The notes under the pieces: generated by a model
The model's input: only the letters and a program-made list of their open reading frames with translations
What the model was told of the DNA's origin: nothing
The model's database searches: none
Source of the DNA: Candidatus Hermodarchaeota archaeon
GTDB taxonomy: Archaea; Asgardarchaeota; Hermodarchaeia; Hermodarchaeales; Hermodarchaeaceae
Direction: 5' to 3'
NCBI GenBank assembly: GCA_016840065.1
Contig: JAEOTB010000054.1
Span: 1 to 64,000 of the forward strand
DNA length: 64,000 bases
Position numbers and translations under genes: made by a program
Shown here: piece after piece, positions 1 through 64,000 of the stretch
Layout of the letters: each line of letters begins with the position of its first letter
How positions within the stretch are numbered: the first letter of the stretch is position 1

Positions 1-141
1 ACAGGCGGTGACTCCCTAATCAATATAGTTGCAGGATATGAGGGAATCATCTGCGGCTTCAGTGCCATCTACTTGGCTATGGCTGAGGTCTTGAACGAGA
101 CCTACGGAAAGGACGTCATGCCCATCGGACGCGTCAACTAG
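1..141 (+). CDS. satP: Acetate/succinate uptake transporter (GPR1/FUN34/YaaH, SatP family), 3' end only; runs in from the window edge
   Basis: Not in the ORF track. Frame 1 reads ...[38 protein letters not shown], matching the SatP/YaaH C-terminal helix (AGWIGLICGASAIYLAMGEVLNEQFGRTVLPIG). Confidence 0.85.
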
Positions 142-180
142 GATATAGTTGTGAGAAATGGACTGGGAGTTAATCCGGTC

Positions 181-197
181 CTCCTCTCTCTTTTTTT
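181..197 (+). terminator. Pyrimidine/oligo-T terminator between convergent satP and fprA
   Basis: CTCCTCTCTC followed by T7, 40 nt after the satP stop; archaeal-type oligo-T signal. Confidence 0.5.
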
Positions 198-206
198 GGA
201 ATCCGA

Positions 207-1394
207 TTAGAAGGCTGCTTTGACCTTTTGTCCGAGTTTCTTTCCTAGTTCGAAGCAGCGTTTGAGGTCTTCTTCTGTTGGTCGCCACTTAACATCTAGG
301 GGGTCGAGTACTTCGCCGAATTTCATTGCGGTGAGTTGTTTGGTTATGTCGCTTGTTGCGCCGCCTCCCCAGCCATACGAGCCAAAGGCTACACCAATCT
401 TGTCTGTTGGGCGTAGGTGCTTGATGTATGGCATGAAGGCTTGGGTGGGATAGTATGGATCTACGTTGTAGGTCATTGCCCCTACTGCGATGGCTTTTGC
501 TTCCATCGCTGCGCCTTGTATCCGGCTGTGGGGGTCTCGTTCGAGGTCGAAGATTTCGCAGGGAACGCCTGTGCTGGCTACGCCTTCTCGGATTGCGTGA
601 GCCATCTTTCTTGTGGAACCCCACACAGTTGAGTAAACAACCAAGGCTTGTGGCTTCTCGGGGCTGCTAGACCAGCGTTTGTAGATTTCGACGATTTTCC
701 CGAGGTCCTTGCGCCAGATGAGCCCGTGGGAGGGGGCGATAATCTTGATGGGTACGTCCTTTGTCTTTTCCAGTGCTTTGAGAACTGGGCGGGCGTTCCA
801 GCGTACGATGTAGCTGTAGTAGGAACGGAGCGGCTCATACCATTCCTCAACCTGGTCAGCGAAGCGCTGGGAGGAAGCTATCTGCATCCCAAAGGCGTCA
901 TTACTGAAGAGGAGCTGTTCCTCTACGAGATAGCTTACCATGGTCTCTGGCCAATGAACCATCGGTACTGCTACAAACTGTAGCGTCCGCTTACCAAGGC
1001 TAAGTGTTCCTCCATCCTCTACAATCTTGTAGGGGAAATCTATACCAGGATAGTGAGCGCTGAGATATTCTGCACCCCGTTTAGAGGTTACAATCTTTGC
1101 TTTGGGCGCAACTTCAATCAAACGAGCATAAGAGGCAGAGTGGTCCGGCTCAACATGTTGACAAATAATATAGTCGATTTTTGCCGGATCTATAATGGTT
1201 CGAATTCTGTCCAACAATTCATCAGTGAAGTTTGGTGCTACCGTGTCGATGAGTGTAATCTTCTCGTCAATAATCAAATAAGCATTGTAGGTGCCGCCAC
1301 GAGGTGTCCAGAGTCCGTGGAAGTCTCTGAGCATCCAGTCTATTGCACCAACCCAATATACACCTTTAACAAGTTCAACTTTTTCTGTGGGCAT
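207..1394 (-). CDS. fprA: Flavodiiron protein (FprA/A-type flavoprotein; O2/NO reductase)
   Basis: Metallo-beta-lactamase diiron motifs HVEPDHS, HWPE, SNDAFG, PSHG; C-terminal flavodoxin domain (YSTVWGST, AFGSYGWGGGA). Confidence 0.93.
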   Translation of the reverse strand: MPTEKVELVKGVYWVGAIDWMLRDFHGLWTPRGGTYNAYLIIDEKITLIDTVAPNFTDELLDRIRTIIDPAKIDYIICQHVEPDHSASYARLIEVAPKAKIVTSKRGAEYLSAHYPGIDFPYKIVEDGGTLSLGKRTLQFVAVPMVHWPETMVSYLVEEQLLFSNDAFGMQIASSQRFADQVEEWYEPLRSYYSYIVRWNARPVLKALEKTKDVPIKIIAPSHGLIWRKDLGKIVEIYKRWSSSPEKPQALVVYSTVWGSTRKMAHAIREGVASTGVPCEIFDLERDPHSRIQGAAMEAKAIAVGAMTYNVDPYYPTQAFMPYIKHLRPTDKIGVAFGSYGWGGGATSDITKQLTAMKFGEVLDPLDVKWRPTEEDLKRCFELGKKLGQKVKAAF

Positions 1395-1501
1395 TCAGTG
1401 AACCCTCCATGAAACTTGGGGATTTACAGCACATAATTGAATGTTCTATATTTATTACTATTCATCTTACATACTGCAAAGATGTTTAGGAGTTTTTGTT
1501 T

Positions 1502-2608
1502 ATGTCAAAGCAGCCTCTGATGATGGTGCCAGGCCCGGTGTGCTGTAGTTCGAGTGTGCTTCAGGCACTGGCAAATCAACCCTTGCATCCTATGGACCCA
1601 CAATATGTTGAGGTGTTCCAGCGCGTGTTCAAGGGTATGCGCAAGGTCTTTGGTGCACCCAATGGACAGCCGGTGTTACTCAACGGGGGAGGGTTACTTG
1701 CCCTCGAGTCGGCCTGTGCTAGCCTGCTTGAACCCAATGACGAAGTGTTGGTTGTTGATAACGGGTTTTTCGGCAAGATGTTCACACAAATCATCAAATG
1801 TCATGTAAGACATGTAACAGTCCTTACTGCCCCTCTAGGTGAACGGGTCACAACAGAGAAGGTCGAAGAAAAACTAGGAAAGGGAAGGTTCCGGGTACTC
1901 GCCTTTAGCCACGTCGAAACCAGCAGCAGTGTCAAGGCACAAATCAAAGAGCTGGCAGCAACGGCACAAGCTCACGGAGCTTTAACAATAGTAGACGGCG
2001 TTTCTGCTGTCGGTGGTGAAACCGTAGAACAGGAGGCGTGGGGAGTGGACTTGTACTGTGCTAGCACCCAGAAAGCATTAGCTGCACCCCCAGGGCTTAC
2101 CTTACTCATGTTGGGTCCCCAAGCCCTAGAGGCACTTGAGAACCGGAAAACACCAGTAAATGGCTTCTATCTTGATTTACGAAAATGGGTCGACTCGATG
2201 CGGTCTTATGAGGAAGGTGGTCCTCCAAGGCTGGTGTCCACCCCATCAACGAATCTCGTGATGGCACTGGCTACTGCTCTAAACGATATCACAACAGAAG
2301 GAATATCAAATAGGGTTCAGCGTCACCGGAAAATCGCTGAAGCAATGCGTAGTGGTCTTGTGGCTCACGGTCTTGCTCTTGTGCCAAAGCATTCTAGCTT
2401 CTTCGCAAACACCGTGACTGCGGCATACGCGCCTGAAAGAACGCAAGCTACTCACCTTGTCAAGCAGATAGCTCAGCAGGGTGTGTTGATTGCTCCGGGA
2501 ATCGGGGAATACAGGAATCAACTCGTAAGAATTGGTCACATGGGCGGCGTGACGATGGAGGATGTGAAGACCACCCTCAGCGCAGTTGGTCAAGCCATCA
2601 ATCGCTAG
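1502..2608 (+). CDS. Class V PLP-dependent aminotransferase (alanine-glyoxylate/serine-pyruvate family)
   Basis: N-terminal MVPGP, HVETSS, VDGVS, PLP-lysine motif STQKALAAPPG, C-terminal RIGHMG; ATG at 1502 preceded by AGGAG. Confidence 0.9.
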   Translation: MSKQPLMMVPGPVCCSSSVLQALANQPLHPMDPQYVEVFQRVFKGMRKVFGAPNGQPVLLNGGGLLALESACASLLEPNDEVLVVDNGFFGKMFTQIIKCHVRHVTVLTAPLGERVTTEKVEEKLGKGRFRVLAFSHVETSSSVKAQIKELAATAQAHGALTIVDGVSAVGGETVEQEAWGVDLYCASTQKALAAPPGLTLLMLGPQALEALENRKTPVNGFYLDLRKWVDSMRSYEEGGPPRLVSTPSTNLVMALATALNDITTEGISNRVQRHRKIAEAMRSGLVAHGLALVPKHSSFFANTVTAAYAPERTQATHLVKQIAQQGVLIAPGIGEYRNQLVRIGHMGGVTMEDVKTTLSAVGQAINR

Positions 2609-2613
2609 TCATT

Positions 2614-5600
2614 CTATCCTCCGAATGCTGCTCGGAGCGATTGGTAGACTGCATCTCTTTCTTCCTTTGACATGGCCTTGAGCCGTTCAATGAGATCCGC
2701 TTTCTCTTCTTCTTGGAGTCCGGGGATTTTGTCAAGTTCCTGACGAATTGCCACTTCCAGGCTTGGCACCTCAGGCTCAGGGGGCTCTATCGGTGGTTCT
2801 AGGGGTTCCACTTCTTCGATATCTATTGGCTCGGGGGGTTCTAAGGGCACATCGGTGTCTGGTTCTGTAGTGGGTGTTGGTTCAGTAGGTACTGGTTCTG
2901 CTGGCTCTAGTGGTGTAACAGGTTCTGCGGGTTCTATTGGTGTTTCGACTTCAGGTTCTAGTGGTGTGATCGGCTCAGAGGGCTCAACCGGCACGGATGG
3001 TTCAACAGGCTCTGGTATAGGCTCTGGCTCATCAGGTTCAACGAATTCTGTAGATTCAGTTACTTCCGGCTCTGTTTCAGGTTCATCCTCAGGCTCAGGT
3101 TGCTCCTCCACAACTTCAGGCTCAGGTTCAGGCTCTTCATCCTCAATTGGTGGAGGTGGCTCGTCTGGTATCGACGGTTCCTCGATTGGCTCAGTTGGTT
3201 CAACTGGCTCAGGTTGCTGTTCAGGTTCTGATGGAGTATCTGTGCGGCGTGTGAGGGGATCCATCCTACGCTCGCTCATCTGGCGGCGCAAATCGTCGAG
3301 GAACCATACCCTGTCTGTCCGGGGTATCTTCATCATTTGTCTTGCCAGTTCAGATCTTTCAGCTGGGCTAAGACCAGAAATCGCTTCAAGTTGGACCAGG
3401 ATGTCTTCTTCAGAGTCACTTACTTCCTCGATGGTTGTTGTGACTGGAACAATGGCGGGTTGTACGGGGATGTCTATCTGGTCGAAGGCTTGGCGAACGC
3501 TCTTGCTCATGATTGCGTCGCGTGTACGGATTCTGTCACGGTCCTTACTGCTAAGCTCAAAGGAGCCTTCTCGGCCAACCTTCCGGGCAAGCCTTCGTAG
3601 GCGGCGAACTTCAGGTGGAACTGAGAGCATCCTCGTCCAGAGTAGCCAGAATAGGACGATGATTATGAGGATGACAGCGAGAGCGATTCCGCCGTTTATC
3701 ATCATGTTCATTAGTGGATTGTGTTCGAAGAAGAAGCCCACTTGGAGTTCAGAAGAGCTATAATCTTGCTTCACTGCTGTGAATGTCACCATACCCTGAC
3801 TTGGTGCAGGTCCAAAGACGGATACGATATAGTAGCCTGGACGTCCCGTGTCTTCTACAACTGAAACAGATGTGGAAGACAGACTACCAGAGAAGCTTAT
3901 TTCTATGGTTGCGTTTGTGACGCCGCAGATGTGGTAAGTATCGTTTAGGTAAAATTCGAAACTATAACTCTGACCGACGTAGAACATGTTGTCCGCTGGA
4001 AACAGTCCTAACGACTCGGCTGTCCAGTCTAGTAACACTGGAATGGGTGTAACTGAGAGGCTGCGTGAAAACTCTGCCTGCTGATGGTAGTCAAGGTCGA
4101 AGGTGAATTGGATTTCTGCGTCTTCATAGAAAGTCAATGGGAATTCAACGCGCCAGTATCCTGTCAAGCTGTCGAAGGAGAAGTCTTCATGAGCGGTGGA
4201 ATACTGTGAGGCTCCAAGAGCACCCATAACATCGGTGAGTGTAACATTCGAGTAATCGGCGAACCAGACCACGACGACAAGAGTGTCATGGATTGGAGCG
4301 TCCCAGCTGCTAAGAGTATAATCGATACTCACATTGTATAGGACTCCATCAATCTCTCGAAGTGTGTAGGCACCGATTATTTCATACTGGGTTTCACGAG
4401 GAGTAACAGTCAAGGATATGATTTCCTCATCATAGGCGTACCTTTGTTGGGTTTCATGAGTGATTACGAGCTGGTAGGTCTTGGGGATGTCGGAGGTCAC
4501 AAGCACTGTCGTGTAGTACCCAAGTGTTCCATTGGAGGTGAGGGAGCCTGAATGGGTTCCCCAAGTAAAGGCTAGCGTGCTACCGTCAATGCCTAGAGAT
4601 GTTTGAGAGTCTCCCAGGAATACGGTTAACTCGACTGAATCACCATACTGGCTGGTAATGGTCGATGATTCTACGGTAATTTCACAAGGTTTGTAATCAA
4701 GGGTAATTACAAAGAGGGTTGTCTGAAGCTCATAGTTGGTCGCATAGGCATAGATTAGAATCTGGTAGGGTCGGGCAGCCCACTCGGATTCAGAGGTGTT
4801 TAACCAGCACTCATAGTAGCCACTAGTAGCGTTTAGTAACAGAGTTTCTATTGGAAGTGATCCGTTGTATGCAGTTAGGGTAGCACCAGTAATTGTGCTT
4901 CCTCCTGAAACATTGTAGATCACCCGTAGCTGAATCATGGTGTCAAGGTAGGTGGTTATTGTTGATGTATCACCAGCTGGTATGTCGATTACTGTGCTAA
5001 CAGGATGAATTGTGAGGGTGTAGGTGAGAAGTGGTGTGGTGTAGTTGCTACCCATCGTCACCTGGACCGCGATTACGTAGGTCTGTGCATTCACATCGCT
5101 TGTGTTCAGTAAGACATAGTAGAAGCCGCCACTCAGCTCAACAAGCCAATCTGATGGTAGGCTCGCCCAGGTGAAGTTCACCTGCCCACTAGTTATCGGG
5201 AGACCTGTGTGATTACTTGAAAGGTAGACTGTGATATTGAATTGGTCAAGGTAGTAGCATTCTGAGGTAAGACCTGATGGATCGACACGGTCAATTTGGA
5301 GTATGTGGGGCCTTATCTGTAGGTCGATTCGGCGCTCTTGGCTAAGATAGTTAGACTTGTTAGCCATCAATGTGATGCTCCATTCCATCGCGGAGAGAAG
5401 AGAGGTGTCAATGGTGATGTTCCAGCTACCGTCGAGGTTCAGAGTTGCAGTGAAGGAGAGGGCTGGATCCAAGGACCAGAGACCTGAATCAGTCTGGTTG
5501 ACCCCAGTATAGAGGTCATAGTACCAGGCAGTGATGTTCAGCTTCATGCCATAGTAGACGATTTCATGTTGTACCCAGTCGAGTAAGGTAGTAACTTCTG

Positions 5601-8600
5601 TGATGCGAGCTGAAACCTGGTGAGTGGCTGAAGAGTAGTAAGGTGGTACTGGCGGCGAGGAAGGCCAGGTCATATTGATTTGGAATACATAGGTGCCTAC
5701 ATCCAGATCCATGTAGCCGTGAATGGTGACCACATAGACTCCGCTCAGGTGAGAGGAGTTGTCCAGTGACCAGAAGGTGGAATTGAACCCCGGTATATCA
5801 GCACAGCCTATCTCGAAACCGACCAAGAGGGAGGAGTTGTCAATGGGGTTGCCCCCGTCAGTCTCAAAGTGAAGTGTGATATTGATGTCAGACTGGTAAG
5901 AAACCGCACTTGGTGCATCAGAATAGAGAACCGTCGCTGTCCCTGTGACGCGGCAGGAGAAGACACTGGTTGCGTTTGCATAGAATGGAGCGTTTCCACC
6001 GACCCACGATACGTTGACCTGGAAGTCGAGGAATTCATAGATAGCTCCAAGCTGACTTGCATTAATGCGAATCTGGAACTCGTAAGTAGGATTAGTGGTT
6101 GCGTTCTCCACTACATATTCGGTCAGTAGTTCTGCACCAGTTGTGGCATTGCATACAATTATGCTGACATAGCCGCCCCTGGTGATGTTATCGTTGTTCC
6201 AACCACTAATCGAATCCCTGTAGTTAAGGTACACCACGATGTCATCGGCATATCCTGTATCAGTTGGGTAGGTTTGGACAACCGTGGTGGGGCGCTCCTC
6301 TGAAATCAAGTAGGCTTCAACCCACTGCTCCTCGTAATTGGGAGTAGCGGCATCCCACTCAGCGGAGATGTTGACCCACCACCTACCAGGGTAGGGTGTG
6401 AGGCTAGAGTTGAGAGTGATTTCATAGACGCCGTTGCCCAGATGGTTCACCGAGTAGTTACTGGGTGTCAGCGTCCAGCCAAGGCTGCCGTTCGTTGTGA
6501 CATATATGTGGTCCACGTTTGGAATACCATCCAGGTTCTGGGTGCTATCATCATCAAGAACCTTGTATATGACCTGGAAGACAAAGTTCTCCTCAAAGGC
6601 CACTTCATCAACTGGGGGACGCTCTAGCTCTGTGTAGACTGTTCGTACATGGAAAGTAATCTCAGAAATTGAGGCATTATCGTACTGGCTGCTGGGAGCG
6701 ATGGCATCAACCTGAATCTTGTAGCTGCCGATGTCCAGAGATGCATTGATAGTTATGAGATAGTAGGTGCCATAATCCGCCACTGTATAGTTGACATCGA
6801 GGACAAGGACAAGACCATCGAGTCCAGTTACATTCAAGGTGGCACTAGGAATGAAGTCTCCGTTGAACTGGCTTTCACCATCCAACACAAGGTAGTAGAG
6901 AGTGATATTCACATCGTCACCATAAGGCGTGCTGGAAACCTGGTTGTAAATCATGGTGGTAATCAGCGGACGAACCGTCATCACCAGACCCACAATCTGG
7001 CCATCCTCATAGTAGGCATGGGGGCTTGCCATGCTAATGGTGAAGGAGTGTTCGCCAACACTGCTCAACATCGTGGTAGTGAAGGTGATGGTATAGTTAC
7101 CGTCACCGTGATCGGTAACGAAGAAATCGGTTCCTAAGCTCCAGCCAGAAATCGATATTACTCCATTAGCGATGACTTGAGTGTCATTCGCGCTCACCGA
7201 ATCATCAACTTGGTACTGCACCACCAAGGTACCGTTCTCACCCCAAGGCACCGAGGAGGGTGGCGTGTAGAGGAAGGATATCGCGAGGGTGCGTATTGTA
7301 ACCTTGGTATTCACAACTCCGTCATTATACTCCAGGGTCGTTTCGATTGTAATCTGTACTGAGTGCTGTCCAAGGGACCAGGAGGAAGACTGGAGATAAA
7401 CCAGGTACTCGCCCTCAGATACATTGTACACGTAGGTGCCCCAGTGAGTCGTGTTATAGATTACACTGCTATAGCCTGAGCAGCTGATGGTAAGCTGGAC
7501 GACAGAACCGTTAAGGGCTTCACCCGTATCACTGTCGTTCACCCGGAGTGTAAACCAGGTATTGTTCTGATACGGAATGGAAGAAATCGGGTCAATGATA
7601 CCAACAATACTATGCTTACGGATGGTGACCGTAACCAAGCCCCAGCCAATATCAAAGAGGGTTAGATCATTGGGGAAGACAGTAACATTCAAGGTATGCA
7701 CAGTTAGCGTCCAGCCCTCCGCAGAGAGAAGGAAGGAAACCGAATAGTTAATCGCTGGCAGATTGGGATAGGAGGCTTCACTACCCGTAGTGTTGATGTA
7801 GTTAAGGTAGAGCGAAGCATTGATGACACCACCAACATCAGCGTCCTCCCACGAAACAGTAATGTTCACAGTCCCATCAGCTGGAACTGGGCTAGGAGGC
7901 GTGACTACCACGTTCACACGGTGCCCACGGATGACAACCGTCACACTACCACTAGCATCGCTGTAGTTGCGCGGGCCAGTGGTCGCATAAACACTAATGC
8001 TAAGGCTGTAGCCAGCATTCACCGACCAACCATCAGTATCCAAAGAGAAGGAGAAGACCCCAGTAAAGACCTGATCGCCGCCAACTGGACACCCAGAGAC
8101 AGTCACGTTAACCAAGTTGCTCGCGTCTAGGATACTGCCAGTGTCAAGGTCCAGCCACAAAAGCACTATTGACGTATTCTGACCCCACGGAGTAGGTTCA
8201 GGAGTCTGAATAGAAACCGACGTATAATGCAGACGAATCACAACAGTAACCGTCGAGCTGCTATTCTGATAGAAACCCAAGCTAGCATTCGCAACCACCA
8301 TGATGGTCAAGCTGTAGGAGCCCACCGACCACGAATCAGTGTCAAGCGTGAAACTCAGACTAGCAAAGGACTGATCACCGCCCACTGGACAGTTCGAGAC
8401 AATCACCAAGGAAAGGTTGCCACTCGGCACATCTGAGCTACCCAAGTCCAGGTCCAACCAGTCAACGGACATGCTGGTATTGAAGTCAAAGGGAGTCTGC
8501 TCGGGCGGCGAAGCGACGGTTTGAGTCTGGTGAGCCCGGATGGTCACAGTCACCGAGCCCGTTCCCGTATCATAGGAGGAGTTCCCATAGACCGTTACTG

Positions 8601-11600
8601 TCAAATCAAACGAGCCGACACTCCAATTAGCGGTCTCCAAGGAGAAGCTCAAGCTACCCGTGAACACTTGGTTCCCCCCTGTCGGACAGTCAGAGATAGT
8701 AATGTTAACCAAAGCCGAGACTGGGATGGCTTCACCAGTGTCGATGTCAATCCAGTACACCACTAAGCTGGTATTTACACCCCAAGCAGTCTGGGATGGA
8801 GGATCAAGAGTGACACTGACATAGTGTACCCGGATAGTGATGGTAACTGTATAGCTGTCGATGTCATAGAGTTGTGGTGACATGTCTGGGAAGACCGTGA
8901 CAACAACCTGGTACGCCCCAACGCTCCAAGCCTCAGTATCCAGGGTGAAGCTGAGGACGCCAGCAAAGGTCTGATTACCCCCAACAGGACAGTTCGAGAC
9001 GGTCACGTTATCAACATTGAGGGCAGCGATAGTAGTGCCTGTATCAAGGTCGTTCCAGGTAACTGTTATCGATGTGTTCTGACCTCGACCTGTCGCTGGA
9101 GGAGTGGCTGCTACTACCTCAACGCGGTGGACGCGAATCACCACAGTGACACTACCGCTGGCATCGGTGTAGTTCCGAGGGCCAGTCAGAGCATACACAT
9201 CCACGGTCAGAGTGTAGCCAGCACTAATGGACCAAGAATCAGTATCAAGAACTGGAGACAAGGTGCCAGAGAATGACTGATCGCCCCCAACAGGACAACC
9301 AGAGATCGTCACATTGTCAAGGCTAGAGGTACCAAGAATCGCACCAGTATCCAAGTCCATCCAGGTAATTACTAGTGTAGTGTTAAAGCCCCACGGAGTC
9401 GAATCAGGGGTCTGAACAACAATCGCAGTGTAATGTACCCGAATCACAACAGTGACTGTAGAGCTGCTGTTCTGGTAAAAGCCCAAGGTACCGTTGGCAT
9501 AGATGGTCACTGTTAGCAGGTATGTTCCCACGGTCCAATTATCCGTGATTAAAGTGAAGCTTAGACTGTTGAAGGACTGGTCGCCACCAGTTGGGCAACT
9601 CGACACTACGACCAAGGATAGGTTACCGCTGGGCACATCACTGCTACCCGAATCCAGATCCGTCCACTGAATAGAAAGGCTGGTATTAAAGTCGAAGGGA
9701 GTCTGCTCAGGTGGCGAGGTAATGGTTTGGGTCTGGTGGGCCCGGATAGTCACTGTGACAGAACCCGAACCAGTGTCATAGGAGGAGTTCCCGTAGACAG
9801 TAACTGTAAGGCCAAAGGAGCCCACACTCCAGTTCTGTGTAAAGAGTGCAAAGCTCAAGCTACCAGTAAAGGTCTGGTTACCGCCCGTTGGGCAACCAGA
9901 GATAGTAATATTATCAAGGGCCGAGACAGGGATAGCCTCACCAGTGTCCACATCAACCCAGTAAACAACGAGACTCGTGTTTGAGCCCCATGGTGTCTGG
10001 GCTGGAGGATCAAGGGTGACGCTCGTATAATGAACTCGTATTGTGACTGTTACTGTGTAGCTGTCAATGTCATAAAGCTGGGGTGACATGTCAGGGAAGA
10101 CTGTCACAACGACTTGGTAGTCTCCCACACTCCATGCTTCGGTATCCAGGGTGAAGCTAAGGACACCAGCGAAAGTCTGATTACCCCCGACCGGGCAATT
10201 CGAAACCGTCGCATTATCCACATTAACACTTGCGATAGTGGTGCCTGTGTCTAAGTCATTCCAGGTCACAGTGATGGAGGTGTTTTGGCCCCGACCTGTA
10301 GGTGAGGGTGTAGCAACGATTACCTCAGTCCGGTGGATTCGTATTACCACAGTAAGACTACCGCTTGAATCATCATAGTATCGAGGACCAGTAGTGGCAT
10401 AGGCCGTCACGGTTAAGCTGTAGCCTACGCTGATAGACCAGGAGTCAGTATCTAAGGTCGGTGTGAAGGACCCGGTGAAGGTCTGATCGCCGCCTACAGG
10501 GCAACCTGAAACAGTGATGTTCTGAAGATTACTGGTGTCCAAGATGGTGCTGGTGTCGAGGTCAATCCACTGAATGCTAAGCGATGTATTGAAGCCCCAT
10601 GGAGTCGGGTTAGGTGTCTGAACGACAACCGCAGTAAAGTGAATCCTGATAATCACAGTGACTGTACTGCTACTATTCAGGTAGAATCCAAGACTGGCAC
10701 TGGCATTAACCGAAACCGTCAGAACATATGTACCAGTTACCCAGCTATCCGTGTCCAAATCGAAGCTGAGACTGGAGAATGATTGATCACCACCAACAGG
10801 ACAACCTGAGACAACAACAGAGCTCAGGTTCCCACCAGGAACATCAGAGCTACCCAGGTCCAAATCCAACCAGTCAACCGACATGCTAGTATTGAAGTCA
10901 AAGGGAGTCTGCTGCGGCGGTGAAACAACTGTCTGGGTTTGGTGGGCACGGATAGTCACTGTGACGGTGCCGCTGTCGTCACTGTATGAGGTGTTGCCAT
11001 AGACCCAGACTGTGAGGGAGTATCCGCCGACACCCCAATCCTCCGTGTCAAGCTCGAAGCTCAGACTACTAGTAAATACCTGGTCGCCGCCCACTGGGCA
11101 TCCGGTGACGGTGATGTTGTCCAGGGCGTCAACCGGGATAGAGGTGCTTGTGTCGGTGTCTACCCAATTGACCTCCAAGCTAGTATTGGTGCCCCACGGG
11201 CTCTGGTCTGGAGGATTAACTGTTGCGCTCACGTAATGATTACGGATAGTGATTGTAACCTGATAGGAGTCAACCTCGTACAACTGAGGTGACATGACAG
11301 GATAGATAGTCACCGTGACGAGATGGCTACCCACACCCCAATCATCAGTGACCAGGATGAAGGAGAGGCTACCAGTGAAGGACTGATTACCACCCACTGG
11401 GCAATCCGACACGGTAACATTGTCCAAGTTGACGACATTGATTGTGGTGCCCGTGTCAAGATCATTCCAGGTCAACGTGACAGAGGTATTTAGACCCCAA
11501 CCAGTCGGAGCAGGAGTAGAAACGATGACCTCAACCCGGTGAATCTCGATGACAACAGTCACGCTACCCGAAGCATCACTGTAATTTCTAGGACCAGTCG

Positions 11601-14600
11601 TCGCATAAGCAGTTACAGTCAAGGTGTAGCCAGCGCTAATGGACCAGCCATCAGTGTCCAAGACAGGAGTGAAGGTACCTGTAAAGGTTTGATCCCCGCC
11701 CACAGGACACCCAGAGACTGTTATGTTCGCTAGATTGCTAGTATCGAGAATTTGGCCTGTATCAAGATCTGTCCAGATAATAGTCAAAGAAGTGTTGAAG
11801 CCCCAAGGTGTAGGCTCGGGTGACTGGACCACAACCGCAGCATAATGAAGACGGATAGTGACGGTGACGCTTGCACTGCCATTCTGATAGAAGCCCAAGC
11901 TAGCATTTGCATAGATTGTCACTGTCAGCGTGTAGGACCCAACAGTCCAGCTATCCGTATCCAGAGTAAAGGACAACGAAGCAAAGGCCTGATCACCGCC
12001 CACCGGGCAACTGGATACCACAACAGATGAAAGGTTACCACTGGCGACATCGCTGCTACCAAGATCAAGATCCACCCACTGGACCGTGATGGAGGCATTG
12101 AAGTCGAAGGGAGTCTGTTCGGGAGGTGAGATTATACCCTGTGTCTGATGGGAGCGAATCGTCACTGTGACCAGACCACTACCATCTGCATAGGAGACAT
12201 TACTATATACGTATACAGTCAGGACGTAGCCAGCAACACCCCAATCTTTGGTATCAAGGGTGAAGGAGTAACTCCCAGTGAAGACCTGATCGCCTCCAAC
12301 AGGACAGCCTGTCACTGTGATGTTGTCAAGAGCATCAACTGAGATTGTAGTGCTGGTGTCAGTATCGGTGTAGGTGACGGTGAGACTGGTATTGGTTCCC
12401 CAGGCTGATTGTTGCGGCGGGTCAACAACCACACTTGAATAGTGGTTGCGAATCGTCACCGTTAAGGTGTAGCTGTCACCATTATATTGCTGCGGTGACA
12501 TATCAGGATAGAGGGTCACAGTCACCTGGTGTGAACCGACACCCCAGTCATCTGTAACCAGAGTGAAGGTGAAGCTACCAGTGAAGGTTTGATCACCGCC
12601 CACCGGACAATCACTAACAGTGATGTTGTCCAAGTTGACGACCGCGATGGTAGAGATGGTGTCAAGGTCGTTCCATGTGAGGGTTATTGAGGTGTTGAGC
12701 CCCCATCCAGTGGGTTCTGGAGTGGTTACGATGATTTCTGTGCGATGAACCCGAATGACTACGGTAACAGTAGTTATGGGGTCGCTGTAGTTGCGCGGAC
12801 CCGTGGTTGCATAGAGGTTCACCGTCAAGGTGTAGCCAGCGCTGATAGACCAGCCATCCGTATCTAATACAAAAGTGAAAGCTCCTGTGAAGACCTGGTC
12901 ACCACCAATCGGACAATTTGTAATGGTGATGTTCTCAAGATTACTTGTATCAAGAATAGAGCCTGTATCGAGGTCCGTCCATACAAGGGTGAGGGATGTG
13001 TTTTCGCCCCAAGGTGTTTGTTCGGGTGATTGAGCAACGACTGCTGTATAATGAAGTCTTATTGTAACCGTGACGCTTGCGCTGCTGTTCTGGTAGAAGC
13101 CCAGACTTGTATTGGCATAGATGGTAACTGTCAGTGTATAAGATCCAGTGATCCAAGAATCTGTGTCGAGGGTGAAGCTCAAACTGGCGAAGGTTTGATC
13201 ACCACCCAACGGACAGTTAGACACTACAACGGAGGATAGGTTCCCGCTGGCAACATCAGCGCTACCCAAGTCTAGATCGACCCATTGCACGGTGAGTGAG
13301 GTGTTGAAATCGAAGGGAGTCTGTTCAGGAGGAGACACTATAGTCTGGGTCTGGTGGGAGCGGATGGTTACTGTTACGAGGCCGCTACCATCAGCATAAG
13401 AGACATTGCTGTACACATACACGGTCAAGACGTGGCCTGCAACGCCCCAATCCTCAGTGTCGACTGTGAAAGTGAAGCTGCCTGTGAATACCTGATCGCC
13501 GCCTACAGGACACCCAGTTACCGTTATGTTGATTAGGGCGTCTACAGAGATTGTGGTGCTGGTGTCAGTATCGGTGTATGTAACCGAAAGGCTGGTGTTG
13601 GTTCCCCAGGCTGATTGTTGCGGCGGGTCAACAACCACACTTGAATAGTGGTTTCGGATTGTTACAGTCACAGTATAGCTATCCCAATCGTACAGTTGAG
13701 GTGACATATCGGGGTAAAGGGTGACATTCACCTGATGTGACCCAACACCCCAATCATCAGTGACCAGGGTGAAGGTGAAGCTACCCATGAAAGTCTGGTC
13801 GCCGCCCACTGGACAATTGGACACCGTGATGTTGTCCATATTTGCGATGGTGACGGTGGAGCCAGTGTCAAGGTCATTCCATACTAGGATTATTGAGGTG
13901 TTCAGCCCCCAACCAGTAGGTTCTGGCGTGGTGACGATGATTTCCGTGTTGTGAATACGAATAATCACCGTGACAGTGCTAGAAGCGTCGCTGTAGTTTT
14001 GAGGACCAGTGGTCGCAAAGAGATCCACCGTCAGGGAGTAGCCTGTACTAATTGACCAAGAATCAGTGTCCAGTACAAACGTGAAGGCCCCAGTGAAGAC
14101 CTGGTCACCACCCAACGGGCAGTTGGAGATGGTGATGTTCTCGAGATTACTGGTATCAAGAATAGCTCCTGTGTCAAGATCTGTCCACACAAGAGTAAGG
14201 GAGGTGTTCTCTCCCCAAGGAGTTTGTTCAGGTGATTGAACCACTACAGAAGTGTAGTGGATTCTGATTGTTATGGTTACACTGGAGCTGCTGTTCTGGT
14301 AGAAGCCTAGGCTAGCATTGGCATAAACGGTAACCGTTAGCGTATAGGAACTGGTGGTCCATGAGTCCGTATCGAGGATGAAACTCAAGCCACCAAATGT
14401 TTGGTCTCCTCCTACAGGACAGTTGGATACAACAATAGAGGAGAGGTTACCACTGGCGACATCGATGCTACCCAGATCTAGGTCGACCCATTGGACGGTG
14501 ATGGAGGTGTTGAAGTCGAATGGAGTTTGTTCTGGAGGAGACACTATAGTCTGGGTTTGGTGTGCTCGAATCGTTACTGTTACTGAACCGCTGCCATCAG

Positions 14601-17600
14601 CATAGGAGTCGTTACCGTACACATATACAGTTAGGACATGGTCTACGACACTCCAATCCTCAGTATCGAGGGTGAAGGAGTAGCTTCCGGTAAAGACTTG
14701 GTCGCCGCCCACTGGACAACCAGTGACTGTGATATTGATGAGCGCATCAACAGAGATTGTTGTGCTTGTATCGGTATCAGTGTAGGTAACCGTGAGGCTA
14801 GTATTGGTGCCCCAAGCCGATTGCTGCGGCGGATTCACAACCACGCTCGTGTAGTGGTTGCGAATCGTCACTGTTACTGTGTAACTATCAATGTCATATT
14901 GTTGCGGTGCCATGTCTGGGTAGAGGGTAATATTGACCGGGTGTGCGCCGACGCCCCAATAGTCAGTCACTAAGGTGAAGGTAAAGCTTCCCGTGAAAGT
15001 CTGATCCCCACCTACTGGACAATTACTCACGGTGATGTTGTCCAAGTTGACAACAGCGATAATGGAGCCAGTATCGAGGTCATTCCAGACCAGGGTGACG
15101 GAGGTGTTGAGTCCCCAGCCTGTAGGCTCAGGGGTTGTAACGATGATTTCTGTCCGGTGAACACGTATAACCACGGTTACCGTGGTTGTGGGATCGTTGT
15201 AATTGCGAGGTCCGGTCATCGCGTAGAGGTTCACCGTTAGGGAGTAGCCGGCGCTGATAGACCAGGAGTCCGTGTCAAGAGTGAAGGTAAAGGTGCCCGT
15301 GAAGACCTGGTCACCACCTACGGGACAATTGGTGATGGTGATGTTCGCCAAGTTACTCGTATCTAGAATGGCGCCAGTGTCGAGGTCAGTCCATACCAGG
15401 GTAAGGCTGGTGTTGAAGCCCCAAGGCGTTTGTTCGGGTGACTGGGCCACGACCGCTGTATAATGCAACCTGATGGTGACGGTGACACTTGAACTGCTAT
15501 TCTGGTAGAAGCCCAAGCTGACGTTAGCGTAAATCGTCACCGTTAGGGTGTAGGACCCAGTGGTCCACGAGTCCGTGTCAAGGATGAAGCTGAGGCTCGC
15601 GAAGGTCTGATCCCCACCCACTGGACAATTGGACACAACAATGGAGGAGAGGTTACCACTCGGTACATCAGAGCTACCAAGGTCTAGATCTACCCACCGT
15701 ACACTGATGGAGGTGTTGAAGTCGAAAGGCGTCTGTTCGGGTGGTGAGACGATGGCTTGCGTTTGGTGGGAGCGGATGGTTACTGTTACTAGTCCACTAC
15801 CATCGGCGTAGGAATCATTCCCATAAACGTAAACAGTCAAGACGTGGTCTGCTACACCCCAATCTTCAGTGTCGAGGATGAATGAGAAGGTGCCCGTGAA
15901 GACTTGGTCGCCACCCACGGGGCATCCGGTGACGGTGATGTTGATGAGGGCATCTACGGAGATTGTAGTGCTTGTATCAGTGTCCGTGTAGGTTACAGTT
16001 AAACTAGTGTTGGTTCCCCAAGCTGACTGTTGCGGTGGATCTACAACCACGCTCGTATAATGGTTGCGAATTGTGATGGTTACCGTGTAACTGTCGATAT
16101 CATAGAGTTGGGGTGCCATGTCTGGGTAGAGGGTGACACTCACTTGATGTGAACCCACACCCCAATTGTCGGTTACCAGGGTGAAAGTGTAGCTGCCAGT
16201 GAAGACTTGGTCGCCACCCACCGGGCAATTACTAACGGTGATATTGTCCAAGTTGACAACAGCAATAGTGGAGCCAGTATCGAGGTCATTCCAGACCAAG
16301 GTACTGGAGGTGTTCAGTCCCCAGCCTGTGGGCGCGGGGGTAGTGACGATGATTTCAGTACGGTGGGTTCTTACTACTACTGTGACGCTTGTTGTGGGAT
16401 CGTTGTAATTGCGAGGTCCGGTCGTCGCGTAGAGGTTCACCGTCAGTGTGTAGCCGGCGCTGATAGACCAGCTGTCTGTGTCAAGAGTGAAGGTAAAGGT
16501 GCCCGTGAAGACTTGGTCGCCGCCCACGGGGCAATTGGTGATGGTGATGTTCTGCAGGTTACTGGTGTCGAGGATAGCTCCCGTGTCCAAGTCAGTCCAA
16601 ACTAGGATAAGACTAGTGTTTTCACCCCAAGGCGTATGTTCGGGTGATTGAGCCACAACGGCAGTGTAGTGCAGCCGTATTGTTACCGTGACGCTGGCGC
16701 TGCTGTTCTGGTAGAAGCCCAGGCTGACGTTGGCATAAACGGTAACCGTTAGCGTATAGGACCCAGTGGTCCAAGAGTCCGTATCGAGGGTGAAGCTGAG
16801 GCTAGTAAACGTCTGATCGCCACCCACCGGGCAATTCGAAATCACAACTGATGAAAGGTTACCACTGGCGACATCTACACTTCCTAGGTCGAGGTCCACC
16901 CACTGCACAGTTATGGAGGTGTTGAAATCGAAGGGGGTTTGCTCAGGAGGAGATACAATGGTTTGAGTTTGGTGGCTTCTGATGGTGACCGTCACTGAAC
17001 CACTGCCAGTGTCGTAGGAAGTGTTGCCGTAGACGTATACGGTTAGGGTATGTCCGTCAACGCCCCAACCCTCTGTATCCAAAATTATGGTGAGACTGCC
17101 AGTGAAGGTTTGATCGCCGCCTACTGGACAGCCCGTGACGGTTATGTTGTCGAGAGCGGAGACGGAGATAGTGGTGCTGGTATCTACATCCTCCCAGTTC
17201 ACGACCAGAGTTGTGTTTTCACCCCAAGCGGTTTGGGCGGGAGGATTGATGGTCACGGAAACATAGTGGGCACGGATGGTTATTGTCACCGTGTAGATGT
17301 CCGTCTCATATTGCTGTGGTGACATATCGGGGTAGACCGTGATTGTGATTTGATAGCTGCCTACGCTCCAGTCATCGGTTTTTAGCGTGAAGCTTAGGCT
17401 ACCGGTGAAGGTCTGGTTGCCGCCGACAGGACAGTTGGACACGGTAATGTTGTCGAGGTTGCTGACATTGATTGATGTGCCTGTGTCGAGGTCGTTCCAT
17501 GTAACGGTAATGGAGGTGTTTAGGTCAAAGGCAGTAGGTGCCGGTGTGGAAGCGATGGCTTCTGCCTGATGGATGCGGATGACCACCGTGACGCTTCCTG

Positions 17601-20600
17601 TGGCATCACTATAGTTGCGTGGACCAGTGGTCGCATAGATGGTCACACTGAGCGAGTAACCTGCGCTGATGGACCAAGAGTCCGTGTCCAAGGTCGGAGC
17701 GAAGGTGCCAGTGAAAGTTTGGTTACCACCCACCGGACATCCTGACACTGTTATATTACTCAGGTTACTGGTGTCAAGAATAGCTCCTGTATCGAGATCT
17801 GTCCAGATGATAGTGAGCGAGGTGTTTTCACTCCAAGGCGTGGGTTCGGGGGATTGAACCACTACGGTTGTGTAGTGGATTCTGATGATGACGGTTACGC
17901 TACTGCTGCTATTCTGATAGAAGCCAAGGGCAGCACTAGCGTTGATGGTGATTGTTAGTGTGTAAGATCCTACGGACCAGCTGTCAGTGTCGAGGGTGAA
18001 GCTTAAGCTACTGAAAGTTTGGTCGCCGCCCACTGGGCAATTAGACACAACCACGGCGGAGAGGTTGCCGCTAGGCACATCACTGCTACCTAAATCGATG
18101 TCCACCCACTGCACAGTTATGGAGGTGTTGAAATCGAAGGGGGTCTGCTCAGGGGGTGAGGTTATTGTCTGGGTTTGGTGGGCGCGGATGGTTATGGTGA
18201 CGGTGCCGTCTCCAGTGTCGTAGGAGGTGTTGCCGTATACGTAGACGGTGAGGCTGTAGGAGTTGACGCCCCAGTCCTCTGTATCGAGGGTGAAGGTGAG
18301 GGAACCGGTGAATACCTGGTCTCCTCCTACGGGACAGTTGGTGACGGTGATGTTGATGAGGGCGGAGACACTGATGTCGCTATCAGTGTCGATGTCTCGC
18401 CAATTGACGGTGAGGCTCGTGTTTGTGCCCCATGGATTTTGGGCTGGTGGGTCAACGGTAACTGTGACATAGTGGGCGCGGATGGTTATGGTGAGGTTGT
18501 AGCTGTCGATGTCGTAGAGTTGGGGTGCCATGTCTGGGTAGGCGGTGACGGTGATGAGGTGGGCTCCGACATTCCAGTCGTCACAGACCAAGGTGAAGAT
18601 GAAGCTGCCTGTGAAGGTCTGGTTGCCGCCAACGGGAGTGTTGGAAACGGTGATATTGTCGAGGTTGCTGACATCGATGGTTGTTCCTAGGTCTAGGTCA
18701 TTCCAGGTCACGGTCAGGGAGGTGTTGAGACCCCAGGCAATGGGTGCGGGGGTGTTGACTATGACTTCGACTCGGTGGAGCCGTACCACCACAGTGACTG
18801 ACCCACTCGCGTCAGCATAGTTACCTGAAGCGGTATAGACGGTCACAGTGAGCGAGTAACCGGTGCTGATGGACCAGGAGTCCGTGTCCAAAGTGGGCGA
18901 GAAAGTACCAGTGAAGGTTTGGTCGCCACCGACCGGGCAATCAGAGACCGTGATATTATCAAGCTGGCTGGTGCTCAATATTTGGCCCGTATCGAGATCT
19001 GTCCAGATGACAGTAAGGGTGGTGTTCAACCCATAAGGTGTGGAGTTGGGTGGCTGAACTGTTACAGCGGTGTAGTGGATTCGTATGATGACGGTTAAGC
19101 TACTGCTACTGTTCAGGTAGTAGCCGAAGGCTCCGTTTGCATAAACGGAAACAGTTAGGACATAGGTTCCAACCGTCCAAGAGTCGGTATCTAGAGTGAA
19201 GCTAAGGGAATAGAAGGTTTGGTCGCCACCGACCGGACAATTGGATACGACGATGGAGGAGAGGTTACCGCTGGGCACATCACTGCTACCCAAGTCTAGA
19301 TCCACCCAATCAACTGAGATTGAGGTGTTGAAGTCGAATGGAGTCTGTTCAGGGGGTGATACTACAGTTTGGGTTTGGTGTTCTCTTATGGTTATGATGA
19401 CAGGTCCGTTGGTCGCGTAGTAACTGGAGTTGCCGTAGACATAGATTGTGAGACTAAAACTCCCTACGCTCCAGGCTTCAGTGTCAAGGATGAAGGTGAA
19501 ACTGCCAGTGAAGGTTTGGTCACCGCCCACCGGGCATCCAGTGACGGTGATATTATCGAGGGCGGTGAGGTCGATGGCAGTGGAGGTGTCAGAGTCCTGC
19601 CAGTTGATGGTCACAGAGGTGTTGGTACCCCATGGGCTTTGAGCGGGTGGGTCGGCTGTGACGCTGGCGTAGTGGGCGCGGATAGTGACGGTTACTTGAT
19701 AGCTACCGATTTGGTAGTTGTTTGTGTTGGAGTAGACGGTTGCGTTGACGAGGTGGTCGCCCACACTCCAGGTATCTGTTTTGAGGGTGAAGGGGCCAAT
19801 GGTGGAGGAGCTTTGGTCGCCGCCCACCGGGCAGTTGCTGATGGTTACATTGTCTAGTTCGGTGTCTGTGAGAGTGGTTCCGTTGTCCAGATCTGTCCAG
19901 GTGACGGTGAGGCTTGCGTTGAGTCCCCAGGCTGTTGGGTTGGGTGTTTGGATTGAGACGCTTACTCGGTGGGCTCGGATGGTGACTTGGACGGTGGCGT
20001 TGTCGTCTTCGTAGAGGCGGGGTGAGGTGAGGGCATATACCTGGACTGTGAGGGTTTCGGTGGCCAAGTTCCAGGTGCTTGTGTCGAGCCAGAAGGTAAG
20101 GCTGTTGGCTGTTGTTACCAAGCTGCCGTTAGCGAATAGTACGGTGACGTTCAGGAGGTCCGAGTCAGTGAGGAGGGATCCATCTTCGAGGTCCGTCCAT
20201 TGGACGACTAGCTGGGTTTGCCATCCCCAGGGCGTTTCATCTGGGGGTTCGACAAAGACGGCTGTCTGGTGGGTGCGGATCGTTATTCTTAGGTTGCCCT
20301 GGCTGTAAACATAGAGGCTAGTGTTGGAGTAGACATAGGCGGTCAGGTTGTAGGTGTTCGTCGTCCAGTCATCAGTGTCGAGGATGAAGGTGAGGCTGGT
20401 GTGGTTGGAGATTGCGGTACCATTCTGGAAGCGGACATCCACACGATCTAGGACACTAGCTGTGAGGTCAGTATTTGTGTCAAGATCTGTCCAGGTGACG
20501 GTAACGGTGACGTTGTTGCCGATGCCTACGGGGTCGGGCTGGTCTACTATTGTTTGTGTGAGGTGCGCCCTTATGTCGAAGGTAAGGCTCCGGCTGGCAC

Positions 20601-23600
20601 TGGTGTAGTCAGTACTAGTGGGTGTGACCGTTATGTCTAGCTCATAGAGGGCGACCTCGGTGAGTACTGAGGCGTTAATCGTGATAAGGTATTCTCCGCC
20701 CCCTAGGGAGGTCCAGGTGAAGTTGATGTTTAGGACCAGTGGCGTCCCATTTAGTTCACAGGTTATGGTTGTGACTGCTGGGAAGGTTCCGTGTTCGCTA
20801 CTGGCGGAGTCATCAACAAAGTAGTTGATGGTGACGCTCATGTCGGTGCCCCAGGGTTCGGGGTTGGGGGCGTCGTAGAAGACTACGGTGTTAATCTGCC
20901 GGAGCGTTAAGATCACATCTACTGTGCGGTTAGCGTAGAAGGGGTTGTTTGCTCCAGCGGCATCATACCAGGTGAAGTTAACAGTAAAGGTGTATTGACC
21001 TGCTCCTGGGAGGGTGGAGGTGTCGATGGTGATGTTCCATATTCCAGCGGCAAATTCAGTTATGGTCGCGTCGGTCCAGAGGGCTCCTGAATACCAGAGG
21101 GTGAGGTTGACGTTGGGGGAGCTGGGGAGATTTGCTCCACCTTCATCCAGGTCGGTTATGGTGACTGTGAGGTTAGCTTGCTCGTTGAGTGGGAGGGTGG
21201 AGGGAGTGGTTGAGGAGAGTTGGGTGTTTCTGGCCCGTACGCTGACATAAGCAGTCACGGTCCTGTTGGCAAAGAAGGGGTCATTGGCTGAGCCGTTGAG
21301 GTACCAGTAGAAGCGGATTTCAAAGGTGTGGGTGCCAAGCCCCTCAAGATAGCTGGTGTTTAAACTGATTTCGTACACTCCTATTGAGCCGCTATAGGTG
21401 ATGGTAGCATACCCGAGGGTATCCCATCGGTGGGTGCTGTTCCAGACTTGGAGGTGGATGTGCCCGGTACTGTTACTTACGGGGTTGCTGCTGTTATCAA
21501 GGTCTGTAAGGGTGATGTCGAATACCGAGTCATTCCCGAAGGGAACGGTGAGGATGGCCCCGGTAGAGAGTTGAGTGTTTCGTGCTTGTACCAAGATGGT
21601 TAGGGTGAGGGTTTGGGTCTGGTAGCTTGTTCTTTGGGCTGTGACGGTCATGTAGTAGGTTCCAGGTTCGCTGACTTCGCCCGAGTCTATAGTGAAGTTG
21701 TACCATCCGCTGCCCTGCGCGGTGGGATTGACGGCGTTGGTCCAGTTTGAGGTGACTGTGGCGCTTTCGATTCCCGTCTCATCCACTTCTCGTCTATAGG
21801 CGAAGTTGACATTGGTTGTCTCCCCATAGGGAATCGAGAATCCTGGAGTGGAGGGAGATGTCAGGGTTGTCTCCTCGACCACACTGACGGTTATCAGGCA
21901 GTAGGCATCAGCATGGTACTGTTTTGTGGCGTTCACTCGGAGAGTATAGTTTCCTGCATTCTGGGCAGTAGAGTCGAGTTCTACGACATAGAAACCGCCG
22001 ACTAGCTCGAAGGTGTCAGAGCCCGTCCAATTACCCACAACGGTTGCACCCTCAAGGAAGGTGTCCGTGGGAGAGGTATCATTACTATAGAAACGGACTC
22101 GCGGGTAGAAATAGCTGCCCGTCTGACGAATCACCTCAATCGTACTATATTGGGGAATAAGGGTGGTTGTCCCGTGGGTAACTGTTATAATGGTGGAGTT
22201 AAAGCCAGCCGCAGTCATGGATTGTGTGTCGCCATTATCATAGCTTACGCAGAGAGTGTATTCGCCTGCAGCGAATTCGGTTCCATTGTCAAAACTTACC
22301 GCGGAGAAGGAGGCGGCGCCTGCGACGACTGATTGTGTGTCCTCAGCGACAATGGTACCTGAGGGATCATAAAGAGTGAGGTTTGCTTCACCAGTGGTCT
22401 TGCCGAAGGTTGCGCTAACAGAAAGGCTGTTCGGCGTATTAGGTGCAATTTGGAAGGTATCAAAATTAAGGGTGACCGTATCGACTCGATTTGGTGAGGT
22501 TAGGGTAAAGTTCCACCAGCCGTAGGCATCGTTGATGGTGGAGTGGGTCATGCGGATGTGAGTACTGTTGCTGTCAGTGGTTACAGGGCTTGTACGGTTA
22601 TTGAAGAGCGCGTCGATGACCGTATCTATTGTCCATGTCTCAGTGGTGGGCAGAGCGATAGTGAGGTTATAATCGTCAAAGTAGAAAGGTTGGTACGCAT
22701 AGTACCATGTGTTCCAGTATACACTGGTTTCGTTCTGAGCCGAGAAGGTTGTACCCTCTGGCCCTGTCTGCTGCTCGGTGGTGGAATCCTTTGTTATGTA
22801 AAGAGTGAGATTGTAATCAAAGTAGACGCCGCTGCTGTTGCTGGAGTAGGTCTCCCAGAGGGCTTGCACCGTTGAATGGCTAGCACCCGGGTTTGCCCAG
22901 GTTCCGGTGAGGGTGATGGTGCCGGTTCCATAACCGGTGCTGGTCACAGCGGTGCTGTTCAGGCGGAGGTCAACCCAGGCATGGTCTGGTTGTGCCTTTC
23001 CTGTTATCTCCAGTGTGACATCATCGAAGTCTAGAGCCCATTCCTCAGCTGCCGGGGCGTCGACGTCCGCGGTGAAGCTGAGTCCCAGCCGGACTGTGAG
23101 AAGTGGCAGGCTCCATGTGAGAATGTCATCATAAGGAATACTCACATTGACCTGATACCATTGCCCATCGTTCGGAGCTGTTGATGCTAGGAGTCTTGGG
23201 TAAACTATCCCTTCAACTTCGACATAGATGACTAGGTTACCTCGGCAGTCTGGTTGACCCACAGAGATTTGGTTTACTTGGACATAGAATGTCAGCTTTG
23301 CATATGATACGTCGGTTCGGGGAATGCTTATGTTGTTGAACCAGGCAGCATAGGAGTCGTCATTCATGTCATAGTTATTGCTCCAGGCGGCTTGAACGCG
23401 AACACCATTTGTACTAGACCGACCATAGGAAGTTCCATACGAACCAGAATGGGAGTTAGGGCTTGCGACCCAGTAGCTGGTGTAGTTCCATTCGGTGGGG
23501 TCTGATCCGCTGCTGGCTTCAAAGTCGCCGTTCTCGCGGGTTCCATTTATCCAGTAGAGTTTGTCGTGGAGGTTATCGACATTGCCTATTAGCTCGTAGC

Positions 23601-23943
23601 CAGTCCATCCCGCGGGTAGGCGTATCTCTCCGTATCGGTCGTCGCCATAGTCCATTGGATTTGATTCGGGAACCTCCAGCGATTGGTTTGTTCCCACAGC
23701 ATACTCGGTCGTGTTCAGTACGGTTCCAAGCCCGTCGTACTGGTATTCTCCATCAACCAAGGTGGGTCCAGCAGGTGGTAAGGGGGTAGATATACCCAAG
23801 AGGGAGGAAGGCACCTCAGAGCTAGACCCAGCAGAATCTGGTATCCCCGCCATGTTGATTAATGGAAATGCGGGTGCTATGAGGGAGGAGGACAGAATGA
23901 AGAGTGAAAAGAGAAGAAGTAACGCTTGTTTCCTGAATCTCAT
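2614..23943 (-). CDS. Giant (7109 aa) single-pass cell-surface protein: signal peptide, N-terminal NGDFE CBM-like region, long Ig-like tandem array, TM helix, about 340-aa cytoplasmic tail
   Basis: Uninterrupted 21,330-nt ORF. N-terminus MRFRKQ plus hydrophobic stretch; Thr/Ser/Val-rich ~100-aa beta repeats with many NxS/T sequons; TM segment GGIALAVILIIIVLFWLLW (~aa 6750-6770) followed by basic RRLRRLARK; Pro/Glu-rich tail. Confidence 0.92.
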   Translation of the reverse strand: MRFRKQALLLLFSLFILSSSLIAPAFPLINMAGIPDSAGSSSEVPSSLLGISTPLPPAGPTLVDGEYQYDGLGTVLNTTEYAVGTNQSLEVPESNPMDYGDDRYGEIRLPAGWTGYELIGNVDNLHDKLYWINGTRENGDFEASSGSDPTEWNYTSYWVASPNSHSGSYGTSYGRSSTNGVRVQAAWSNNYDMNDDSYAAWFNNISIPRTDVSYAKLTFYVQVNQISVGQPDCRGNLVIYVEVEGIVYPRLLASTAPNDGQWYQVNVSIPYDDILTWSLPLLTVRLGLSFTADVDAPAAEEWALDFDDVTLEITGKAQPDHAWVDLRLNSTAVTSTGYGTGTITLTGTWANPGASHSTVQALWETYSSNSSGVYFDYNLTLYITKDSTTEQQTGPEGTTFSAQNETSVYWNTWYYAYQPFYFDDYNLTIALPTTETWTIDTVIDALFNNRTSPVTTDSNSTHIRMTHSTINDAYGWWNFTLTSPNRVDTVTLNFDTFQIAPNTPNSLSVSATFGKTTGEANLTLYDPSGTIVAEDTQSVVAGAASFSAVSFDNGTEFAAGEYTLCVSYDNGDTQSMTAAGFNSTIITVTHGTTTLIPQYSTIEVIRQTGSYFYPRVRFYSNDTSPTDTFLEGATVVGNWTGSDTFELVGGFYVVELDSTAQNAGNYTLRVNATKQYHADAYCLITVSVVEETTLTSPSTPGFSIPYGETTNVNFAYRREVDETGIESATVTSNWTNAVNPTAQGSGWYNFTIDSGEVSEPGTYYMTVTAQRTSYQTQTLTLTILVQARNTQLSTGAILTVPFGNDSVFDITLTDLDNSSNPVSNSTGHIHLQVWNSTHRWDTLGYATITYSGSIGVYEISLNTSYLEGLGTHTFEIRFYWYLNGSANDPFFANRTVTAYVSVRARNTQLSSTTPSTLPLNEQANLTVTITDLDEGGANLPSSPNVNLTLWYSGALWTDATITEFAAGIWNITIDTSTLPGAGQYTFTVNFTWYDAAGANNPFYANRTVDVILTLRQINTVVFYDAPNPEPWGTDMSVTINYFVDDSASSEHGTFPAVTTITCELNGTPLVLNINFTWTSLGGGEYLITINASVLTEVALYELDITVTPTSTDYTSASRSLTFDIRAHLTQTIVDQPDPVGIGNNVTVTVTWTDLDTNTDLTASVLDRVDVRFQNGTAISNHTSLTFILDTDDWTTNTYNLTAYVYSNTSLYVYSQGNLRITIRTHQTAVFVEPPDETPWGWQTQLVVQWTDLEDGSLLTDSDLLNVTVLFANGSLVTTANSLTFWLDTSTWNLATETLTVQVYALTSPRLYEDDNATVQVTIRAHRVSVSIQTPNPTAWGLNASLTVTWTDLDNGTTLTDTELDNVTISNCPVGGDQSSSTIGPFTLKTDTWSVGDHLVNATVYSNTNNYQIGSYQVTVTIRAHYASVTADPPAQSPWGTNTSVTINWQDSDTSTAIDLTALDNITVTGCPVGGDQTFTGSFTFILDTEAWSVGSFSLTIYVYGNSSYYATNGPVIITIREHQTQTVVSPPEQTPFDFNTSISVDWVDLDLGSSDVPSGNLSSIVVSNCPVGGDQTFYSLSFTLDTDSWTVGTYVLTVSVYANGAFGYYLNSSSSLTVIIRIHYTAVTVQPPNSTPYGLNTTLTVIWTDLDTGQILSTSQLDNITVSDCPVGGDQTFTGTFSPTLDTDSWSISTGYSLTVTVYTASGNYADASGSVTVVVRLHRVEVIVNTPAPIAWGLNTSLTVTWNDLDLGTTIDVSNLDNITVSNTPVGGNQTFTGSFIFTLVCDDWNVGAHLITVTAYPDMAPQLYDIDSYNLTITIRAHYVTVTVDPPAQNPWGTNTSLTVNWRDIDTDSDISVSALINITVTNCPVGGDQVFTGSLTFTLDTEDWGVNSYSLTVYVYGNTSYDTGDGTVTITIRAHQTQTITSPPEQTPFDFNTSITVQWVDIDLGSSDVPSGNLSAVVVSNCPVGGDQTFSSLSFTLDTDSWSVGSYTLTITINASAALGFYQNSSSSVTVIIRIHYTTVVVQSPEPTPWSENTSLTIIWTDLDTGAILDTSNLSNITVSGCPVGGNQTFTGTFAPTLDTDSWSISAGYSLSVTIYATTGPRNYSDATGSVTVVIRIHQAEAIASTPAPTAFDLNTSITVTWNDLDTGTSINVSNLDNITVSNCPVGGNQTFTGSLSFTLKTDDWSVGSYQITITVYPDMSPQQYETDIYTVTITIRAHYVSVTINPPAQTAWGENTTLVVNWEDVDTSTTISVSALDNITVTGCPVGGDQTFTGSLTIILDTEGWGVDGHTLTVYVYGNTSYDTGSGSVTVTIRSHQTQTIVSPPEQTPFDFNTSITVQWVDLDLGSVDVASGNLSSVVISNCPVGGDQTFTSLSFTLDTDSWTTGSYTLTVTVYANVSLGFYQNSSASVTVTIRLHYTAVVAQSPEHTPWGENTSLILVWTDLDTGAILDTSNLQNITITNCPVGGDQVFTGTFTFTLDTDSWSISAGYTLTVNLYATTGPRNYNDPTTSVTVVVRTHRTEIIVTTPAPTGWGLNTSSTLVWNDLDTGSTIAVVNLDNITVSNCPVGGDQVFTGSYTFTLVTDNWGVGSHQVSVTLYPDMAPQLYDIDSYTVTITIRNHYTSVVVDPPQQSAWGTNTSLTVTYTDTDTSTTISVDALINITVTGCPVGGDQVFTGTFSFILDTEDWGVADHVLTVYVYGNDSYADGSGLVTVTIRSHQTQAIVSPPEQTPFDFNTSISVRWVDLDLGSSDVPSGNLSSIVVSNCPVGGDQTFASLSFILDTDSWTTGSYTLTVTIYANVSLGFYQNSSSSVTVTIRLHYTAVVAQSPEQTPWGFNTSLTLVWTDLDTGAILDTSNLANITITNCPVGGDQVFTGTFTFTLDTDSWSISAGYSLTVNLYAMTGPRNYNDPTTTVTVVIRVHRTEIIVTTPEPTGWGLNTSVTLVWNDLDTGSIIAVVNLDNITVSNCPVGGDQTFTGSFTFTLVTDYWGVGAHPVNITLYPDMAPQQYDIDSYTVTVTIRNHYTSVVVNPPQQSAWGTNTSLTVTYTDTDTSTTISVDALINITVTGCPVGGDQVFTGSYSFTLDTEDWSVVDHVLTVYVYGNDSYADGSGSVTVTIRAHQTQTIVSPPEQTPFDFNTSITVQWVDLDLGSIDVASGNLSSIVVSNCPVGGDQTFGGLSFILDTDSWTTSSYTLTVTVYANASLGFYQNSSSSVTITIRIHYTSVVVQSPEQTPWGENTSLTLVWTDLDTGAILDTSNLENITISNCPLGGDQVFTGAFTFVLDTDSWSISTGYSLTVDLFATTGPQNYSDASSTVTVIIRIHNTEIIVTTPEPTGWGLNTSIILVWNDLDTGSTVTIANMDNITVSNCPVGGDQTFMGSFTFTLVTDDWGVGSHQVNVTLYPDMSPQLYDWDSYTVTVTIRNHYSSVVVDPPQQSAWGTNTSLSVTYTDTDTSTTISVDALINITVTGCPVGGDQVFTGSFTFTVDTEDWGVAGHVLTVYVYSNVSYADGSGLVTVTIRSHQTQTIVSPPEQTPFDFNTSLTVQWVDLDLGSADVASGNLSSVVVSNCPLGGDQTFASLSFTLDTDSWITGSYTLTVTIYANTSLGFYQNSSASVTVTIRLHYTAVVAQSPEQTPWGENTSLTLVWTDLDTGSILDTSNLENITITNCPIGGDQVFTGAFTFVLDTDGWSISAGYTLTVNLYATTGPRNYSDPITTVTVVIRVHRTEIIVTTPEPTGWGLNTSITLTWNDLDTISTIAVVNLDNITVSDCPVGGDQTFTGSFTFTLVTDDWGVGSHQVTVTLYPDMSPQQYNGDSYTLTVTIRNHYSSVVVDPPQQSAWGTNTSLTVTYTDTDTSTTISVDALDNITVTGCPVGGDQVFTGSYSFTLDTKDWGVAGYVLTVYVYSNVSYADGSGLVTVTIRSHQTQGIISPPEQTPFDFNASITVQWVDLDLGSSDVASGNLSSVVVSSCPVGGDQAFASLSFTLDTDSWTVGSYTLTVTIYANASLGFYQNGSASVTVTIRLHYAAVVVQSPEPTPWGFNTSLTIIWTDLDTGQILDTSNLANITVSGCPVGGDQTFTGTFTPVLDTDGWSISAGYTLTVTAYATTGPRNYSDASGSVTVVIEIHRVEVIVSTPAPTGWGLNTSVTLTWNDLDTGTTINVVNLDNVTVSDCPVGGNQSFTGSLSFILVTDDWGVGSHLVTVTIYPVMSPQLYEVDSYQVTITIRNHYVSATVNPPDQSPWGTNTSLEVNWVDTDTSTSIPVDALDNITVTGCPVGGDQVFTSSLSFELDTEDWGVGGYSLTVWVYGNTSYSDDSGTVTVTIRAHQTQTVVSPPQQTPFDFNTSMSVDWLDLDLGSSDVPGGNLSSVVVSGCPVGGDQSFSSLSFDLDTDSWVTGTYVLTVSVNASASLGFYLNSSSTVTVIIRIHFTAVVVQTPNPTPWGFNTSLSIQWIDLDTSTILDTSNLQNITVSGCPVGGDQTFTGSFTPTLDTDSWSISVGYSLTVTAYATTGPRYYDDSSGSLTVVIRIHRTEVIVATPSPTGRGQNTSITVTWNDLDTGTTIASVNVDNATVSNCPVGGNQTFAGVLSFTLDTEAWSVGDYQVVVTVFPDMSPQLYDIDSYTVTVTIRVHYTSVTLDPPAQTPWGSNTSLVVYWVDVDTGEAIPVSALDNITISGCPTGGNQTFTGSLSFALFTQNWSVGSFGLTVTVYGNSSYDTGSGSVTVTIRAHQTQTITSPPEQTPFDFNTSLSIQWTDLDSGSSDVPSGNLSLVVVSSCPTGGDQSFNSLSFTLITDNWTVGTYLLTVTIYANGTLGFYQNSSSTVTVVIRVHYTAIVVQTPDSTPWGFNTTLVITWMDLDTGAILGTSSLDNVTISGCPVGGDQSFSGTLSPVLDTDSWSISAGYTLTVDVYALTGPRNYTDASGSVTVVIRVHRVEVVAATPPATGRGQNTSITVTWNDLDTGTTIAALNVDNVTVSNCPVGGNQTFAGVLSFTLDTEAWSVGAYQVVVTVFPDMSPQLYDIDSYTVTITIRVHYVSVTLDPPSQTAWGVNTSLVVYWIDIDTGEAIPVSALVNITISDCPTGGNQVFTGSLSFSLETANWSVGSFDLTVTVYGNSSYDTGTGSVTVTIRAHQTQTVASPPEQTPFDFNTSMSVDWLDLDLGSSDVPSGNLSLVIVSNCPVGGDQSFASLSFTLDTDSWSVGSYSLTIMVVANASLGFYQNSSSTVTVVIRLHYTSVSIQTPEPTPWGQNTSIVLLWLDLDTGSILDASNLVNVTVSGCPVGGDQVFTGVFSFSLDTDGWSVNAGYSLSISVYATTGPRNYSDASGSVTVVIRGHRVNVVVTPPSPVPADGTVNITVSWEDADVGGVINASLYLNYINTTGSEASYPNLPAINYSVSFLLSAEGWTLTVHTLNVTVFPNDLTLFDIGWGLVTVTIRKHSIVGIIDPISSIPYQNNTWFTLRVNDSDTGEALNGSVVQLTISCSGYSSVIYNTTHWGTYVYNVSEGEYLVYLQSSSWSLGQHSVQITIETTLEYNDGVVNTKVTIRTLAISFLYTPPSSVPWGENGTLVVQYQVDDSVSANDTQVIANGVISISGWSLGTDFFVTDHGDGNYTITFTTTMLSSVGEHSFTISMASPHAYYEDGQIVGLVMTVRPLITTMIYNQVSSTPYGDDVNITLYYLVLDGESQFNGDFIPSATLNVTGLDGLVLVLDVNYTVADYGTYYLITINASLDIGSYKIQVDAIAPSSQYDNASISEITFHVRTVYTELERPPVDEVAFEENFVFQVIYKVLDDDSTQNLDGIPNVDHIYVTTNGSLGWTLTPSNYSVNHLGNGVYEITLNSSLTPYPGRWWVNISAEWDAATPNYEEQWVEAYLISEERPTTVVQTYPTDTGYADDIVVYLNYRDSISGWNNDNITRGGYVSIIVCNATTGAELLTEYVVENATTNPTYEFQIRINASQLGAIYEFLDFQVNVSWVGGNAPFYANATSVFSCRVTGTATVLYSDAPSAVSYQSDINITLHFETDGGNPIDNSSLLVGFEIGCADIPGFNSTFWSLDNSSHLSGVYVVTIHGYMDLDVGTYVFQINMTWPSSPPVPPYYSSATHQVSARITEVTTLLDWVQHEIVYYGMKLNITAWYYDLYTGVNQTDSGLWSLDPALSFTATLNLDGSWNITIDTSLLSAMEWSITLMANKSNYLSQERRIDLQIRPHILQIDRVDPSGLTSECYYLDQFNITVYLSSNHTGLPITSGQVNFTWASLPSDWLVELSGGFYYVLLNTSDVNAQTYVIAVQVTMGSNYTTPLLTYTLTIHPVSTVIDIPAGDTSTITTYLDTMIQLRVIYNVSGGSTITGATLTAYNGSLPIETLLLNATSGYYECWLNTSESEWAARPYQILIYAYATNYELQTTLFVITLDYKPCEITVESSTITSQYGDSVELTVFLGDSQTSLGIDGSTLAFTWGTHSGSLTSNGTLGYYTTVLVTSDIPKTYQLVITHETQQRYAYDEEIISLTVTPRETQYEIIGAYTLREIDGVLYNVSIDYTLSSWDAPIHDTLVVVVWFADYSNVTLTDVMGALGASQYSTAHEDFSFDSLTGYWRVEFPLTFYEDAEIQFTFDLDYHQQAEFSRSLSVTPIPVLLDWTAESLGLFPADNMFYVGQSYSFEFYLNDTYHICGVTNATIEISFSGSLSSTSVSVVEDTGRPGYYIVSVFGPAPSQGMVTFTAVKQDYSSSELQVGFFFEHNPLMNMMINGGIALAVILIIIVLFWLLWTRMLSVPPEVRRLRRLARKVGREGSFELSSKDRDRIRTRDAIMSKSVRQAFDQIDIPVQPAIVPVTTTIEEVSDSEEDILVQLEAISGLSPAERSELARQMMKIPRTDRVWFLDDLRRQMSERRMDPLTRRTDTPSEPEQQPEPVEPTEPIEEPSIPDEPPPPIEDEEPEPEPEVVEEQPEPEDEPETEPEVTESTEFVEPDEPEPIPEPVEPSVPVEPSEPITPLEPEVETPIEPAEPVTPLEPAEPVPTEPTPTTEPDTDVPLEPPEPIDIEEVEPLEPPIEPPEPEVPSLEVAIRQELDKIPGLQEEEKADLIERLKAMSKEERDAVYQSLRAAFGG
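2765..3235 (-). repeat. Low-complexity Pro/Glu-rich coding region (PEPE/EPVEP-type degenerate repeats) in the cytoplasmic tail of the giant protein
   Basis: Translation EPEQQPEPVEPTEPIEEPSIPDEPPPPIEDEEPEPEPE...EPPEPEVP; repeated ggttc/ggctc units on the + strand. Confidence 0.9.
7930..19977 (-). repeat. Intragenic tandem super-repeat: 10 x four-domain unit, period 1206 nt (402 aa), 40 domains in total
   Basis: The TPFDFN marker occurs at + strand positions 19327, 18127, 16921, 15715, 14509, 13303, 12097, 10891, 9685 and 8479 (spacing 1200, then eight times exactly 1206). Four domain types (WGLN, WGTN, PFDFN, WGEN/WGFN) recur in fixed order. Confidence 0.95.
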
Positions 23944-24325
23944 ATTATCTAACCCCTGATGCTTTAGGCGATGAATAAGGGTTGTAAAGCCTTGTGCTGA
24001 TCGTTAGAAGGACACCTAGGTGTGTTGGGTTCTGATATTTTAGAGCCACTTAAGAACTCCAATAAACGGTCTGGCAGCATACACACTTCAAAACCTCATG
24101 AATCCACCGCAATGCATTATAAAGGAGCCAGCAATGCTGTATAAATAGATTTTCAGTTTAATTTTAATTTATATTGTAATCTGCCCTGTTTTTGTGATTT
24201 CGTGAATTAAATCCCTGTTTTTCGAGAAAAATAGCTCTCATTCTTCTGTCAGAAGGTTTTCCATTAGTTGTCGCTGAATGAGGAGTTTAGTTTCCTGGGG
24301 TACTGCTATGCTTCTTAAAGCGTAT

Positions 24326-26425
24326 CTATTCATCATTTGGTGTAACACGGAAGGCTTCGATGCATGAGAGTTTGGTCTGGGTGTGTAGGCGCTCTGGTAT
24401 GAGCTGGGCTTGCCATAGTTTGTGAAGCCCCTGGTATATGATGACCTCAACTTCAGGATCTTTTAGCAGATTGTTTCGTTGGGCTTGACGTTCTAGGGTT
24501 TCTGCAAATTCTGGGTTCTCCTCCCAGGAGGTTTCTATTTTCTCTTTAAGGAATGTGAGGAAGTCAGGGTCGAGTTCGGTGACTGGTGCTGTCCGCTGTT
24601 CTAGGTTACGGGGAACCCGTCGATCGAGATCCATTAAGAGAAGGGGAGGGATGGCGAAAAGGTGGGTTGTCTCGTTATCTCGCTGAAATCCTAGTAGGAA
24701 GAAGGGTATCTGTAGCTCAAGAACGGTATCGGTGGGCAGTAGTGCCTCTGGTTCCATGAGATATTCTTCAAATAACTCCTTTCTTCCCTGACAATGTTTA
24801 ATCTGGTCCTGAATTGATTCTTGAATTTTGGTGGAGAGATTCTCCAATGTTTGTTGGCGTTCTTGGATTTCTTGGAGCTTCTGATCTCGTTCCTGGTCTA
24901 GGGCAACAAGTCGGGCTTTCTCTTGTCGAACCAGTTCTGCATAGTGGTTGCGGAGTCCAGATATTCTCTCTTCAGCGTTACGGTTCAATTCTTCAAGATC
25001 CTTCTCAATTTGCTGAATGAGCTTACGCCGATCCTTTATCTTATCCCGCAACTCACTGCTGAAGGATTTATCAAAAACATCGAGCACAGACCTCATATCA
25101 TCCATGAATCGAGGAACATTGGGGTCAACCTCTGAATCTACTTTGATGAGTTGGGCAAGGGCTTCTCTTTGCTGTACAAAATCCTCATCAACTGGCTCCA
25201 AGCTAAATCTTAGCCTTTCGACGAGTTTGGACTCTTCACCCTGCCACCACTCCTTCGCTTCGTCTATTGCTGAGTTTTCCTGTCGGGATAGCTCTTCTAG
25301 GTTCCGATTGATTTCCTGTACCAGATTCTCACGCCGTGTTTCATAGTAGGATTGCATTTCATCAAACTCTCTCTCAGCTCGCTTAGTCCAGTTTCGAACT
25401 TCTTCTTGGAAATGAATCCTGAACTTGTCCCACTGTCCTGCTGCAGAGACATGGCTCTGGATGGCTTCATCATAGAACCTTTCAGTTGCGTGGATACTCT
25501 GGGACTGAACTACCTTTGGGGGGAGAGGTGAAGCATATTCTACCTTTGAGCTTGCTAGGCTGCTCAGCTTCCTGATTAGCTTGGCAAATTTAGGAGTAAC
25601 AAGATAGGTTTCGAAGGGGCTGGTTCGAGGGCTCGCGATGATGTCTTCTTGAAGTTTCTCAAGCCCTGCAAGGAACTCGAGGTTAGTTTCGACTTTGAGG
25701 AGGGCTTCGTATCTGCTGGTGGAGGGCATATTACCCCGTTCTACTGCATGCTGATTTAGGGCTAACCCATCGATAATCGCAATGTTTCCATTTTGTTGAC
25801 GCACAATCCATAGGGGCCAAAGAACCTTAGAGAAGAATTGATAGCATCCTTTTTTGAGTGGCTTGAGCTGTCTTGTATTCTGGCGGATGTCCTCAGCCAG
25901 GAGGTAAACAGCTGCTAGTTCTTGGTGGGTGTCTAGCACCAGAGAACTATCCATTTCGAGAGAGTGAATTGATGGCTCATCTAAGCTTTTTCCGTCTAGG
26001 GAAAAGGGAAGCGAGAATTGTGCATCCCCTTCTGTACGCCGACTCTCCGCAACAATTACTTCGATATCCTCTGTAAAGTCCCCAAAGGGGGCTGGATTAC
26101 CGTCCCAATCAGTAAGCATAGTTTGATATTTCTCAACAAAGCGTCGCTTGATCTCGGTGAGGACCTTTTGTCCATCTTGTGGATTATGGGCTTTATCGGT
26201 GGCGACGGCGAAGAGGATGTCATTTGACTTGTGAAGTAGGAAGTAGAAACTCACTTCGCCTAGATTGATGGTTTCGATGCCGCCATGGCCCAGTTCTTCG
26301 GCAAAGGCGTTTAAGGCGCTGTAGAACCCGCTAAATACCGCTTCGTCTACTCCTCGTCTGCTAAACGTCTTGTGGACCATTACTTCACCGGTTGCTCGCT
26401 TGAGCACATAGACATCACGTATCAT
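24326..26425 (-). CDS. Longin-domain protein with long central coiled coil
   Basis: First ~125 aa match Asgard longin domains (MIRDVYVL..GEVMVHKTF..VDEAVFSGFYSALNAFAEEL..F.EKY..WDGN..F..F). Roughly 240 aa of E/Q/K/R-rich heptad region. Start placed at MIRDV (26425); the ORF track starts at 26452. Confidence 0.8.
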   Translation of the reverse strand: MIRDVYVLKRATGEVMVHKTFSRRGVDEAVFSGFYSALNAFAEELGHGGIETINLGEVSFYFLLHKSNDILFAVATDKAHNPQDGQKVLTEIKRRFVEKYQTMLTDWDGNPAPFGDFTEDIEVIVAESRRTEGDAQFSLPFSLDGKSLDEPSIHSLEMDSSLVLDTHQELAAVYLLAEDIRQNTRQLKPLKKGCYQFFSKVLWPLWIVRQQNGNIAIIDGLALNQHAVERGNMPSTSRYEALLKVETNLEFLAGLEKLQEDIIASPRTSPFETYLVTPKFAKLIRKLSSLASSKVEYASPLPPKVVQSQSIHATERFYDEAIQSHVSAAGQWDKFRIHFQEEVRNWTKRAEREFDEMQSYYETRRENLVQEINRNLEELSRQENSAIDEAKEWWQGEESKLVERLRFSLEPVDEDFVQQREALAQLIKVDSEVDPNVPRFMDDMRSVLDVFDKSFSSELRDKIKDRRKLIQQIEKDLEELNRNAEERISGLRNHYAELVRQEKARLVALDQERDQKLQEIQERQQTLENLSTKIQESIQDQIKHCQGRKELFEEYLMEPEALLPTDTVLELQIPFFLLGFQRDNETTHLFAIPPLLLMDLDRRVPRNLEQRTAPVTELDPDFLTFLKEKIETSWEENPEFAETLERQAQRNNLLKDPEVEVIIYQGLHKLWQAQLIPERLHTQTKLSCIEAFRVTPNDE

Positions 26426-26527
26426 TTCGACCAACATCCGATAATGTTTCAAAGATTATTAAGCCTAGCGCCAGTACAATAACAGGTATCACCTTTTTGA
26501 AGATAACTATAGGAGATTGTATAGGCA

Positions 26528-28000
26528 ATGATGCTAGCCGGGTTGTTAGAAAGAGATAGTAAGCTCCGAAGCCTTGCTAATCCCCTCTTCTGGGGCCCCC
26601 TTCTAGCTATCATCGTTGTAAAACTTTGGGTCTTTCATCTCTCCATAGTTAGGTATATTGAGAGCCAAACAGTTTACTTTAGCTACGGATACTTTTACTT
26701 CGGAATGGATTTTGAGATTGTAGAACCTTATGGTGACTTCCAAGCATACTATATGAACTTTGTAGAGCAGTTTACGCAAGGATATCTGCCATATACACCG
26801 GATTTGTACATGGTCGAAGAAAGCCAAGTCTATATTTATCCCCCCCTTTTTCTTTACATCATTACTGCGTTCTATTTCCTGCCCGTAGAATTGGGTTTTC
26901 CTGACTTGCTGCTGATGGGGCAGGACCTTCATTTTGCACGAGTTGGATTCAGTTTCATTTTCTTCGATATTGCCACCTGTATCATTATCTACGGTGCAGC
27001 TAAGAAACTGACATCCAATCGAATTCTTCCTGCTACCGCAATGTTGTTGTTTGGTCTGAATCCCATCACCCTCTGGTGGGGTGACTACATTTGGATGAGT
27101 ACACCCATCCATACCTTCTTTCTCATCCTGGGGTTCTACTTCATGTTAGATGGGCGGCTCCGTTGGGCTGCGTTTTGGGTTGCAATTGCTACGATGGTAA
27201 AACAGACCGCAGGACTTCTGCTTCCTCTTATACTCATGGTGGAGCTATCTCGTGGCTGGCGTCGTGTTCCCATCAGCCTTGGCATTATGGCTTTCGTGAT
27301 CGTTACCCTCTCATTGCCCTATCTAGTTATCTATCCTGTGAATTATATCTCAGCTGTGGCTAGCGGAATGGGGGGTTACTGGATGGAGTCCCTACCCCTT
27401 CAGACCTATCCTGTTCCTATCTCTGTTCTTGCCTGGTATCTGCCACCAGTTCTGAATAGCATTATCCTTTGGGCTGTGTATCTTGGTATACCATTTCTTG
27501 TTTCTCTCACAATGCTCTGGGTTATTGCGTATTTGGTCGAGGAGAAAACTGGTCGCCGTTATAGAGAACAAATCCTGGTGCTTTGTCTTCTTCTCTCCTT
27601 GGCATTGCATTCCTTCTTTTCCCGGGGAATCTACAAGTACTATCTTATTGCCTTGTTGCCCTTCCTTGTCCTCCTTATTCCTGCTCTTAGTGGCCCACTT
27701 GTTCCCCTTCGACAAACTAGGTTAATGGACTCGGTGTTTTCGCGGAGTCCTTTGCGGTTGCTTCCTATTAGGCTTCAGCATGCGGCCAGGTCTTTTCTTA
27801 CGTTAGGACAGTCGGTTGTTAATCGTTTAGCGACTTGGGCTTTGCTACTTGTTTCTTTCGTGAGTATAGCCCTCTTCACGGTCCATCGTTTTGTTTCGCC
27901 TGCTATCCTACTTACGCTTTTTCTATGCTGTCTTCTAGGAGCTTGGTATCATTTCGATTGGAAATCCCGTTCAAAACCGACGAAGAAAAATGAAGGATAG
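26528..28000 (+). CDS. Polytopic GT-C-fold glycosyltransferase-like membrane protein (GT87/DUF2029/PIG-M-like)
   Basis: First loop with acidic GDF..YY, GYLPY and YIYPPLFLY motif; LNP after a TM; conserved K in VKQT; about 11-12 hydrophobic segments. Confidence 0.7.
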   Translation: MMLAGLLERDSKLRSLANPLFWGPLLAIIVVKLWVFHLSIVRYIESQTVYFSYGYFYFGMDFEIVEPYGDFQAYYMNFVEQFTQGYLPYTPDLYMVEESQVYIYPPLFLYIITAFYFLPVELGFPDLLLMGQDLHFARVGFSFIFFDIATCIIIYGAAKKLTSNRILPATAMLLFGLNPITLWWGDYIWMSTPIHTFFLILGFYFMLDGRLRWAAFWVAIATMVKQTAGLLLPLILMVELSRGWRRVPISLGIMAFVIVTLSLPYLVIYPVNYISAVASGMGGYWMESLPLQTYPVPISVLAWYLPPVLNSIILWAVYLGIPFLVSLTMLWVIAYLVEEKTGRRYREQILVLCLLLSLALHSFFSRGIYKYYLIALLPFLVLLIPALSGPLVPLRQTRLMDSVFSRSPLRLLPIRLQHAARSFLTLGQSVVNRLATWALLLVSFVSIALFTVHRFVSPAILLTLFLCCLLGAWYHFDWKSRSKPTKKNEG

Positions 28001-28079
28001 TTACTAGAAGCAGTCATATCATGAGCATCTGCTGCAAAACAAGTAATACGGTGCACGTTAAACGAACCCAGATACCAAC

Positions 28080-28367
28080 CTAGGCTCTAATTCGCTCTCC
28101 ACAATGTGGACAGTAGGTTTCATCAGGTTCCAGACTGACTGTTTTTCCGCAGAATCTACATTCCATTACCAGGGACTGTTGAACCCCAACTCGATCTGCC
28201 TCAAATGCAGTCTCCTGTTCTTCTTTAGATGTCTGAGAGCCCCAGAAAAAGATAGGCGGGAGAAGGAAGAAGATTAGGAAGGGGAACCCAGGGATGAGCA
28301 GCCAGAGAACCACCATTAGAAGTGTGAGAATCACACTGATTATGGATATCAGGTACCACCGTTTCAT
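28080..28367 (-). CDS. Small membrane protein with C-terminal zinc ribbon
   Basis: Two N-terminal hydrophobic segments; CRFC...CPHC at the C-terminus. Confidence 0.75.
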   Translation of the reverse strand: MKRWYLISIISVILTLLMVVLWLLIPGFPFLIFFLLPPIFFWGSQTSKEEQETAFEADRVGVQQSLVMECRFCGKTVSLEPDETYCPHCGERIRA

Positions 28368-28403
28368 TTCCTCAGTGAACTCCTTTGGGTGATTCCCAAG
28401 CCC

Positions 28404-28856
28404 TCATTTGGGATCAGGAACCTCGTCTAGGTGCTCTGTGATTCTATTGATAATGTAGTGGGAACGTCGGATTGCTGTAAGGGAGCCGAATTCGGCATAG
28501 TGTAGCTCATCGGAGGATAAGGTTTTTCCGCGTTTTCCCCTCAATTTTTCAAGGAAATCTTCGAGGTGGTGCTTTACCTCCCGGAGGGAGGAAATAGCTT
28601 CTGAGGATGCGCCTATTAGCAGTTGTGCGAGTTCCTTTGCTGGAGGAATTCCTGATGTATCAGAGAGTAGGTTGCGCACCTCCTTAAAATGGGATTTTAT
28701 ATTTTCGAGTACAACTCGTAGTTCTTCAGCTGTTCGCAGCATGGTCTCGAGTTCTTCTAGACTCTGAGAGGGGGATATTTTCTCAATTGCTTTCTCAAAG
28801 GGACTGAGGATTGTTTCGAGTTGGTTTTGTAATTTCAGGATTTTTGCACGGCTCAT
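28404..28856 (-). CDS. Hypothetical all-helical protein
   Basis: 150 aa with amphipathic helices; 14 nt downstream of the peptidase gene with GGTGA RBS, probably co-transcribed. Confidence 0.7.
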   Translation of the reverse strand: MSRAKILKLQNQLETILSPFEKAIEKISPSQSLEELETMLRTAEELRVVLENIKSHFKEVRNLLSDTSGIPPAKELAQLLIGASSEAISSLREVKHHLEDFLEKLRGKRGKTLSSDELHYAEFGSLTAIRRSHYIINRITEHLDEVPDPK

Positions 28857-28870
28857 AACATCACCATAGT

Positions 28871-30859
28871 TCAGGTTTTTGTGGTTTTTTGTATTCTGAC
28901 GAGTCTTAAGCCCTCAAGGAGATTTATTAATTTTAGTACTGCTTCTATGTTTGCTATGGTACCAAATTCAGCTTCTAGTACTATTTGTATCTCAAAGAGG
29001 TTTCGGTCACCATCAATGAAGTTAGTTAGCTCCAAGAGGAACTCTGTGAATCGGGGTCTCTCTCTTTGACTCCTGAGCCATTCTGCTTCCTTTGGTGGGA
29101 GGGCTCTGTTTAGTTGGTATAATGAGAGGGGCCCAGTGAACTCTCTGTGAGGAATTATTTGTTGAGCTTCATTCTCTGGTTTTCGAAGGCGAAGTCTTGT
29201 AGGAGGTTTATAATCGAGTGATTCGCATCGTAGTTTTTCGAATTCGAGGAGCCGTTTTTCTTCAACCTCTTTCACTCGCTTAAGGTCGGCAATAAGGCTG
29301 TTGACGAATCGTTGAACCTTATCTTTTCTTGAGAGTTTAATAACGCTCTTTATTGCGAGTTCATCACAGCTCACAAGCCTCCTAATTTTTCTGATGCCCT
29401 TCCTGAGGGCTGTAAACATGGTGTATCCCTTTTGAGTTGAAAAGGCGCTGCGAATGGTCTCCTGACTTGTGTGGCTTAGCCGCTTAAGGGACCGAGCATA
29501 GACCTCGGTGGCGATGAAGGTAGCCTCCTCTTGCTCTGCGTTGGCTTGAAGGAGGGTACTCATTGCAACTGCATATGCAACGCGTTTTAATTGGGAGGCG
29601 TCGCACTTGTCCATCGAGTCCTCGCTAGAGTGATAGAAGGCATCAGGCCAGTGGTTCAGCATCGGACAAGGCACACCGATAGTGGAATCCACCAGCATCA
29701 CATGATCGCTTCCTCCTCCAAAACCCATAACTTTGAACCGAAAGGGTTGACGACTTCCCCGAGGAGAGAGAAGTCGTGGCTCTTGAGAGGCTTCTTCTAA
29801 TAGATACTCAAGTAGATCGTTTATATAACTAGGAATAGAATGGGGAGTACGATAAAGAATCAGAGAACCACCGCACCTTAGAGAGTCTTGGCCCACCATG
29901 TCGCAGTTTATTGCGCTTATGGTTCGTTTTGCTAGCTCTGGGTATTCATGGAGATAACAGATGGTTCCAAAAAACTCGGGGACCCACATAAACCGGATTG
30001 TGCGAAGGGGTCGAGGAAGTCGACCCTGATTAATGAGCGAGCTTATCGTCCTAGCAATCTCCATTATTAAGGCGCTGCCACTAGCGTTGTCATTTGCGCT
30101 TGGACGCGGATGACAGAGGTGAGCTATGAGTAGTACCTCCTCCTCTGGGTACTTCTCACCCTCGATGACTGCAGTTAGAACTCTTTGTTCCCCTTTGTAG
30201 AGTTCAGCTTCAATCTTTGCATGTAACAATACTTCTTTCTCAGTTTCCACTAGTCTTCGGAGCCTCAATCCTGTCTTACCCGAGATAGAAAAGGCAAAGC
30301 CAATGTTCTTCACTTCATCTTTGACAGGCCAGAGTCCTTCATATTGTACAAGATCCGGGTGTAGAGTTCTTCGTTCTGTGGGAGGGAAGTGAACTGTTCC
30401 AAGGGCACCACGACGGAGAACTGCTTGCCGATGAACGTCCCGGGCACGACCATAGGAGAGCACGATCTTCCCTTCAACTTCAACCTTCTGGTAATCTCGG
30501 TCATGGCTACCCTCCCCCACGTAAACGAGGGGAGCTTCTACATCTGTTCCCTGACTGTGCGCAACGACACTTACCGGCGTTTCCGAGAAACGTGTGAGGA
30601 GTTTCTGATGTGGGTGAATGAGACGGAGTTCGCCGCTTGTTACGCGCCAGCCCATGGGTGCTGTCCACTGCCAAGTTCTCGTGTATCCGTCTGCAGGGTA
30701 AACACTAATCCTAGTCGTGACACCAGGTAGAGGTTTCATCTGCTGCTCCACATATCGTATCGCTTCATGAAACCCTGGTGAAGCCTGGATCCTGTGAAAT
30801 CGTGTTATTTCACTGATGAAATCCTTGGCAATCGACCCGGACAATTCTTCGATAAGCAC
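28871..30859 (-). CDS. M28-family zinc metallopeptidase with PA domain (DUF4910-like)
   Basis: AHLCHPRPSANDNASG, WVPEFFGT, INCDMVG, GGSDH and YHSSED motifs; PA insert (VEGKIVL); C-terminal FIDGDRNLFEI winged-helix-like segment. Confidence 0.85.
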   Translation of the reverse strand: MLIEELSGSIAKDFISEITRFHRIQASPGFHEAIRYVEQQMKPLPGVTTRISVYPADGYTRTWQWTAPMGWRVTSGELRLIHPHQKLLTRFSETPVSVVAHSQGTDVEAPLVYVGEGSHDRDYQKVEVEGKIVLSYGRARDVHRQAVLRRGALGTVHFPPTERRTLHPDLVQYEGLWPVKDEVKNIGFAFSISGKTGLRLRRLVETEKEVLLHAKIEAELYKGEQRVLTAVIEGEKYPEEEVLLIAHLCHPRPSANDNASGSALIMEIARTISSLINQGRLPRPLRTIRFMWVPEFFGTICYLHEYPELAKRTISAINCDMVGQDSLRCGGSLILYRTPHSIPSYINDLLEYLLEEASQEPRLLSPRGSRQPFRFKVMGFGGGSDHVMLVDSTIGVPCPMLNHWPDAFYHSSEDSMDKCDASQLKRVAYAVAMSTLLQANAEQEEATFIATEVYARSLKRLSHTSQETIRSAFSTQKGYTMFTALRKGIRKIRRLVSCDELAIKSVIKLSRKDKVQRFVNSLIADLKRVKEVEEKRLLEFEKLRCESLDYKPPTRLRLRKPENEAQQIIPHREFTGPLSLYQLNRALPPKEAEWLRSQRERPRFTEFLLELTNFIDGDRNLFEIQIVLEAEFGTIANIEAVLKLINLLEGLRLVRIQKTTKT

Positions 30860-30979
30860 ATTCCGATACTTGTTATGAAAAATGGCAAGATGCCCTCCTG
30901 CTTTGGGTAAATATTTGTTTAGAATCCTTTTATTGTTGGTTAACCTTTAAAAGCACATGAACTATACTCTGTTAAACAG

Positions 30980-31921
30980 GTGAGTGGCTTGTCAGCGAGC
31001 CTCCAATTACATGATGTCCAGGACACAGGCGAGATTCTAGAGATAAAGCCAAAGGGTGACATTAGGGACGAGCTCGCTGGTGACCGAGTTCTCATAATTG
31101 TAAATCATGAGGACCGAAAGATATGGGTGTGGATGGGGGGACAGGCTCGCGTTCGCAGGAAATTTATTGGTGCCCGCCAAGCACAAGCCATCCGTAGTCA
31201 GGTTGGCCTCACATACAAGGTTATATCTGTTGAAGCTGGCGATGAGTCAGGAGAATTTCTCACAGCAGTTGGTCTTAAGGCACCCACAAAGGTTGAGAAA
31301 CCTGAAGTTGTCACTGAGGTGGATATCCCCACCCGTCCAGCCTCTAAGCCAAAACCTGTAACTACCCCAAAACCCAAACCAAAGACAACCCCAAAACCCA
31401 AACCAAAGACAACACCCACCCCAACCCGTCCAGTTGCGACTACACCAGCACCTTCGAGCCAGCTAGGCCAAGAATATGAGGGGTTAGAGAAGGTTTTCCC
31501 GCTTAAGGAAACAGGCTTAACCTCACCAACAAAGTTGGACCGCATCATCAGCATCATTGAGAGTACTACACTACCACCAGGCTATGCACGTGAACTGGTT
31601 ATCATTGGCCATGAGGTCTTTACAACTGTAGAACGTACAGTAGATCAGATGGGTAAGACAAAAACTACAATCCAACTAGAGCGCAGCCACACGTTACCCG
31701 AGGGCACATTTTTTGGCGGCGATTACACTCCACGAATCATCGTTGAAGCTGGACGGGTGCTTGCCACCGAGTTCTTAAAGAGAGTTAATAATGGAGACAG
31801 AACAAGTCTTCGTGACACAACTCAAGACGCTGGGGTTTCACAACTCCTTGACATTTTCCAAATCAGCACAGAAAAACCGAAGCCCCCAAAGCGGAAGAGA
31901 AAAGCTAAGGCAAAGCCATAA
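30980..31921 (+). CDS. Gelsolin-like domain protein with Pro/Lys/Thr linker and C-terminal X domain (Asgard 1DGelX-like architecture)
   Basis: N-terminal DRVLIIVNHEDRKIWVWMGGQARVRRKFIGARQA...VISVEAGDESGEFL fits the gelsolin/ADF-H pattern (IWxWxG, VEEGxEsxEF). C-terminal domain PPGYARELVIIG...LPEGTFF..YTPRIIVE.GRVLATEFLK. Confidence 0.78.
   Translation: MSGLSASLQLHDVQDTGEILEIKPKGDIRDELAGDRVLIIVNHEDRKIWVWMGGQARVRRKFIGARQAQAIRSQVGLTYKVISVEAGDESGEFLTAVGLKAPTKVEKPEVVTEVDIPTRPASKPKPVTTPKPKPKTTPKPKPKTTPTPTRPVATTPAPSSQLGQEYEGLEKVFPLKETGLTSPTKLDRIISIIESTTLPPGYARELVIIGHEVFTTVERTVDQMGKTKTTIQLERSHTLPEGTFFGGDYTPRIIVEAGRVLATEFLKRVNNGDRTSLRDTTQDAGVSQLLDIFQISTEKPKPPKRKRKAKAKP
31364..31411 (+). repeat. Perfect 24-nt tandem duplication encoding TPKPKPKT x2
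   Basis: accccaaaacccaaaccaaagaca at 31364-31387 and 31388-31411. Confidence 0.9.
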
Positions 31922-32018
31922 CCTCAAGCTCTTCGGCTCATTGGTTCCTTTTTGCAAAAATAGATAAAGGCGGGGTTCTTAGCTCAACTCGTCAAATAAT
32001 TGGCGGAGTAAGAGAACA

Positions 32019-33275
32019 ATGAGTCGAAACTGCACGAAGTGTGGTGCAACTGTTCCTGGTATTGCAAAATTCTGCCGCGTCTGCGGTACAGCCATAAAGC
32101 CAAAGGTTAGCCCGAAACCGCGTAAGTGCCCTACCTGTAATGATATGGTTCCAGGAGGTCAGCGGAGTTGTCCAAAATGTGGCACCCGGCTCCCCCGCCC
32201 CAAAACCCCATCAGCCACTGGTGAAACAAAGACCTGTTCCAGCTGTGGCTATGATAAGATACCTGTTACGGGTAAATTCTGTACCAAGTGTGGAATCTCC
32301 CTTTCTGAAGCTGCCCCCCCAGAAGAGGAGCCAGTAGAACCTGAGACTTCCACGGTTTCAGTAAGTGAAGGTGTGTGCCCAAAATGTGGCAAACCTACTA
32401 AACCGAGGGCAAAGTTCTGCACCGGCTGCGGTTCAAGCCTTTCAAACCCATCGTCCTCTACCGTTTCTGTTGTTGAGAAGGTCACGACTCCCCGGGTTGT
32501 ATCTGGGTCTGAACCTTCCATTTCCTATGATCCCATCCCAGTTCCAGCAAAGGCTCTCAGTCAGCTTGTAGCAAGAGGAAAACAACTGGCTCTAGAGAAG
32601 ACGTACACGGGGAAGGAGGGTGACGAGAAGGTCATCAAGCGTATAAGCGAGGTAGAGAAGGATGGCGGTTTCCCATTAGAAGAGATTGTAGATACATACA
32701 TCCAGGAAAGGGGAGAGCAGGAAAGACTGGAGATGCTTCTTGAGAATGGAGAGGTAACTGAAAGGGTCTACTCTCGACTATCAAAGGAGTACGATGAGAA
32801 ACTCCTAGACCTTGAGGAGAAAATCAAGGACGGTAGAGCAACGCTTCTAGGTTATCTTACTAAGCTTAGAAGTGACCTTCAGGATGCGGAGGAAAAGCTA
32901 GAAACCATTGAAACCAAATCCCAGATTGATGACGATAAAACCCTAAAGGCAAAGCAGAAAAAACTCAAGAAGAAGATTCAGAAGCTTCAGCTAGCCATCT
33001 CTGCCGCGGTCCACATTCTTAACAAGGAGAGCGCCATAAGTGGTGGAACTCCTATCCGCTTTGAAATCTCGGAGGTAACTCTTGGAGAGGCAGCTACAGA
33101 TATATCCGAATCCAGCGATAAAGACACTAGCACTACCTCACCACCTAAGGAAGATGAGAGTACTCCAGAAGAGAAACCAACCGAAGATATCGAAGGCGGG
33201 AAAATTTGCCCTCGATGTGGTGTGGTCACAGCACCTTCAGCGAAATACTGCACTAAATGTGGTCAGATAATCTGA
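32019..33275 (+). CDS. Multi-zinc-ribbon (DZR) protein with CdvA-like coiled-coil region
   Basis: Five CxxC...CxxC ribbons (four N-terminal, one C-terminal). Central RLEMLLENGEVTERVYSRLSKEYDEKL...coiled coil resembles the CdvA-like L..GEIS..Y..L..Y signature. Confidence 0.72.
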   Translation: MSRNCTKCGATVPGIAKFCRVCGTAIKPKVSPKPRKCPTCNDMVPGGQRSCPKCGTRLPRPKTPSATGETKTCSSCGYDKIPVTGKFCTKCGISLSEAAPPEEEPVEPETSTVSVSEGVCPKCGKPTKPRAKFCTGCGSSLSNPSSSTVSVVEKVTTPRVVSGSEPSISYDPIPVPAKALSQLVARGKQLALEKTYTGKEGDEKVIKRISEVEKDGGFPLEEIVDTYIQERGEQERLEMLLENGEVTERVYSRLSKEYDEKLLDLEEKIKDGRATLLGYLTKLRSDLQDAEEKLETIETKSQIDDDKTLKAKQKKLKKKIQKLQLAISAAVHILNKESAISGGTPIRFEISEVTLGEAATDISESSDKDTSTTSPPKEDESTPEEKPTEDIEGGKICPRCGVVTAPSAKYCTKCGQII

Positions 33276-33302
33276 TGAGCTGTCGCCTTGAACTGGGCCG
33301 CA

Positions 33303-33884
33303 TTAGATATTTCTAGTTTCTAGCGCATCGAAGAAAGCGTCAGTGAGTCCAGCTCTGTACCTGAATCCACCTGATTTTGATGCAAGAAGTAGTGGACGAA
33401 TCTCCTTTTGTAGTTCATCACGTGTTCTGAGTTGGACATCAGAAATCTCAGTTGTGTCTTGTGTTTCTAGTTCTCCCCCCACTGATTGAGCCAGAAAAAC
33501 ATAGGAGACCCAATCGATTGGGGAGTGACCTTTACAGTAGAAGGTGACATGGCATTCTAGGACCCATCTCTGAAGTTCTATGTCCAGTCCTGTCTCCTCT
33601 TTTCCTTCGCGGATGGCGGCCGCTTCGAGGCGCTCACCAGGGGATGCGCCTCCGGAGGGGGCGCGGAGAATCCCAGTCTTGGCGTAGAGGTGCTTCTCTA
33701 TTACAACGTATTTGTCTTGGTGTAGGATGAATAGAGTAACATCATGATAGCGTCCCTGTTGGGTTGATTGGATTACTAGCTTGAATTCTTCTGGATTCAT
33801 TTCAAAACAGAATTCAAGTCGTCGTGGTTTTCCAAAACGTGCTTCCAGGACATTGAGTTCTGCCTGAAAATCCTCATGAGCCAT
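33303..33884 (-). CDS. NUDIX hydrolase
   Basis: Nudix box GGASPGERLEAAAIREGKEETGL. Confidence 0.88.
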   Translation of the reverse strand: MAHEDFQAELNVLEARFGKPRRLEFCFEMNPEEFKLVIQSTQQGRYHDVTLFILHQDKYVVIEKHLYAKTGILRAPSGGASPGERLEAAAIREGKEETGLDIELQRWVLECHVTFYCKGHSPIDWVSYVFLAQSVGGELETQDTTEISDVQLRTRDELQKEIRPLLLASKSGGFRYRAGLTDAFFDALETRNI

Positions 33885-33919
33885 AGAAGAAGCCTCAGGG
33901 CAAGAATTTGATTCAACCT

Positions 33920-33980
33920 AAAAAAATGTTGGGAACAGCGAGAGGGAGGGCGGGTGAGGTTAGTTCCCGCCCTTCTCGCT
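33920..33980 (-). terminator. GC-rich hairpin plus T7 tract downstream of hsp20
   Basis: AGCGAGA(GG)GAGGGCGGG (33937-33954) pairs imperfectly with CCCGCCCTTCTCGCT (33966-33980); A7 at 33920-33926 is T7 on the - strand. Confidence 0.65.
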
Positions 33981-34012
33981 TCTCAGGTCTTCTATCTCTG
34001 CTGATTATGGGA

Positions 34013-34618
34013 TTATAGGTGTTTAAGCTGGATTTCGATAACTCCGTTCTTGAATTGTTGTTCTTCGAGTTCTACTGGGACTGGCAGTTCGAGCTCACGG
34101 AAGGGATTACCGTTCACTTGGACAAAGATGCGTCTTCCCTTGACACTGGTTTGCACGTCTTCAGCGTTGGTTGCAGGCAATTCAAAGATCACTATGAAGC
34201 CGTTCTCCTTGTCGATGACATCGATTAGGTAGTTATCAGACTCTTTTAGCTGTGGATGGGGTAAGGGATTGGGTGTTGGATCAAGGGGCTTAGGATAGGG
34301 CTCTGCGGGTCTGGGTCGTGGCCTTTGTGGAGGTGCTTGGAGGCCAGGAGGAAGAACATGTTCTGCGATGGAGTCGTTGAAATTCTGTTTATCTGTAGGT
34401 AGGTTGCTGAACTCTTTGGTTTCTACTCGTCCGTCGGGAGTTACGATTGTGGTTCGACCATAGACTATTGGGCCCCATGTGATTGTTTTCCCGTGTTCGT
34501 CTTCTTTGATTTGGGGTTGGAGTTGCCTTGCTTGGCTAAGTCGACTGGATTGGAGCATGCTGAGGAGAGCTTGGAACTCTCGCTGTATCATCTTGTTGAA
34601 TTCGTCTATTAGGCTCAT
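34013..34618 (-). CDS. hsp20: Small heat-shock protein (archaeal Hsp20/alpha-crystallin family)
   Basis: GPIVYG..IVTPDGRVETKEFSN (archaeal Hsp20 N-terminal motif) and alpha-crystallin end ELP.PV...FKNGVIEIQL; ATG 34618 preceded by GGAGTGAGG. Confidence 0.82.
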   Translation of the reverse strand: MSLIDEFNKMIQREFQALLSMLQSSRLSQARQLQPQIKEDEHGKTITWGPIVYGRTTIVTPDGRVETKEFSNLPTDKQNFNDSIAEHVLPPGLQAPPQRPRPRPAEPYPKPLDPTPNPLPHPQLKESDNYLIDVIDKENGFIVIFELPATNAEDVQTSVKGRRIFVQVNGNPFRELELPVPVELEEQQFKNGVIEIQLKHL

Positions 34619-34635
34619 TATTGCCTCACTCCATT

Positions 34636-34690
34636 TTACTAACAATTTGTGACTAACTCGTTGTTAGTAACTCTATAATATAAACTTTTT
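34636..34690 (-). promoter_or_regulatory. hsp20 promoter (BRE/TATA) with HSR1/Phr-type operators
   Basis: - strand AAAAAG-TTTATATT (34690-34677). Perfect ACTAAC-N5-GTTAGT at 34652-34668 and imperfect CTAAC-N5-GTGAC at 34639-34653 lie between the TATA box and the RBS. Confidence 0.75.
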
Positions 34691-34715
34691 GTCCATTCTA
34701 GAGCAAACCACAACA

Positions 34716-34738
34716 TTTACTAACATAAAGTGAGTAAA
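34716..34738 (+). promoter_or_regulatory. Third operator copy upstream of the regulator (putative autoregulation)
   Basis: TTTACTAAC-ataaa-GTGAGTAAA inverted repeat, 8 of 9 positions matched. Confidence 0.7.
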
Positions 34739-34772
34739 TAAACCAGCTAACCCATAAAAAGGAGCTGCATCA

Positions 34773-35309
34773 ATGCCACCCACAAAAATCAGCGACGAAT
34801 TCGACATCCTCTTCCACCTACTGGGCAACCGAACCCGCTATGAGATTCTACGCCACCTGGTCCGTGAACCTATGTTTCTTGGTCAATTAAGCCGAGAACT
34901 CGCCATTGGACAGCAGGCAATACTACGTCATCTACGGGAACTCATCAAACAGGGACTGCTTGAGACCTATGAGGATGAAAGCATTCGTGGACCCCCAAGG
35001 AAGTACTACAAGTTAGGTAAATGTATTCGTCTCAGTATTCGCATCTCTCCTGAGGGAATTCATGTCATCAGCACGATGCCTGATACTGCTCAGCCTCAGA
35101 CTGTGGAGGAGCTTCTTCGAAGGAACTACCCAGAACTTAGCAGGCTCCTAACCCGCGTCCAATTACTCCCTAGAATCAGAAATCATGAAAAACGTCGTAT
35201 TGCATCAAATGAGCTCCTCAGACAACTAAAAATGAAACGTAGGGAAGTAAGATCAATTGCAGAATATCTTAGCAAGGTAATTAACTGGGTGCAGGAGAAC
35301 CAACACTAG
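34773..35309 (+). CDS. ArsR-type winged-helix regulator, Phr/HSR1-like heat-shock regulator
   Basis: LGNRTRYEIL..L..EPMFLGQLSREL.IGQQAILRHL.EL...GLL...RGPPRKYY followed by a C-terminal helical region; divergent from hsp20. Confidence 0.82.
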   Translation: MPPTKISDEFDILFHLLGNRTRYEILRHLVREPMFLGQLSRELAIGQQAILRHLRELIKQGLLETYEDESIRGPPRKYYKLGKCIRLSIRISPEGIHVISTMPDTAQPQTVEELLRRNYPELSRLLTRVQLLPRIRNHEKRRIASNELLRQLKMKRREVRSIAEYLSKVINWVQENQH

Positions 35310-35456
35310 ACTTTTGTTCGTCCAGGTGATATAAGGCTAGTTGATTCTGTTTTTTGCGTGTCTGAAAAACTATTTATGCCCAATGGGGGGATAGTAGGAT
35401 GGAACGAGACAATCACTCCAACAAGCTTTGCAACTCGAGCTTTTGGTGGTTATTTA

Positions 35457-35897
35457 ATGGGGCTTCTAGATAGGTTACGGTCATTGTTCAGACGAAGAAA
35501 AGCAGCTGATGACAAGTCAGCTGGTAGCAAGTCGCTTAAAGGCAGTGAACAGACATTCAAACAAGTAGTAGTAGGAGAGGTATCCGAAAGGAAGGGTGGT
35601 ATGGGTATATCCCATACTCTAGAGCTTTCTGGAACACCAAAGGTTGACAAGTTGTTAAAGGAATACCAGAAGTTAGAATTGGAACGTTTTCGTCTAAGAA
35701 GCGAATTGGATATCATAGAGAAACGCCTGGCCCTTGGTGCCATCACTGAGAAGCAGCGCAACGGTGCTTATAGGACTCGCCTTTCTCGAGCAGGGAAAAT
35801 CAGTTTGCGCCAGGTCACAATTAGAACCAGACTAAGGAAGTTAGGATGTTCCATTCACCGCCATTGGCGTGTTGTTGAACCACAACCTCTAGTCTAA
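35457..35897 (+). CDS. Hypothetical basic helical protein with N-terminal amphipathic helix
   Basis: ATG 35457 after GGTGGT; MGLLDRLRSLFRRRK; helical-hairpin-like C-terminal half. The ORF track starts at 35358. Confidence 0.65.
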   Translation: MGLLDRLRSLFRRRKAADDKSAGSKSLKGSEQTFKQVVVGEVSERKGGMGISHTLELSGTPKVDKLLKEYQKLELERFRLRSELDIIEKRLALGAITEKQRNGAYRTRLSRAGKISLRQVTIRTRLRKLGCSIHRHWRVVEPQPLV

Positions 35898-37051
35898 TCT
35901 TTGATTCCTAGTAGAGGAAATGCTAGTTGCTTCACCCTTTCTATGCTGATGTTAATGACTTTCTTCAGTTGATTTCTTTCTGAATCAGTCAATTGAGGGG
36001 CTTTTTGGTCTCGAACGTGGGTGGGTGGCTCTAATCCGGTGGTTTCTTTGAAGAGCTGCAGCCACTCCTTTGGGATTTCATCATCAACAACGAATTCGGC
36101 GTATTCACTAAACATCAGAGTCCAGCACCTGGGTACAGAGAGGTAAGAGTAACCACCTCCGCCCACTGTTATGAGACGTCCCCCTGTATAATGGTTGGTG
36201 AGTTCCGCCACCCGGGCTGCTACCTTTGTGTAGGTTTCTGTTGTCAACCTGAGATGCCCTAGTTGGTCTTGGAAGTGAGTATCTACTCCACTCTGCATGA
36301 CAATGGCTTCGGGTTGATAGGTTTCAATGATGGGAGGGACAATGGCTTCAAAGGCTTGGAGATAGAACTCGTCTGTAGTGTATGGTGGTAAAGGAACATT
36401 GACCGAGTAGCCCTCTCCTTCACCTTCGCCAAGTTCTTCTGGAAAACCTGTGCCTGGGTATAGGGTTCGACCTGTCTCATGGATGGAGAGGGTGAGAACA
36501 CCAGATTCATTGTAGAAGATTTCCTGAACCCCATCCCCGTGGTGAACATCGATATCGATATAGAGGATTCGTTCGAGCCCATATTGTTTTTGTAAGTGGC
36601 GGCAGGCGATGGCAACATCGTTGAAGATACAGAAACCAGCAGCGCTGCCTGGCCTAGCGTGATGGAGTCCTCCAGCGGGGTTCCATCCAATACTAGCCTT
36701 TCCCTTCATGACATAATCTACACAGGCGAGAGTTGCTCCAACTGCAAGGCAGGTCACTTCATAAGCGCCAGGAAATGCGCTGGTGTCTCCCATGTCAAGG
36801 ACGGAGTAATTGTCCTTCTGACTGAGCTTCCGGACTTGATCTATGTAGGATTGAGTGTGGACTAGTCTTACCTGGTCTTCGGTGGCAGGGGAGAACTCTG
36901 GCTCTAGTATGTTGGGACTTTCGAGTATTCCAAGAACTTGACATAACTCATGATGAAGCATTATCCTTTCTTGCCGCAAAGGATGTCTTGGACCGAGATC
37001 GTAGCGGAGGAAGTCGGGATGGTAAAAAAATGCCACTTTTTTTGTCAACAA
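35894..37051 (-). CDS. acuC: Zn-dependent deacetylase, AcuC/histone deacetylase family
   Basis: HPL..ER, GGLHHA, GFCIFND, DIDVHHGDG, YPGTG, NVPLPP, QSGVD..FQDQLG, GGGGY. Confidence 0.9.
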   Translation of the reverse strand: MLTKKVAFFYHPDFLRYDLGPRHPLRQERIMLHHELCQVLGILESPNILEPEFSPATEDQVRLVHTQSYIDQVRKLSQKDNYSVLDMGDTSAFPGAYEVTCLAVGATLACVDYVMKGKASIGWNPAGGLHHARPGSAAGFCIFNDVAIACRHLQKQYGLERILYIDIDVHHGDGVQEIFYNESGVLTLSIHETGRTLYPGTGFPEELGEGEGEGYSVNVPLPPYTTDEFYLQAFEAIVPPIIETYQPEAIVMQSGVDTHFQDQLGHLRLTTETYTKVAARVAELTNHYTGGRLITVGGGGYSYLSVPRCWTLMFSEYAEFVVDDEIPKEWLQLFKETTGLEPPTHVRDQKAPQLTDSERNQLKKVINISIERVKQLAFPLLGIKD

Positions 37052-37338
37052 GTTTACTTCCGAGTTCTTGTTTGTATTGAGATATTTATAGGAGATGATA
37101 GTATTATATGAGAGAATATTGGAGATTCTTCTTCAAGATTACGTTTTTCGAAGGGTACAATGGTTTTGCGATTTCCTCAATTGATATGAGATATGTTTTA
37201 GGATTACTTAATGTTAATGATTCTTATTCAAAGAAAAATAATCCAAAAGCTATTTAAACCAGAAAGACTTAGCACTATTTGGGCAGGCAAGCGAGTCGCA
37301 TTTCGCGATTAACCCGCAATCCTTTAGATCTGGTGCAA

Positions 37339-37983
37339 ATGTTGGGAGAAAATCCACCTGAAAGAGAACCGGTAGAATCCTTGACAAACCAAGCCATGTC
37401 TGTAACTGAAGGAACGCCTATCTTCAAACTTGTTTTTGCGGGCGAAGGAGGAGTAGGTAAAACCTCTATTGTTAACCAATACCTTAGCGGAGAACACAAT
37501 GAGCCACCTATGACGGTGGGCTCAGAGTTCGCTTATCAAGAGGTGGAGTTGGAGAAACAGACAGTAGGTTTGAGTTTGTGGGATTTTGGTGGAGAAATTC
37601 AATTCCGAGACCTCATCCCGGTCTTTTGCATGGGTGCTCACGGTGCTGTGGTCGTTTTCGACTTGAGCCGTTACTCCACTTTTCGACAGATTATTGCCTG
37701 GCTAGACCTCATTAAGCAGACTGAAGACCACATACCAATAATCCTTGTTGGTTCTAAGAGCGATCTTGCGAGCGGGGGCCCCTCTGAGGAGGAAATTCAG
37801 GCGATTCGCGAGAAATATAAAATCAGAGAGTACATTACAGTCTCATCGTTAACTGGAGAGAATATCTCCAAACTGTTTTTACGGATTTCAGAGATACTCA
37901 TCGAGGCCGTTAAGGATGGGGAAATAACTCCTGCCAAGTCGGTCAAGGTACCTTGTCAGGGAAATGAATCCGTCTGCGATTAA
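37339..37983 (+). CDS. Rab-like small GTPase (Ras superfamily)
   Basis: G1 GEGGVGKTS, G2 MTVG, G3 WDFGGE, G4 GSKSD, G5 VSSL. Start uncertain (37279, 37339 or 37396). Confidence 0.88.
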   Translation: MLGENPPEREPVESLTNQAMSVTEGTPIFKLVFAGEGGVGKTSIVNQYLSGEHNEPPMTVGSEFAYQEVELEKQTVGLSLWDFGGEIQFRDLIPVFCMGAHGAVVVFDLSRYSTFRQIIAWLDLIKQTEDHIPIILVGSKSDLASGGPSEEEIQAIREKYKIREYITVSSLTGENISKLFLRISEILIEAVKDGEITPAKSVKVPCQGNESVCD

Positions 37984-38097
37984 GGGTAGACAGGTATACC
38001 CCTATCCACACTAGCTTTCAAGGCATTTTATTTCTTCAAAGGCAACGTTTTTTATTGTTAATCAAAGAGAAGCCTTGCATATCGTGTGGTGGAATAA

Positions 38098-38838
38098 GTG
38101 TTTGAGGGTAAACGTGTTTGTGTAGTAATCCCAGCGTATAATGAGGCGGATGCCATCGGTGAGACAGTCAAGGATTTCCTGATTCCTGTAGTTGATGAAA
38201 TCATCGTCATTGACAACAACTCAACTGACGACACTGCGCGTATAGCCCGTAAGGCAGGAGCAAGGGTGGTCCCTGAACCCATTCAGGGTTATGGTGCTGC
38301 AATCCGCAAGGGGCTCAATGAGGCTCTTGAAGGGGGAAACCATTTCATTGTAATTACAGAGGCAGATGCTTCATTTAGGGGATCGGATGTTGGCAAATTG
38401 CTGGAGAATTGCCGAGATCGCCATTTTGTCGTGGGCACGCGCACAGCTACACCCTATCTAGGCGAAGGAGCAAACATGGGATTATTCCTTGTAGTTGGGA
38501 ACATGGCTGTGGCGAAGCTTCTGGGGCTCCTTCATGGCTATCCTCCCTTAACTGATGTGGGCTGCACTCTTCGCGTCATTAGACGCCCCATGCTAAAGGC
38601 TGTCCTTCCAGAGCTAGAGGCAGATGGAGCTGCCCTTTCACCTGAAATGATTGTGCGGGTTCTCAGACATGGTGGACGTATGAAGGAAATTCCTGTTCAT
38701 TACCTAGCACGTGTTGGCACGGCAAAAATTACTACATCCCGAAGGAAGGCTTTCAGGAATGGCCTTATGATGATTCAGGTAATTCTTGGAACACCAGGGA
38801 AAATATTGGTTGGTCCTTTCCTCCGGCTCTTCAAGTAG
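38098..38838 (+). CDS. GT2 glycosyltransferase (DPM1-like polyprenyl-phosphate glycosyltransferase)
   Basis: VVIPAYNE, IDNNSTDDT, GYGAAI, EAD, GTR, TDVGCTLR, EIPVHY..RVG. Confidence 0.85.
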   Translation: MFEGKRVCVVIPAYNEADAIGETVKDFLIPVVDEIIVIDNNSTDDTARIARKAGARVVPEPIQGYGAAIRKGLNEALEGGNHFIVITEADASFRGSDVGKLLENCRDRHFVVGTRTATPYLGEGANMGLFLVVGNMAVAKLLGLLHGYPPLTDVGCTLRVIRRPMLKAVLPELEADGAALSPEMIVRVLRHGGRMKEIPVHYLARVGTAKITTSRRKAFRNGLMMIQVILGTPGKILVGPFLRLFK

Positions 38839-38852
38839 TTCTGTAACAATCG

Positions 38853-39596
38853 CTAGCGTTTGTCGTGGTAGCGTAGCATCTCCTCGGCGAAGGTAATATC
38901 TTCGGGGTATGTAACATTCAGGTAGGTTCCTCCGAGGAAGTAGCCATGTACTGCATGCCCCAACTTGGTGAGGGTATTTAGTGTATCAGTTATCTCGATT
39001 TCCTTCTTTGCAGATTTGGGTGTTTTCCGGATAGCATCAAAGACTGTTTCATCAAAGATGTAGGAGCCACACCCGAGAATCTTGTTGGTAACAACTGTGG
39101 GCTTCTCGACAAGATAACGGATACGATGAGTATCCATATCGATGTCCACTGAATAGTTGCGGCGAATTAGTTCCTCCTTCTCCACCCACATGAGACCAAT
39201 AGAAGCGTTGCAGCCAGTTTCGTCAAAGCCTTGGATGAAACCCGTGTGATTTGAACCCAGATATAACTCATCCCCTAAGTAGACTGCAAAGGGCGGCTTT
39301 ACAATTCCTTCAGTCAGGCCAACAGCGTGACCAATACCTTCAGGGTGCGGCTGCCCTACATACTCTATGGACAACCCGAGTTCCGAGCCGTCGCCAAAGT
39401 AATCCTTCACAACATTCGATTCAGGATTAACAATGAGTATTATCTTCTCAAGACCTGCTTGTTTGCAGCGATCCAGCACGTAGGCGAGAATAGGCCGCTC
39501 CAATACCTGAATCATTGGTTTTGGTACTCTCTCCGAGTAGGGCTTAATCCGTTTGCCAGCACCTGCCGCTGGAATCACAGCATAACGGGGGGGCAT
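38853..39596 (-). CDS. Sugar-1-phosphate nucleotidyltransferase (RmlA/GCD1-like)
   Basis: AVIPAAGAGKRIKP...PKPM, Q..PEGIGHAV, YLGD, VEKP, EIEITD. Confidence 0.88.
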   Translation of the reverse strand: MPPRYAVIPAAGAGKRIKPYSERVPKPMIQVLERPILAYVLDRCKQAGLEKIILIVNPESNVVKDYFGDGSELGLSIEYVGQPHPEGIGHAVGLTEGIVKPPFAVYLGDELYLGSNHTGFIQGFDETGCNASIGLMWVEKEELIRRNYSVDIDMDTHRIRYLVEKPTVVTNKILGCGSYIFDETVFDAIRKTPKSAKKEIEITDTLNTLTKLGHAVHGYFLGGTYLNVTYPEDITFAEEMLRYHDKR

Positions 39597-39739
39597 TGCA
39601 AGAAGCAAAACGCTTCCAAGTGCTTAAAAGCCTTGTCAGTTTCCCCCACTAAGAAGTTTGGTAGTAGGGCGAGGATTTTTAGGCTAGCAGATTGCAGAAG
39701 CCTTTACTCTTCATTCAAGGAACACGAAGGGGCTCTGCC

Positions 39740-40753
39740 ATGCGTTCACGAACCTATTATGCTATCGCTGTCATCAGCCTAATACTCATTGTCATCTGGC
39801 TCCACCTTGCTCTTCTTCCAGAGGGGGGCCTCTATGCTATCCTGAATGTACTACTTACTGTGAATCTATTCTGGTTGCTGCCTGCCTTTGGTCTTTTTGC
39901 CATAGCTTATGTTCTCAGAGCTGTTCGTTGGTGGCAGTTACTCAGACCCTTCAAAACAGGAGGCAATCCAGCTAACCTCTTCCCCATCATTGTCGGTGGT
40001 ATCTTCCTAACCTATGTGGTTCCTCTTCGTGCCGGGGATATTGCGACACCATATTGGCTTCGAGAGAAAAGGGGGACTCGCTTTACTGCAGGACTCTCTT
40101 CTGTGCTTCTTGCAAGGCTCCTAGACTTTGCCAGCCTCACGCTAATAGTGATAGTCTTTGCCATTCTCATCTTTGGTACGGTAGCTGACGTGATGCGATA
40201 TATCATTGTAGGTGGAATCATTGGTGTTGCCTTTGTCGCCTTTTTCCTCCTTATTCGTAGCGGGCGATTCGTTGGTTTTCTTTCTCGGATACTTGGTCGT
40301 TTATTCAAACCCTCTGAGCGGCTCCGAGATGATGTGCCTAAATTCGTGGAAAACGCTGCTTCCGATATGAGGACTGTGATTAGCAGTTGGAACTCTGGAG
40401 GTGCACTCCTCACTAGTGTACCCCTCTGGATCCTAGAGACCGCCAAGCTTGTATTCCTTGGTCTAGCCCTTGGTGTTGACATTCCTCTTCTAATATCCTG
40501 CTTTGCTGCCTCTCTTAGCTACATGGGCGGCCACGCCTCTGGTATTTTCTTGCCCGCAGGAATTGGTATATTCCTCTTTCAAAACATCACCCTTGGTTTT
40601 TGGCTCACAACATCAGGTGTTCCTGCTGCGGTAGTGGCGAGTATTGCCCTCTTGGATGGTCTAATCTATATCATTGGTCTTACTGTACTCGGTGTTCCCT
40701 CCATTGCGAGTATGGGACGTGGTTATCGAGAACTTCAAGAAGATGAGAGCTAG
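39740..40753 (+). CDS. Lysylphosphatidylglycerol-synthase-TM/flippase-like membrane protein (UPF0104/AglD2-like)
   Basis: LRAVRWWQLL, VPLRAGDI, RLLD, PAGIG motifs; about 8 TM segments. Confidence 0.82.
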   Translation: MRSRTYYAIAVISLILIVIWLHLALLPEGGLYAILNVLLTVNLFWLLPAFGLFAIAYVLRAVRWWQLLRPFKTGGNPANLFPIIVGGIFLTYVVPLRAGDIATPYWLREKRGTRFTAGLSSVLLARLLDFASLTLIVIVFAILIFGTVADVMRYIIVGGIIGVAFVAFFLLIRSGRFVGFLSRILGRLFKPSERLRDDVPKFVENAASDMRTVISSWNSGGALLTSVPLWILETAKLVFLGLALGVDIPLLISCFAASLSYMGGHASGIFLPAGIGIFLFQNITLGFWLTTSGVPAAVVASIALLDGLIYIIGLTVLGVPSIASMGRGYRELQEDES

Positions 40754-40865
40754 GTAACTCCTCCCTATGTTGACACTCTAGTTCTACTAAAACCAAAAGG
40801 TTAAAAGTTGTCTAGGCACTACGCTGAACCTCAAGATATCCCAATCAACTGTTTGGTGAGAATCT

Positions 40866-41918
40866 ATGCCTTTGAAGAATCCTCCTCTTGCTGTTGTGAA
40901 GACGACTCCGAAGACTTACTTCGACGATGTTTCTCGTCTTTTCAGATTGGCAAAATTTGACAAGGTTATGAACCCAAAGAAGCGTACCGCTATCAAGCTC
41001 AATATTAGTTGGCAGGAATATTTCCCAGCTTGTAGCACTGCTCCATATCAGCTAGAGGGGTTGCTCAAGGTGTTAACCGACCTTGGCTTCAATGATATAA
41101 TCGCTGTTGAGAATATGACAGTGGTCACTGATGCTCGTACTGGTATGTACAAGAACCGATTCGTGCCTGTTCTTGAGAAGTACGATATTCCCTACACGAT
41201 TCTTTTGGATGAGAAGTGGAAAGAGGTGAATCCCTCCAAACCAATGGTGTTTGGTCAGGAGGACATGTTGATGCCAGAGACCATCCTGGGAGCTCAGGTC
41301 ATCCATCTACCTACATTCAAATGTCATGGGCACAGCACAATCACCTGTTCGTTGAAGAACGCTTTTGGTTTTCTCAAGACTGTTCGCCACCATTACCACT
41401 TGAAGATACACGAGATTCTCGTGGACTTGTTACGTATTCAGCAGGAGTTCTGTGGTCCACTCTTTGGCTTCGCGGATAGCACCATTGCCATGGATGGAGC
41501 AGGGCCTCGCACAGGCGTACCCTATGTTAAAGATTACATCGCGGCAAGCGCTGACCTAGTTGCCCTAGATGCTCTGTGTGCCAAGATGCTTGGTTACGAC
41601 CCGATGAGTATCGGTCATGTCCGTATGGCCCACGAGCAGGGATTGGGCAACGCAGATTTAGATTCAGTAGACCTGGTGGGTGACTGTGTGGATAATGTGT
41701 GCTTTGGCTTCAAGACCAAGTTAGATCCAGTTATTCGCTTTGACCGCTTATTCCGTAGCAGCCTCCTTGAGCCCCTGATGATGCGATCCGCATTCTTCAA
41801 GGTCAATGTTAAAATCAGCCACTATCTACGCGACATTTGGCTGAGGACCCGTGGGAGACGACACATCGCTCGGATCATGAAAACCAGATGGGGCAAGTTC
41901 TTCCGCACCTATCTTTAG
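40866..41918 (+). CDS. DUF362 family protein
   Basis: IKLNISW...ST.P, LPTFKCHGH..ITCSLKNAFG, D...AMDGAGP, ASADLVALD, GLG..D. Confidence 0.82.
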   Translation: MPLKNPPLAVVKTTPKTYFDDVSRLFRLAKFDKVMNPKKRTAIKLNISWQEYFPACSTAPYQLEGLLKVLTDLGFNDIIAVENMTVVTDARTGMYKNRFVPVLEKYDIPYTILLDEKWKEVNPSKPMVFGQEDMLMPETILGAQVIHLPTFKCHGHSTITCSLKNAFGFLKTVRHHYHLKIHEILVDLLRIQQEFCGPLFGFADSTIAMDGAGPRTGVPYVKDYIAASADLVALDALCAKMLGYDPMSIGHVRMAHEQGLGNADLDSVDLVGDCVDNVCFGFKTKLDPVIRFDRLFRSSLLEPLMMRSAFFKVNVKISHYLRDIWLRTRGRRHIARIMKTRWGKFFRTYL

Positions 41919-41978
41919 CCCTTGACGTAAAGCTTTTGTTTAACACCCTCACAACGCTTGTAAGGGAGTACGCTGGCT

Positions 41979-43772
41979 GTGGACTCTGAACAGACAAGTA
42001 CTGGAAAAGAACCTAGTACACTTCAACATCTAATTAGTTGGTTGAACCTTTCTGACATTCCTAAGTTACGTCGTGAATCAAGCTTCTGGGCAGGTCTCAT
42101 CGTCCGATCCGCCACCATTACCACCTTCCTACTCTTCCTCTTCATCGGTGGGGATATAACGGATATGAATGAGCTTCTGTTCAAGGGATTGGCTAACCTT
42201 TTGCAGGGTACCAGTCCTTACGGTCAGTCCTACGCCTTGGCGACCTTTGGTGGGTCCTTCACCCAGTCATACTTTAACTACCCGCCCTTTGCCATCATAT
42301 TTCACATCCCTGGACTCCTCTGGCCTGGTCCTCATAGTATTGGATCTCTAGATTTCATGCCGGGTTTCCTCCTTCTTCACACCTTCTTTGACTTCATTAT
42401 CTATTATCGGCTTCACCAAGCAGGTTACTCCAGAGCTCCCGTTATGCTCTGGGTTAATCCAGGAATGGTCTTTGTTGATGTTGTAACCTTCATCTCATTA
42501 CCCCTCCTTCTCCTTACACTAGCTATCCTAAACATAAATGACGCAGTTCGTTGCGGCCTCTACTCAGCCTTGCTAGCAGCTAGTTATCAGTTGGGAGTTG
42601 TCTTTCTTCCCTTCTTTCTGATTTACCACCTTGACAGGAAGAATTTCCGTCGTGCCATTGCTGGTATGCTACCGGTTTTTGCAGTCACACTATTTTTCTT
42701 CGTGATTTCCCCTTTTGCGTTCACCAATGACCTCTTCATCGCTCAGTTCGGTCGGCCGCCTGTCAATTGGCTTGATTCGAATCCAAGTAGCCCATTCTTT
42801 AACAGGTACTATCCGATGAGTTTCTTGTTCATGGGTTCCTTGCCTGCAATTGTCTTCAACATTGCCATTAGTCTCGGTGTTTCACCTGCCTTGGCGCCGC
42901 GTATCTCCTTACCTATGTTAATCATAGTTGTAGTTATTGCCCTTGTGTTCCTGATTCACTTTCTCCGTAATCCCCGCAGGGGATTGGCAATTCTATATCC
43001 CGGCGTCCTCCTTACTCTTCTGATTGCTAGCATGTCAGAAGGGATTGCCCATTATTGGGTCCTGACAATTACTCTACCATTTCTTGCCTGGAATCAACGT
43101 CACACCTTTTTCTCAAACCCCAGAGCAACAATTATAGGCTCAGGTTCACCTCAACCCATCGCCCTCGCTGAGGGAAAACCTAATAGCTCAGGAATACAAG
43201 CTTCAAAAAGTCGGAGAGAGGCAAGAATGTCACGACTCCCAAAATTCATCCGGCGCATCTTCGAATCCATCGATTTAGAACGTGGGGAACGATTAATCAG
43301 TAAGTTCGAGAGCCTACCCTTCATTTGTGGGATACGACGCTATATAGCGTTTTGGCCCCTGCTTGAGGACCAACTCACACTCGAACTAGGATCTGAAAGA
43401 GGATTCGGTAGCAAGGGAGTCGCAAGCTGTGTACGAACGGACCTTCGCCCAATAAATGGAGTCGACGTTGTCTGCGACGCAACAACCCTCCCCTTCCGAG
43501 ATGACGTTTTTGACCGAACCTGGTGCGTCTACCTCATCCATCACATACCCGATGTTCGTCAACTACTACTTGAGGCAAAGCGAGTCTCTAGAAAAGCATA
43601 TTTCTTTGATTTCATCCCCCGCACTTGGCTGCACTACTTCTCAATAGTCTTTGACAGATTATTCTTTGGTGATAAAATCCACCCGCCCTCACCTCAAGCG
43701 ATGAAGGATATGGCTCCAGGACTACGCGTCTACCCCCAGGGTGCTTTGGGTGGTGTCCTATATGCCCTCTGA
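41979..43772 (+). CDS. GT-C-like polytopic membrane protein fused to a class I SAM-methyltransferase-like domain
   Basis: aa 1-380 polytopic with DMNEL...G.SPYGQ..FNYPP; aa ~417-597 LELGSERG...VVCDATTLPFRDDVFD...IHHIPD...EAKRV. Confidence 0.7.
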   Translation: MDSEQTSTGKEPSTLQHLISWLNLSDIPKLRRESSFWAGLIVRSATITTFLLFLFIGGDITDMNELLFKGLANLLQGTSPYGQSYALATFGGSFTQSYFNYPPFAIIFHIPGLLWPGPHSIGSLDFMPGFLLLHTFFDFIIYYRLHQAGYSRAPVMLWVNPGMVFVDVVTFISLPLLLLTLAILNINDAVRCGLYSALLAASYQLGVVFLPFFLIYHLDRKNFRRAIAGMLPVFAVTLFFFVISPFAFTNDLFIAQFGRPPVNWLDSNPSSPFFNRYYPMSFLFMGSLPAIVFNIAISLGVSPALAPRISLPMLIIVVVIALVFLIHFLRNPRRGLAILYPGVLLTLLIASMSEGIAHYWVLTITLPFLAWNQRHTFFSNPRATIIGSGSPQPIALAEGKPNSSGIQASKSRREARMSRLPKFIRRIFESIDLERGERLISKFESLPFICGIRRYIAFWPLLEDQLTLELGSERGFGSKGVASCVRTDLRPINGVDVVCDATTLPFRDDVFDRTWCVYLIHHIPDVRQLLLEAKRVSRKAYFFDFIPRTWLHYFSIVFDRLFFGDKIHPPSPQAMKDMAPGLRVYPQGALGGVLYAL

Positions 43773-43824
43773 CCTGAAAGAATAAAAGAAAGAAGAGAGC
43801 CACGAAGAAGCGGTGCGTGTTTCC

Positions 43825-45024
43825 ATGAGTAACCCCCCTCCCTACCCATTGGTTCATCCTGCACCTGAGGTTGATGGTCTACTCTCAACAATAAGCGTTA
43901 AACTACGGCATAGCTTCACTCTTTACCGGAGCTGGTGGAAAGAAATCGGTCTAGGTGCCTATATCCGAATCTTATCTTTCATCGGCATCATGTTAGCAGC
44001 CTTCACAAACCCCCTCTTTCCAGACGTAAATGACATGAACGAGCTAATCACGCTCGGTATAGTCTATATGTTTCAGGGGCAGAACCCCTATGGGCAAACT
44101 TATGTGCTTTCAGCCTTGGGGGCAACGCCTAGTGATACCTACGTTCAGAACTTTCTAAACTATGGTCCCATGAACCTGCTGCTGCACCTTCCTTGTATGA
44201 TTTATCCGTGGATGATTAATGGGGCAGGGTACATGAATTTTCAGCCAAGTTTCTTCCTCTTTCATACAATCTTTGATTTTTTGATGTTTGACAGGTTGAT
44301 GCGGATGAATCAGCGCTTTGTCGCTTTGTTTGTTTGGATTAACCCTCTGTTTGTGACGCTTAACTTGGTGACTCATATGAGTGTCCCATTGCTTCTGGTA
44401 GTTTTGGGGTACGAGAATTGGAAGGATCCGGTGCAATCTGTGTTTTGGTTGGGACTCGGTGCACTCACCTACCAGTATATAGCCTTGCTGCTGATTTTTG
44501 CGATTGCCTACCATATCCGGAGCTGTAAAGGAGTGTTACTTGGTTTACTCCCATCCCTAGCTGTCCTCGGTGCTTTCCAGCTTTGGGCTGTGTTCGAGGG
44601 GCGACCCTTCGTCCTTGTAGATGATTTGTTGCTGCAGCAGTTTGGTAGACCTTATGAGCCTTGGTTCCCTGATCACCAATACAGTTGGTATACTTGGACC
44701 GGCTCTATCCCTGCCGTTGTGTATAACGTGTTGGGTCAGGTTGATCCCCTGATGGTTTTAACCGGTGGTTTGCTTCGACTAAGTACCTTAATGAACGCCA
44801 TCGCGCTATCCATTGCGGTAGTCTTTCTCCTCCATATTGTCATTGAACCGAACTATAAGCGGTCTGTCCTCTATGGTGCTCTTGCCCTTCTTTTAGTATT
44901 GCTTAGTTCACCTTCTGGGATCTGGCATCATAATTTCGTTGTGGCGTTCCCGCTCTACATGACTTCTGTTGAGCGGGGGCAGCTAAAAAGGTGGAAGGAT
45001 TTCCGAGTAAGGTCAGGGACCTAA
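43825..45024 (+). CDS. GT-C-like polytopic membrane protein, paralogue of the upstream membrane domain
   Basis: Shares DMNEL, G.NPYGQ.Y, NY.P, HTxFDF, W.NP, YQ, QFGRP and GS.PA motifs with 41979..43772. Confidence 0.7.
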   Translation: MSNPPPYPLVHPAPEVDGLLSTISVKLRHSFTLYRSWWKEIGLGAYIRILSFIGIMLAAFTNPLFPDVNDMNELITLGIVYMFQGQNPYGQTYVLSALGATPSDTYVQNFLNYGPMNLLLHLPCMIYPWMINGAGYMNFQPSFFLFHTIFDFLMFDRLMRMNQRFVALFVWINPLFVTLNLVTHMSVPLLLVVLGYENWKDPVQSVFWLGLGALTYQYIALLLIFAIAYHIRSCKGVLLGLLPSLAVLGAFQLWAVFEGRPFVLVDDLLLQQFGRPYEPWFPDHQYSWYTWTGSIPAVVYNVLGQVDPLMVLTGGLLRLSTLMNAIALSIAVVFLLHIVIEPNYKRSVLYGALALLLVLLSSPSGIWHHNFVVAFPLYMTSVERGQLKRWKDFRVRSGT

Positions 45025-45159
45025 CGTCGCATTTAGACTGACTCTGATTTCAGTATTTCCTGAGGGATAATATTAATTTCACGCCAAGCACATTGAACCA
45101 TGCTCAGACGTTATTCCCCAGATAACATTATATAGAATCCGAAAGGAGTATGAGATATT

Positions 45160-45300
45160 ATGTGTCCCAGAAGACCATCTACTTCACGTGAAACACATCC
45201 CGAGAAAGTAAGGAAACCCTCCAAGAGAGGGAGAAGTTCTCGTCAAGTTCAAGATACCCTCGGAATAGAACGTCCCGAGAAAATAGTCAAAGACGAGTAG
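45160..45300 (+). CDS. Putative 46-aa small basic protein
   Basis: MCPRRPSTSRETHPEKVRKPSKRGRSSRQVQDTLGIERPEKIVKDE*; TTATATA at 45128 and AAGGAG at 45143 upstream; below the ORF-track cutoff. Confidence 0.4.
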   Translation: MCPRRPSTSRETHPEKVRKPSKRGRSSRQVQDTLGIERPEKIVKDE

Positions 45301-45458
45301 CTTGTTCAGTGGTCAATCACTATCCACTCTACATGTGCAATTGGTTGGTCACAACCATCATGCCCTCCGATACTTATGACCATGGAGGGGAATGTTCGTT
45401 AAGTGTTTCACTAAGATTGTGTGCTACGTTCCGTTCGTTTTCAGTAGGCTTGAATTAA

Positions 45459-47051
45459 TTAGAAGAGTGGTACATCCTGAACGTATGGTCGTCCCGTCTT
45501 TAAGGCAATCTCTGCTTTAGCAAGTTCATGACCTACATATGCAGCATGGTCTAGTCGGGTGATGAGGTCTTTTGATAATAAAGCGGCGAGGAGTTGCTGT
45601 GATGTCTTGGCAGCGAGAACAACGTCTGGGGTTTGTGCTCGAATTGATGGAAAGTGTCGGATTACAAGTTGCTGCTTTTGTCGGTCTATATGGATTGTTA
45701 AGTATCCCGAAGGATCAAGTTTTACAGGCGATATCTTGGTAGGTGCAGTTTCTGTCGATACGCCCATATTTCCTGCCTTGTCAAAGGCTACTTCGGTGAA
45801 GCGCTTGGTTTTCAGAAGCAACAGGTCTATGCCTAGATCCTTGGGAGATGTTTGTCTTTGTTGGGCTAGGAACATCATTTGGGCAGCACGATGGAGCTCC
45901 CAGACCGCACCTCTGGTTTTGTGGCTGACCTCTGTTGTGAGCATCAAGGTTGCACCAAGTTCACTTGCCATGCCTGCAAGGAGGGCGTTTACACCGATGC
46001 TATCAGCGTCTAGTAATTCTGTGACATTCCCTGCACCCAAGAGGAGGGGTATTGACGGATAGCGGTCTGCGAATAGTGTGTAAGCGTGGATTGCTTGGCT
46101 CAGTCCTGGTGTAACAAGGGAGTCGCAGAGGAGGTCCGCTATAAGATGCGTATATCCTAGTTTTTGAGCAGCATCCAGATTGATTTTCATTTGTTGGAGA
46201 CGGTCTTCGGCTGAGGTTGGTAGTTGTTGCCCCGCCTGGGTAACAGGGATTATGACAAAAGCTGCCTTTTGACGGAGTGACTTGGGGATTGCCGTCATGT
46301 TGTCTCGATCTATGCTGAGAACCAAGGAGGCGCCAGCTTTGATGGCGGCAGCGATTTCCTTTGGGTCACTTGAGTCGATGCTGATGGGAACGGGGACTGC
46401 CCGTTGAACTACCTTAACGGTATGTTTAGCGGCTTTGGAATCAGGTGCATTAGCAATCATCCCCAGGTCAATGATGGTAGCTCCACTCGCTACATATCGG
46501 CGAGACATGGTGACGAGTTCCTTGTCAGGCCTTGCTGGGGCATCGGTGATTTCAGCGACAATTCGAATGGGGTATGTGGGTCCGGTCATGATTGTGCGGC
46601 GACCACTCCCTATCTGAAGTGTTCGTGGTGGTGGCGGAATTGGTAGGGGCGTGGTTTCTGCGGCTATTAGGTCGTTTGCTGCTTTTGCTTGGAGATGTTC
46701 TAGGAAAATGTGGTCTGCCGACTCGGTTGTGGATAGAATCTCTAAGTTCCTGTATAGTGATTGGAGGATGAAGGGGAGATCAACAGCATGGCGTGGTCCC
46801 TTGAAGGTGGGGATACCTGTTGCCTCCTTTACTAGGGTTGTATCACCTGAGGTCATACCAGGAAGGAGGATACAGTCATGCTTGTCAAGGACCTGCTTTC
46901 GAAGCCTGGAGGCTACATATTTTGGGTGGAGGAAGGCTGCGACCGCTACTGGCAAGACCAAGACTTGGCAAGAGTGGATTGGTGGTGCTGTTTTGGCTGC
47001 GTTGCGGACAAGTGGTTCGGCCAGTTGACCGGTGATTAATAGGATTTTCAT
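45459..47051 (-). CDS. Dihydropteroate synthase-like protein (archaeal long form with C-terminal DUF4346)
   Basis: MKILLITG.LA, VAAFL.P, KGPRHA.DL, IVAEITDAP, IIDLG, SIDS, GNVTELLDADS.GVN, TTEVS.KTRG, KDLGIDLLLLK, LDP.G, DHAAY.G.EL.KAE.AL..GR.YVQD. Start overlaps the mptE stop. Confidence 0.88.
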   Translation of the reverse strand: MKILLITGQLAEPLVRNAAKTAPPIHSCQVLVLPVAVAAFLHPKYVASRLRKQVLDKHDCILLPGMTSGDTTLVKEATGIPTFKGPRHAVDLPFILQSLYRNLEILSTTESADHIFLEHLQAKAANDLIAAETTPLPIPPPPRTLQIGSGRRTIMTGPTYPIRIVAEITDAPARPDKELVTMSRRYVASGATIIDLGMIANAPDSKAAKHTVKVVQRAVPVPISIDSSDPKEIAAAIKAGASLVLSIDRDNMTAIPKSLRQKAAFVIIPVTQAGQQLPTSAEDRLQQMKINLDAAQKLGYTHLIADLLCDSLVTPGLSQAIHAYTLFADRYPSIPLLLGAGNVTELLDADSIGVNALLAGMASELGATLMLTTEVSHKTRGAVWELHRAAQMMFLAQQRQTSPKDLGIDLLLLKTKRFTEVAFDKAGNMGVSTETAPTKISPVKLDPSGYLTIHIDRQKQQLVIRHFPSIRAQTPDVVLAAKTSQQLLAALLSKDLITRLDHAAYVGHELAKAEIALKTGRPYVQDVPLF

Positions 47052-47845
47052 TGTGTATCCCACGAAAATTCAGTGATTTCTTGGTCCGGAATCCCCTGTA
47101 TTTGTGTTGTTCCTCCACTGAGGTTAATGATTTTGCTTCGGCTCTGACTGGCTAACCATTCAAGGAGATTTTTGGCTACCGATAGTTTTTCTCGTTTTGT
47201 TTTGCTTGCCAAGACGTCAGAGGATAAGCTTGGCTTTGAATAGCGCCCCACAAAAACTCCTAAATCCATTCCGACAAGTCCGATATTCTTTGCTCCGAGA
47301 GCTTCTGCAAGGAAAACACAACGGTCTCCGTCGGTGAAGCCTCCAGTATTGATAACACCGGGGCGTGGACGTGCCTGCGTTGATCCCAGAACCCTATTTC
47401 CCTCCGCGCATTCTTGTAGGAGTATCGGGACATAGTGTTCCACAGTTGATGTGTTGTCCCCGTGAGCGTGCACTACTACAATCGAGCCATCCTGGTGGGC
47501 CTGGAGAATATCAGGAACCGTACCGTCTAGATCAGTTAGAACCAGATCTGGTTGGAGATCAAATTCTAGTAGTGCTGTTGTTGCACCATCTGCTGAAATC
47601 AATGTAGCTTCATTGTTGATGTTTCTCTGAGTCATCTCCGCTAGATTTCGGGGTAGTGAGGGACCTGCTCCACAGACTAGAACATTCTTATCGGTTATCA
47701 GGTTGCTAACCCTTGACAGGCGTATTGCTCTTCCATCAAGTATTCCGCTTAGCAGGTCTGCTGCTCTTTGGTCTTCTTCAATACTGTATCCGAATCTAGC
47801 TACAATCTCAAGGTACCGAGGCCACCATTCTTCTAGAGCAACCAA
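47048..47845 (-). CDS. mptE: 6-hydroxymethyl-7,8-dihydropterin pyrophosphokinase (MptE/DUF115)
   Basis: GAGPSL, ADGAT, TDLDG, HAHGDN, GSTQ, GGFTDGDR, GMD, K.EKL..A. Confidence 0.92.
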   Translation of the reverse strand: MVALEEWWPRYLEIVARFGYSIEEDQRAADLLSGILDGRAIRLSRVSNLITDKNVLVCGAGPSLPRNLAEMTQRNINNEATLISADGATTALLEFDLQPDLVLTDLDGTVPDILQAHQDGSIVVVHAHGDNTSTVEHYVPILLQECAEGNRVLGSTQARPRPGVINTGGFTDGDRCVFLAEALGAKNIGLVGMDLGVFVGRYSKPSLSSDVLASKTKREKLSVAKNLLEWLASQSRSKIINLSGGTTQIQGIPDQEITEFSWDTQ

Positions 47846-47893
47846 TTATAATCGCCTACTAGGCTGACGCGTCCCAGGCTATATTATTTCTTA

Positions 47894-48850
47894 TCATTGA
47901 CCGCTGGGGTTGTTTTCTTTAATTTCGCGGCGTGCCTCCCCCATGGTTATGGTCTGTTCAGCGACGAGGTCGTGGCGATGCACGCACTCTTCATTGCGTT
48001 GTCTAAAGGAAAGCTCCATCTCGTCTGGAAGGTCGTGGAAGGCCTGGACGACATCACGAATCATATGGCGTATTGAATCCTCAACAAAGCAAGGATTCTC
48101 TAAGGCTGTTTGTACCACAGCGGCTTCATCAGGACGTTTCAATATCTCAAAGGTGCCCGAGCTCATCGCTTGCTCTACGATCTTGACTAGCTGGAGTGCG
48201 TCAATGGGATAGCCAGCGGGGATCTCAACCATGACGGTTCCATGGCTGCGTTGCATGTGGCTTCCGATTGGCAGGTTATCGATTATTTCCCGGGCTTGTT
48301 CTTGTTTTATCTTGTGGGTGCTAGTAAGTTCGGCTTCGGAGACATCTCGGAGCAGTTCTTGGGCGCAGGGACACGCTGTCATTCCGGTTGCTGTCACGCC
48401 AATCCAGCGTCTGAGGCTGGTGTCTTCTTCGCCTTTACCGCGCTTGGCTAGTGCTTTAGCCTCCATAATGCATGACTCGAAGGTGCGAATGTTGCTCTTG
48501 GGGGTAGTACGAGCATACACAGTGTCCGCTCTTCCAAAGACCTCAGCTTCGCTGGCATAATCGTGACGGCGGAGTAGGTCTTGGGCAATATCTGCACAGA
48601 TGTCCTCAAGGCGATAGAGCTTCTCTGCATATTGACTCACTACTTCGACTGCTGCCTCGATGCTCCTCGATGGATGGATGCCCTTCTGGTGAGCCGGCAA
48701 ATCCACATAGATATCAAAGCTGGGTACAACTATGGCGGGTTGCTCCTCGAAGAAAATACCCTGAATCGGGACTCGAATGTCGGTTACTCCAACTCGACGG
48801 ACGGGTACGGCAACTGGTGGTTTTTGTGTATGTGTGTCAGGACGTGGCAA
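47894..48850 (-). CDS. mptA: GTP cyclohydrolase IV (MptA/FolE2 family)
   Basis: PD......RVGV, VDLP..QKGIH.SR, GMTACPCAQ, HMQR, LKRPDE, NP.FVED, E.VH.HD. Confidence 0.92.
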   Translation of the reverse strand: MPRPDTHTQKPPVAVPVRRVGVTDIRVPIQGIFFEEQPAIVVPSFDIYVDLPAHQKGIHPSRSIEAAVEVVSQYAEKLYRLEDICADIAQDLLRRHDYASEAEVFGRADTVYARTTPKSNIRTFESCIMEAKALAKRGKGEEDTSLRRWIGVTATGMTACPCAQELLRDVSEAELTSTHKIKQEQAREIIDNLPIGSHMQRSHGTVMVEIPAGYPIDALQLVKIVEQAMSSGTFEILKRPDEAAVVQTALENPCFVEDSIRHMIRDVVQAFHDLPDEMELSFRQRNEECVHRHDLVAEQTITMGEARREIKENNPSGQ

Positions 48851-49083
48851 CCAGCAAAGCTCCTATTGATACACTCTTCAAAATAGAAACCAACAGGATA
48901 AAAACCTTCACAAGCTACTGGAATAAATTCTACAGGTTAAATACAAGGGTTGCCTTGAAGGTGATACTTAATTAGGTGTTCAGAGGAAGATTATGTGGGA
49001 GATTCGATATGGTTCACTCCTACTGGTTAGGAGGATTCTCCGTCGAGCACTCTCTACCTTGACACCTAGATTGGAGGATTCCG

Positions 49084-51999
49084 ATGTTGATTTCTCAACG
49101 GATAAGGACCTTTGGATTCATCACCTTACTTCTTATTGGGTTACTTTTGTTAACCCCGCTTTCACGACCCCAGTCGTTCAGTCTTTCTGAAGAGCAGTTG
49201 AAGGCATCATACACTCAAGATGAGGTATTAGGTAAGCATAGTGAAAGGCATAATTACATCTCGAATACCGCAGATGGTACGGAGTTCAGAGACCTTGGGC
49301 TAGATCCCTTTGAAGAGAGAAATCGTTGGGAGAGGGATTTTAGCTTCTGGAACACATCCCGAGAGCCCGAGGAGGTGAGGAAGACTCAACCGAGTAGAAG
49401 CTTCACAATTCCGGTGACAGCGGGGACCCCCCATGATTCTATCCTCATCACCTCCGATGCTGACTTTGCTAGTCAGGGGTGGCCTGGAGCAGGAACCCCA
49501 TCAAATCCTTATCGTATTGAGAATCTTAACATCACAGCAAACCCTGAAAGTAGCTGTATCGACATTCAGGACACCCGTGTACACTTCGTCATTGCCAATT
49601 GTACACTTCACGATGCAGATTATAAATGGGCAGGCATCGATTTACAAAACGTATCCAACGGGTTCATCGTGAATAACACCCTCAATTATAACGGGTTTGG
49701 CATCCGACTCAACGCATCGTCGTGGAACATTATCTATAACAACACGATTGCTGAAGGCGAGTCGTTGTTGATTTACCTTAATCTGTCGCCTTCTAACTCT
49801 ATTATTAACAACACTATTTGGTCAAGTTTGTCACATATCAAAATCAGATCCTCAAATAATATTAGATTAGTCAATAACACCTGCTCAAAGAGTATCGTTG
49901 TAGATTATTCCTTCAATGTCACTATCAGCACAAACACCTTGTCTAGAGTTGAGTTCAATGACGTGAATTCTTCTGTGGTAAATAACAACAAGTTGGGATG
50001 GTCGATGGCACTCTACGATTCCTTTTCTAACCAACTCGAACAGAACACCCTGAAAGGAACTCTCTACCTATTCGACTCTGGCAATAACTCCATCATTCAA
50101 AATTATTTTTCAGATTATGGGATTTTCATTACAAGTTCCATTGAAACGGCACGACAGTTCCTTGTACAGAGTAACACCATCAACAGCCGCCCGTTGGTGT
50201 TCTGGCAGGATCAAATTGGCGGTGCGGTTCCTCCTAACGCAGCGCAAATCATTCTCATTAATTGTACTGGAACCATCATCCGTGACCTAATAATCACTCG
50301 TACTCATAGTTGCATTCGACTCCTACATTCGCGGCAAATCACTGTCCAGAACAACACCTGTACCCCCATATTTGGAGATGGTATTAACCTCTATAACACA
50401 AATGCAAGCATGGTTGTAAACAATACCTGCATTGGCCAGGGCTTTTATGGAGGTAACGAAGGCATCGAACTCAGGAGAGGTTATGAGAATATCATCACCA
50501 ACAACAACTGCACTCAGAACACATTTGGATTCTTGATAGTATATGGCAGTCTCAATGTGATTCATGACAATACAGTGGTTGAGAACAGACAAGCTGACAT
50601 TCAAGTTTCAGCCACTGATAGGAATACCTTAACAAACAACACTGCCGACTGGATAAACCTCTGGTATGCTGACTCAAATAATATTTCTTCAAATTACTTA
50701 GGGGGAGAACGCTCCAGCGCTCTATTTATTGAAATGGCAGGTAACAACACGATATGTGATAACCATTTTGTTAACGGTGGCATTTTCTTAGATCAAACAT
50801 ACCTAATTAGACAAAGGCTAGTTGCAAATAACACGGTTAATGGAAAACCCCTCATCTATCTAGCGGACAAGGTAAACTGGACTATCCCAAGTGTTGGGGG
50901 GCAAATCGTTCTTGTTAATTGTTCTGAAATGGTTGTGTCAGATTACACGATTAGCGATTGCCATACAGGTATACTACTCCTTTATTCAAGGCGGTGTCAA
51001 GTGATGAGTAATTCGCTCACTCGTTCGGGGATACTAGTCCTTTACACCAATTCCACTCTCTTAGAGCATAACACTTGTACAGATTCAGATTATGGAATCC
51101 GCGTGAGAGGCTCAAACAACATAATATCCCAAAACACCTGTGCTCGTAACTTGTTTGGTCTTATCCTAGGTAGTGGACAAAACAATAGAATTGTGAATAA
51201 TCTCTGTACCCAAAACGTATACATCGGTATTAGCGTGCATTATGATAGGAATTTGGTAGTGTCGAATAACACATGCAATTACAATTTGTTAGGCTTGGAG
51301 GTGGCCTCGTGTGAAAACGGTAGAATCGTTGAGAATAATTGTAGCCACAACTTAGAACGCGGAATTCTTATTGATACGCACTGGGGTGCTAATCTGACTC
51401 TAATCCAAAACACTTGTCATAATAACGCTCAAGTTGGAATTTATGGTGGTCACGTCAGAGACGCTTACATCTCGGGGAATGATTGTCAGGACAATGGAGG
51501 GTATGGGATTGGTATTTTCTGGTCTGGAGATAATAACATCATCGAGCAAAACTGGTGCCTTCACAACGGAAAAGATGGACTATATTTGGAGGACCTTACC
51601 AACAGTAGAATCACCTACAACGTGTTTGGTGAGAACCACCGGCACGGTATCGCCTTCAATGGCACAAGCACGAATAACACAGTGATGTGGAATGTCTTTG
51701 CCTTCAATGAGGCATCAAACGGTTTTGATAATACTATGTACAACTTCTTTGATTACAACTTCTGGTCGGACTATCAGGGCTTCGATTTGAATTTCGATGG
51801 AATCGGCGATACGCCCTATGTTATTCAGCATCCTTTTGGAAATAGTGATAATCACCCCTTGTTACAATGGCCCGGGGCAGTTGTCGTTAACAGGATGATA
51901 GGAATTATCTTCGGAGCAGCCTTAATCACTGGCATCGTTGTCATCAGCGTCTTTGGTATCATTGGCTTCAGTATTAGACATAGGCGAATGAAAAAATAA
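49084..51999 (+). CDS. Secreted NosD/CASH right-handed parallel beta-helix protein with C-terminal TM anchor
   Basis: Signal peptide; I.ITSDADF..QGWPG.GT..NPYRIENL; many GI.L..S.NN.I.NN turns; NFWSDY.G.D...DGIGD.PY; C-terminal TM plus basic tail. Confidence 0.88.
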   Translation: MLISQRIRTFGFITLLLIGLLLLTPLSRPQSFSLSEEQLKASYTQDEVLGKHSERHNYISNTADGTEFRDLGLDPFEERNRWERDFSFWNTSREPEEVRKTQPSRSFTIPVTAGTPHDSILITSDADFASQGWPGAGTPSNPYRIENLNITANPESSCIDIQDTRVHFVIANCTLHDADYKWAGIDLQNVSNGFIVNNTLNYNGFGIRLNASSWNIIYNNTIAEGESLLIYLNLSPSNSIINNTIWSSLSHIKIRSSNNIRLVNNTCSKSIVVDYSFNVTISTNTLSRVEFNDVNSSVVNNNKLGWSMALYDSFSNQLEQNTLKGTLYLFDSGNNSIIQNYFSDYGIFITSSIETARQFLVQSNTINSRPLVFWQDQIGGAVPPNAAQIILINCTGTIIRDLIITRTHSCIRLLHSRQITVQNNTCTPIFGDGINLYNTNASMVVNNTCIGQGFYGGNEGIELRRGYENIITNNNCTQNTFGFLIVYGSLNVIHDNTVVENRQADIQVSATDRNTLTNNTADWINLWYADSNNISSNYLGGERSSALFIEMAGNNTICDNHFVNGGIFLDQTYLIRQRLVANNTVNGKPLIYLADKVNWTIPSVGGQIVLVNCSEMVVSDYTISDCHTGILLLYSRRCQVMSNSLTRSGILVLYTNSTLLEHNTCTDSDYGIRVRGSNNIISQNTCARNLFGLILGSGQNNRIVNNLCTQNVYIGISVHYDRNLVVSNNTCNYNLLGLEVASCENGRIVENNCSHNLERGILIDTHWGANLTLIQNTCHNNAQVGIYGGHVRDAYISGNDCQDNGGYGIGIFWSGDNNIIEQNWCLHNGKDGLYLEDLTNSRITYNVFGENHRHGIAFNGTSTNNTVMWNVFAFNEASNGFDNTMYNFFDYNFWSDYQGFDLNFDGIGDTPYVIQHPFGNSDNHPLLQWPGAVVVNRMIGIIFGAALITGIVVISVFGIIGFSIRHRRMKK

Positions 52000-52102
52000 C
52001 CCGAATGTCTCCTTTGAACGGTCAAGAGAGACTATTCTACTTGGATGTGAATTTTTGCCCCGATAATCTGTCTTATTAAGATGTAGAAGAGATAGCCGGC
52101 GT

Positions 52103-54148
52103 ATGGGCGGCTGCTATTCAAAAGGAAGGAAGAGCCGGTATGTTATAGTGCTTCTTCTTGTGTACACATTTTTTTGGGGAGTTCTGTCCCAGATGAGCCT
52201 GCTTTTTACCCCCTTTGATTTAAAACAGGAAGGTTTTTTGAGGTATAAGCTGCCCCTGAAGAGTAACAGGAGTCGGCGATTCCTAGATCATGATGTTACT
52301 TCTGTACGAAAGGGACTCCACAAGCGTTCAACAACCAGTTTTAGGGGAGACATGGGGCGTTCATACCTTGTTTCTGGTCCAATCGATATCAGAAGCGATG
52401 ACGACTTTGCCCTCCAAGGCTGGCCAGGTGAAGGAACACCTGGGAATCCTTACAGAATTGAGAACCTCACCATCGATCCCCACTCTTATGCTGATAGTTG
52501 TATTGACATTCGTGGCACTCGGGCCCATTTCATTATCCGTAATTGCCTGCTTGTGAATGCTCAGTGGTGGTTTAGCGGGGCTGGAGTCTTCTTGTTTGAT
52601 GTTATGAATGGTCAGATAGTCAACAACACCCTAGTTGACAACGTTTACGGTGTTCGGTTGATACAGTCAACGTCGAACTTGATCGCGAACAACACGAGTT
52701 CTAGACAATGGGCTGGTATCCGTTTCGATAATTCGTACACTAATATCGTCCTGAACAACACGGTGTCTGTTAACGAGCGTGGTGTCTCACTTCAGAGTTC
52801 GAATGACAACACTATTTCAAATAATACACTGATAGCTAATGACTTTGGAGTTCACATCTATATCTCAAATGATAATACAATCACGAATAACACCTTCATC
52901 GGTTGTGGCATGTATATAACGGGTTTTTCACTACAGGATACGGAACAAGCATTAGTGGCAGACAACACTGTTAACAATAAGCCGCTAGTTCTATTGTATG
53001 ATTTAGTGGGAGAAACTATCCTTGGCCCAGCGGGGCAAATCATCCTAATCAACTGTACCAATGTTGTTGTACGAGATTTCATCTTGTCCAACTGTTCTGT
53101 AGGAATTCTTTTTCTCTTCTCGAGTCAGATAACAGTGACGAATAACACTTGCTCTGCGAATAGCGGTTCTGGCATACGCTTCATATATTCAAACTATTGC
53201 ACCGCAACCAATAATACCTGTATAGCTAATGGGCTTTACAACGATAGCCTCTCTGCAGGTATCTCCCTATTATACTCGCATAATTCAACCATTACATCGA
53301 ACAAATGCACCAGCAACCAGATTGGGATTCTTCTCGAGACCTCTAACGACAACACAATAACAAACAACAGCTGTACCAATGACTGGAATGGTATCTACCT
53401 TCACATTACAATTAACAGCACACTGAATTACAATAGCATCAATTCGAACTACTCGGCGATTTTGATGCAATCAGCATATCACAGCGTCGTCACCCACAAC
53501 AATTGCTCTAGTCTAGTTAATGATGGCATCCACATCTACGCCTCCGAACACTGCATCATTGAAGATAATTTCTGCACGGAAAACGGTGAAGCCGGAATCT
53601 CTATCTTATCTTCCCTGGAGAACGTTTTTTCCGGGAATACCTGTACGAGGAGCGGAATGGGTTTTGAGATGTACGGATCTGACGAAAATCTAATAGAGGA
53701 CAACATCAGCAGCGAAAACGAGGAATACGGATTCTACATCGACTACAGTGCTGATAATATCATTTCTTACAATCTGGTTGAGCAGAATGGTCTCTGGGGC
53801 GTTTACATAACCAATCGCTCCTTGAATAACACTATCTACAGGAACTCCTTCATAGGCAACAATGGTAACGTAAACGGGTTTGATGATGGCTCTGGCAACT
53901 TGTTCGACTACAATTTCTGGTCAGAGTACACAGGCCCTGACCTTGATTTAAACGGGATAGGAGATTTACCTCACCCCATTGAAGGGATTGCGAATAACAC
54001 CGATCCACACCCCTTGATGGCACCACAGGGCATTCGACCCCCGACAATGTTTATTTATCAGATGCTAATGTTATCTGGGAACATTGCTACCGTAATAATC
54101 CTTGCAGGGGCAATATTGAGATTACGTAGGCTTTCTCGAAGTAGCTGA
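52103..54148 (+). CDS. Second NosD/CASH beta-helix surface protein (tandem paralogue)
   Basis: Same motifs (QGWPGEGTPGNPYRIENL, NTVNNKPL, QIILINC, YNFWS.Y.G.D..GIGD); C-terminal TM and RLRR. Confidence 0.88.
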   Translation: MGGCYSKGRKSRYVIVLLLVYTFFWGVLSQMSLLFTPFDLKQEGFLRYKLPLKSNRSRRFLDHDVTSVRKGLHKRSTTSFRGDMGRSYLVSGPIDIRSDDDFALQGWPGEGTPGNPYRIENLTIDPHSYADSCIDIRGTRAHFIIRNCLLVNAQWWFSGAGVFLFDVMNGQIVNNTLVDNVYGVRLIQSTSNLIANNTSSRQWAGIRFDNSYTNIVLNNTVSVNERGVSLQSSNDNTISNNTLIANDFGVHIYISNDNTITNNTFIGCGMYITGFSLQDTEQALVADNTVNNKPLVLLYDLVGETILGPAGQIILINCTNVVVRDFILSNCSVGILFLFSSQITVTNNTCSANSGSGIRFIYSNYCTATNNTCIANGLYNDSLSAGISLLYSHNSTITSNKCTSNQIGILLETSNDNTITNNSCTNDWNGIYLHITINSTLNYNSINSNYSAILMQSAYHSVVTHNNCSSLVNDGIHIYASEHCIIEDNFCTENGEAGISILSSLENVFSGNTCTRSGMGFEMYGSDENLIEDNISSENEEYGFYIDYSADNIISYNLVEQNGLWGVYITNRSLNNTIYRNSFIGNNGNVNGFDDGSGNLFDYNFWSEYTGPDLDLNGIGDLPHPIEGIANNTDPHPLMAPQGIRPPTMFIYQMLMLSGNIATVIILAGAILRLRRLSRSS

Positions 54149-54176
54149 CGTCGATAGTCTGTATGGAGGTTTCGAA

Positions 54177-54896
54177 TTGATTGATTATGACAGGATAGCA
54201 TCAGAGTATGCACAACACCGGCGGGTCCACCCAGAGGTGCTCAATCGACTCCACCTTGATAGCGGCATAGACATGAACTCGATTGTGCTTGAGGTGGGCT
54301 GCGGAACAGGAAACTACATCCTCGCCATTGAAGGACTGACGGGTGCACAATGCTGGGGAACAGACCCCTCAGACATCATGTTAGAAAAAGCGCGATTACG
54401 TTCCGAGACCGCAACCTTCCAGCGTGGGTTAGCGGAGAGTCTCGATTTCCCAACCGTGTTTGACTTTGTGTTCTCCGTTGATGTTATCCACCACCTAAAG
54501 AAACCCCGTACCTACTTTGAACAAGCATATCGAATCCTGAAGAGTGGAGGCAAGTTATGCACTGTTACTGACTCGGAGGAGATAATTCGAAATCGAGAAC
54601 CTCTCGCTATTTACTTCCCTGAAACCGTCAAGGCAGACTTGAAGCGTTACCATCCAATTGCTGAGCTTCGTGAAGAAATGGAGACCGCAGGATTTGTCAA
54701 ACTATCCGAAACCACCGTCGAGTTCACCTACTTGCTCACCGACATACAAGCCTACAAAGACAAAGCCTTTTCCTGCCTTCACCTAATATCAAAGGGATCA
54801 TTCAAGCGAGGGATCGAAGAAATGGAGCGGGACTTAGAAACAGGATCCATAAAGTGTACACCGCGTTACCTGCTTCTCTGGGGTACTAGAATCTAG
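54177..54896 (+). CDS. Class I SAM-dependent methyltransferase
   Basis: VLEVGCGTG, AESL.F..FDFV, HHL, ILKSGG. Confidence 0.88.
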   Translation: MIDYDRIASEYAQHRRVHPEVLNRLHLDSGIDMNSIVLEVGCGTGNYILAIEGLTGAQCWGTDPSDIMLEKARLRSETATFQRGLAESLDFPTVFDFVFSVDVIHHLKKPRTYFEQAYRILKSGGKLCTVTDSEEIIRNREPLAIYFPETVKADLKRYHPIAELREEMETAGFVKLSETTVEFTYLLTDIQAYKDKAFSCLHLISKGSFKRGIEEMERDLETGSIKCTPRYLLLWGTRI

Positions 54897-54910
54897 GAGA
54901 AATAGTAAAG

Positions 54911-55885
54911 GTGCCATTTACGATTCGGAGAGCAGAAACCAGCCAAGACTTTGAAGACTACTACTCGATAAGTTTCGACCTCTTCAAACGGTACTTTTAC
55001 AAGGGTTCAAAGGAACCAGATGAGGTGCTGTTTGAAAAGCACAGAATTGAACTTCAGAAAGTAGATTTTAGCGATCCCACCCGTTCCCTCTATGTCGCAC
55101 ACGACGAAAAAGGTGTCTTTGCTGGGGCATTATGGGTGGGAGTGCGTGAGCAAGGCTTTGTATGGGACTTACCAGAAGAAATCCCCAGCTGGGTCTATGA
55201 TGTGGAAGTGGTGCCATCCTTCAGAGGCCAGGGGCTAGGTCGACAACTTATGCTACAGGCAGAAGAATGGACCAGAGAGAAAGGAATCAAGACGATTGGG
55301 CTGCACACAAGCCATGACCTTGAAGCAGCACTCCATCTCTACAGGTCAATGGGCTACAAAGAGAATAGTGTCATCATGAAAAAGAGCCTTACAAGCGGGA
55401 TATCCGTTTTACCTGACACACCGTTCACGACAAGAACGCCAAGTGCAACTGATAACCTTTCTGAGTATTATGAACTAAGAATCGATTCTTTCCGTATGCT
55501 TATCACTGATGGCGCGGCATTATCAAATGAGGATATCCGTGAACGTTATCCAGAATTCAAGGTTATCTTTGATCTGGCAGATCCTGCGCATAGGGCATAT
55601 CTTGCTGAAACCGCGGAAGGCACGTTTGCTGGCTTCATCTTAGCACGCTTACAAGAAAGGGGAGAAGAGAAGCGGGCATGGTTTCTAAGCATCCACGTGA
55701 GTCCCAAGTTCAGGCGCCAAGGACTCGGCACACTCCTCGTACACAAGATCGAGAGCTGGTGCCAAGCCCAAGGATTCAAGGATGTACTGATGTTCTTGAA
55801 TGTTCGCTTCAAGGGTGCCGTCAAGCTCCTCCAGTCAATGGGGTTTAAAGCCACTAATTTCTACATGGAAAAAGAACTAATCTGA
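54911..55885 (+). CDS. Tandem-domain GNAT acetyltransferase
   Basis: Two acetyl-CoA motifs, V.PSFRGQGLG and VSPKFRRQGLG, each followed by a A..L..SMG[YF] motif. Confidence 0.88.
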   Translation: MPFTIRRAETSQDFEDYYSISFDLFKRYFYKGSKEPDEVLFEKHRIELQKVDFSDPTRSLYVAHDEKGVFAGALWVGVREQGFVWDLPEEIPSWVYDVEVVPSFRGQGLGRQLMLQAEEWTREKGIKTIGLHTSHDLEAALHLYRSMGYKENSVIMKKSLTSGISVLPDTPFTTRTPSATDNLSEYYELRIDSFRMLITDGAALSNEDIRERYPEFKVIFDLADPAHRAYLAETAEGTFAGFILARLQERGEEKRAWFLSIHVSPKFRRQGLGTLLVHKIESWCQAQGFKDVLMFLNVRFKGAVKLLQSMGFKATNFYMEKELI

Positions 55886-55954
55886 CCGCTTTACTACGAA
55901 AACCGATCCTTTGGAGAAGTCAACGGTTTGGATTCTATTGAGCGTTATTTAAAT

Positions 55955-56242
55955 CTAGAATTTGAGTGTTCTGTCGGTTGAGAGGTAAAGAACCTCTGTG
56001 ATGATGTCGACTGTGATTTCGGGTATCTTATTTGGTGACCTCGTGTAGTAGGTGATTCCTTTATCGACGGCGATGTAAACATAGTATTTGTCTATGACTC
56101 CTACCCGCCCCTGAATGACCTCAAGGCCCTTCCCAGTAATAATATCGATGAAGTCTTCAGACTTGACCTGTACTACTATTGATCCCGTCACTAGAATCTT
56201 CATTGCTTTGATTGGTTCTACTTTTGGTTTTCCTTCAGTCAT
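55955..56242 (-). CDS. Small hypothetical protein (paralogue B of tandem pair)
   Basis: Aligns with the upstream gene (QV..EDF..I..K.L.VI...YY.Y....GI.YYTRS...EI.VDI). Start reassigned to MTEGKPK from the shared RBS. Confidence 0.72.
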   Translation of the reverse strand: MTEGKPKVEPIKAMKILVTGSIVVQVKSEDFIDIITGKGLEVIQGRVGVIDKYYVYIAVDKGITYYTRSPNKIPEITVDIITEVLYLSTDRTLKF

Positions 56243-56285
56243 CTCGTGATTCACCATCCGATTGTGGGATTCACCTTAATTATCT

Positions 56286-56567
56286 TCAATCCTTGTATCT
56301 AAGACGTGCTTTGAATTTTGGTATTAAGATATCAACTCGGATTTCTGTTAACTCGACCTTCGATCGGGTATAGTACACGATTCCTGGTTCAAGGGTGTAG
56401 TAGTAATAGAAAGCCTTTCTGATTTCTTTTCGGCGAATAACAGTAAGGCTCTTTTCTAGCACAATCTCGACGAAATCTTCAGGTGTGACCTGTAAGAATA
56501 GACCTGCATAACCCCACGCATGGCAGAGGGGTTCGATTGGTTGGATTTTCGTTTTCGCTTTTGGCAT
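56286..56567 (-). CDS. Small hypothetical protein (paralogue A of tandem pair)
   Basis: Same motif set as 55955..56242; RBS CGGATGGTGAA-N7-ATG. Confidence 0.72.
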   Translation of the reverse strand: MPKAKTKIQPIEPLCHAWGYAGLFLQVTPEDFVEIVLEKSLTVIRRKEIRKAFYYYYTLEPGIVYYTRSKVELTEIRVDILIPKFKARLRYKD

Positions 56568-56825
56568 CTATTGTTTCACCATCCGGTCCTTGTGAAGCCG
56601 TGGGCTCCCCGAGCTTACGGGAATCAGAGAGATACTTGCCTCCTTGGCTGCAAGCACAATCTTCTGCACATCTTCGGTGTTACGGGGCCAGACCACTCCA
56701 AGGGGTGTGCTGGGTTTTGTGAAGCTTTGGTCCTTTGAGTACTGTTCAAGGAGTTCGGGGCTCCAAGAAACATTCTCTGAGCCAGTAATATCAACTAATT
56801 TTTGGAGAATGGGGTGTTGTGTCAA
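56568..56825 (-). pseudogene. 5' fragment of an FAD-binding oxidoreductase (FAD_binding_4, GlcD/VAO-like)
   Basis: L.DI.G.ENVS..PE.LE.YSKD.SF..P..P..VVWP..TEDVQKIV..A......PVSSG.P is the family N-terminus. It stops after 85 aa (family members are several hundred aa) and I saw no continuation. Confidence 0.75.
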
Positions 56826-56856
56826 GAAGGAATTTCCACCTATTCGTGTATGGGTT

Positions 56857-57225
56857 TTAGGCTGGCGCGTATCGCTTCTGAATGTAGATGCCGAAATAGA
56901 GTTCCAGTGGGTAGACTGCGAATAGAACTGCTGCTACTGCATCAATCAGGCCGACCGTCAGAGCTGGGTCAGAAGGAAAGGGGAAGATTAGTGAGTTAAT
57001 CATGAAGTCCCGCCCTGATGTTGCGAAGGGGAAGAAGGGACGCCACATCCAATCCATCACCGGATTGTTCAGGTATAGTGATACGCCGGCGAAGGACATC
57101 ACTGCGAAACTGAAGTAGGCAAGGAACTTGGCAATGGGGATACGGGTTCTGTGACCGTACCTATCACCTATGTAGTAGGAGAGGAACCCGAAGAGGATTA
57201 GTAGAAAAGGGTCAATGAGGAACAT
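56857..57225 (-). CDS. Small membrane protein (about 3 TM), unknown function
   Basis: Hydrophobic segments; SGRDFMINS loop; GGTGA RBS. Confidence 0.7.
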   Translation of the reverse strand: MFLIDPFLLILFGFLSYYIGDRYGHRTRIPIAKFLAYFSFAVMSFAGVSLYLNNPVMDWMWRPFFPFATSGRDFMINSLIFPFPSDPALTVGLIDAVAAVLFAVYPLELYFGIYIQKRYAPA

Positions 57226-57354
57226 TATTCAATCACCATCAATGAATTAGGTTCTATTCGTCTCATATTCTTAAGAATTCTTTTACTATTCTAACTCGGC
57301 CATGATTTTCAAGCGGATGCCTAAAGGCTGATAAATGAAGTTGTGTGATGTTCA

Positions 57355-58026
57355 GTGGTGGTTCCTTTGGTTTCCTTCACCCCTTCTTCGCTACGTAGGA
57401 TGGGCTTTGTCCCTGGAACTGTCGTGGAGACTATTCTTACTACCATCGCATCAGATGGCACACCGAATGCTGCACCAATGGGGGTCTGGGTTCATCCAGG
57501 CTCAAATCTGGTAATCCGTCCCTATGCTGAGACACAGACTGCCAAGAACCTGCTTGAGGTACCGGAGGCGGTCATCAATATCACCGATGACTCACGCATC
57601 TTCTTCAATACTGCGTTCAAACGCCGTGGAACCGATACGGAGGACTTCTTTTTTGACCCCTCAAAGAGTGTAAGACCACCACGGCTTCGTGGGATGCTTG
57701 GCTATCTTGAGGTGGAGATTGAGGAACCTCTGAAGCCCCAAGAAATAGAGAATCCCCTTGAGTATGAATGCAAGATAAAGGAGGTGGATGCTCCTTCTAG
57801 GCTACCTCAGGTCTACTCACGGGCTCGTTTTGCTGCTATCGAATCTGTGATTCATGCTACTAGGATTGTTGCTTTATCTGATTCTGATCCTGACCTAACA
57901 GAGAGACTTTACAGGCTCGTCCAGGAATATCACAGTCTAGTTCACCGTATTGCACCGAATTCGGTTCATTCAGGTGTGGTGGACGATGTTCTATATCTAG
58001 TAAAACAGTTGGTATATTGGCTATGA
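57355..58026 (+). CDS. DUF447 family protein (flavin-binding split-barrel-like)
   Basis: ETILTT...G.PNAAPMGV, PY..TQT..NL, A.IESVIHATR; stop overlaps the next ATG (ATGA). Confidence 0.85.
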   Translation: MVVPLVSFTPSSLRRMGFVPGTVVETILTTIASDGTPNAAPMGVWVHPGSNLVIRPYAETQTAKNLLEVPEAVINITDDSRIFFNTAFKRRGTDTEDFFFDPSKSVRPPRLRGMLGYLEVEIEEPLKPQEIENPLEYECKIKEVDAPSRLPQVYSRARFAAIESVIHATRIVALSDSDPDLTERLYRLVQEYHSLVHRIAPNSVHSGVVDDVLYLVKQLVYWL

Positions 58027-59021
58027 CCTCTGACAACAGGACTGTCACAGTGGAAGCCGGGGCACGCCTTCACCTTGGGTTCATCGACCCTCTGGGAGGA
58101 TCGGGGCGCAGGTATGGCTCCCTGGGCGTAGCCATTCGCCGTCCATTCTTCTCCCTAACTGCTGAGCGTATGAAGCGCGGTGTTTCAGTGAAAGGCCCTT
58201 CAGGTCAGCGCGTTCGAAATCTTGTGAGAATTTACAAGAGGTACTTCGAATATACTGGAGGATTGAGGGTTACAGTCCATGAGGAAATCCCAGAACATAT
58301 TGGGTTAGGATCGGGAACACAGATGTCGCTAGCCTTAGGCACAGCCTTCGCAACTCTATTGGAACAAGAGGTGAACATCCAAGAACTGGCTAAAACAACC
58401 GGACGAGGTGAAGTTTCTGGAGTCGGTACAGCCACCTTTGAGAAAGGCGGATTTGTCATCGATGGAGGTATCCCAGTTCCAACAGAAGACAAGGATGCTA
58501 AGGTTGCTGAAGGCTATGTACCATCCCTTCTTTTCCATCATGAGGTACCAAAGGATTGGGTGTTTATAGTTGCACTACCGAATATCCCCCGTGGCTTCAG
58601 TGGTACCGCAGAAGAGCAGGCATTCTCCAGGATGTCACCAGCCCAGGCGGAAGAATCTAATGAGATTGGCAGGCTTGTGTTGATGCAGCTCCTGCCTGCT
58701 CTGGTTGAAGACGATATCATTGGCTTTGGGCGGGCACTGACTACAATTCAGCGGCTCGTTGGGGATTGTTTTGCCCAGGCCCAGGGTGGACGTTTCGCAA
58801 ATCCAGTGATTGCTACATGTATCACAGCTATGCTTGAAGCGGGAGCCTACGGTGCAGGGCAGAGTTCTTGGGGACCTGCCTGCTATGGACTGTCAAGAGG
58901 TTCTACCGCTGTGATGGCAATCAAGCAGGCTATCTCCCGGGTTTTGGATGCCACAAGTGGTGGCACAATCATTACTACTCAGGCTAACAATTATGGTGCT
59001 CGTGTAATCACTTCACCATAA
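58023..59021 (+). CDS. mptG: Beta-ribofuranosylaminobenzene 5'-phosphate (RFAP) synthase, GHMP fold
   Basis: ARLHLGFID, YGSLGVA, PEHIGLGSGTQ, GRG..SGVG, F..GGF.IDGG, GQSSWGP, N.GA. Confidence 0.9.
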   Translation: MTSDNRTVTVEAGARLHLGFIDPLGGSGRRYGSLGVAIRRPFFSLTAERMKRGVSVKGPSGQRVRNLVRIYKRYFEYTGGLRVTVHEEIPEHIGLGSGTQMSLALGTAFATLLEQEVNIQELAKTTGRGEVSGVGTATFEKGGFVIDGGIPVPTEDKDAKVAEGYVPSLLFHHEVPKDWVFIVALPNIPRGFSGTAEEQAFSRMSPAQAEESNEIGRLVLMQLLPALVEDDIIGFGRALTTIQRLVGDCFAQAQGGRFANPVIATCITAMLEAGAYGAGQSSWGPACYGLSRGSTAVMAIKQAISRVLDATSGGTIITTQANNYGARVITSP

Positions 59022-59059
59022 CGCTTTATGCTTCCCTTGTTGGAGCCCTGTTTGGGCTG

Positions 59060-60157
59060 CTAGGCTTCTTTATACATTTGGCGAATCATTTTTGCCTGTG
59101 GTAATGAAATCCAGTCCAGCACTGAGCCGCCGCATTCTCTTAGTTGCATCGCCTCAATAATTTCCTCGTAGGGCCCTCCTGCAAGGCCATCAGCAAATAT
59201 TGCTGCACCCTGAGCAGCCTCTTTGGATTTGTCTCCCAACCGAGCTATCTGTCTTACTGGGACACCAAACTGGGTCATGCGTTTTTCTAGGTCTTTGGCT
59301 AGCTTGCCTACCCGAGTGAGTCGCCCTGAGAGGAGGATTTCTCGTACATCAGGCACTGCTACCTTTAGCTGAGCTACGGCTTTTGCAAGTCCTTCAGCGA
59401 CGCCATTCCAAGCTGCTTGTGCTCTTTTGTCACCTTTGGCAAGGCGTTTCGCGAAATCTTCTGGGCTAAGATTCGGTTCACCCATCATCGAGAGAACCCC
59501 TCCTTGGAAGAGGGTGCCTTTAGAGAAGCCGCGAAGCAGATAGGCGAGTTCACCGTCCATTCCACCAAGAGTTAGGAAGCCTGGACCACCGATTGTGCCT
59601 CCGACGCCGTCAACGACTAATCCCTTGTCGGCAGCCATCGCCGCTGGGTAACCGTATCCTAGCTCAACAACGATTACTGATGTCTCGTTATAGGGGATGC
59701 CAAGACGTTTGGCTTGGTCATAAACGCCAAGTATTGTGCAGCATAATTTGTCTGCTGTGCCGAGGTCGATGCGGTTATGCTTCCGCCATACTGGGACAGA
59801 GTCAAGGTGGATTACGCCTGGGATGAACATCATTTCAATATCGGATTTCTGAACTAGACGCACCATGTCCTTGATAGCTTCTAACACTGGTATCTTGTCA
59901 TCGTCGTGGCGTACAAGGACTAGCTGGAAGAATTCTTCGTCTTCAACCTCTTCAGAGTAGAGAAGTGGAAGGCCATATCCGCTGGGTCCAACTACAAGAT
60001 CGATGTCGCCAGCTTTGTTAATCACATCAAGGATGCATTGGGGGTCCTTGGCCACATCCACGCTTGTGATGCTCGACTCGAGGAACACCTTCCCATCCTC
60101 AAGTCCACAGAAATCAAAACTACGAGTACCTGGGTCAATACCAATTACGCGAACCAT
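59060..60157 (-). CDS. DUF1464 family protein (ASKHA/butyrate-kinase-like fold)
   Basis: IGIDPGTRSFD.CGL.DG, GPSGYG.P, PGVIHL..VP..RK.N.IDLGTADKL, VDGVGGT, DGELAY, SGR, KEAAQGAA..ADGLAGG. Confidence 0.85.
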   Translation of the reverse strand: MVRVIGIDPGTRSFDFCGLEDGKVFLESSITSVDVAKDPQCILDVINKAGDIDLVVGPSGYGLPLLYSEEVEDEEFFQLVLVRHDDDKIPVLEAIKDMVRLVQKSDIEMMFIPGVIHLDSVPVWRKHNRIDLGTADKLCCTILGVYDQAKRLGIPYNETSVIVVELGYGYPAAMAADKGLVVDGVGGTIGGPGFLTLGGMDGELAYLLRGFSKGTLFQGGVLSMMGEPNLSPEDFAKRLAKGDKRAQAAWNGVAEGLAKAVAQLKVAVPDVREILLSGRLTRVGKLAKDLEKRMTQFGVPVRQIARLGDKSKEAAQGAAIFADGLAGGPYEEIIEAMQLRECGGSVLDWISLPQAKMIRQMYKEA

Positions 60158-60406
60158 TTTTTCCGAACCTCATCATATGATTGATCTCTTGTCACTATCG
60201 AGTCTTCGAGGTTCTTGTTACTTAAACATTTGTCCTTTCCTCTCATCAACAAGTACAAAAAGCTAGAAACAAATAGCCTCTGATTGTGGCTTGGTTTAGT
60301 ACTGCTTTCTAATAGTTAAAAGATTTTATACGCGAATAACTATAGGTCTATTGCAGATAGCTTCGGCGGACGCGTATGAGGAACGCGTTTTAGGTCGTGA
60401 GGAAAG

Positions 60407-61219
60407 ATGTCGTTTTCGGGTCTAGTCAAGAAACACTGGGTCTATGTTCTTGTAGTAATAATTGCGGTGATTATAGGCGTTCTTGGCGTCCTAAATCCAG
60501 TAACCCTGCCGAACCCCCTTGAAGGGTTGCCTTTCGAAGACGTAATGCTTCTAGGTCTTTCGATGAACTCACTGATTCTACTTTGGGGCGTAGCCATCTA
60601 CCTGTTTTATCGATGGGTGATTACTGGGCAGCAGATATCATCGACACTATGTTGGGCGATAGCATTCCTAGTCTATGGATTTCTCTTTGTTGCCATGAGT
60701 GCCCAAGCCCTTGGTGTACCATGGGCCAACATGAAAAACGCACTGGTCTTCTTCGAGTTTCGCCAAGCGATGATCTGGTTCCTCGCCTTCCTCTGGCTCG
60801 GAGTCGCCATGCGACTGACTGAGAACTCACAGGTTCGCTATATCCCAGCTATATTGATAGTAGGTGTGAGTTATGTCTGGTTCGCATGGTGCTTGATTTC
60901 TCTCTATGGTGTCGTTCCCGATAACGTCTTGATTGATACGATTATGTATGGCTTTACCTTCGGTGTCCTGATTCCCGTTTGCTTCACGCTCGCGTACAGT
61001 TTCTTCCTTTATGGCCGCAAAGGAGGAATCAAAGCGCCCTATTACCTTGCTGCTGGGTTCACTTGGCTGGGCTTAACTTATGGCAGCTGGGCTCCGTGGC
61101 ATGGAACCAGTTTCTATTTCATCTGCTATTTCCTGTTCATGATATCACTAATACTCATAGCCATAGGCTTTTTGATGTTGTCAAGAGACGTGGAGCTCCA
61201 ACGGCTTCGTTCAAGATAG
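60407..61219 (+). CDS. Polytopic membrane protein (N-terminal anchor plus 7 TM), no soluble domain
   Basis: Eight hydrophobic segments with short loops. Confidence 0.75.
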   Translation: MSFSGLVKKHWVYVLVVIIAVIIGVLGVLNPVTLPNPLEGLPFEDVMLLGLSMNSLILLWGVAIYLFYRWVITGQQISSTLCWAIAFLVYGFLFVAMSAQALGVPWANMKNALVFFEFRQAMIWFLAFLWLGVAMRLTENSQVRYIPAILIVGVSYVWFAWCLISLYGVVPDNVLIDTIMYGFTFGVLIPVCFTLAYSFFLYGRKGGIKAPYYLAAGFTWLGLTYGSWAPWHGTSFYFICYFLFMISLILIAIGFLMLSRDVELQRLRSR

Positions 61220-61294
61220 ACCACGTATAAAACGAAGAATCTTACCAGGTGAAATACCTAGGATTAGTTCAAGTAATTCGTTCGATATGCTAGT

Positions 61295-61333
61295 AAAAAG
61301 AAAAGAGAGGAAAGAGAGGCGACTCCTCTTTCC
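61295..61333 (-). terminator. Hairpin plus T-rich tract downstream of 61356..61859
   Basis: GGAAAGAG (61309-61316) pairs with CTCTTTCC (61326-61333); A-rich run at 61295-61308 is T-rich on the - strand. Confidence 0.6.
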
Positions 61334-61355
61334 ATTTGTACATCCAAGGAAGGTT

Positions 61356-61859
61356 CTATTTTCGGAAGTAGGTCAATGAAGGATCTGGTCTGCCGACAAA
61401 GCAGATGTATCTGAATCCGTATTTCTTGATGATATTGAAAGCCTGTCTAGCTTCTCCAGCGTTGCTCTCAAAGTCCATGATCCAATGTGATCCCTCGACA
61501 ATCTTCCATCGTCCATTGATTTCCTTTACTTCGATATTGGCTGGGTTGAAGCCGATTGCGTCTTCACCCGGGAATGGACCAGAGGGAGCCATTCTGCCAA
61601 CGAGGAAGTAGGTCATCGAAGGGTCAGGTCGTCCCACAAAGCAACTTCGGTTCATCCGGTAGTGCTTGATGATGGAAAAAGCTAGTCTAGCCTCTGCTTC
61701 GAGGTTTTCAAAGTCGAGAAGCCAACGGCGTCCTTGAATGATTTTCCAGCGTCCACGGACTTTTTTGACTTCGATTCGGTCGGGGTTGAAAGTAAGGCAG
61801 TCTTCTCTGACTGGTCTACGTATTTTTAGTCGTCCTTGCCATCTTGGTGGTCTACTCAT
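61356..61859 (-). CDS. Hypothetical protein built from two ~75-aa internal repeats
   Basis: ED...FNP..IEVK...GRWKI..G..W..DFE....EAR.AF.IIK.Y.....CFVGRPDPS.TYF occurs twice. Confidence 0.8.
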   Translation of the reverse strand: MSRPPRWQGRLKIRRPVREDCLTFNPDRIEVKKVRGRWKIIQGRRWLLDFENLEAEARLAFSIIKHYRMNRSCFVGRPDPSMTYFLVGRMAPSGPFPGEDAIGFNPANIEVKEINGRWKIVEGSHWIMDFESNAGEARQAFNIIKKYGFRYICFVGRPDPSLTYFRK

Positions 61860-61915
61860 ATTCAGTTCACCGTTTATCTTCGGGTCTTGCGTGGTTTATA
61901 TCTGCTTTCTTTTTC

Positions 61916-62884
61916 CTATTGGTCTTGAATTTGTAGTCCGAGGCGTGTGAAGAAATCGTTTAGGTCGATGTTTCCGCCGCTGATTATGACTCCGATTTTC
62001 TGGTCCTCCATAGGTAATCCGCTGTAAAGGAGTCCTGCCATGGAAACGGCGCCTGAGGGCTCTACGACGAGTTTCATTCGTTCCCATAGTATTCTCATCG
62101 CGACGAGTATTTCCTTTTCTGATACAGTGACGATGTCGTCGACCTTGTCACTGATTATTTTGAACGTGTGGCTTCCCAATGATGTGCGAAGGCCATCGGC
62201 TATCGTCTTGGGGTCAATTGAGGGGAGTATTTTACCTTCCTTAAGAGAACGGTAGGCGTCATCGGCGTTTTTGGGTTCCACACCGATTACATTCGCGTCT
62301 GGGCAAAGCCCCTTGGTTGCGATTGCTGTACCGCTTAGTAGTCCGCCTCCCCCAACTGGTGCGAAAATCCAGTCTAACGGACCGACTTCTTTTATCAGCT
62401 CATAAGCTGCTGTGCCGGCGCCGTGGATGACACGGAGATCATTGTAAGGGTGGATTAGGGTGTAGCCATGTTCTTCAATGAGTTCTGTTGTTCTCTTTTC
62501 ACGGTCAGCTGCAGAATTGCCACAGGTTATGATTTTTGCGCCGTAGCCGCGAGTTGCTTCCATCTTTATTGGTGATGAATTCTTTGGCATGACTATTGTA
62601 GCTTTGACGCCAAGCAGTATTGCAGCTAATGCCACTGCCTGTGCGTGGTTGCCTGAGGAGTGGGTAATGACTCCCTTTCGTCGCTCCGTTGTGGACAGCT
62701 GACTGATGGCGTTGTAGGCTCCTCTGAACTTGAAGGCACCAACCCGCTGGAAGTTTTCGCACTTGAAAAACACCTCTCCACCTGTAAGAGTGTTTACAGT
62801 CCGGCTAGTCATAACGGGAGTGTGATGAGTGACCTGTCGAATCCTGGCAAGGGCAGCTTCTACTTCTTCAAACATCTTGGACAC
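61916..62884 (-). CDS. PLP-dependent threonine/serine dehydratase or serine racemase-like enzyme (fold II, no ACT domain)
   Basis: TPV, FKCENFQRVGAFKFRGA, SSGNHAQ, PVGGGGL, TIADG, EPSGA, ISGGN. Confidence 0.9.
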   Translation of the reverse strand: MSKMFEEVEAALARIRQVTHHTPVMTSRTVNTLTGGEVFFKCENFQRVGAFKFRGAYNAISQLSTTERRKGVITHSSGNHAQAVALAAILLGVKATIVMPKNSSPIKMEATRGYGAKIITCGNSAADREKRTTELIEEHGYTLIHPYNDLRVIHGAGTAAYELIKEVGPLDWIFAPVGGGGLLSGTAIATKGLCPDANVIGVEPKNADDAYRSLKEGKILPSIDPKTIADGLRTSLGSHTFKIISDKVDDIVTVSEKEILVAMRILWERMKLVVEPSGAVSMAGLLYSGLPMEDQKIGVIISGGNIDLNDFFTRLGLQIQDQ

Positions 62885-62927
62885 AACATTCGCTGAAGCA
62901 ACGAAGGAATATAGCGTTTCCTATCCA

Positions 62928-64000
62928 CTAGCCTTTCGGTAGTGGACGGAGTTGCTTGTAAATCGATTCAACGGTTTGCCATGCACCTTCTAGTGCCTCT
63001 TTATGGGTTGAAGCCACAGAATTCACAGTGCAGATAGGGTCCCCAAAGCCTGCGTGGCTACCTGGGATTGGAATATCCACGACATCAGGAATGAATCTAA
63101 GATCGGGAATCTCACAATGTTCCCGAGCGTAAACGATGATACGAGCACAGCTAGATGTGTGCAGAGGCGCCTCATCTGGGAGGTTTCCTTCGCAGGCAGC
63201 AAGATGTTGTTTCACTTGGTTGACACCCGTCGTTAGTTCTATGGCTTCAATGGTAGCCTGAAAACGGGGGTTAATTTCCATGAAATAAGGTGTGCCGTCT
63301 TGTGTAATTACAAAGTCGAGTCCGTTACTTCCTAGAAGTCCAAGGCTCTCAGTCATCTCTTCTGCTGTCGAAGCAAGGCCTGATAAGATAGAGGAGTCCG
63401 CCTTTAGAGGGATTACATTTCCACAGTAGGCTTTAGTGCGTTCTCGCCCCAGCTCTGGAAGCCCGATTAGTTGTTCATTGACTGAGACGGCACATGCTCT
63501 TTGACCAGTCCCGAGGACTGAGACACTGGCGTCTGTTCCTACTACTAGTTCCTGTACAATAACGGGCACTGAATCGAACGCATGATGAATCGCATAGCTG
63601 GCGGCTTCTTCTTCGGTACGTAGAACTCTGGTGTAGAAGCCACCGCTCCCATGATAGGGTTTGACAACGACTGGAAGAGCCAGTCTAGTAACTGCGTTCT
63701 TGAAGGTCTTTCGGGATTTTGCTGACTCTCCTACTGGAATTTCCGCGCCACAGCGCTGGGCCAAGTCAGCTGTTGCCTTGCGGTCGCGTGCAGATTTCAA
63801 GAGTTCAGGTGTATTACCTGTAAGAGGTCCAAGATTTGTTAGTGCCTCCCATTCAGTGGGGTTGTCATCGAAGCCCCCACCAACTAGTACATGCTGAACC
63901 CCACCACGCCCTATAAGGATTTGTTCTGCGCCCTCAATTAGTGTCTGTGTTGTGGGAATCGATGGACGGTCTGGACGTGCATCGGGTTGCTGGTCGAGCA
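62928..64000 (-). CDS. ATP-grasp carboligase (COG2232-like), 5' end outside the window
   Basis: Frame stays open to the window edge (...GGGFDD...GNTPE...RD); VVKP..GSGG, QE.V.G..ASVS, YCGN..P, L.GSNGLDF, EINPRFQ, G.PICTV. Confidence 0.82.
   Translation of the reverse strand, partial: LDQQPDARPDRPSIPTTQTLIEGAEQILIGRGGVQHVLVGGGFDDNPTEWEALTNLGPLTGNTPELLKSARDRKATADLAQRCGAEIPVGESAKSRKTFKNAVTRLALPVVVKPYHGSGGFYTRVLRTEEEAASYAIHHAFDSVPVIVQELVVGTDASVSVLGTGQRACAVSVNEQLIGLPELGRERTKAYCGNVIPLKADSSILSGLASTAEEMTESLGLLGSNGLDFVITQDGTPYFMEINPRFQATIEAIELTTGVNQVKQHLAACEGNLPDEAPLHTSSCARIIVYAREHCEIPDLRFIPDVVDIPIPGSHAGFGDPICTVNSVASTHKEALEGAWQTVESIYKQLRPLPKG

Follow-up and report, generated by a model that had tools for sequence, protein, structure and literature searches.

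What does an archaeon do with a surface protein in which four kinds of Ig-like domain succeed one another in the same order for forty consecutive domains, and why has that order been kept? The question is raised by a gene in a MAG of a Candidatus Hermodarchaeota archaeon, contained in the 64,000-nucleotide stretch of DNA analyzed here (the window).

A Giant Membrane-Anchored Protein

The product of the gene, P0001, has 7109 amino acids and greatly exceeds in length every other frame in the MAG, the runner-up having 2805. Its closest database homolog carries the label Promethearchaeota, which bears out the initial guess of an Asgard host. An initial annotation of this DNA had proposed a single membrane-anchored protein with a signal peptide, one transmembrane helix, and a long cytoplasmic tail, and all of these elements were found. 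The frame is intact and free of internal stops. A hydrophobic stretch (aa 6–29) follows the opening MRFRK, and the sole other strongly hydrophobic window (aa 6749–6769) is followed by PEVRRLRRLARK, as expected for a positive-inside topology. The start call is supported by an ortholog from the same genus, whose signal peptide likewise opens with MRFRK...; its contig is JAEOSX010000161.1 ("Candidatus Hermodarchaeota archaeon YT_063"). The features of the locus are as follows.

2614..23943, minus strand: whole gene, P0001, type-I membrane surface protein of 7109 aa; single open reading frame without stops
23857..23943, minus strand: signal peptide, aa 1–29; conserved in orthologs
22993..23535, minus strand: distal head, CBM-like beta jelly-roll, about aa 137–317; AF2 pLDDT 80–90 and fold matches
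19969..22938, minus strand: pre-array irregular Ig-like domains, aa 336–1325; iterated domain HMM from aa 579 on, weak FlgD_ig and Shr-like Pfam matches
7921..19968, minus strand: array of 40 Ig-like domains, [ABCD]x10, aa 1326–5341; motif spacing, identity matrix, type HMMs, and domain tree
3700..7920, minus strand: post-array irregular Ig-like domains, aa 5342–6748; 12 iterated-HMM matches, aa 5338–6744
3637..3699, minus strand: transmembrane helix, aa 6749–6769
2617..3636, minus strand: cytoplasmic tail, aa 6770–7109 (340 aa); positive-inside topology and motifs conserved across genera
24326..26452, minus strand: P0013, 708-aa cytoplasmic protein with a weak longin-like N-terminus and a coiled coil; conserved upstream neighbor, by synteny only
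26528..28000, plus strand: P0014, multipass membrane protein of 490 aa and candidate GT87/GT-C-like glycosyltransferase; conserved neighbor

Four Domain Types in a Strict Order

The domains of the array are about 100 residues long and fall into four types, A, B, C, and D. A [CT]P[VLIT]GG[DN]Q motif occurs 40 times between aa 1371 and aa 5285, at spacings of 101, 99, 100, and 102 residues. Periodicity was measured by protein autocorrelation, which gave a self-identity of 72% at a lag of 402 versus about 22% at lags of 101, 199, and 301 (Tandem Repeats Finder, which cannot detect periods above 500 nt, found no repeat). A 42 × 42 matrix of domain identities revealed values of 60–92% within types and 40–55% between types, with the order constant throughout, and the type HMMs read the protein as ??d[ABCD]x10. 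The 40 domains of four types in unvarying order that had been placed at about aa 1323–5338 were thus found at aa 1326–5341. The reported period of 402 aa (1206 nt) holds exactly for units 2 to 10, but the one exception, described as 1200 nt, is the first unit, which measures 398 aa (1194 nt). The less regular flanking domains were likewise recovered, an iterated HMM detecting 59 related domains from aa 579 to aa 6744. No paralog of the repeat was found elsewhere in the genome.

Fold and Composition of the Stalk

An AF2 model of unit 3 (aa 2126–2527) consists of four seven-strand beta-sandwiches (pLDDT 94.1, pTM 0.68), the fold that had been anticipated. Its best Foldseek matches are GhpA (9fls/9flu) and the RTX tetra-tandem repeats (6xi1/6xi3), and cadherins and titin I65–70 are also among the matches; global TM values against known rods are 0.2–0.33, a range too low to be informative. 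Atlas neighbors are archaeal "Ig-like domain repeat proteins," and fold-level neighbors carry Big_3_5. Pfam searches of segments of P0001 nevertheless returned only sub-threshold or patchy matches (Big_3_2 at E 0.084, Ribophorin_II_2nd at 20 bits, and GBD_Y3 at 34 bits over 30 residues), the gathering threshold being reached neither for Big_3_5 nor for other bacterial Ig-like families. A profile search of the PDB with the four-domain alignment gave nothing at E ≤ 1. Neither Pfam nor the PDB profile search thus returned a known family with such an arrangement, in agreement with the initial annotation.

The composition of the protein is unusual. P0001 has 230 sequons, or 3.23 per 100 residues against a genome median of 0.3 (a tenfold enrichment), with about 3.3 per domain; one sequon, NTS, is invariant in all 40 domains. 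Lysine makes up 0.39% of residues against a median of 5.2%, and the 4016-residue array contains just three. Other large secreted proteins of the MAG are also poor in lysine and rich in sequons. The array has a net charge of −301, which together with the density of sequons speaks against close side-by-side packing of the chains if no cations bridge them. The loops at the ends of the domains contain invariant DxD, LxTxxW, and IRxH motifs, and a conserved Cys (one per domain), a linker His, and the DxD are regularly spaced along the array. HxDxxDxxQ ester motifs and CxEQ (complement-type thioester) motifs are absent from P0001.

The Repeats Are Old and under Selection

A repeat of this size in a MAG of 131 contigs (84% complete, 5% contaminated) invites the suspicion of a collapsed, chimeric, or expanded repeat, or of a faulty gene call. 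We consider such an artefact very improbable. The units have pairwise nucleotide identities of 63–77%, their longest exact word in common is 56 nt, and at this level of difference (23–37%) short-read assemblers can resolve them. In addition, the frame is open over 21.3 kb, an independent MAG of the same genus is colinear over the first 2872 residues with identical unit boundaries, and independent assemblies from genus g2 have the same cyclic order. From their nucleotide identity, from synonymous divergence near saturation (dS about 2–3), and from dN/dS values of 0.03–0.1, it follows that the units are old copies maintained by selection. Their divergence is at least as old as the split between G000 and G002, for which dS is about 0.9–2.

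In a per-domain tree the domains cluster by type rather than by position, as had been predicted, and each of the four type clades contains domains of P0001, P0002, and P0003. Since domains of orthologs from a second genus are present in every clade, the types predate the split of the genera. Within the clades the P0001 copies form species-specific subclades. Among the orthologs, P0002 and P0003 both have the type string CD[ABCD]x3AB, and the complete, 3299-residue ortholog of G004 reads cdABCD. The comparison of copy number with relatives called for in the initial annotation gave 1.5 and 4 super-repeats in complete orthologs, as compared to 10 in P0001. An ortholog was found in 5 of the 19 genomes of the order, these MAGs being 72–91% complete, and among the genomes searched the strict ABCD super-repeat with the conserved tail was confined to one Asgard family.

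Conservation is unevenly distributed along the protein. Between genera (P0001 versus P0002) the stalk is 58% identical, the post-array region 43%, and the head, the fastest-evolving region, 33%. The stalk is thus more conserved than the head, and more than a simple spacer requires, which leaves room for a role of the stalk in partner binding or assembly. Residues specific to one type lie mostly in the linker, the B–C loop, and the F–G loop; 325 of 495 (66%) are retained in genus g2, and 43 of 45 domains preserve linker position 1. The identity of the types is genuinely under selection. The Cys motif is dispensable in some orthologous domains. P0001 has a reciprocal Cys/Thr swap at aa 1769/1787, which we considered as a case of conserved compensation and rejected, the matching domain of the G002 ortholog having TPVGGNQ and LITDLW and no Cys at all.

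Head, Tail, and Neighboring Genes

The top matches to the fold of the head (VIA-align, Z 11.5–9) are nearly all carbohydrate-binding modules, although the fold is a generic one and the N-terminal 110 residues are poorly modeled. By sequence, 16 relatives of the head were found among 1.84 billion representatives, all of them N-terminal in long proteins. Pfam gave no match to aa 30–335 even at E ≤ 5.

The cytoplasmic tail consists of a conserved juxtamembrane segment, two helical motifs of the ELDKIPGL..EEK type, a VWFLDDLRRQM motif, and a variable Pro-rich spacer. The motifs are 49–55% identical across genera, whereas the spacer is acidic and Pro/Glu-rich in P0001 and basic and Pro/Lys-rich in genus g2. 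By eye the helical motifs resemble helix-hairpin-helix elements (L..IPGL....K..L), but Pfam detected no HhH at E ≤ 5.

The gene for P0013 adjoins or lies near the giant gene in G002, G004, G006, and G007 and is not adjacent to it at the locus of a distant homolog. The best Pfam match of P0013 is to Longin, at E = 0.012 only, and a predicted complex with the proximal tail scored 0.00 with the partner poorly folded in the model, an outcome that counts neither for nor against an interaction. Orthologs of P0014 at the G006 and G007 loci are 45–48% identical to it; its language-model neighbors belong to GT87/PMT_2 clusters (0.97–0.98), while Pfam gave no match. We also considered an aloposon or mobile-element context (PMC8813620) and discarded it: the window contains no tRNA, the surrounding genes are of housekeeping or Asgard-typical kinds, and gene order is conserved.

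Comparison with Known Repeat Proteins

The closest structural counterparts of P0001 are the stalks of giant bacterial fibrillar adhesins (MpIBP, the Aeromonas and Marinobacter proteins of 6xi1/6xi3, and GhpA of 9fls/9flu), which likewise contain long runs of Ig-like domains of about 100 residues. P0001 has the tandem Ig-like beta-sandwiches by which a fibrillar-adhesin stalk is recognized. In these adhesins the stalk keeps a ligand-binding domain at its far end clear of the cell and has acidic loop motifs at its domain junctions (PMC7493085); P0001 too has such motifs at its junctions. The two are unrelated in sequence (12–16% identity). They also differ in how they are anchored: P0001 has a signal peptide, a C-terminal transmembrane helix, and a cytoplasmic tail, whereas RTX adhesins carry a retention module at the N-terminus and, at the C-terminus, RTX repeats together with a T1SS signal. 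No segment of P0001 has an RTX or HemolysinCabind match in Pfam. Finally, P0001 has four differentiated domain types and an archaeal host, in contrast to the near-identical copies of bacterial giant adhesins.

The initial annotation held that giant adhesins of prokaryotes mostly consist of one repeated unit; this is only partly true, since Acinetobacter BAP mixes Ig-like modules A to D (PMC4647330). BAP and BLP1 (with mixed A–D / P–S modules) resemble P0001 in this regard, but the order of modules in BAP is irregular and varies among strains, whereas that in P0001 is strict. Comparable in size is the TIE adhesin of Mobiluncus, with 7651 residues and 51 Ig-like domains (PMC10619420). TIE domains have HxDxxDxxQ ester bonds or Lys-based isopeptide bonds; P0001 has no ester motif and hardly any lysines in its array.

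Titin has super-repeats of 7 and 11 domains in the A-band and tandem Ig domains in the I-band. As in titin, each array domain of P0001 is nearest to the one at the equivalent position in the next super-repeat and not to its neighbors, and the two proteins have an Ig-like fold in common. They are not homologous. P0001 would be extracellular and glycosylated, not cytoskeletal like titin and nebulin, it has no Fn3 domains, and its copy number varies among species. Classical cadherins share with P0001 a type-I membrane topology, tandem beta-sandwich ectodomains, a B–C loop DxD, an LDTD-like motif, and a conserved tail. The Ca2+ sites of cadherins are DxD and LDRE, and P0001 has DxD and LxTDxW. The linker motif of P0001 is IRxH rather than the DxNDN of cadherins, and neither sequence homology nor a Cadherin match in Pfam was detected.

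Giant archaeal proteins with an N-terminal Laminin_G_3/ConA-like head and "unrelated giant genes across Asgard archaea" have been reported, as a class noted for its poorly understood function (PMC8813620, Extended Data Fig. 7; PMC11573180). Like P0001, they combine a jelly-roll head with a long Ig-like stalk. The distant homologs P0004, P0009, and P0011 carry PF13385, whereas the head of P0001 is of the ConA/CBM type by fold and has no match to that family at the threshold given above.

Discussion

Our preferred reading, to which we assign a probability of roughly 55%, is that P0001 is a glycosylated stalk or tether similar to a fibrillar adhesin, with a lectin-like head, a conserved cytoplasmic tail, and a block-duplicated four-domain module. 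A surface stalk or tether, as proposed initially, remains the most plausible function. According to this model, P0001 would be exported by way of its signal peptide and anchored by its single C-terminal membrane helix, with some 60 tandem Ig-like beta-sandwiches reaching 200–300 nm outward, if each spans about 4–5 nm. The stalk is very acidic and would be heavily N-glycosylated, and, to judge from the motifs, it is probably stiffened by cations at the domain junctions. Near the tip, the CBM-like jelly-roll probably recognizes a glycan, be it on another cell, a matrix, or a particle, and the 340-residue tail probably docks a cytosolic partner. The central 40 domains arose through whole-block duplication of an already differentiated A-B-C-D module, which took place after the separation of the two genera. 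The types have since been kept distinct by purifying selection, above all at the linker and the B–C and F–G loops, which face the neighboring domain, and hence the four kinds of junction probably differ in geometry. The integrity of the gene, the repeat order, the fold, the evolutionary history, the selection, and the composition are thus established, whereas glycosylation, cation binding, length, the class of ligand, and the tether function are inferred.

Why, then, the fixed order? The initial annotation had likened the array to a molecular ruler, an analogy that is weakened by the variation in super-repeat number between orthologs. A related view, in essence also that of the initial annotation, holds that type order is itself functional, in that a titin- or nebulin-like register with a four-domain period of about 16 nm would match a periodic partner or drive lateral or helical self-assembly. 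Such a register would account for the long retention of type identity across genera at low dN/dS, for the near absence of indels in nine consecutive 402-residue units, for the better conservation of the stalk than of the head, and for the regular recurrence of the Cys, the linker His, and the DxD. We nonetheless think it unlikely, given that copy number differs more than six-fold among complete orthologs, that charge and sequon density disfavor tight packing, that neither a gene for a periodic partner nor, elsewhere in the genome, a paralog of the repeat was found, and that some orthologous domains do without the Cys motif.

Block duplication, combined with diversity as a safeguard against misfolding and recombination, is a simpler explanation that fits equally well. 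The order would be historical and protective: neighbors would be kept dissimilar against misfolding, and DNA against recombinational loss. Consistent with this, adjacent domains are only 40–55% identical, copies of the same type are always separated by three domains, and the DNA identity of the units is low; a parallel argument has been made for the mixed modules of Acinetobacter BAP (PMC4647330). A weak signal at a lag of 400 in P0004 is compatible with four-domain duplication being a habit of the superfamily. Carried to the point at which P0001 would be a passive spacer or part of a glycocalyx or canopy, and not an adhesin, this account is possible but rather doubtful. The low-lysine, high-sequon signature shared with other large secreted proteins of the MAG speaks for it, but copies of the same type have remained 60–92% identical despite nearly randomized synonymous sites, a constraint in excess of what a passive spacer needs; the residues that mark each type at the junctions persist across genera, as does an indel; and neither a conserved tail nor a distinct head is expected of a mere canopy protein.

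The most far-reaching idea, which we regard as quite unlikely, is that P0001 is the extracellular arm of an Asgard transmembrane adhesion-receptor system. The four junction types would set a helical register of about 16 nm, the Cys, His, and Asp sites would bind metal or a periodic partner, the fibers would bridge cells or protrusions, and the tail would be coupled to the longin/coiled-coil protein. If true, prokaryotes would have a counterpart of the cadherin- or integrin-type connections that run from the cell surface to the interior.

Cultured Lokiarchaea have no ordered S-layer but display unidentified "complex surface proteins," some of which bridge protrusions and have been proposed to underlie the contacts with partners that models of eukaryote origins call for (PMC9834061). 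The gene for P0001, the stalk or tether of our preferred reading, is a concrete and well-resolved candidate for a structure of this kind. It encodes a domain family with no Pfam model and no solved relative, arranged in an unusually strict and ancient four-type super-repeat, and the conservation of its tail implies a link to the cell interior. Because it is predicted to fold with high confidence, the ABCD unit offers a tractable test of whether heterotypic repeat order governs rod geometry, prevents misfolding, or templates assembly.

A Giant Surface Protein Built from Ten Four-Domain Super-Repeats

The giant surface protein P0001 and its principal parts are located in the window as follows.

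2614..23943 (-): P0001 gene, a single open frame of 7109 codons
7921-19968: super-repeat array, aa 1326-5341
2617-3636 (-): cytoplasmic tail, aa 6770-7109

The start codon is supported by the ortholog from a same-genus MAG (G002), which has the identical MRFRK-hydrophobic N-terminus. All of the elements reported in the initial annotation of the 7109-aa frame were present: an N-terminal signal peptide, one transmembrane helix (aa 6749-6769), and, after a basic stop-transfer sequence, a 340-aa cytoplasmic tail.

The motif [CT]P[VLIT]GG[DN]Q occurs 40 times in P0001, between aa 1371 and 5285, with a spacing that cycles through 101, 99, 100, and 102 aa. Self-identity of the protein is 72% at a lag of 402 aa and 68% at 804 aa, as compared to about 22% at lags near 100, 200, and 300 aa. 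An all-against-all comparison of domains delimited at the conserved R-x-H boundary gave four classes (A, B, C, and D), invariably in one fixed order, with identities of 60-92% within and 40-55% between classes. The initial annotation was therefore right to describe ten super-repeats of four ordered domain types. Its period of 402 aa also holds, in that nine units measure exactly 402 aa (1206 nt), but its one exception of 1200 nt was slightly off: the first unit is 398 aa (1194 nt) in length.

An assembly artefact is almost certainly not the source of the array. The ten units exhibit only 63-77% DNA identity and the longest exact word common to any two of them is at most 56 nt, so that a short-read assembly is able to resolve them. 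Moreover, the independent G002 MAG (contig JAEOSX010000161.1, "Candidatus Hermodarchaeota archaeon YT_063") is colinear with P0001 over the first 2872 residues, to the end of its contig, with the same unit boundaries.

Predicted Structure of the Stalk, Head, and Tail

AlphaFold2 modeling of one super-repeat from a 28-row alignment (mean pLDDT 94.1, pTM 0.68) predicted four seven-stranded β-sandwiches, the fold that had been anticipated. The best Foldseek matches in the PDB were stalks of giant bacterial adhesins, namely the GhpA grappling hook (9fls, 9flu) and RTX-adhesin tetra-tandem repeats (6xi1, 6xi3). Complement MG domains, cadherin ectodomains, and titin I65-70 ranked next, and the whole set was 10-16% identical to the query. 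Neighbors of the stalk in the ESM Atlas were archaeal "Ig-like domain repeat proteins" with Big_3_5. By sequence, the stalk domain matched no Pfam family above threshold and had no relative in the PDB. An iterated HMM identified 59 related domains between aa 579 and 6744, well beyond the array, as expected from the less regular domains noted earlier at its flanks; the ectodomain thus comprises about 60 sandwiches. At 4-5 nm per domain, the array would extend for about 160-200 nm and the whole for 240-300 nm.

In the strand order of the model, loops at either end of a domain hold all of the universally conserved motifs: the B-C loop has DxD, the C-C′ loop CPxGGxQ, the E-F loop LxTxxW, and the linker IRxH. 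The motifs are hence located at inter-domain junctions, where Ca2+ is bound in RTX adhesins and cadherins (PMC7493085), and by analogy the junctions of P0001 may bind cations. A single domain lacks the CPVGG cysteine and has instead a cysteine 18 residues later, in place of a conserved threonine (aa 1769-1787, window 18583-18639 (-)). This swap is not a conserved feature, as neither cysteine is present in the orthologous G002 domain.

The head (approximately aa 137-317) was modeled as a β jelly-roll with a pLDDT of 80-90, the first 110 residues being poorly modeled. Its structural neighbors are almost all carbohydrate-binding modules (Z scores from 11.5 down to 9), and only 16 sequence relatives were found among 1.84 billion representatives, all of them N-terminal in long proteins. 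The head is the fastest-evolving region of P0001 (33% identity between genera versus 58% for the array). The tail contains a conserved juxtamembrane segment, two similar helical motifs (ELDKIPGL..EEK..L), and the sequence VWFLDDLRRQM. The motifs flanking its proline-rich spacer resemble a helix-hairpin-helix by eye, but without a Pfam match; the spacer itself is strongly acidic (Pro/Glu-rich, PEVK-like) here and basic (Pro/Lys-rich) in the second genus, g2.

N-x-S/T sequons number 230 in the ectodomain (3.23 per 100 aa; genome median 0.3, 95th percentile 1.55), and all 40 array domains share one invariant NTS sequon. Lysine accounts for 0.39% of P0001, as against a genome median of 5.2%, with only three lysines in the 4016-aa array, whose net charge is -301. 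A trend toward low lysine and high sequon content is also seen in other large secreted-looking proteins of the MAG.

The Four Domain Types Predate the Expansion of the Array

Orthologs were segmented cleanly by the domain HMM, and types were assigned with type-specific HMMs. The type strings were ??d[ABCD]x10 for P0001, CD[ABCD]x3AB for the second-genus orthologs P0002 (4498 aa; "Promethearchaeota archaeon" in the database) and P0003 (4489 aa), and cdABCD for the complete 3299-aa ortholog of another genome, G004. Comparison of copy number thus recovered the same ABCD types but no fixed number of units (1.5, 4, or 10). In a maximum-likelihood tree of 90 domains, the domains clustered by type rather than position, as had been predicted, in four clades that each included domains from all three full-length proteins, and hence the types are older than the split of the two genera. 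Within each clade the P0001 copies formed a subclade of their own; expansion to ten units came later in the P0001 lineage, through duplication of whole four-domain blocks.

Synonymous divergence indicates that the duplicated units are nonetheless old, with a dS of about 2-3 from unit to unit and an identity at four-fold sites of 0.37-0.42 versus a random expectation of 0.27. This divergence equals or exceeds that between the two species of the genus (dS 0.9-2.0). The dN/dS ratio is 0.03-0.1, similar to that of a neighboring cytoplasmic gene. Type identity is evidently under selection as well. Eleven to 13 columns, most of them in the B-C and F-G loops or at the first residue of the linker, are fixed differently among the four types. 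Of the 495 residues that occupy these columns in the other genus, 325 have the state of their own type; 43 of 45 domains retain the linker residue (R/Y/Q/Y), and the F-G deletion of three residues that marks type B is retained in all ten cases.

An ABCD ortholog was found in five of 19 MAGs (72-91% complete) sampled from the order. Distant giant homologs from Thor- and Loki-type Asgard archaea (29-32% identity) essentially repeat one unit of about 100 aa. In the 100-aa array (aa 1296-3594) of the distant homolog P0004 (6451 aa), identity is 0.62 at lag 400, 0.605 at lag 100, and 0.556 at lags 200 and 300; the slight excess at lag 400 hints that four-domain duplication units recur in the superfamily. 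Genus g2 also has a second giant gene in tandem, immediately downstream of the ABCD ortholog (L020 1-8577 (-), G006:C28), which encodes at least 2859 aa with repeats 33% identical; the window has an aminotransferase gene at the matching position.

Conserved Neighbors of the Giant Gene

The arrangement of three neighbors around the giant gene is conserved in the genomes G002, G004, G006, and G007.

24326-26452 (-): P0013, directly upstream of the giant gene and co-oriented; 708-aa cytoplasmic protein
26528-28000 (+): P0014, divergent from P0013; 490-aa multipass membrane protein
28871-30859 (-): M28-family peptidase of about 660 aa, beyond P0014 (26153-28126 in locus L024)

The N-terminal 130 aa of P0013 are highly conserved and weakly longin-like (Pfam Longin, E 0.012); the protein also has a long coiled coil. 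Five genomes from two genera carry it upstream of the giant gene, at 81% and about 42% identity. P0014, which has no Pfam match, is a conserved member of the cluster in G006 and G007; its ESM-Atlas feature neighbors are GT87/PMT_2-type GT-C glycosyltransferases (0.97-0.98); it may glycosylate the giant surface protein. The distance between the M28 peptidase gene and the giant gene is under 5 kb both here and in G006. At the locus of the distant homolog P0006, on an unrelated contig, an M28 peptidase gene is 5 kb away and no longin protein adjoins. As the genomes compared are all from one family, their shared gene order argues only weakly for a functional link.

The region is not a mobile element: the window contains no tRNA, and the surroundings are housekeeping or typical Asgard genes, including those for a histone deacetylase and a Ras-family GTPase. 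The latter (Ras/Roc/Arf family, window 37279-37983 (+), Pfam Ras E 8e-30), 13 kb from the giant gene, is a typical Asgard eukaryotic-signature gene. Two adjoining large NosD/right-handed β-helix proteins of 971 and 681 aa (window 49084-51999 (+) and 52103-54148 (+)) are probably further surface proteins.

A Probable Fibrillar Tether, Less Likely a Ruler

The ABCD super-repeat is genuine and of ancient origin, and the identity of its types is selected. The titin-like ruler that the initial annotation envisaged is limited by the unfixed length of the array, complete orthologs having 1.5, 4, and 10 units, and, in contrast to titin, P0001 has no known periodic partner. Nor is the proposed structural pitch needed to account for the order of the types, which follows equally from the duplication, as a block, of a segment whose domains had already diverged. 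Selection against similarity between neighbors would then maintain the order, as has been argued for the mixed modules of Acinetobacter BAP (PMC4647330). Even so, the array appears to be more than a passive spacer: same-type copies are 60-92% identical although their synonymous sites are almost randomized, and the type-distinguishing residues lie at junctions and are conserved across genera. Four distinct junction geometries would fit the retention of these differences.

The best-supported reading is that P0001 is a fibrillar, adhesin-like tether. Its stalk would be a glycosylated acidic rod, probably stiffened by cations, that holds a lectin-like head far out from the membrane, with the conserved tail as its link to the cytoplasm. 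Giant Ig-like stalk proteins are well known from bacteria. For archaea, giant proteins that carry a jelly-roll head are listed in the literature as "not understood" (PMC11573180), and Asgard genomes are reported to contain many unrelated giant genes (PMC8813620); our literature search found no paper on the P0001 family or on its strict four-type super-repeat. Asgard cells bear surface structures that have yet to be identified (PMC9834061), and P0001 is a candidate for these.
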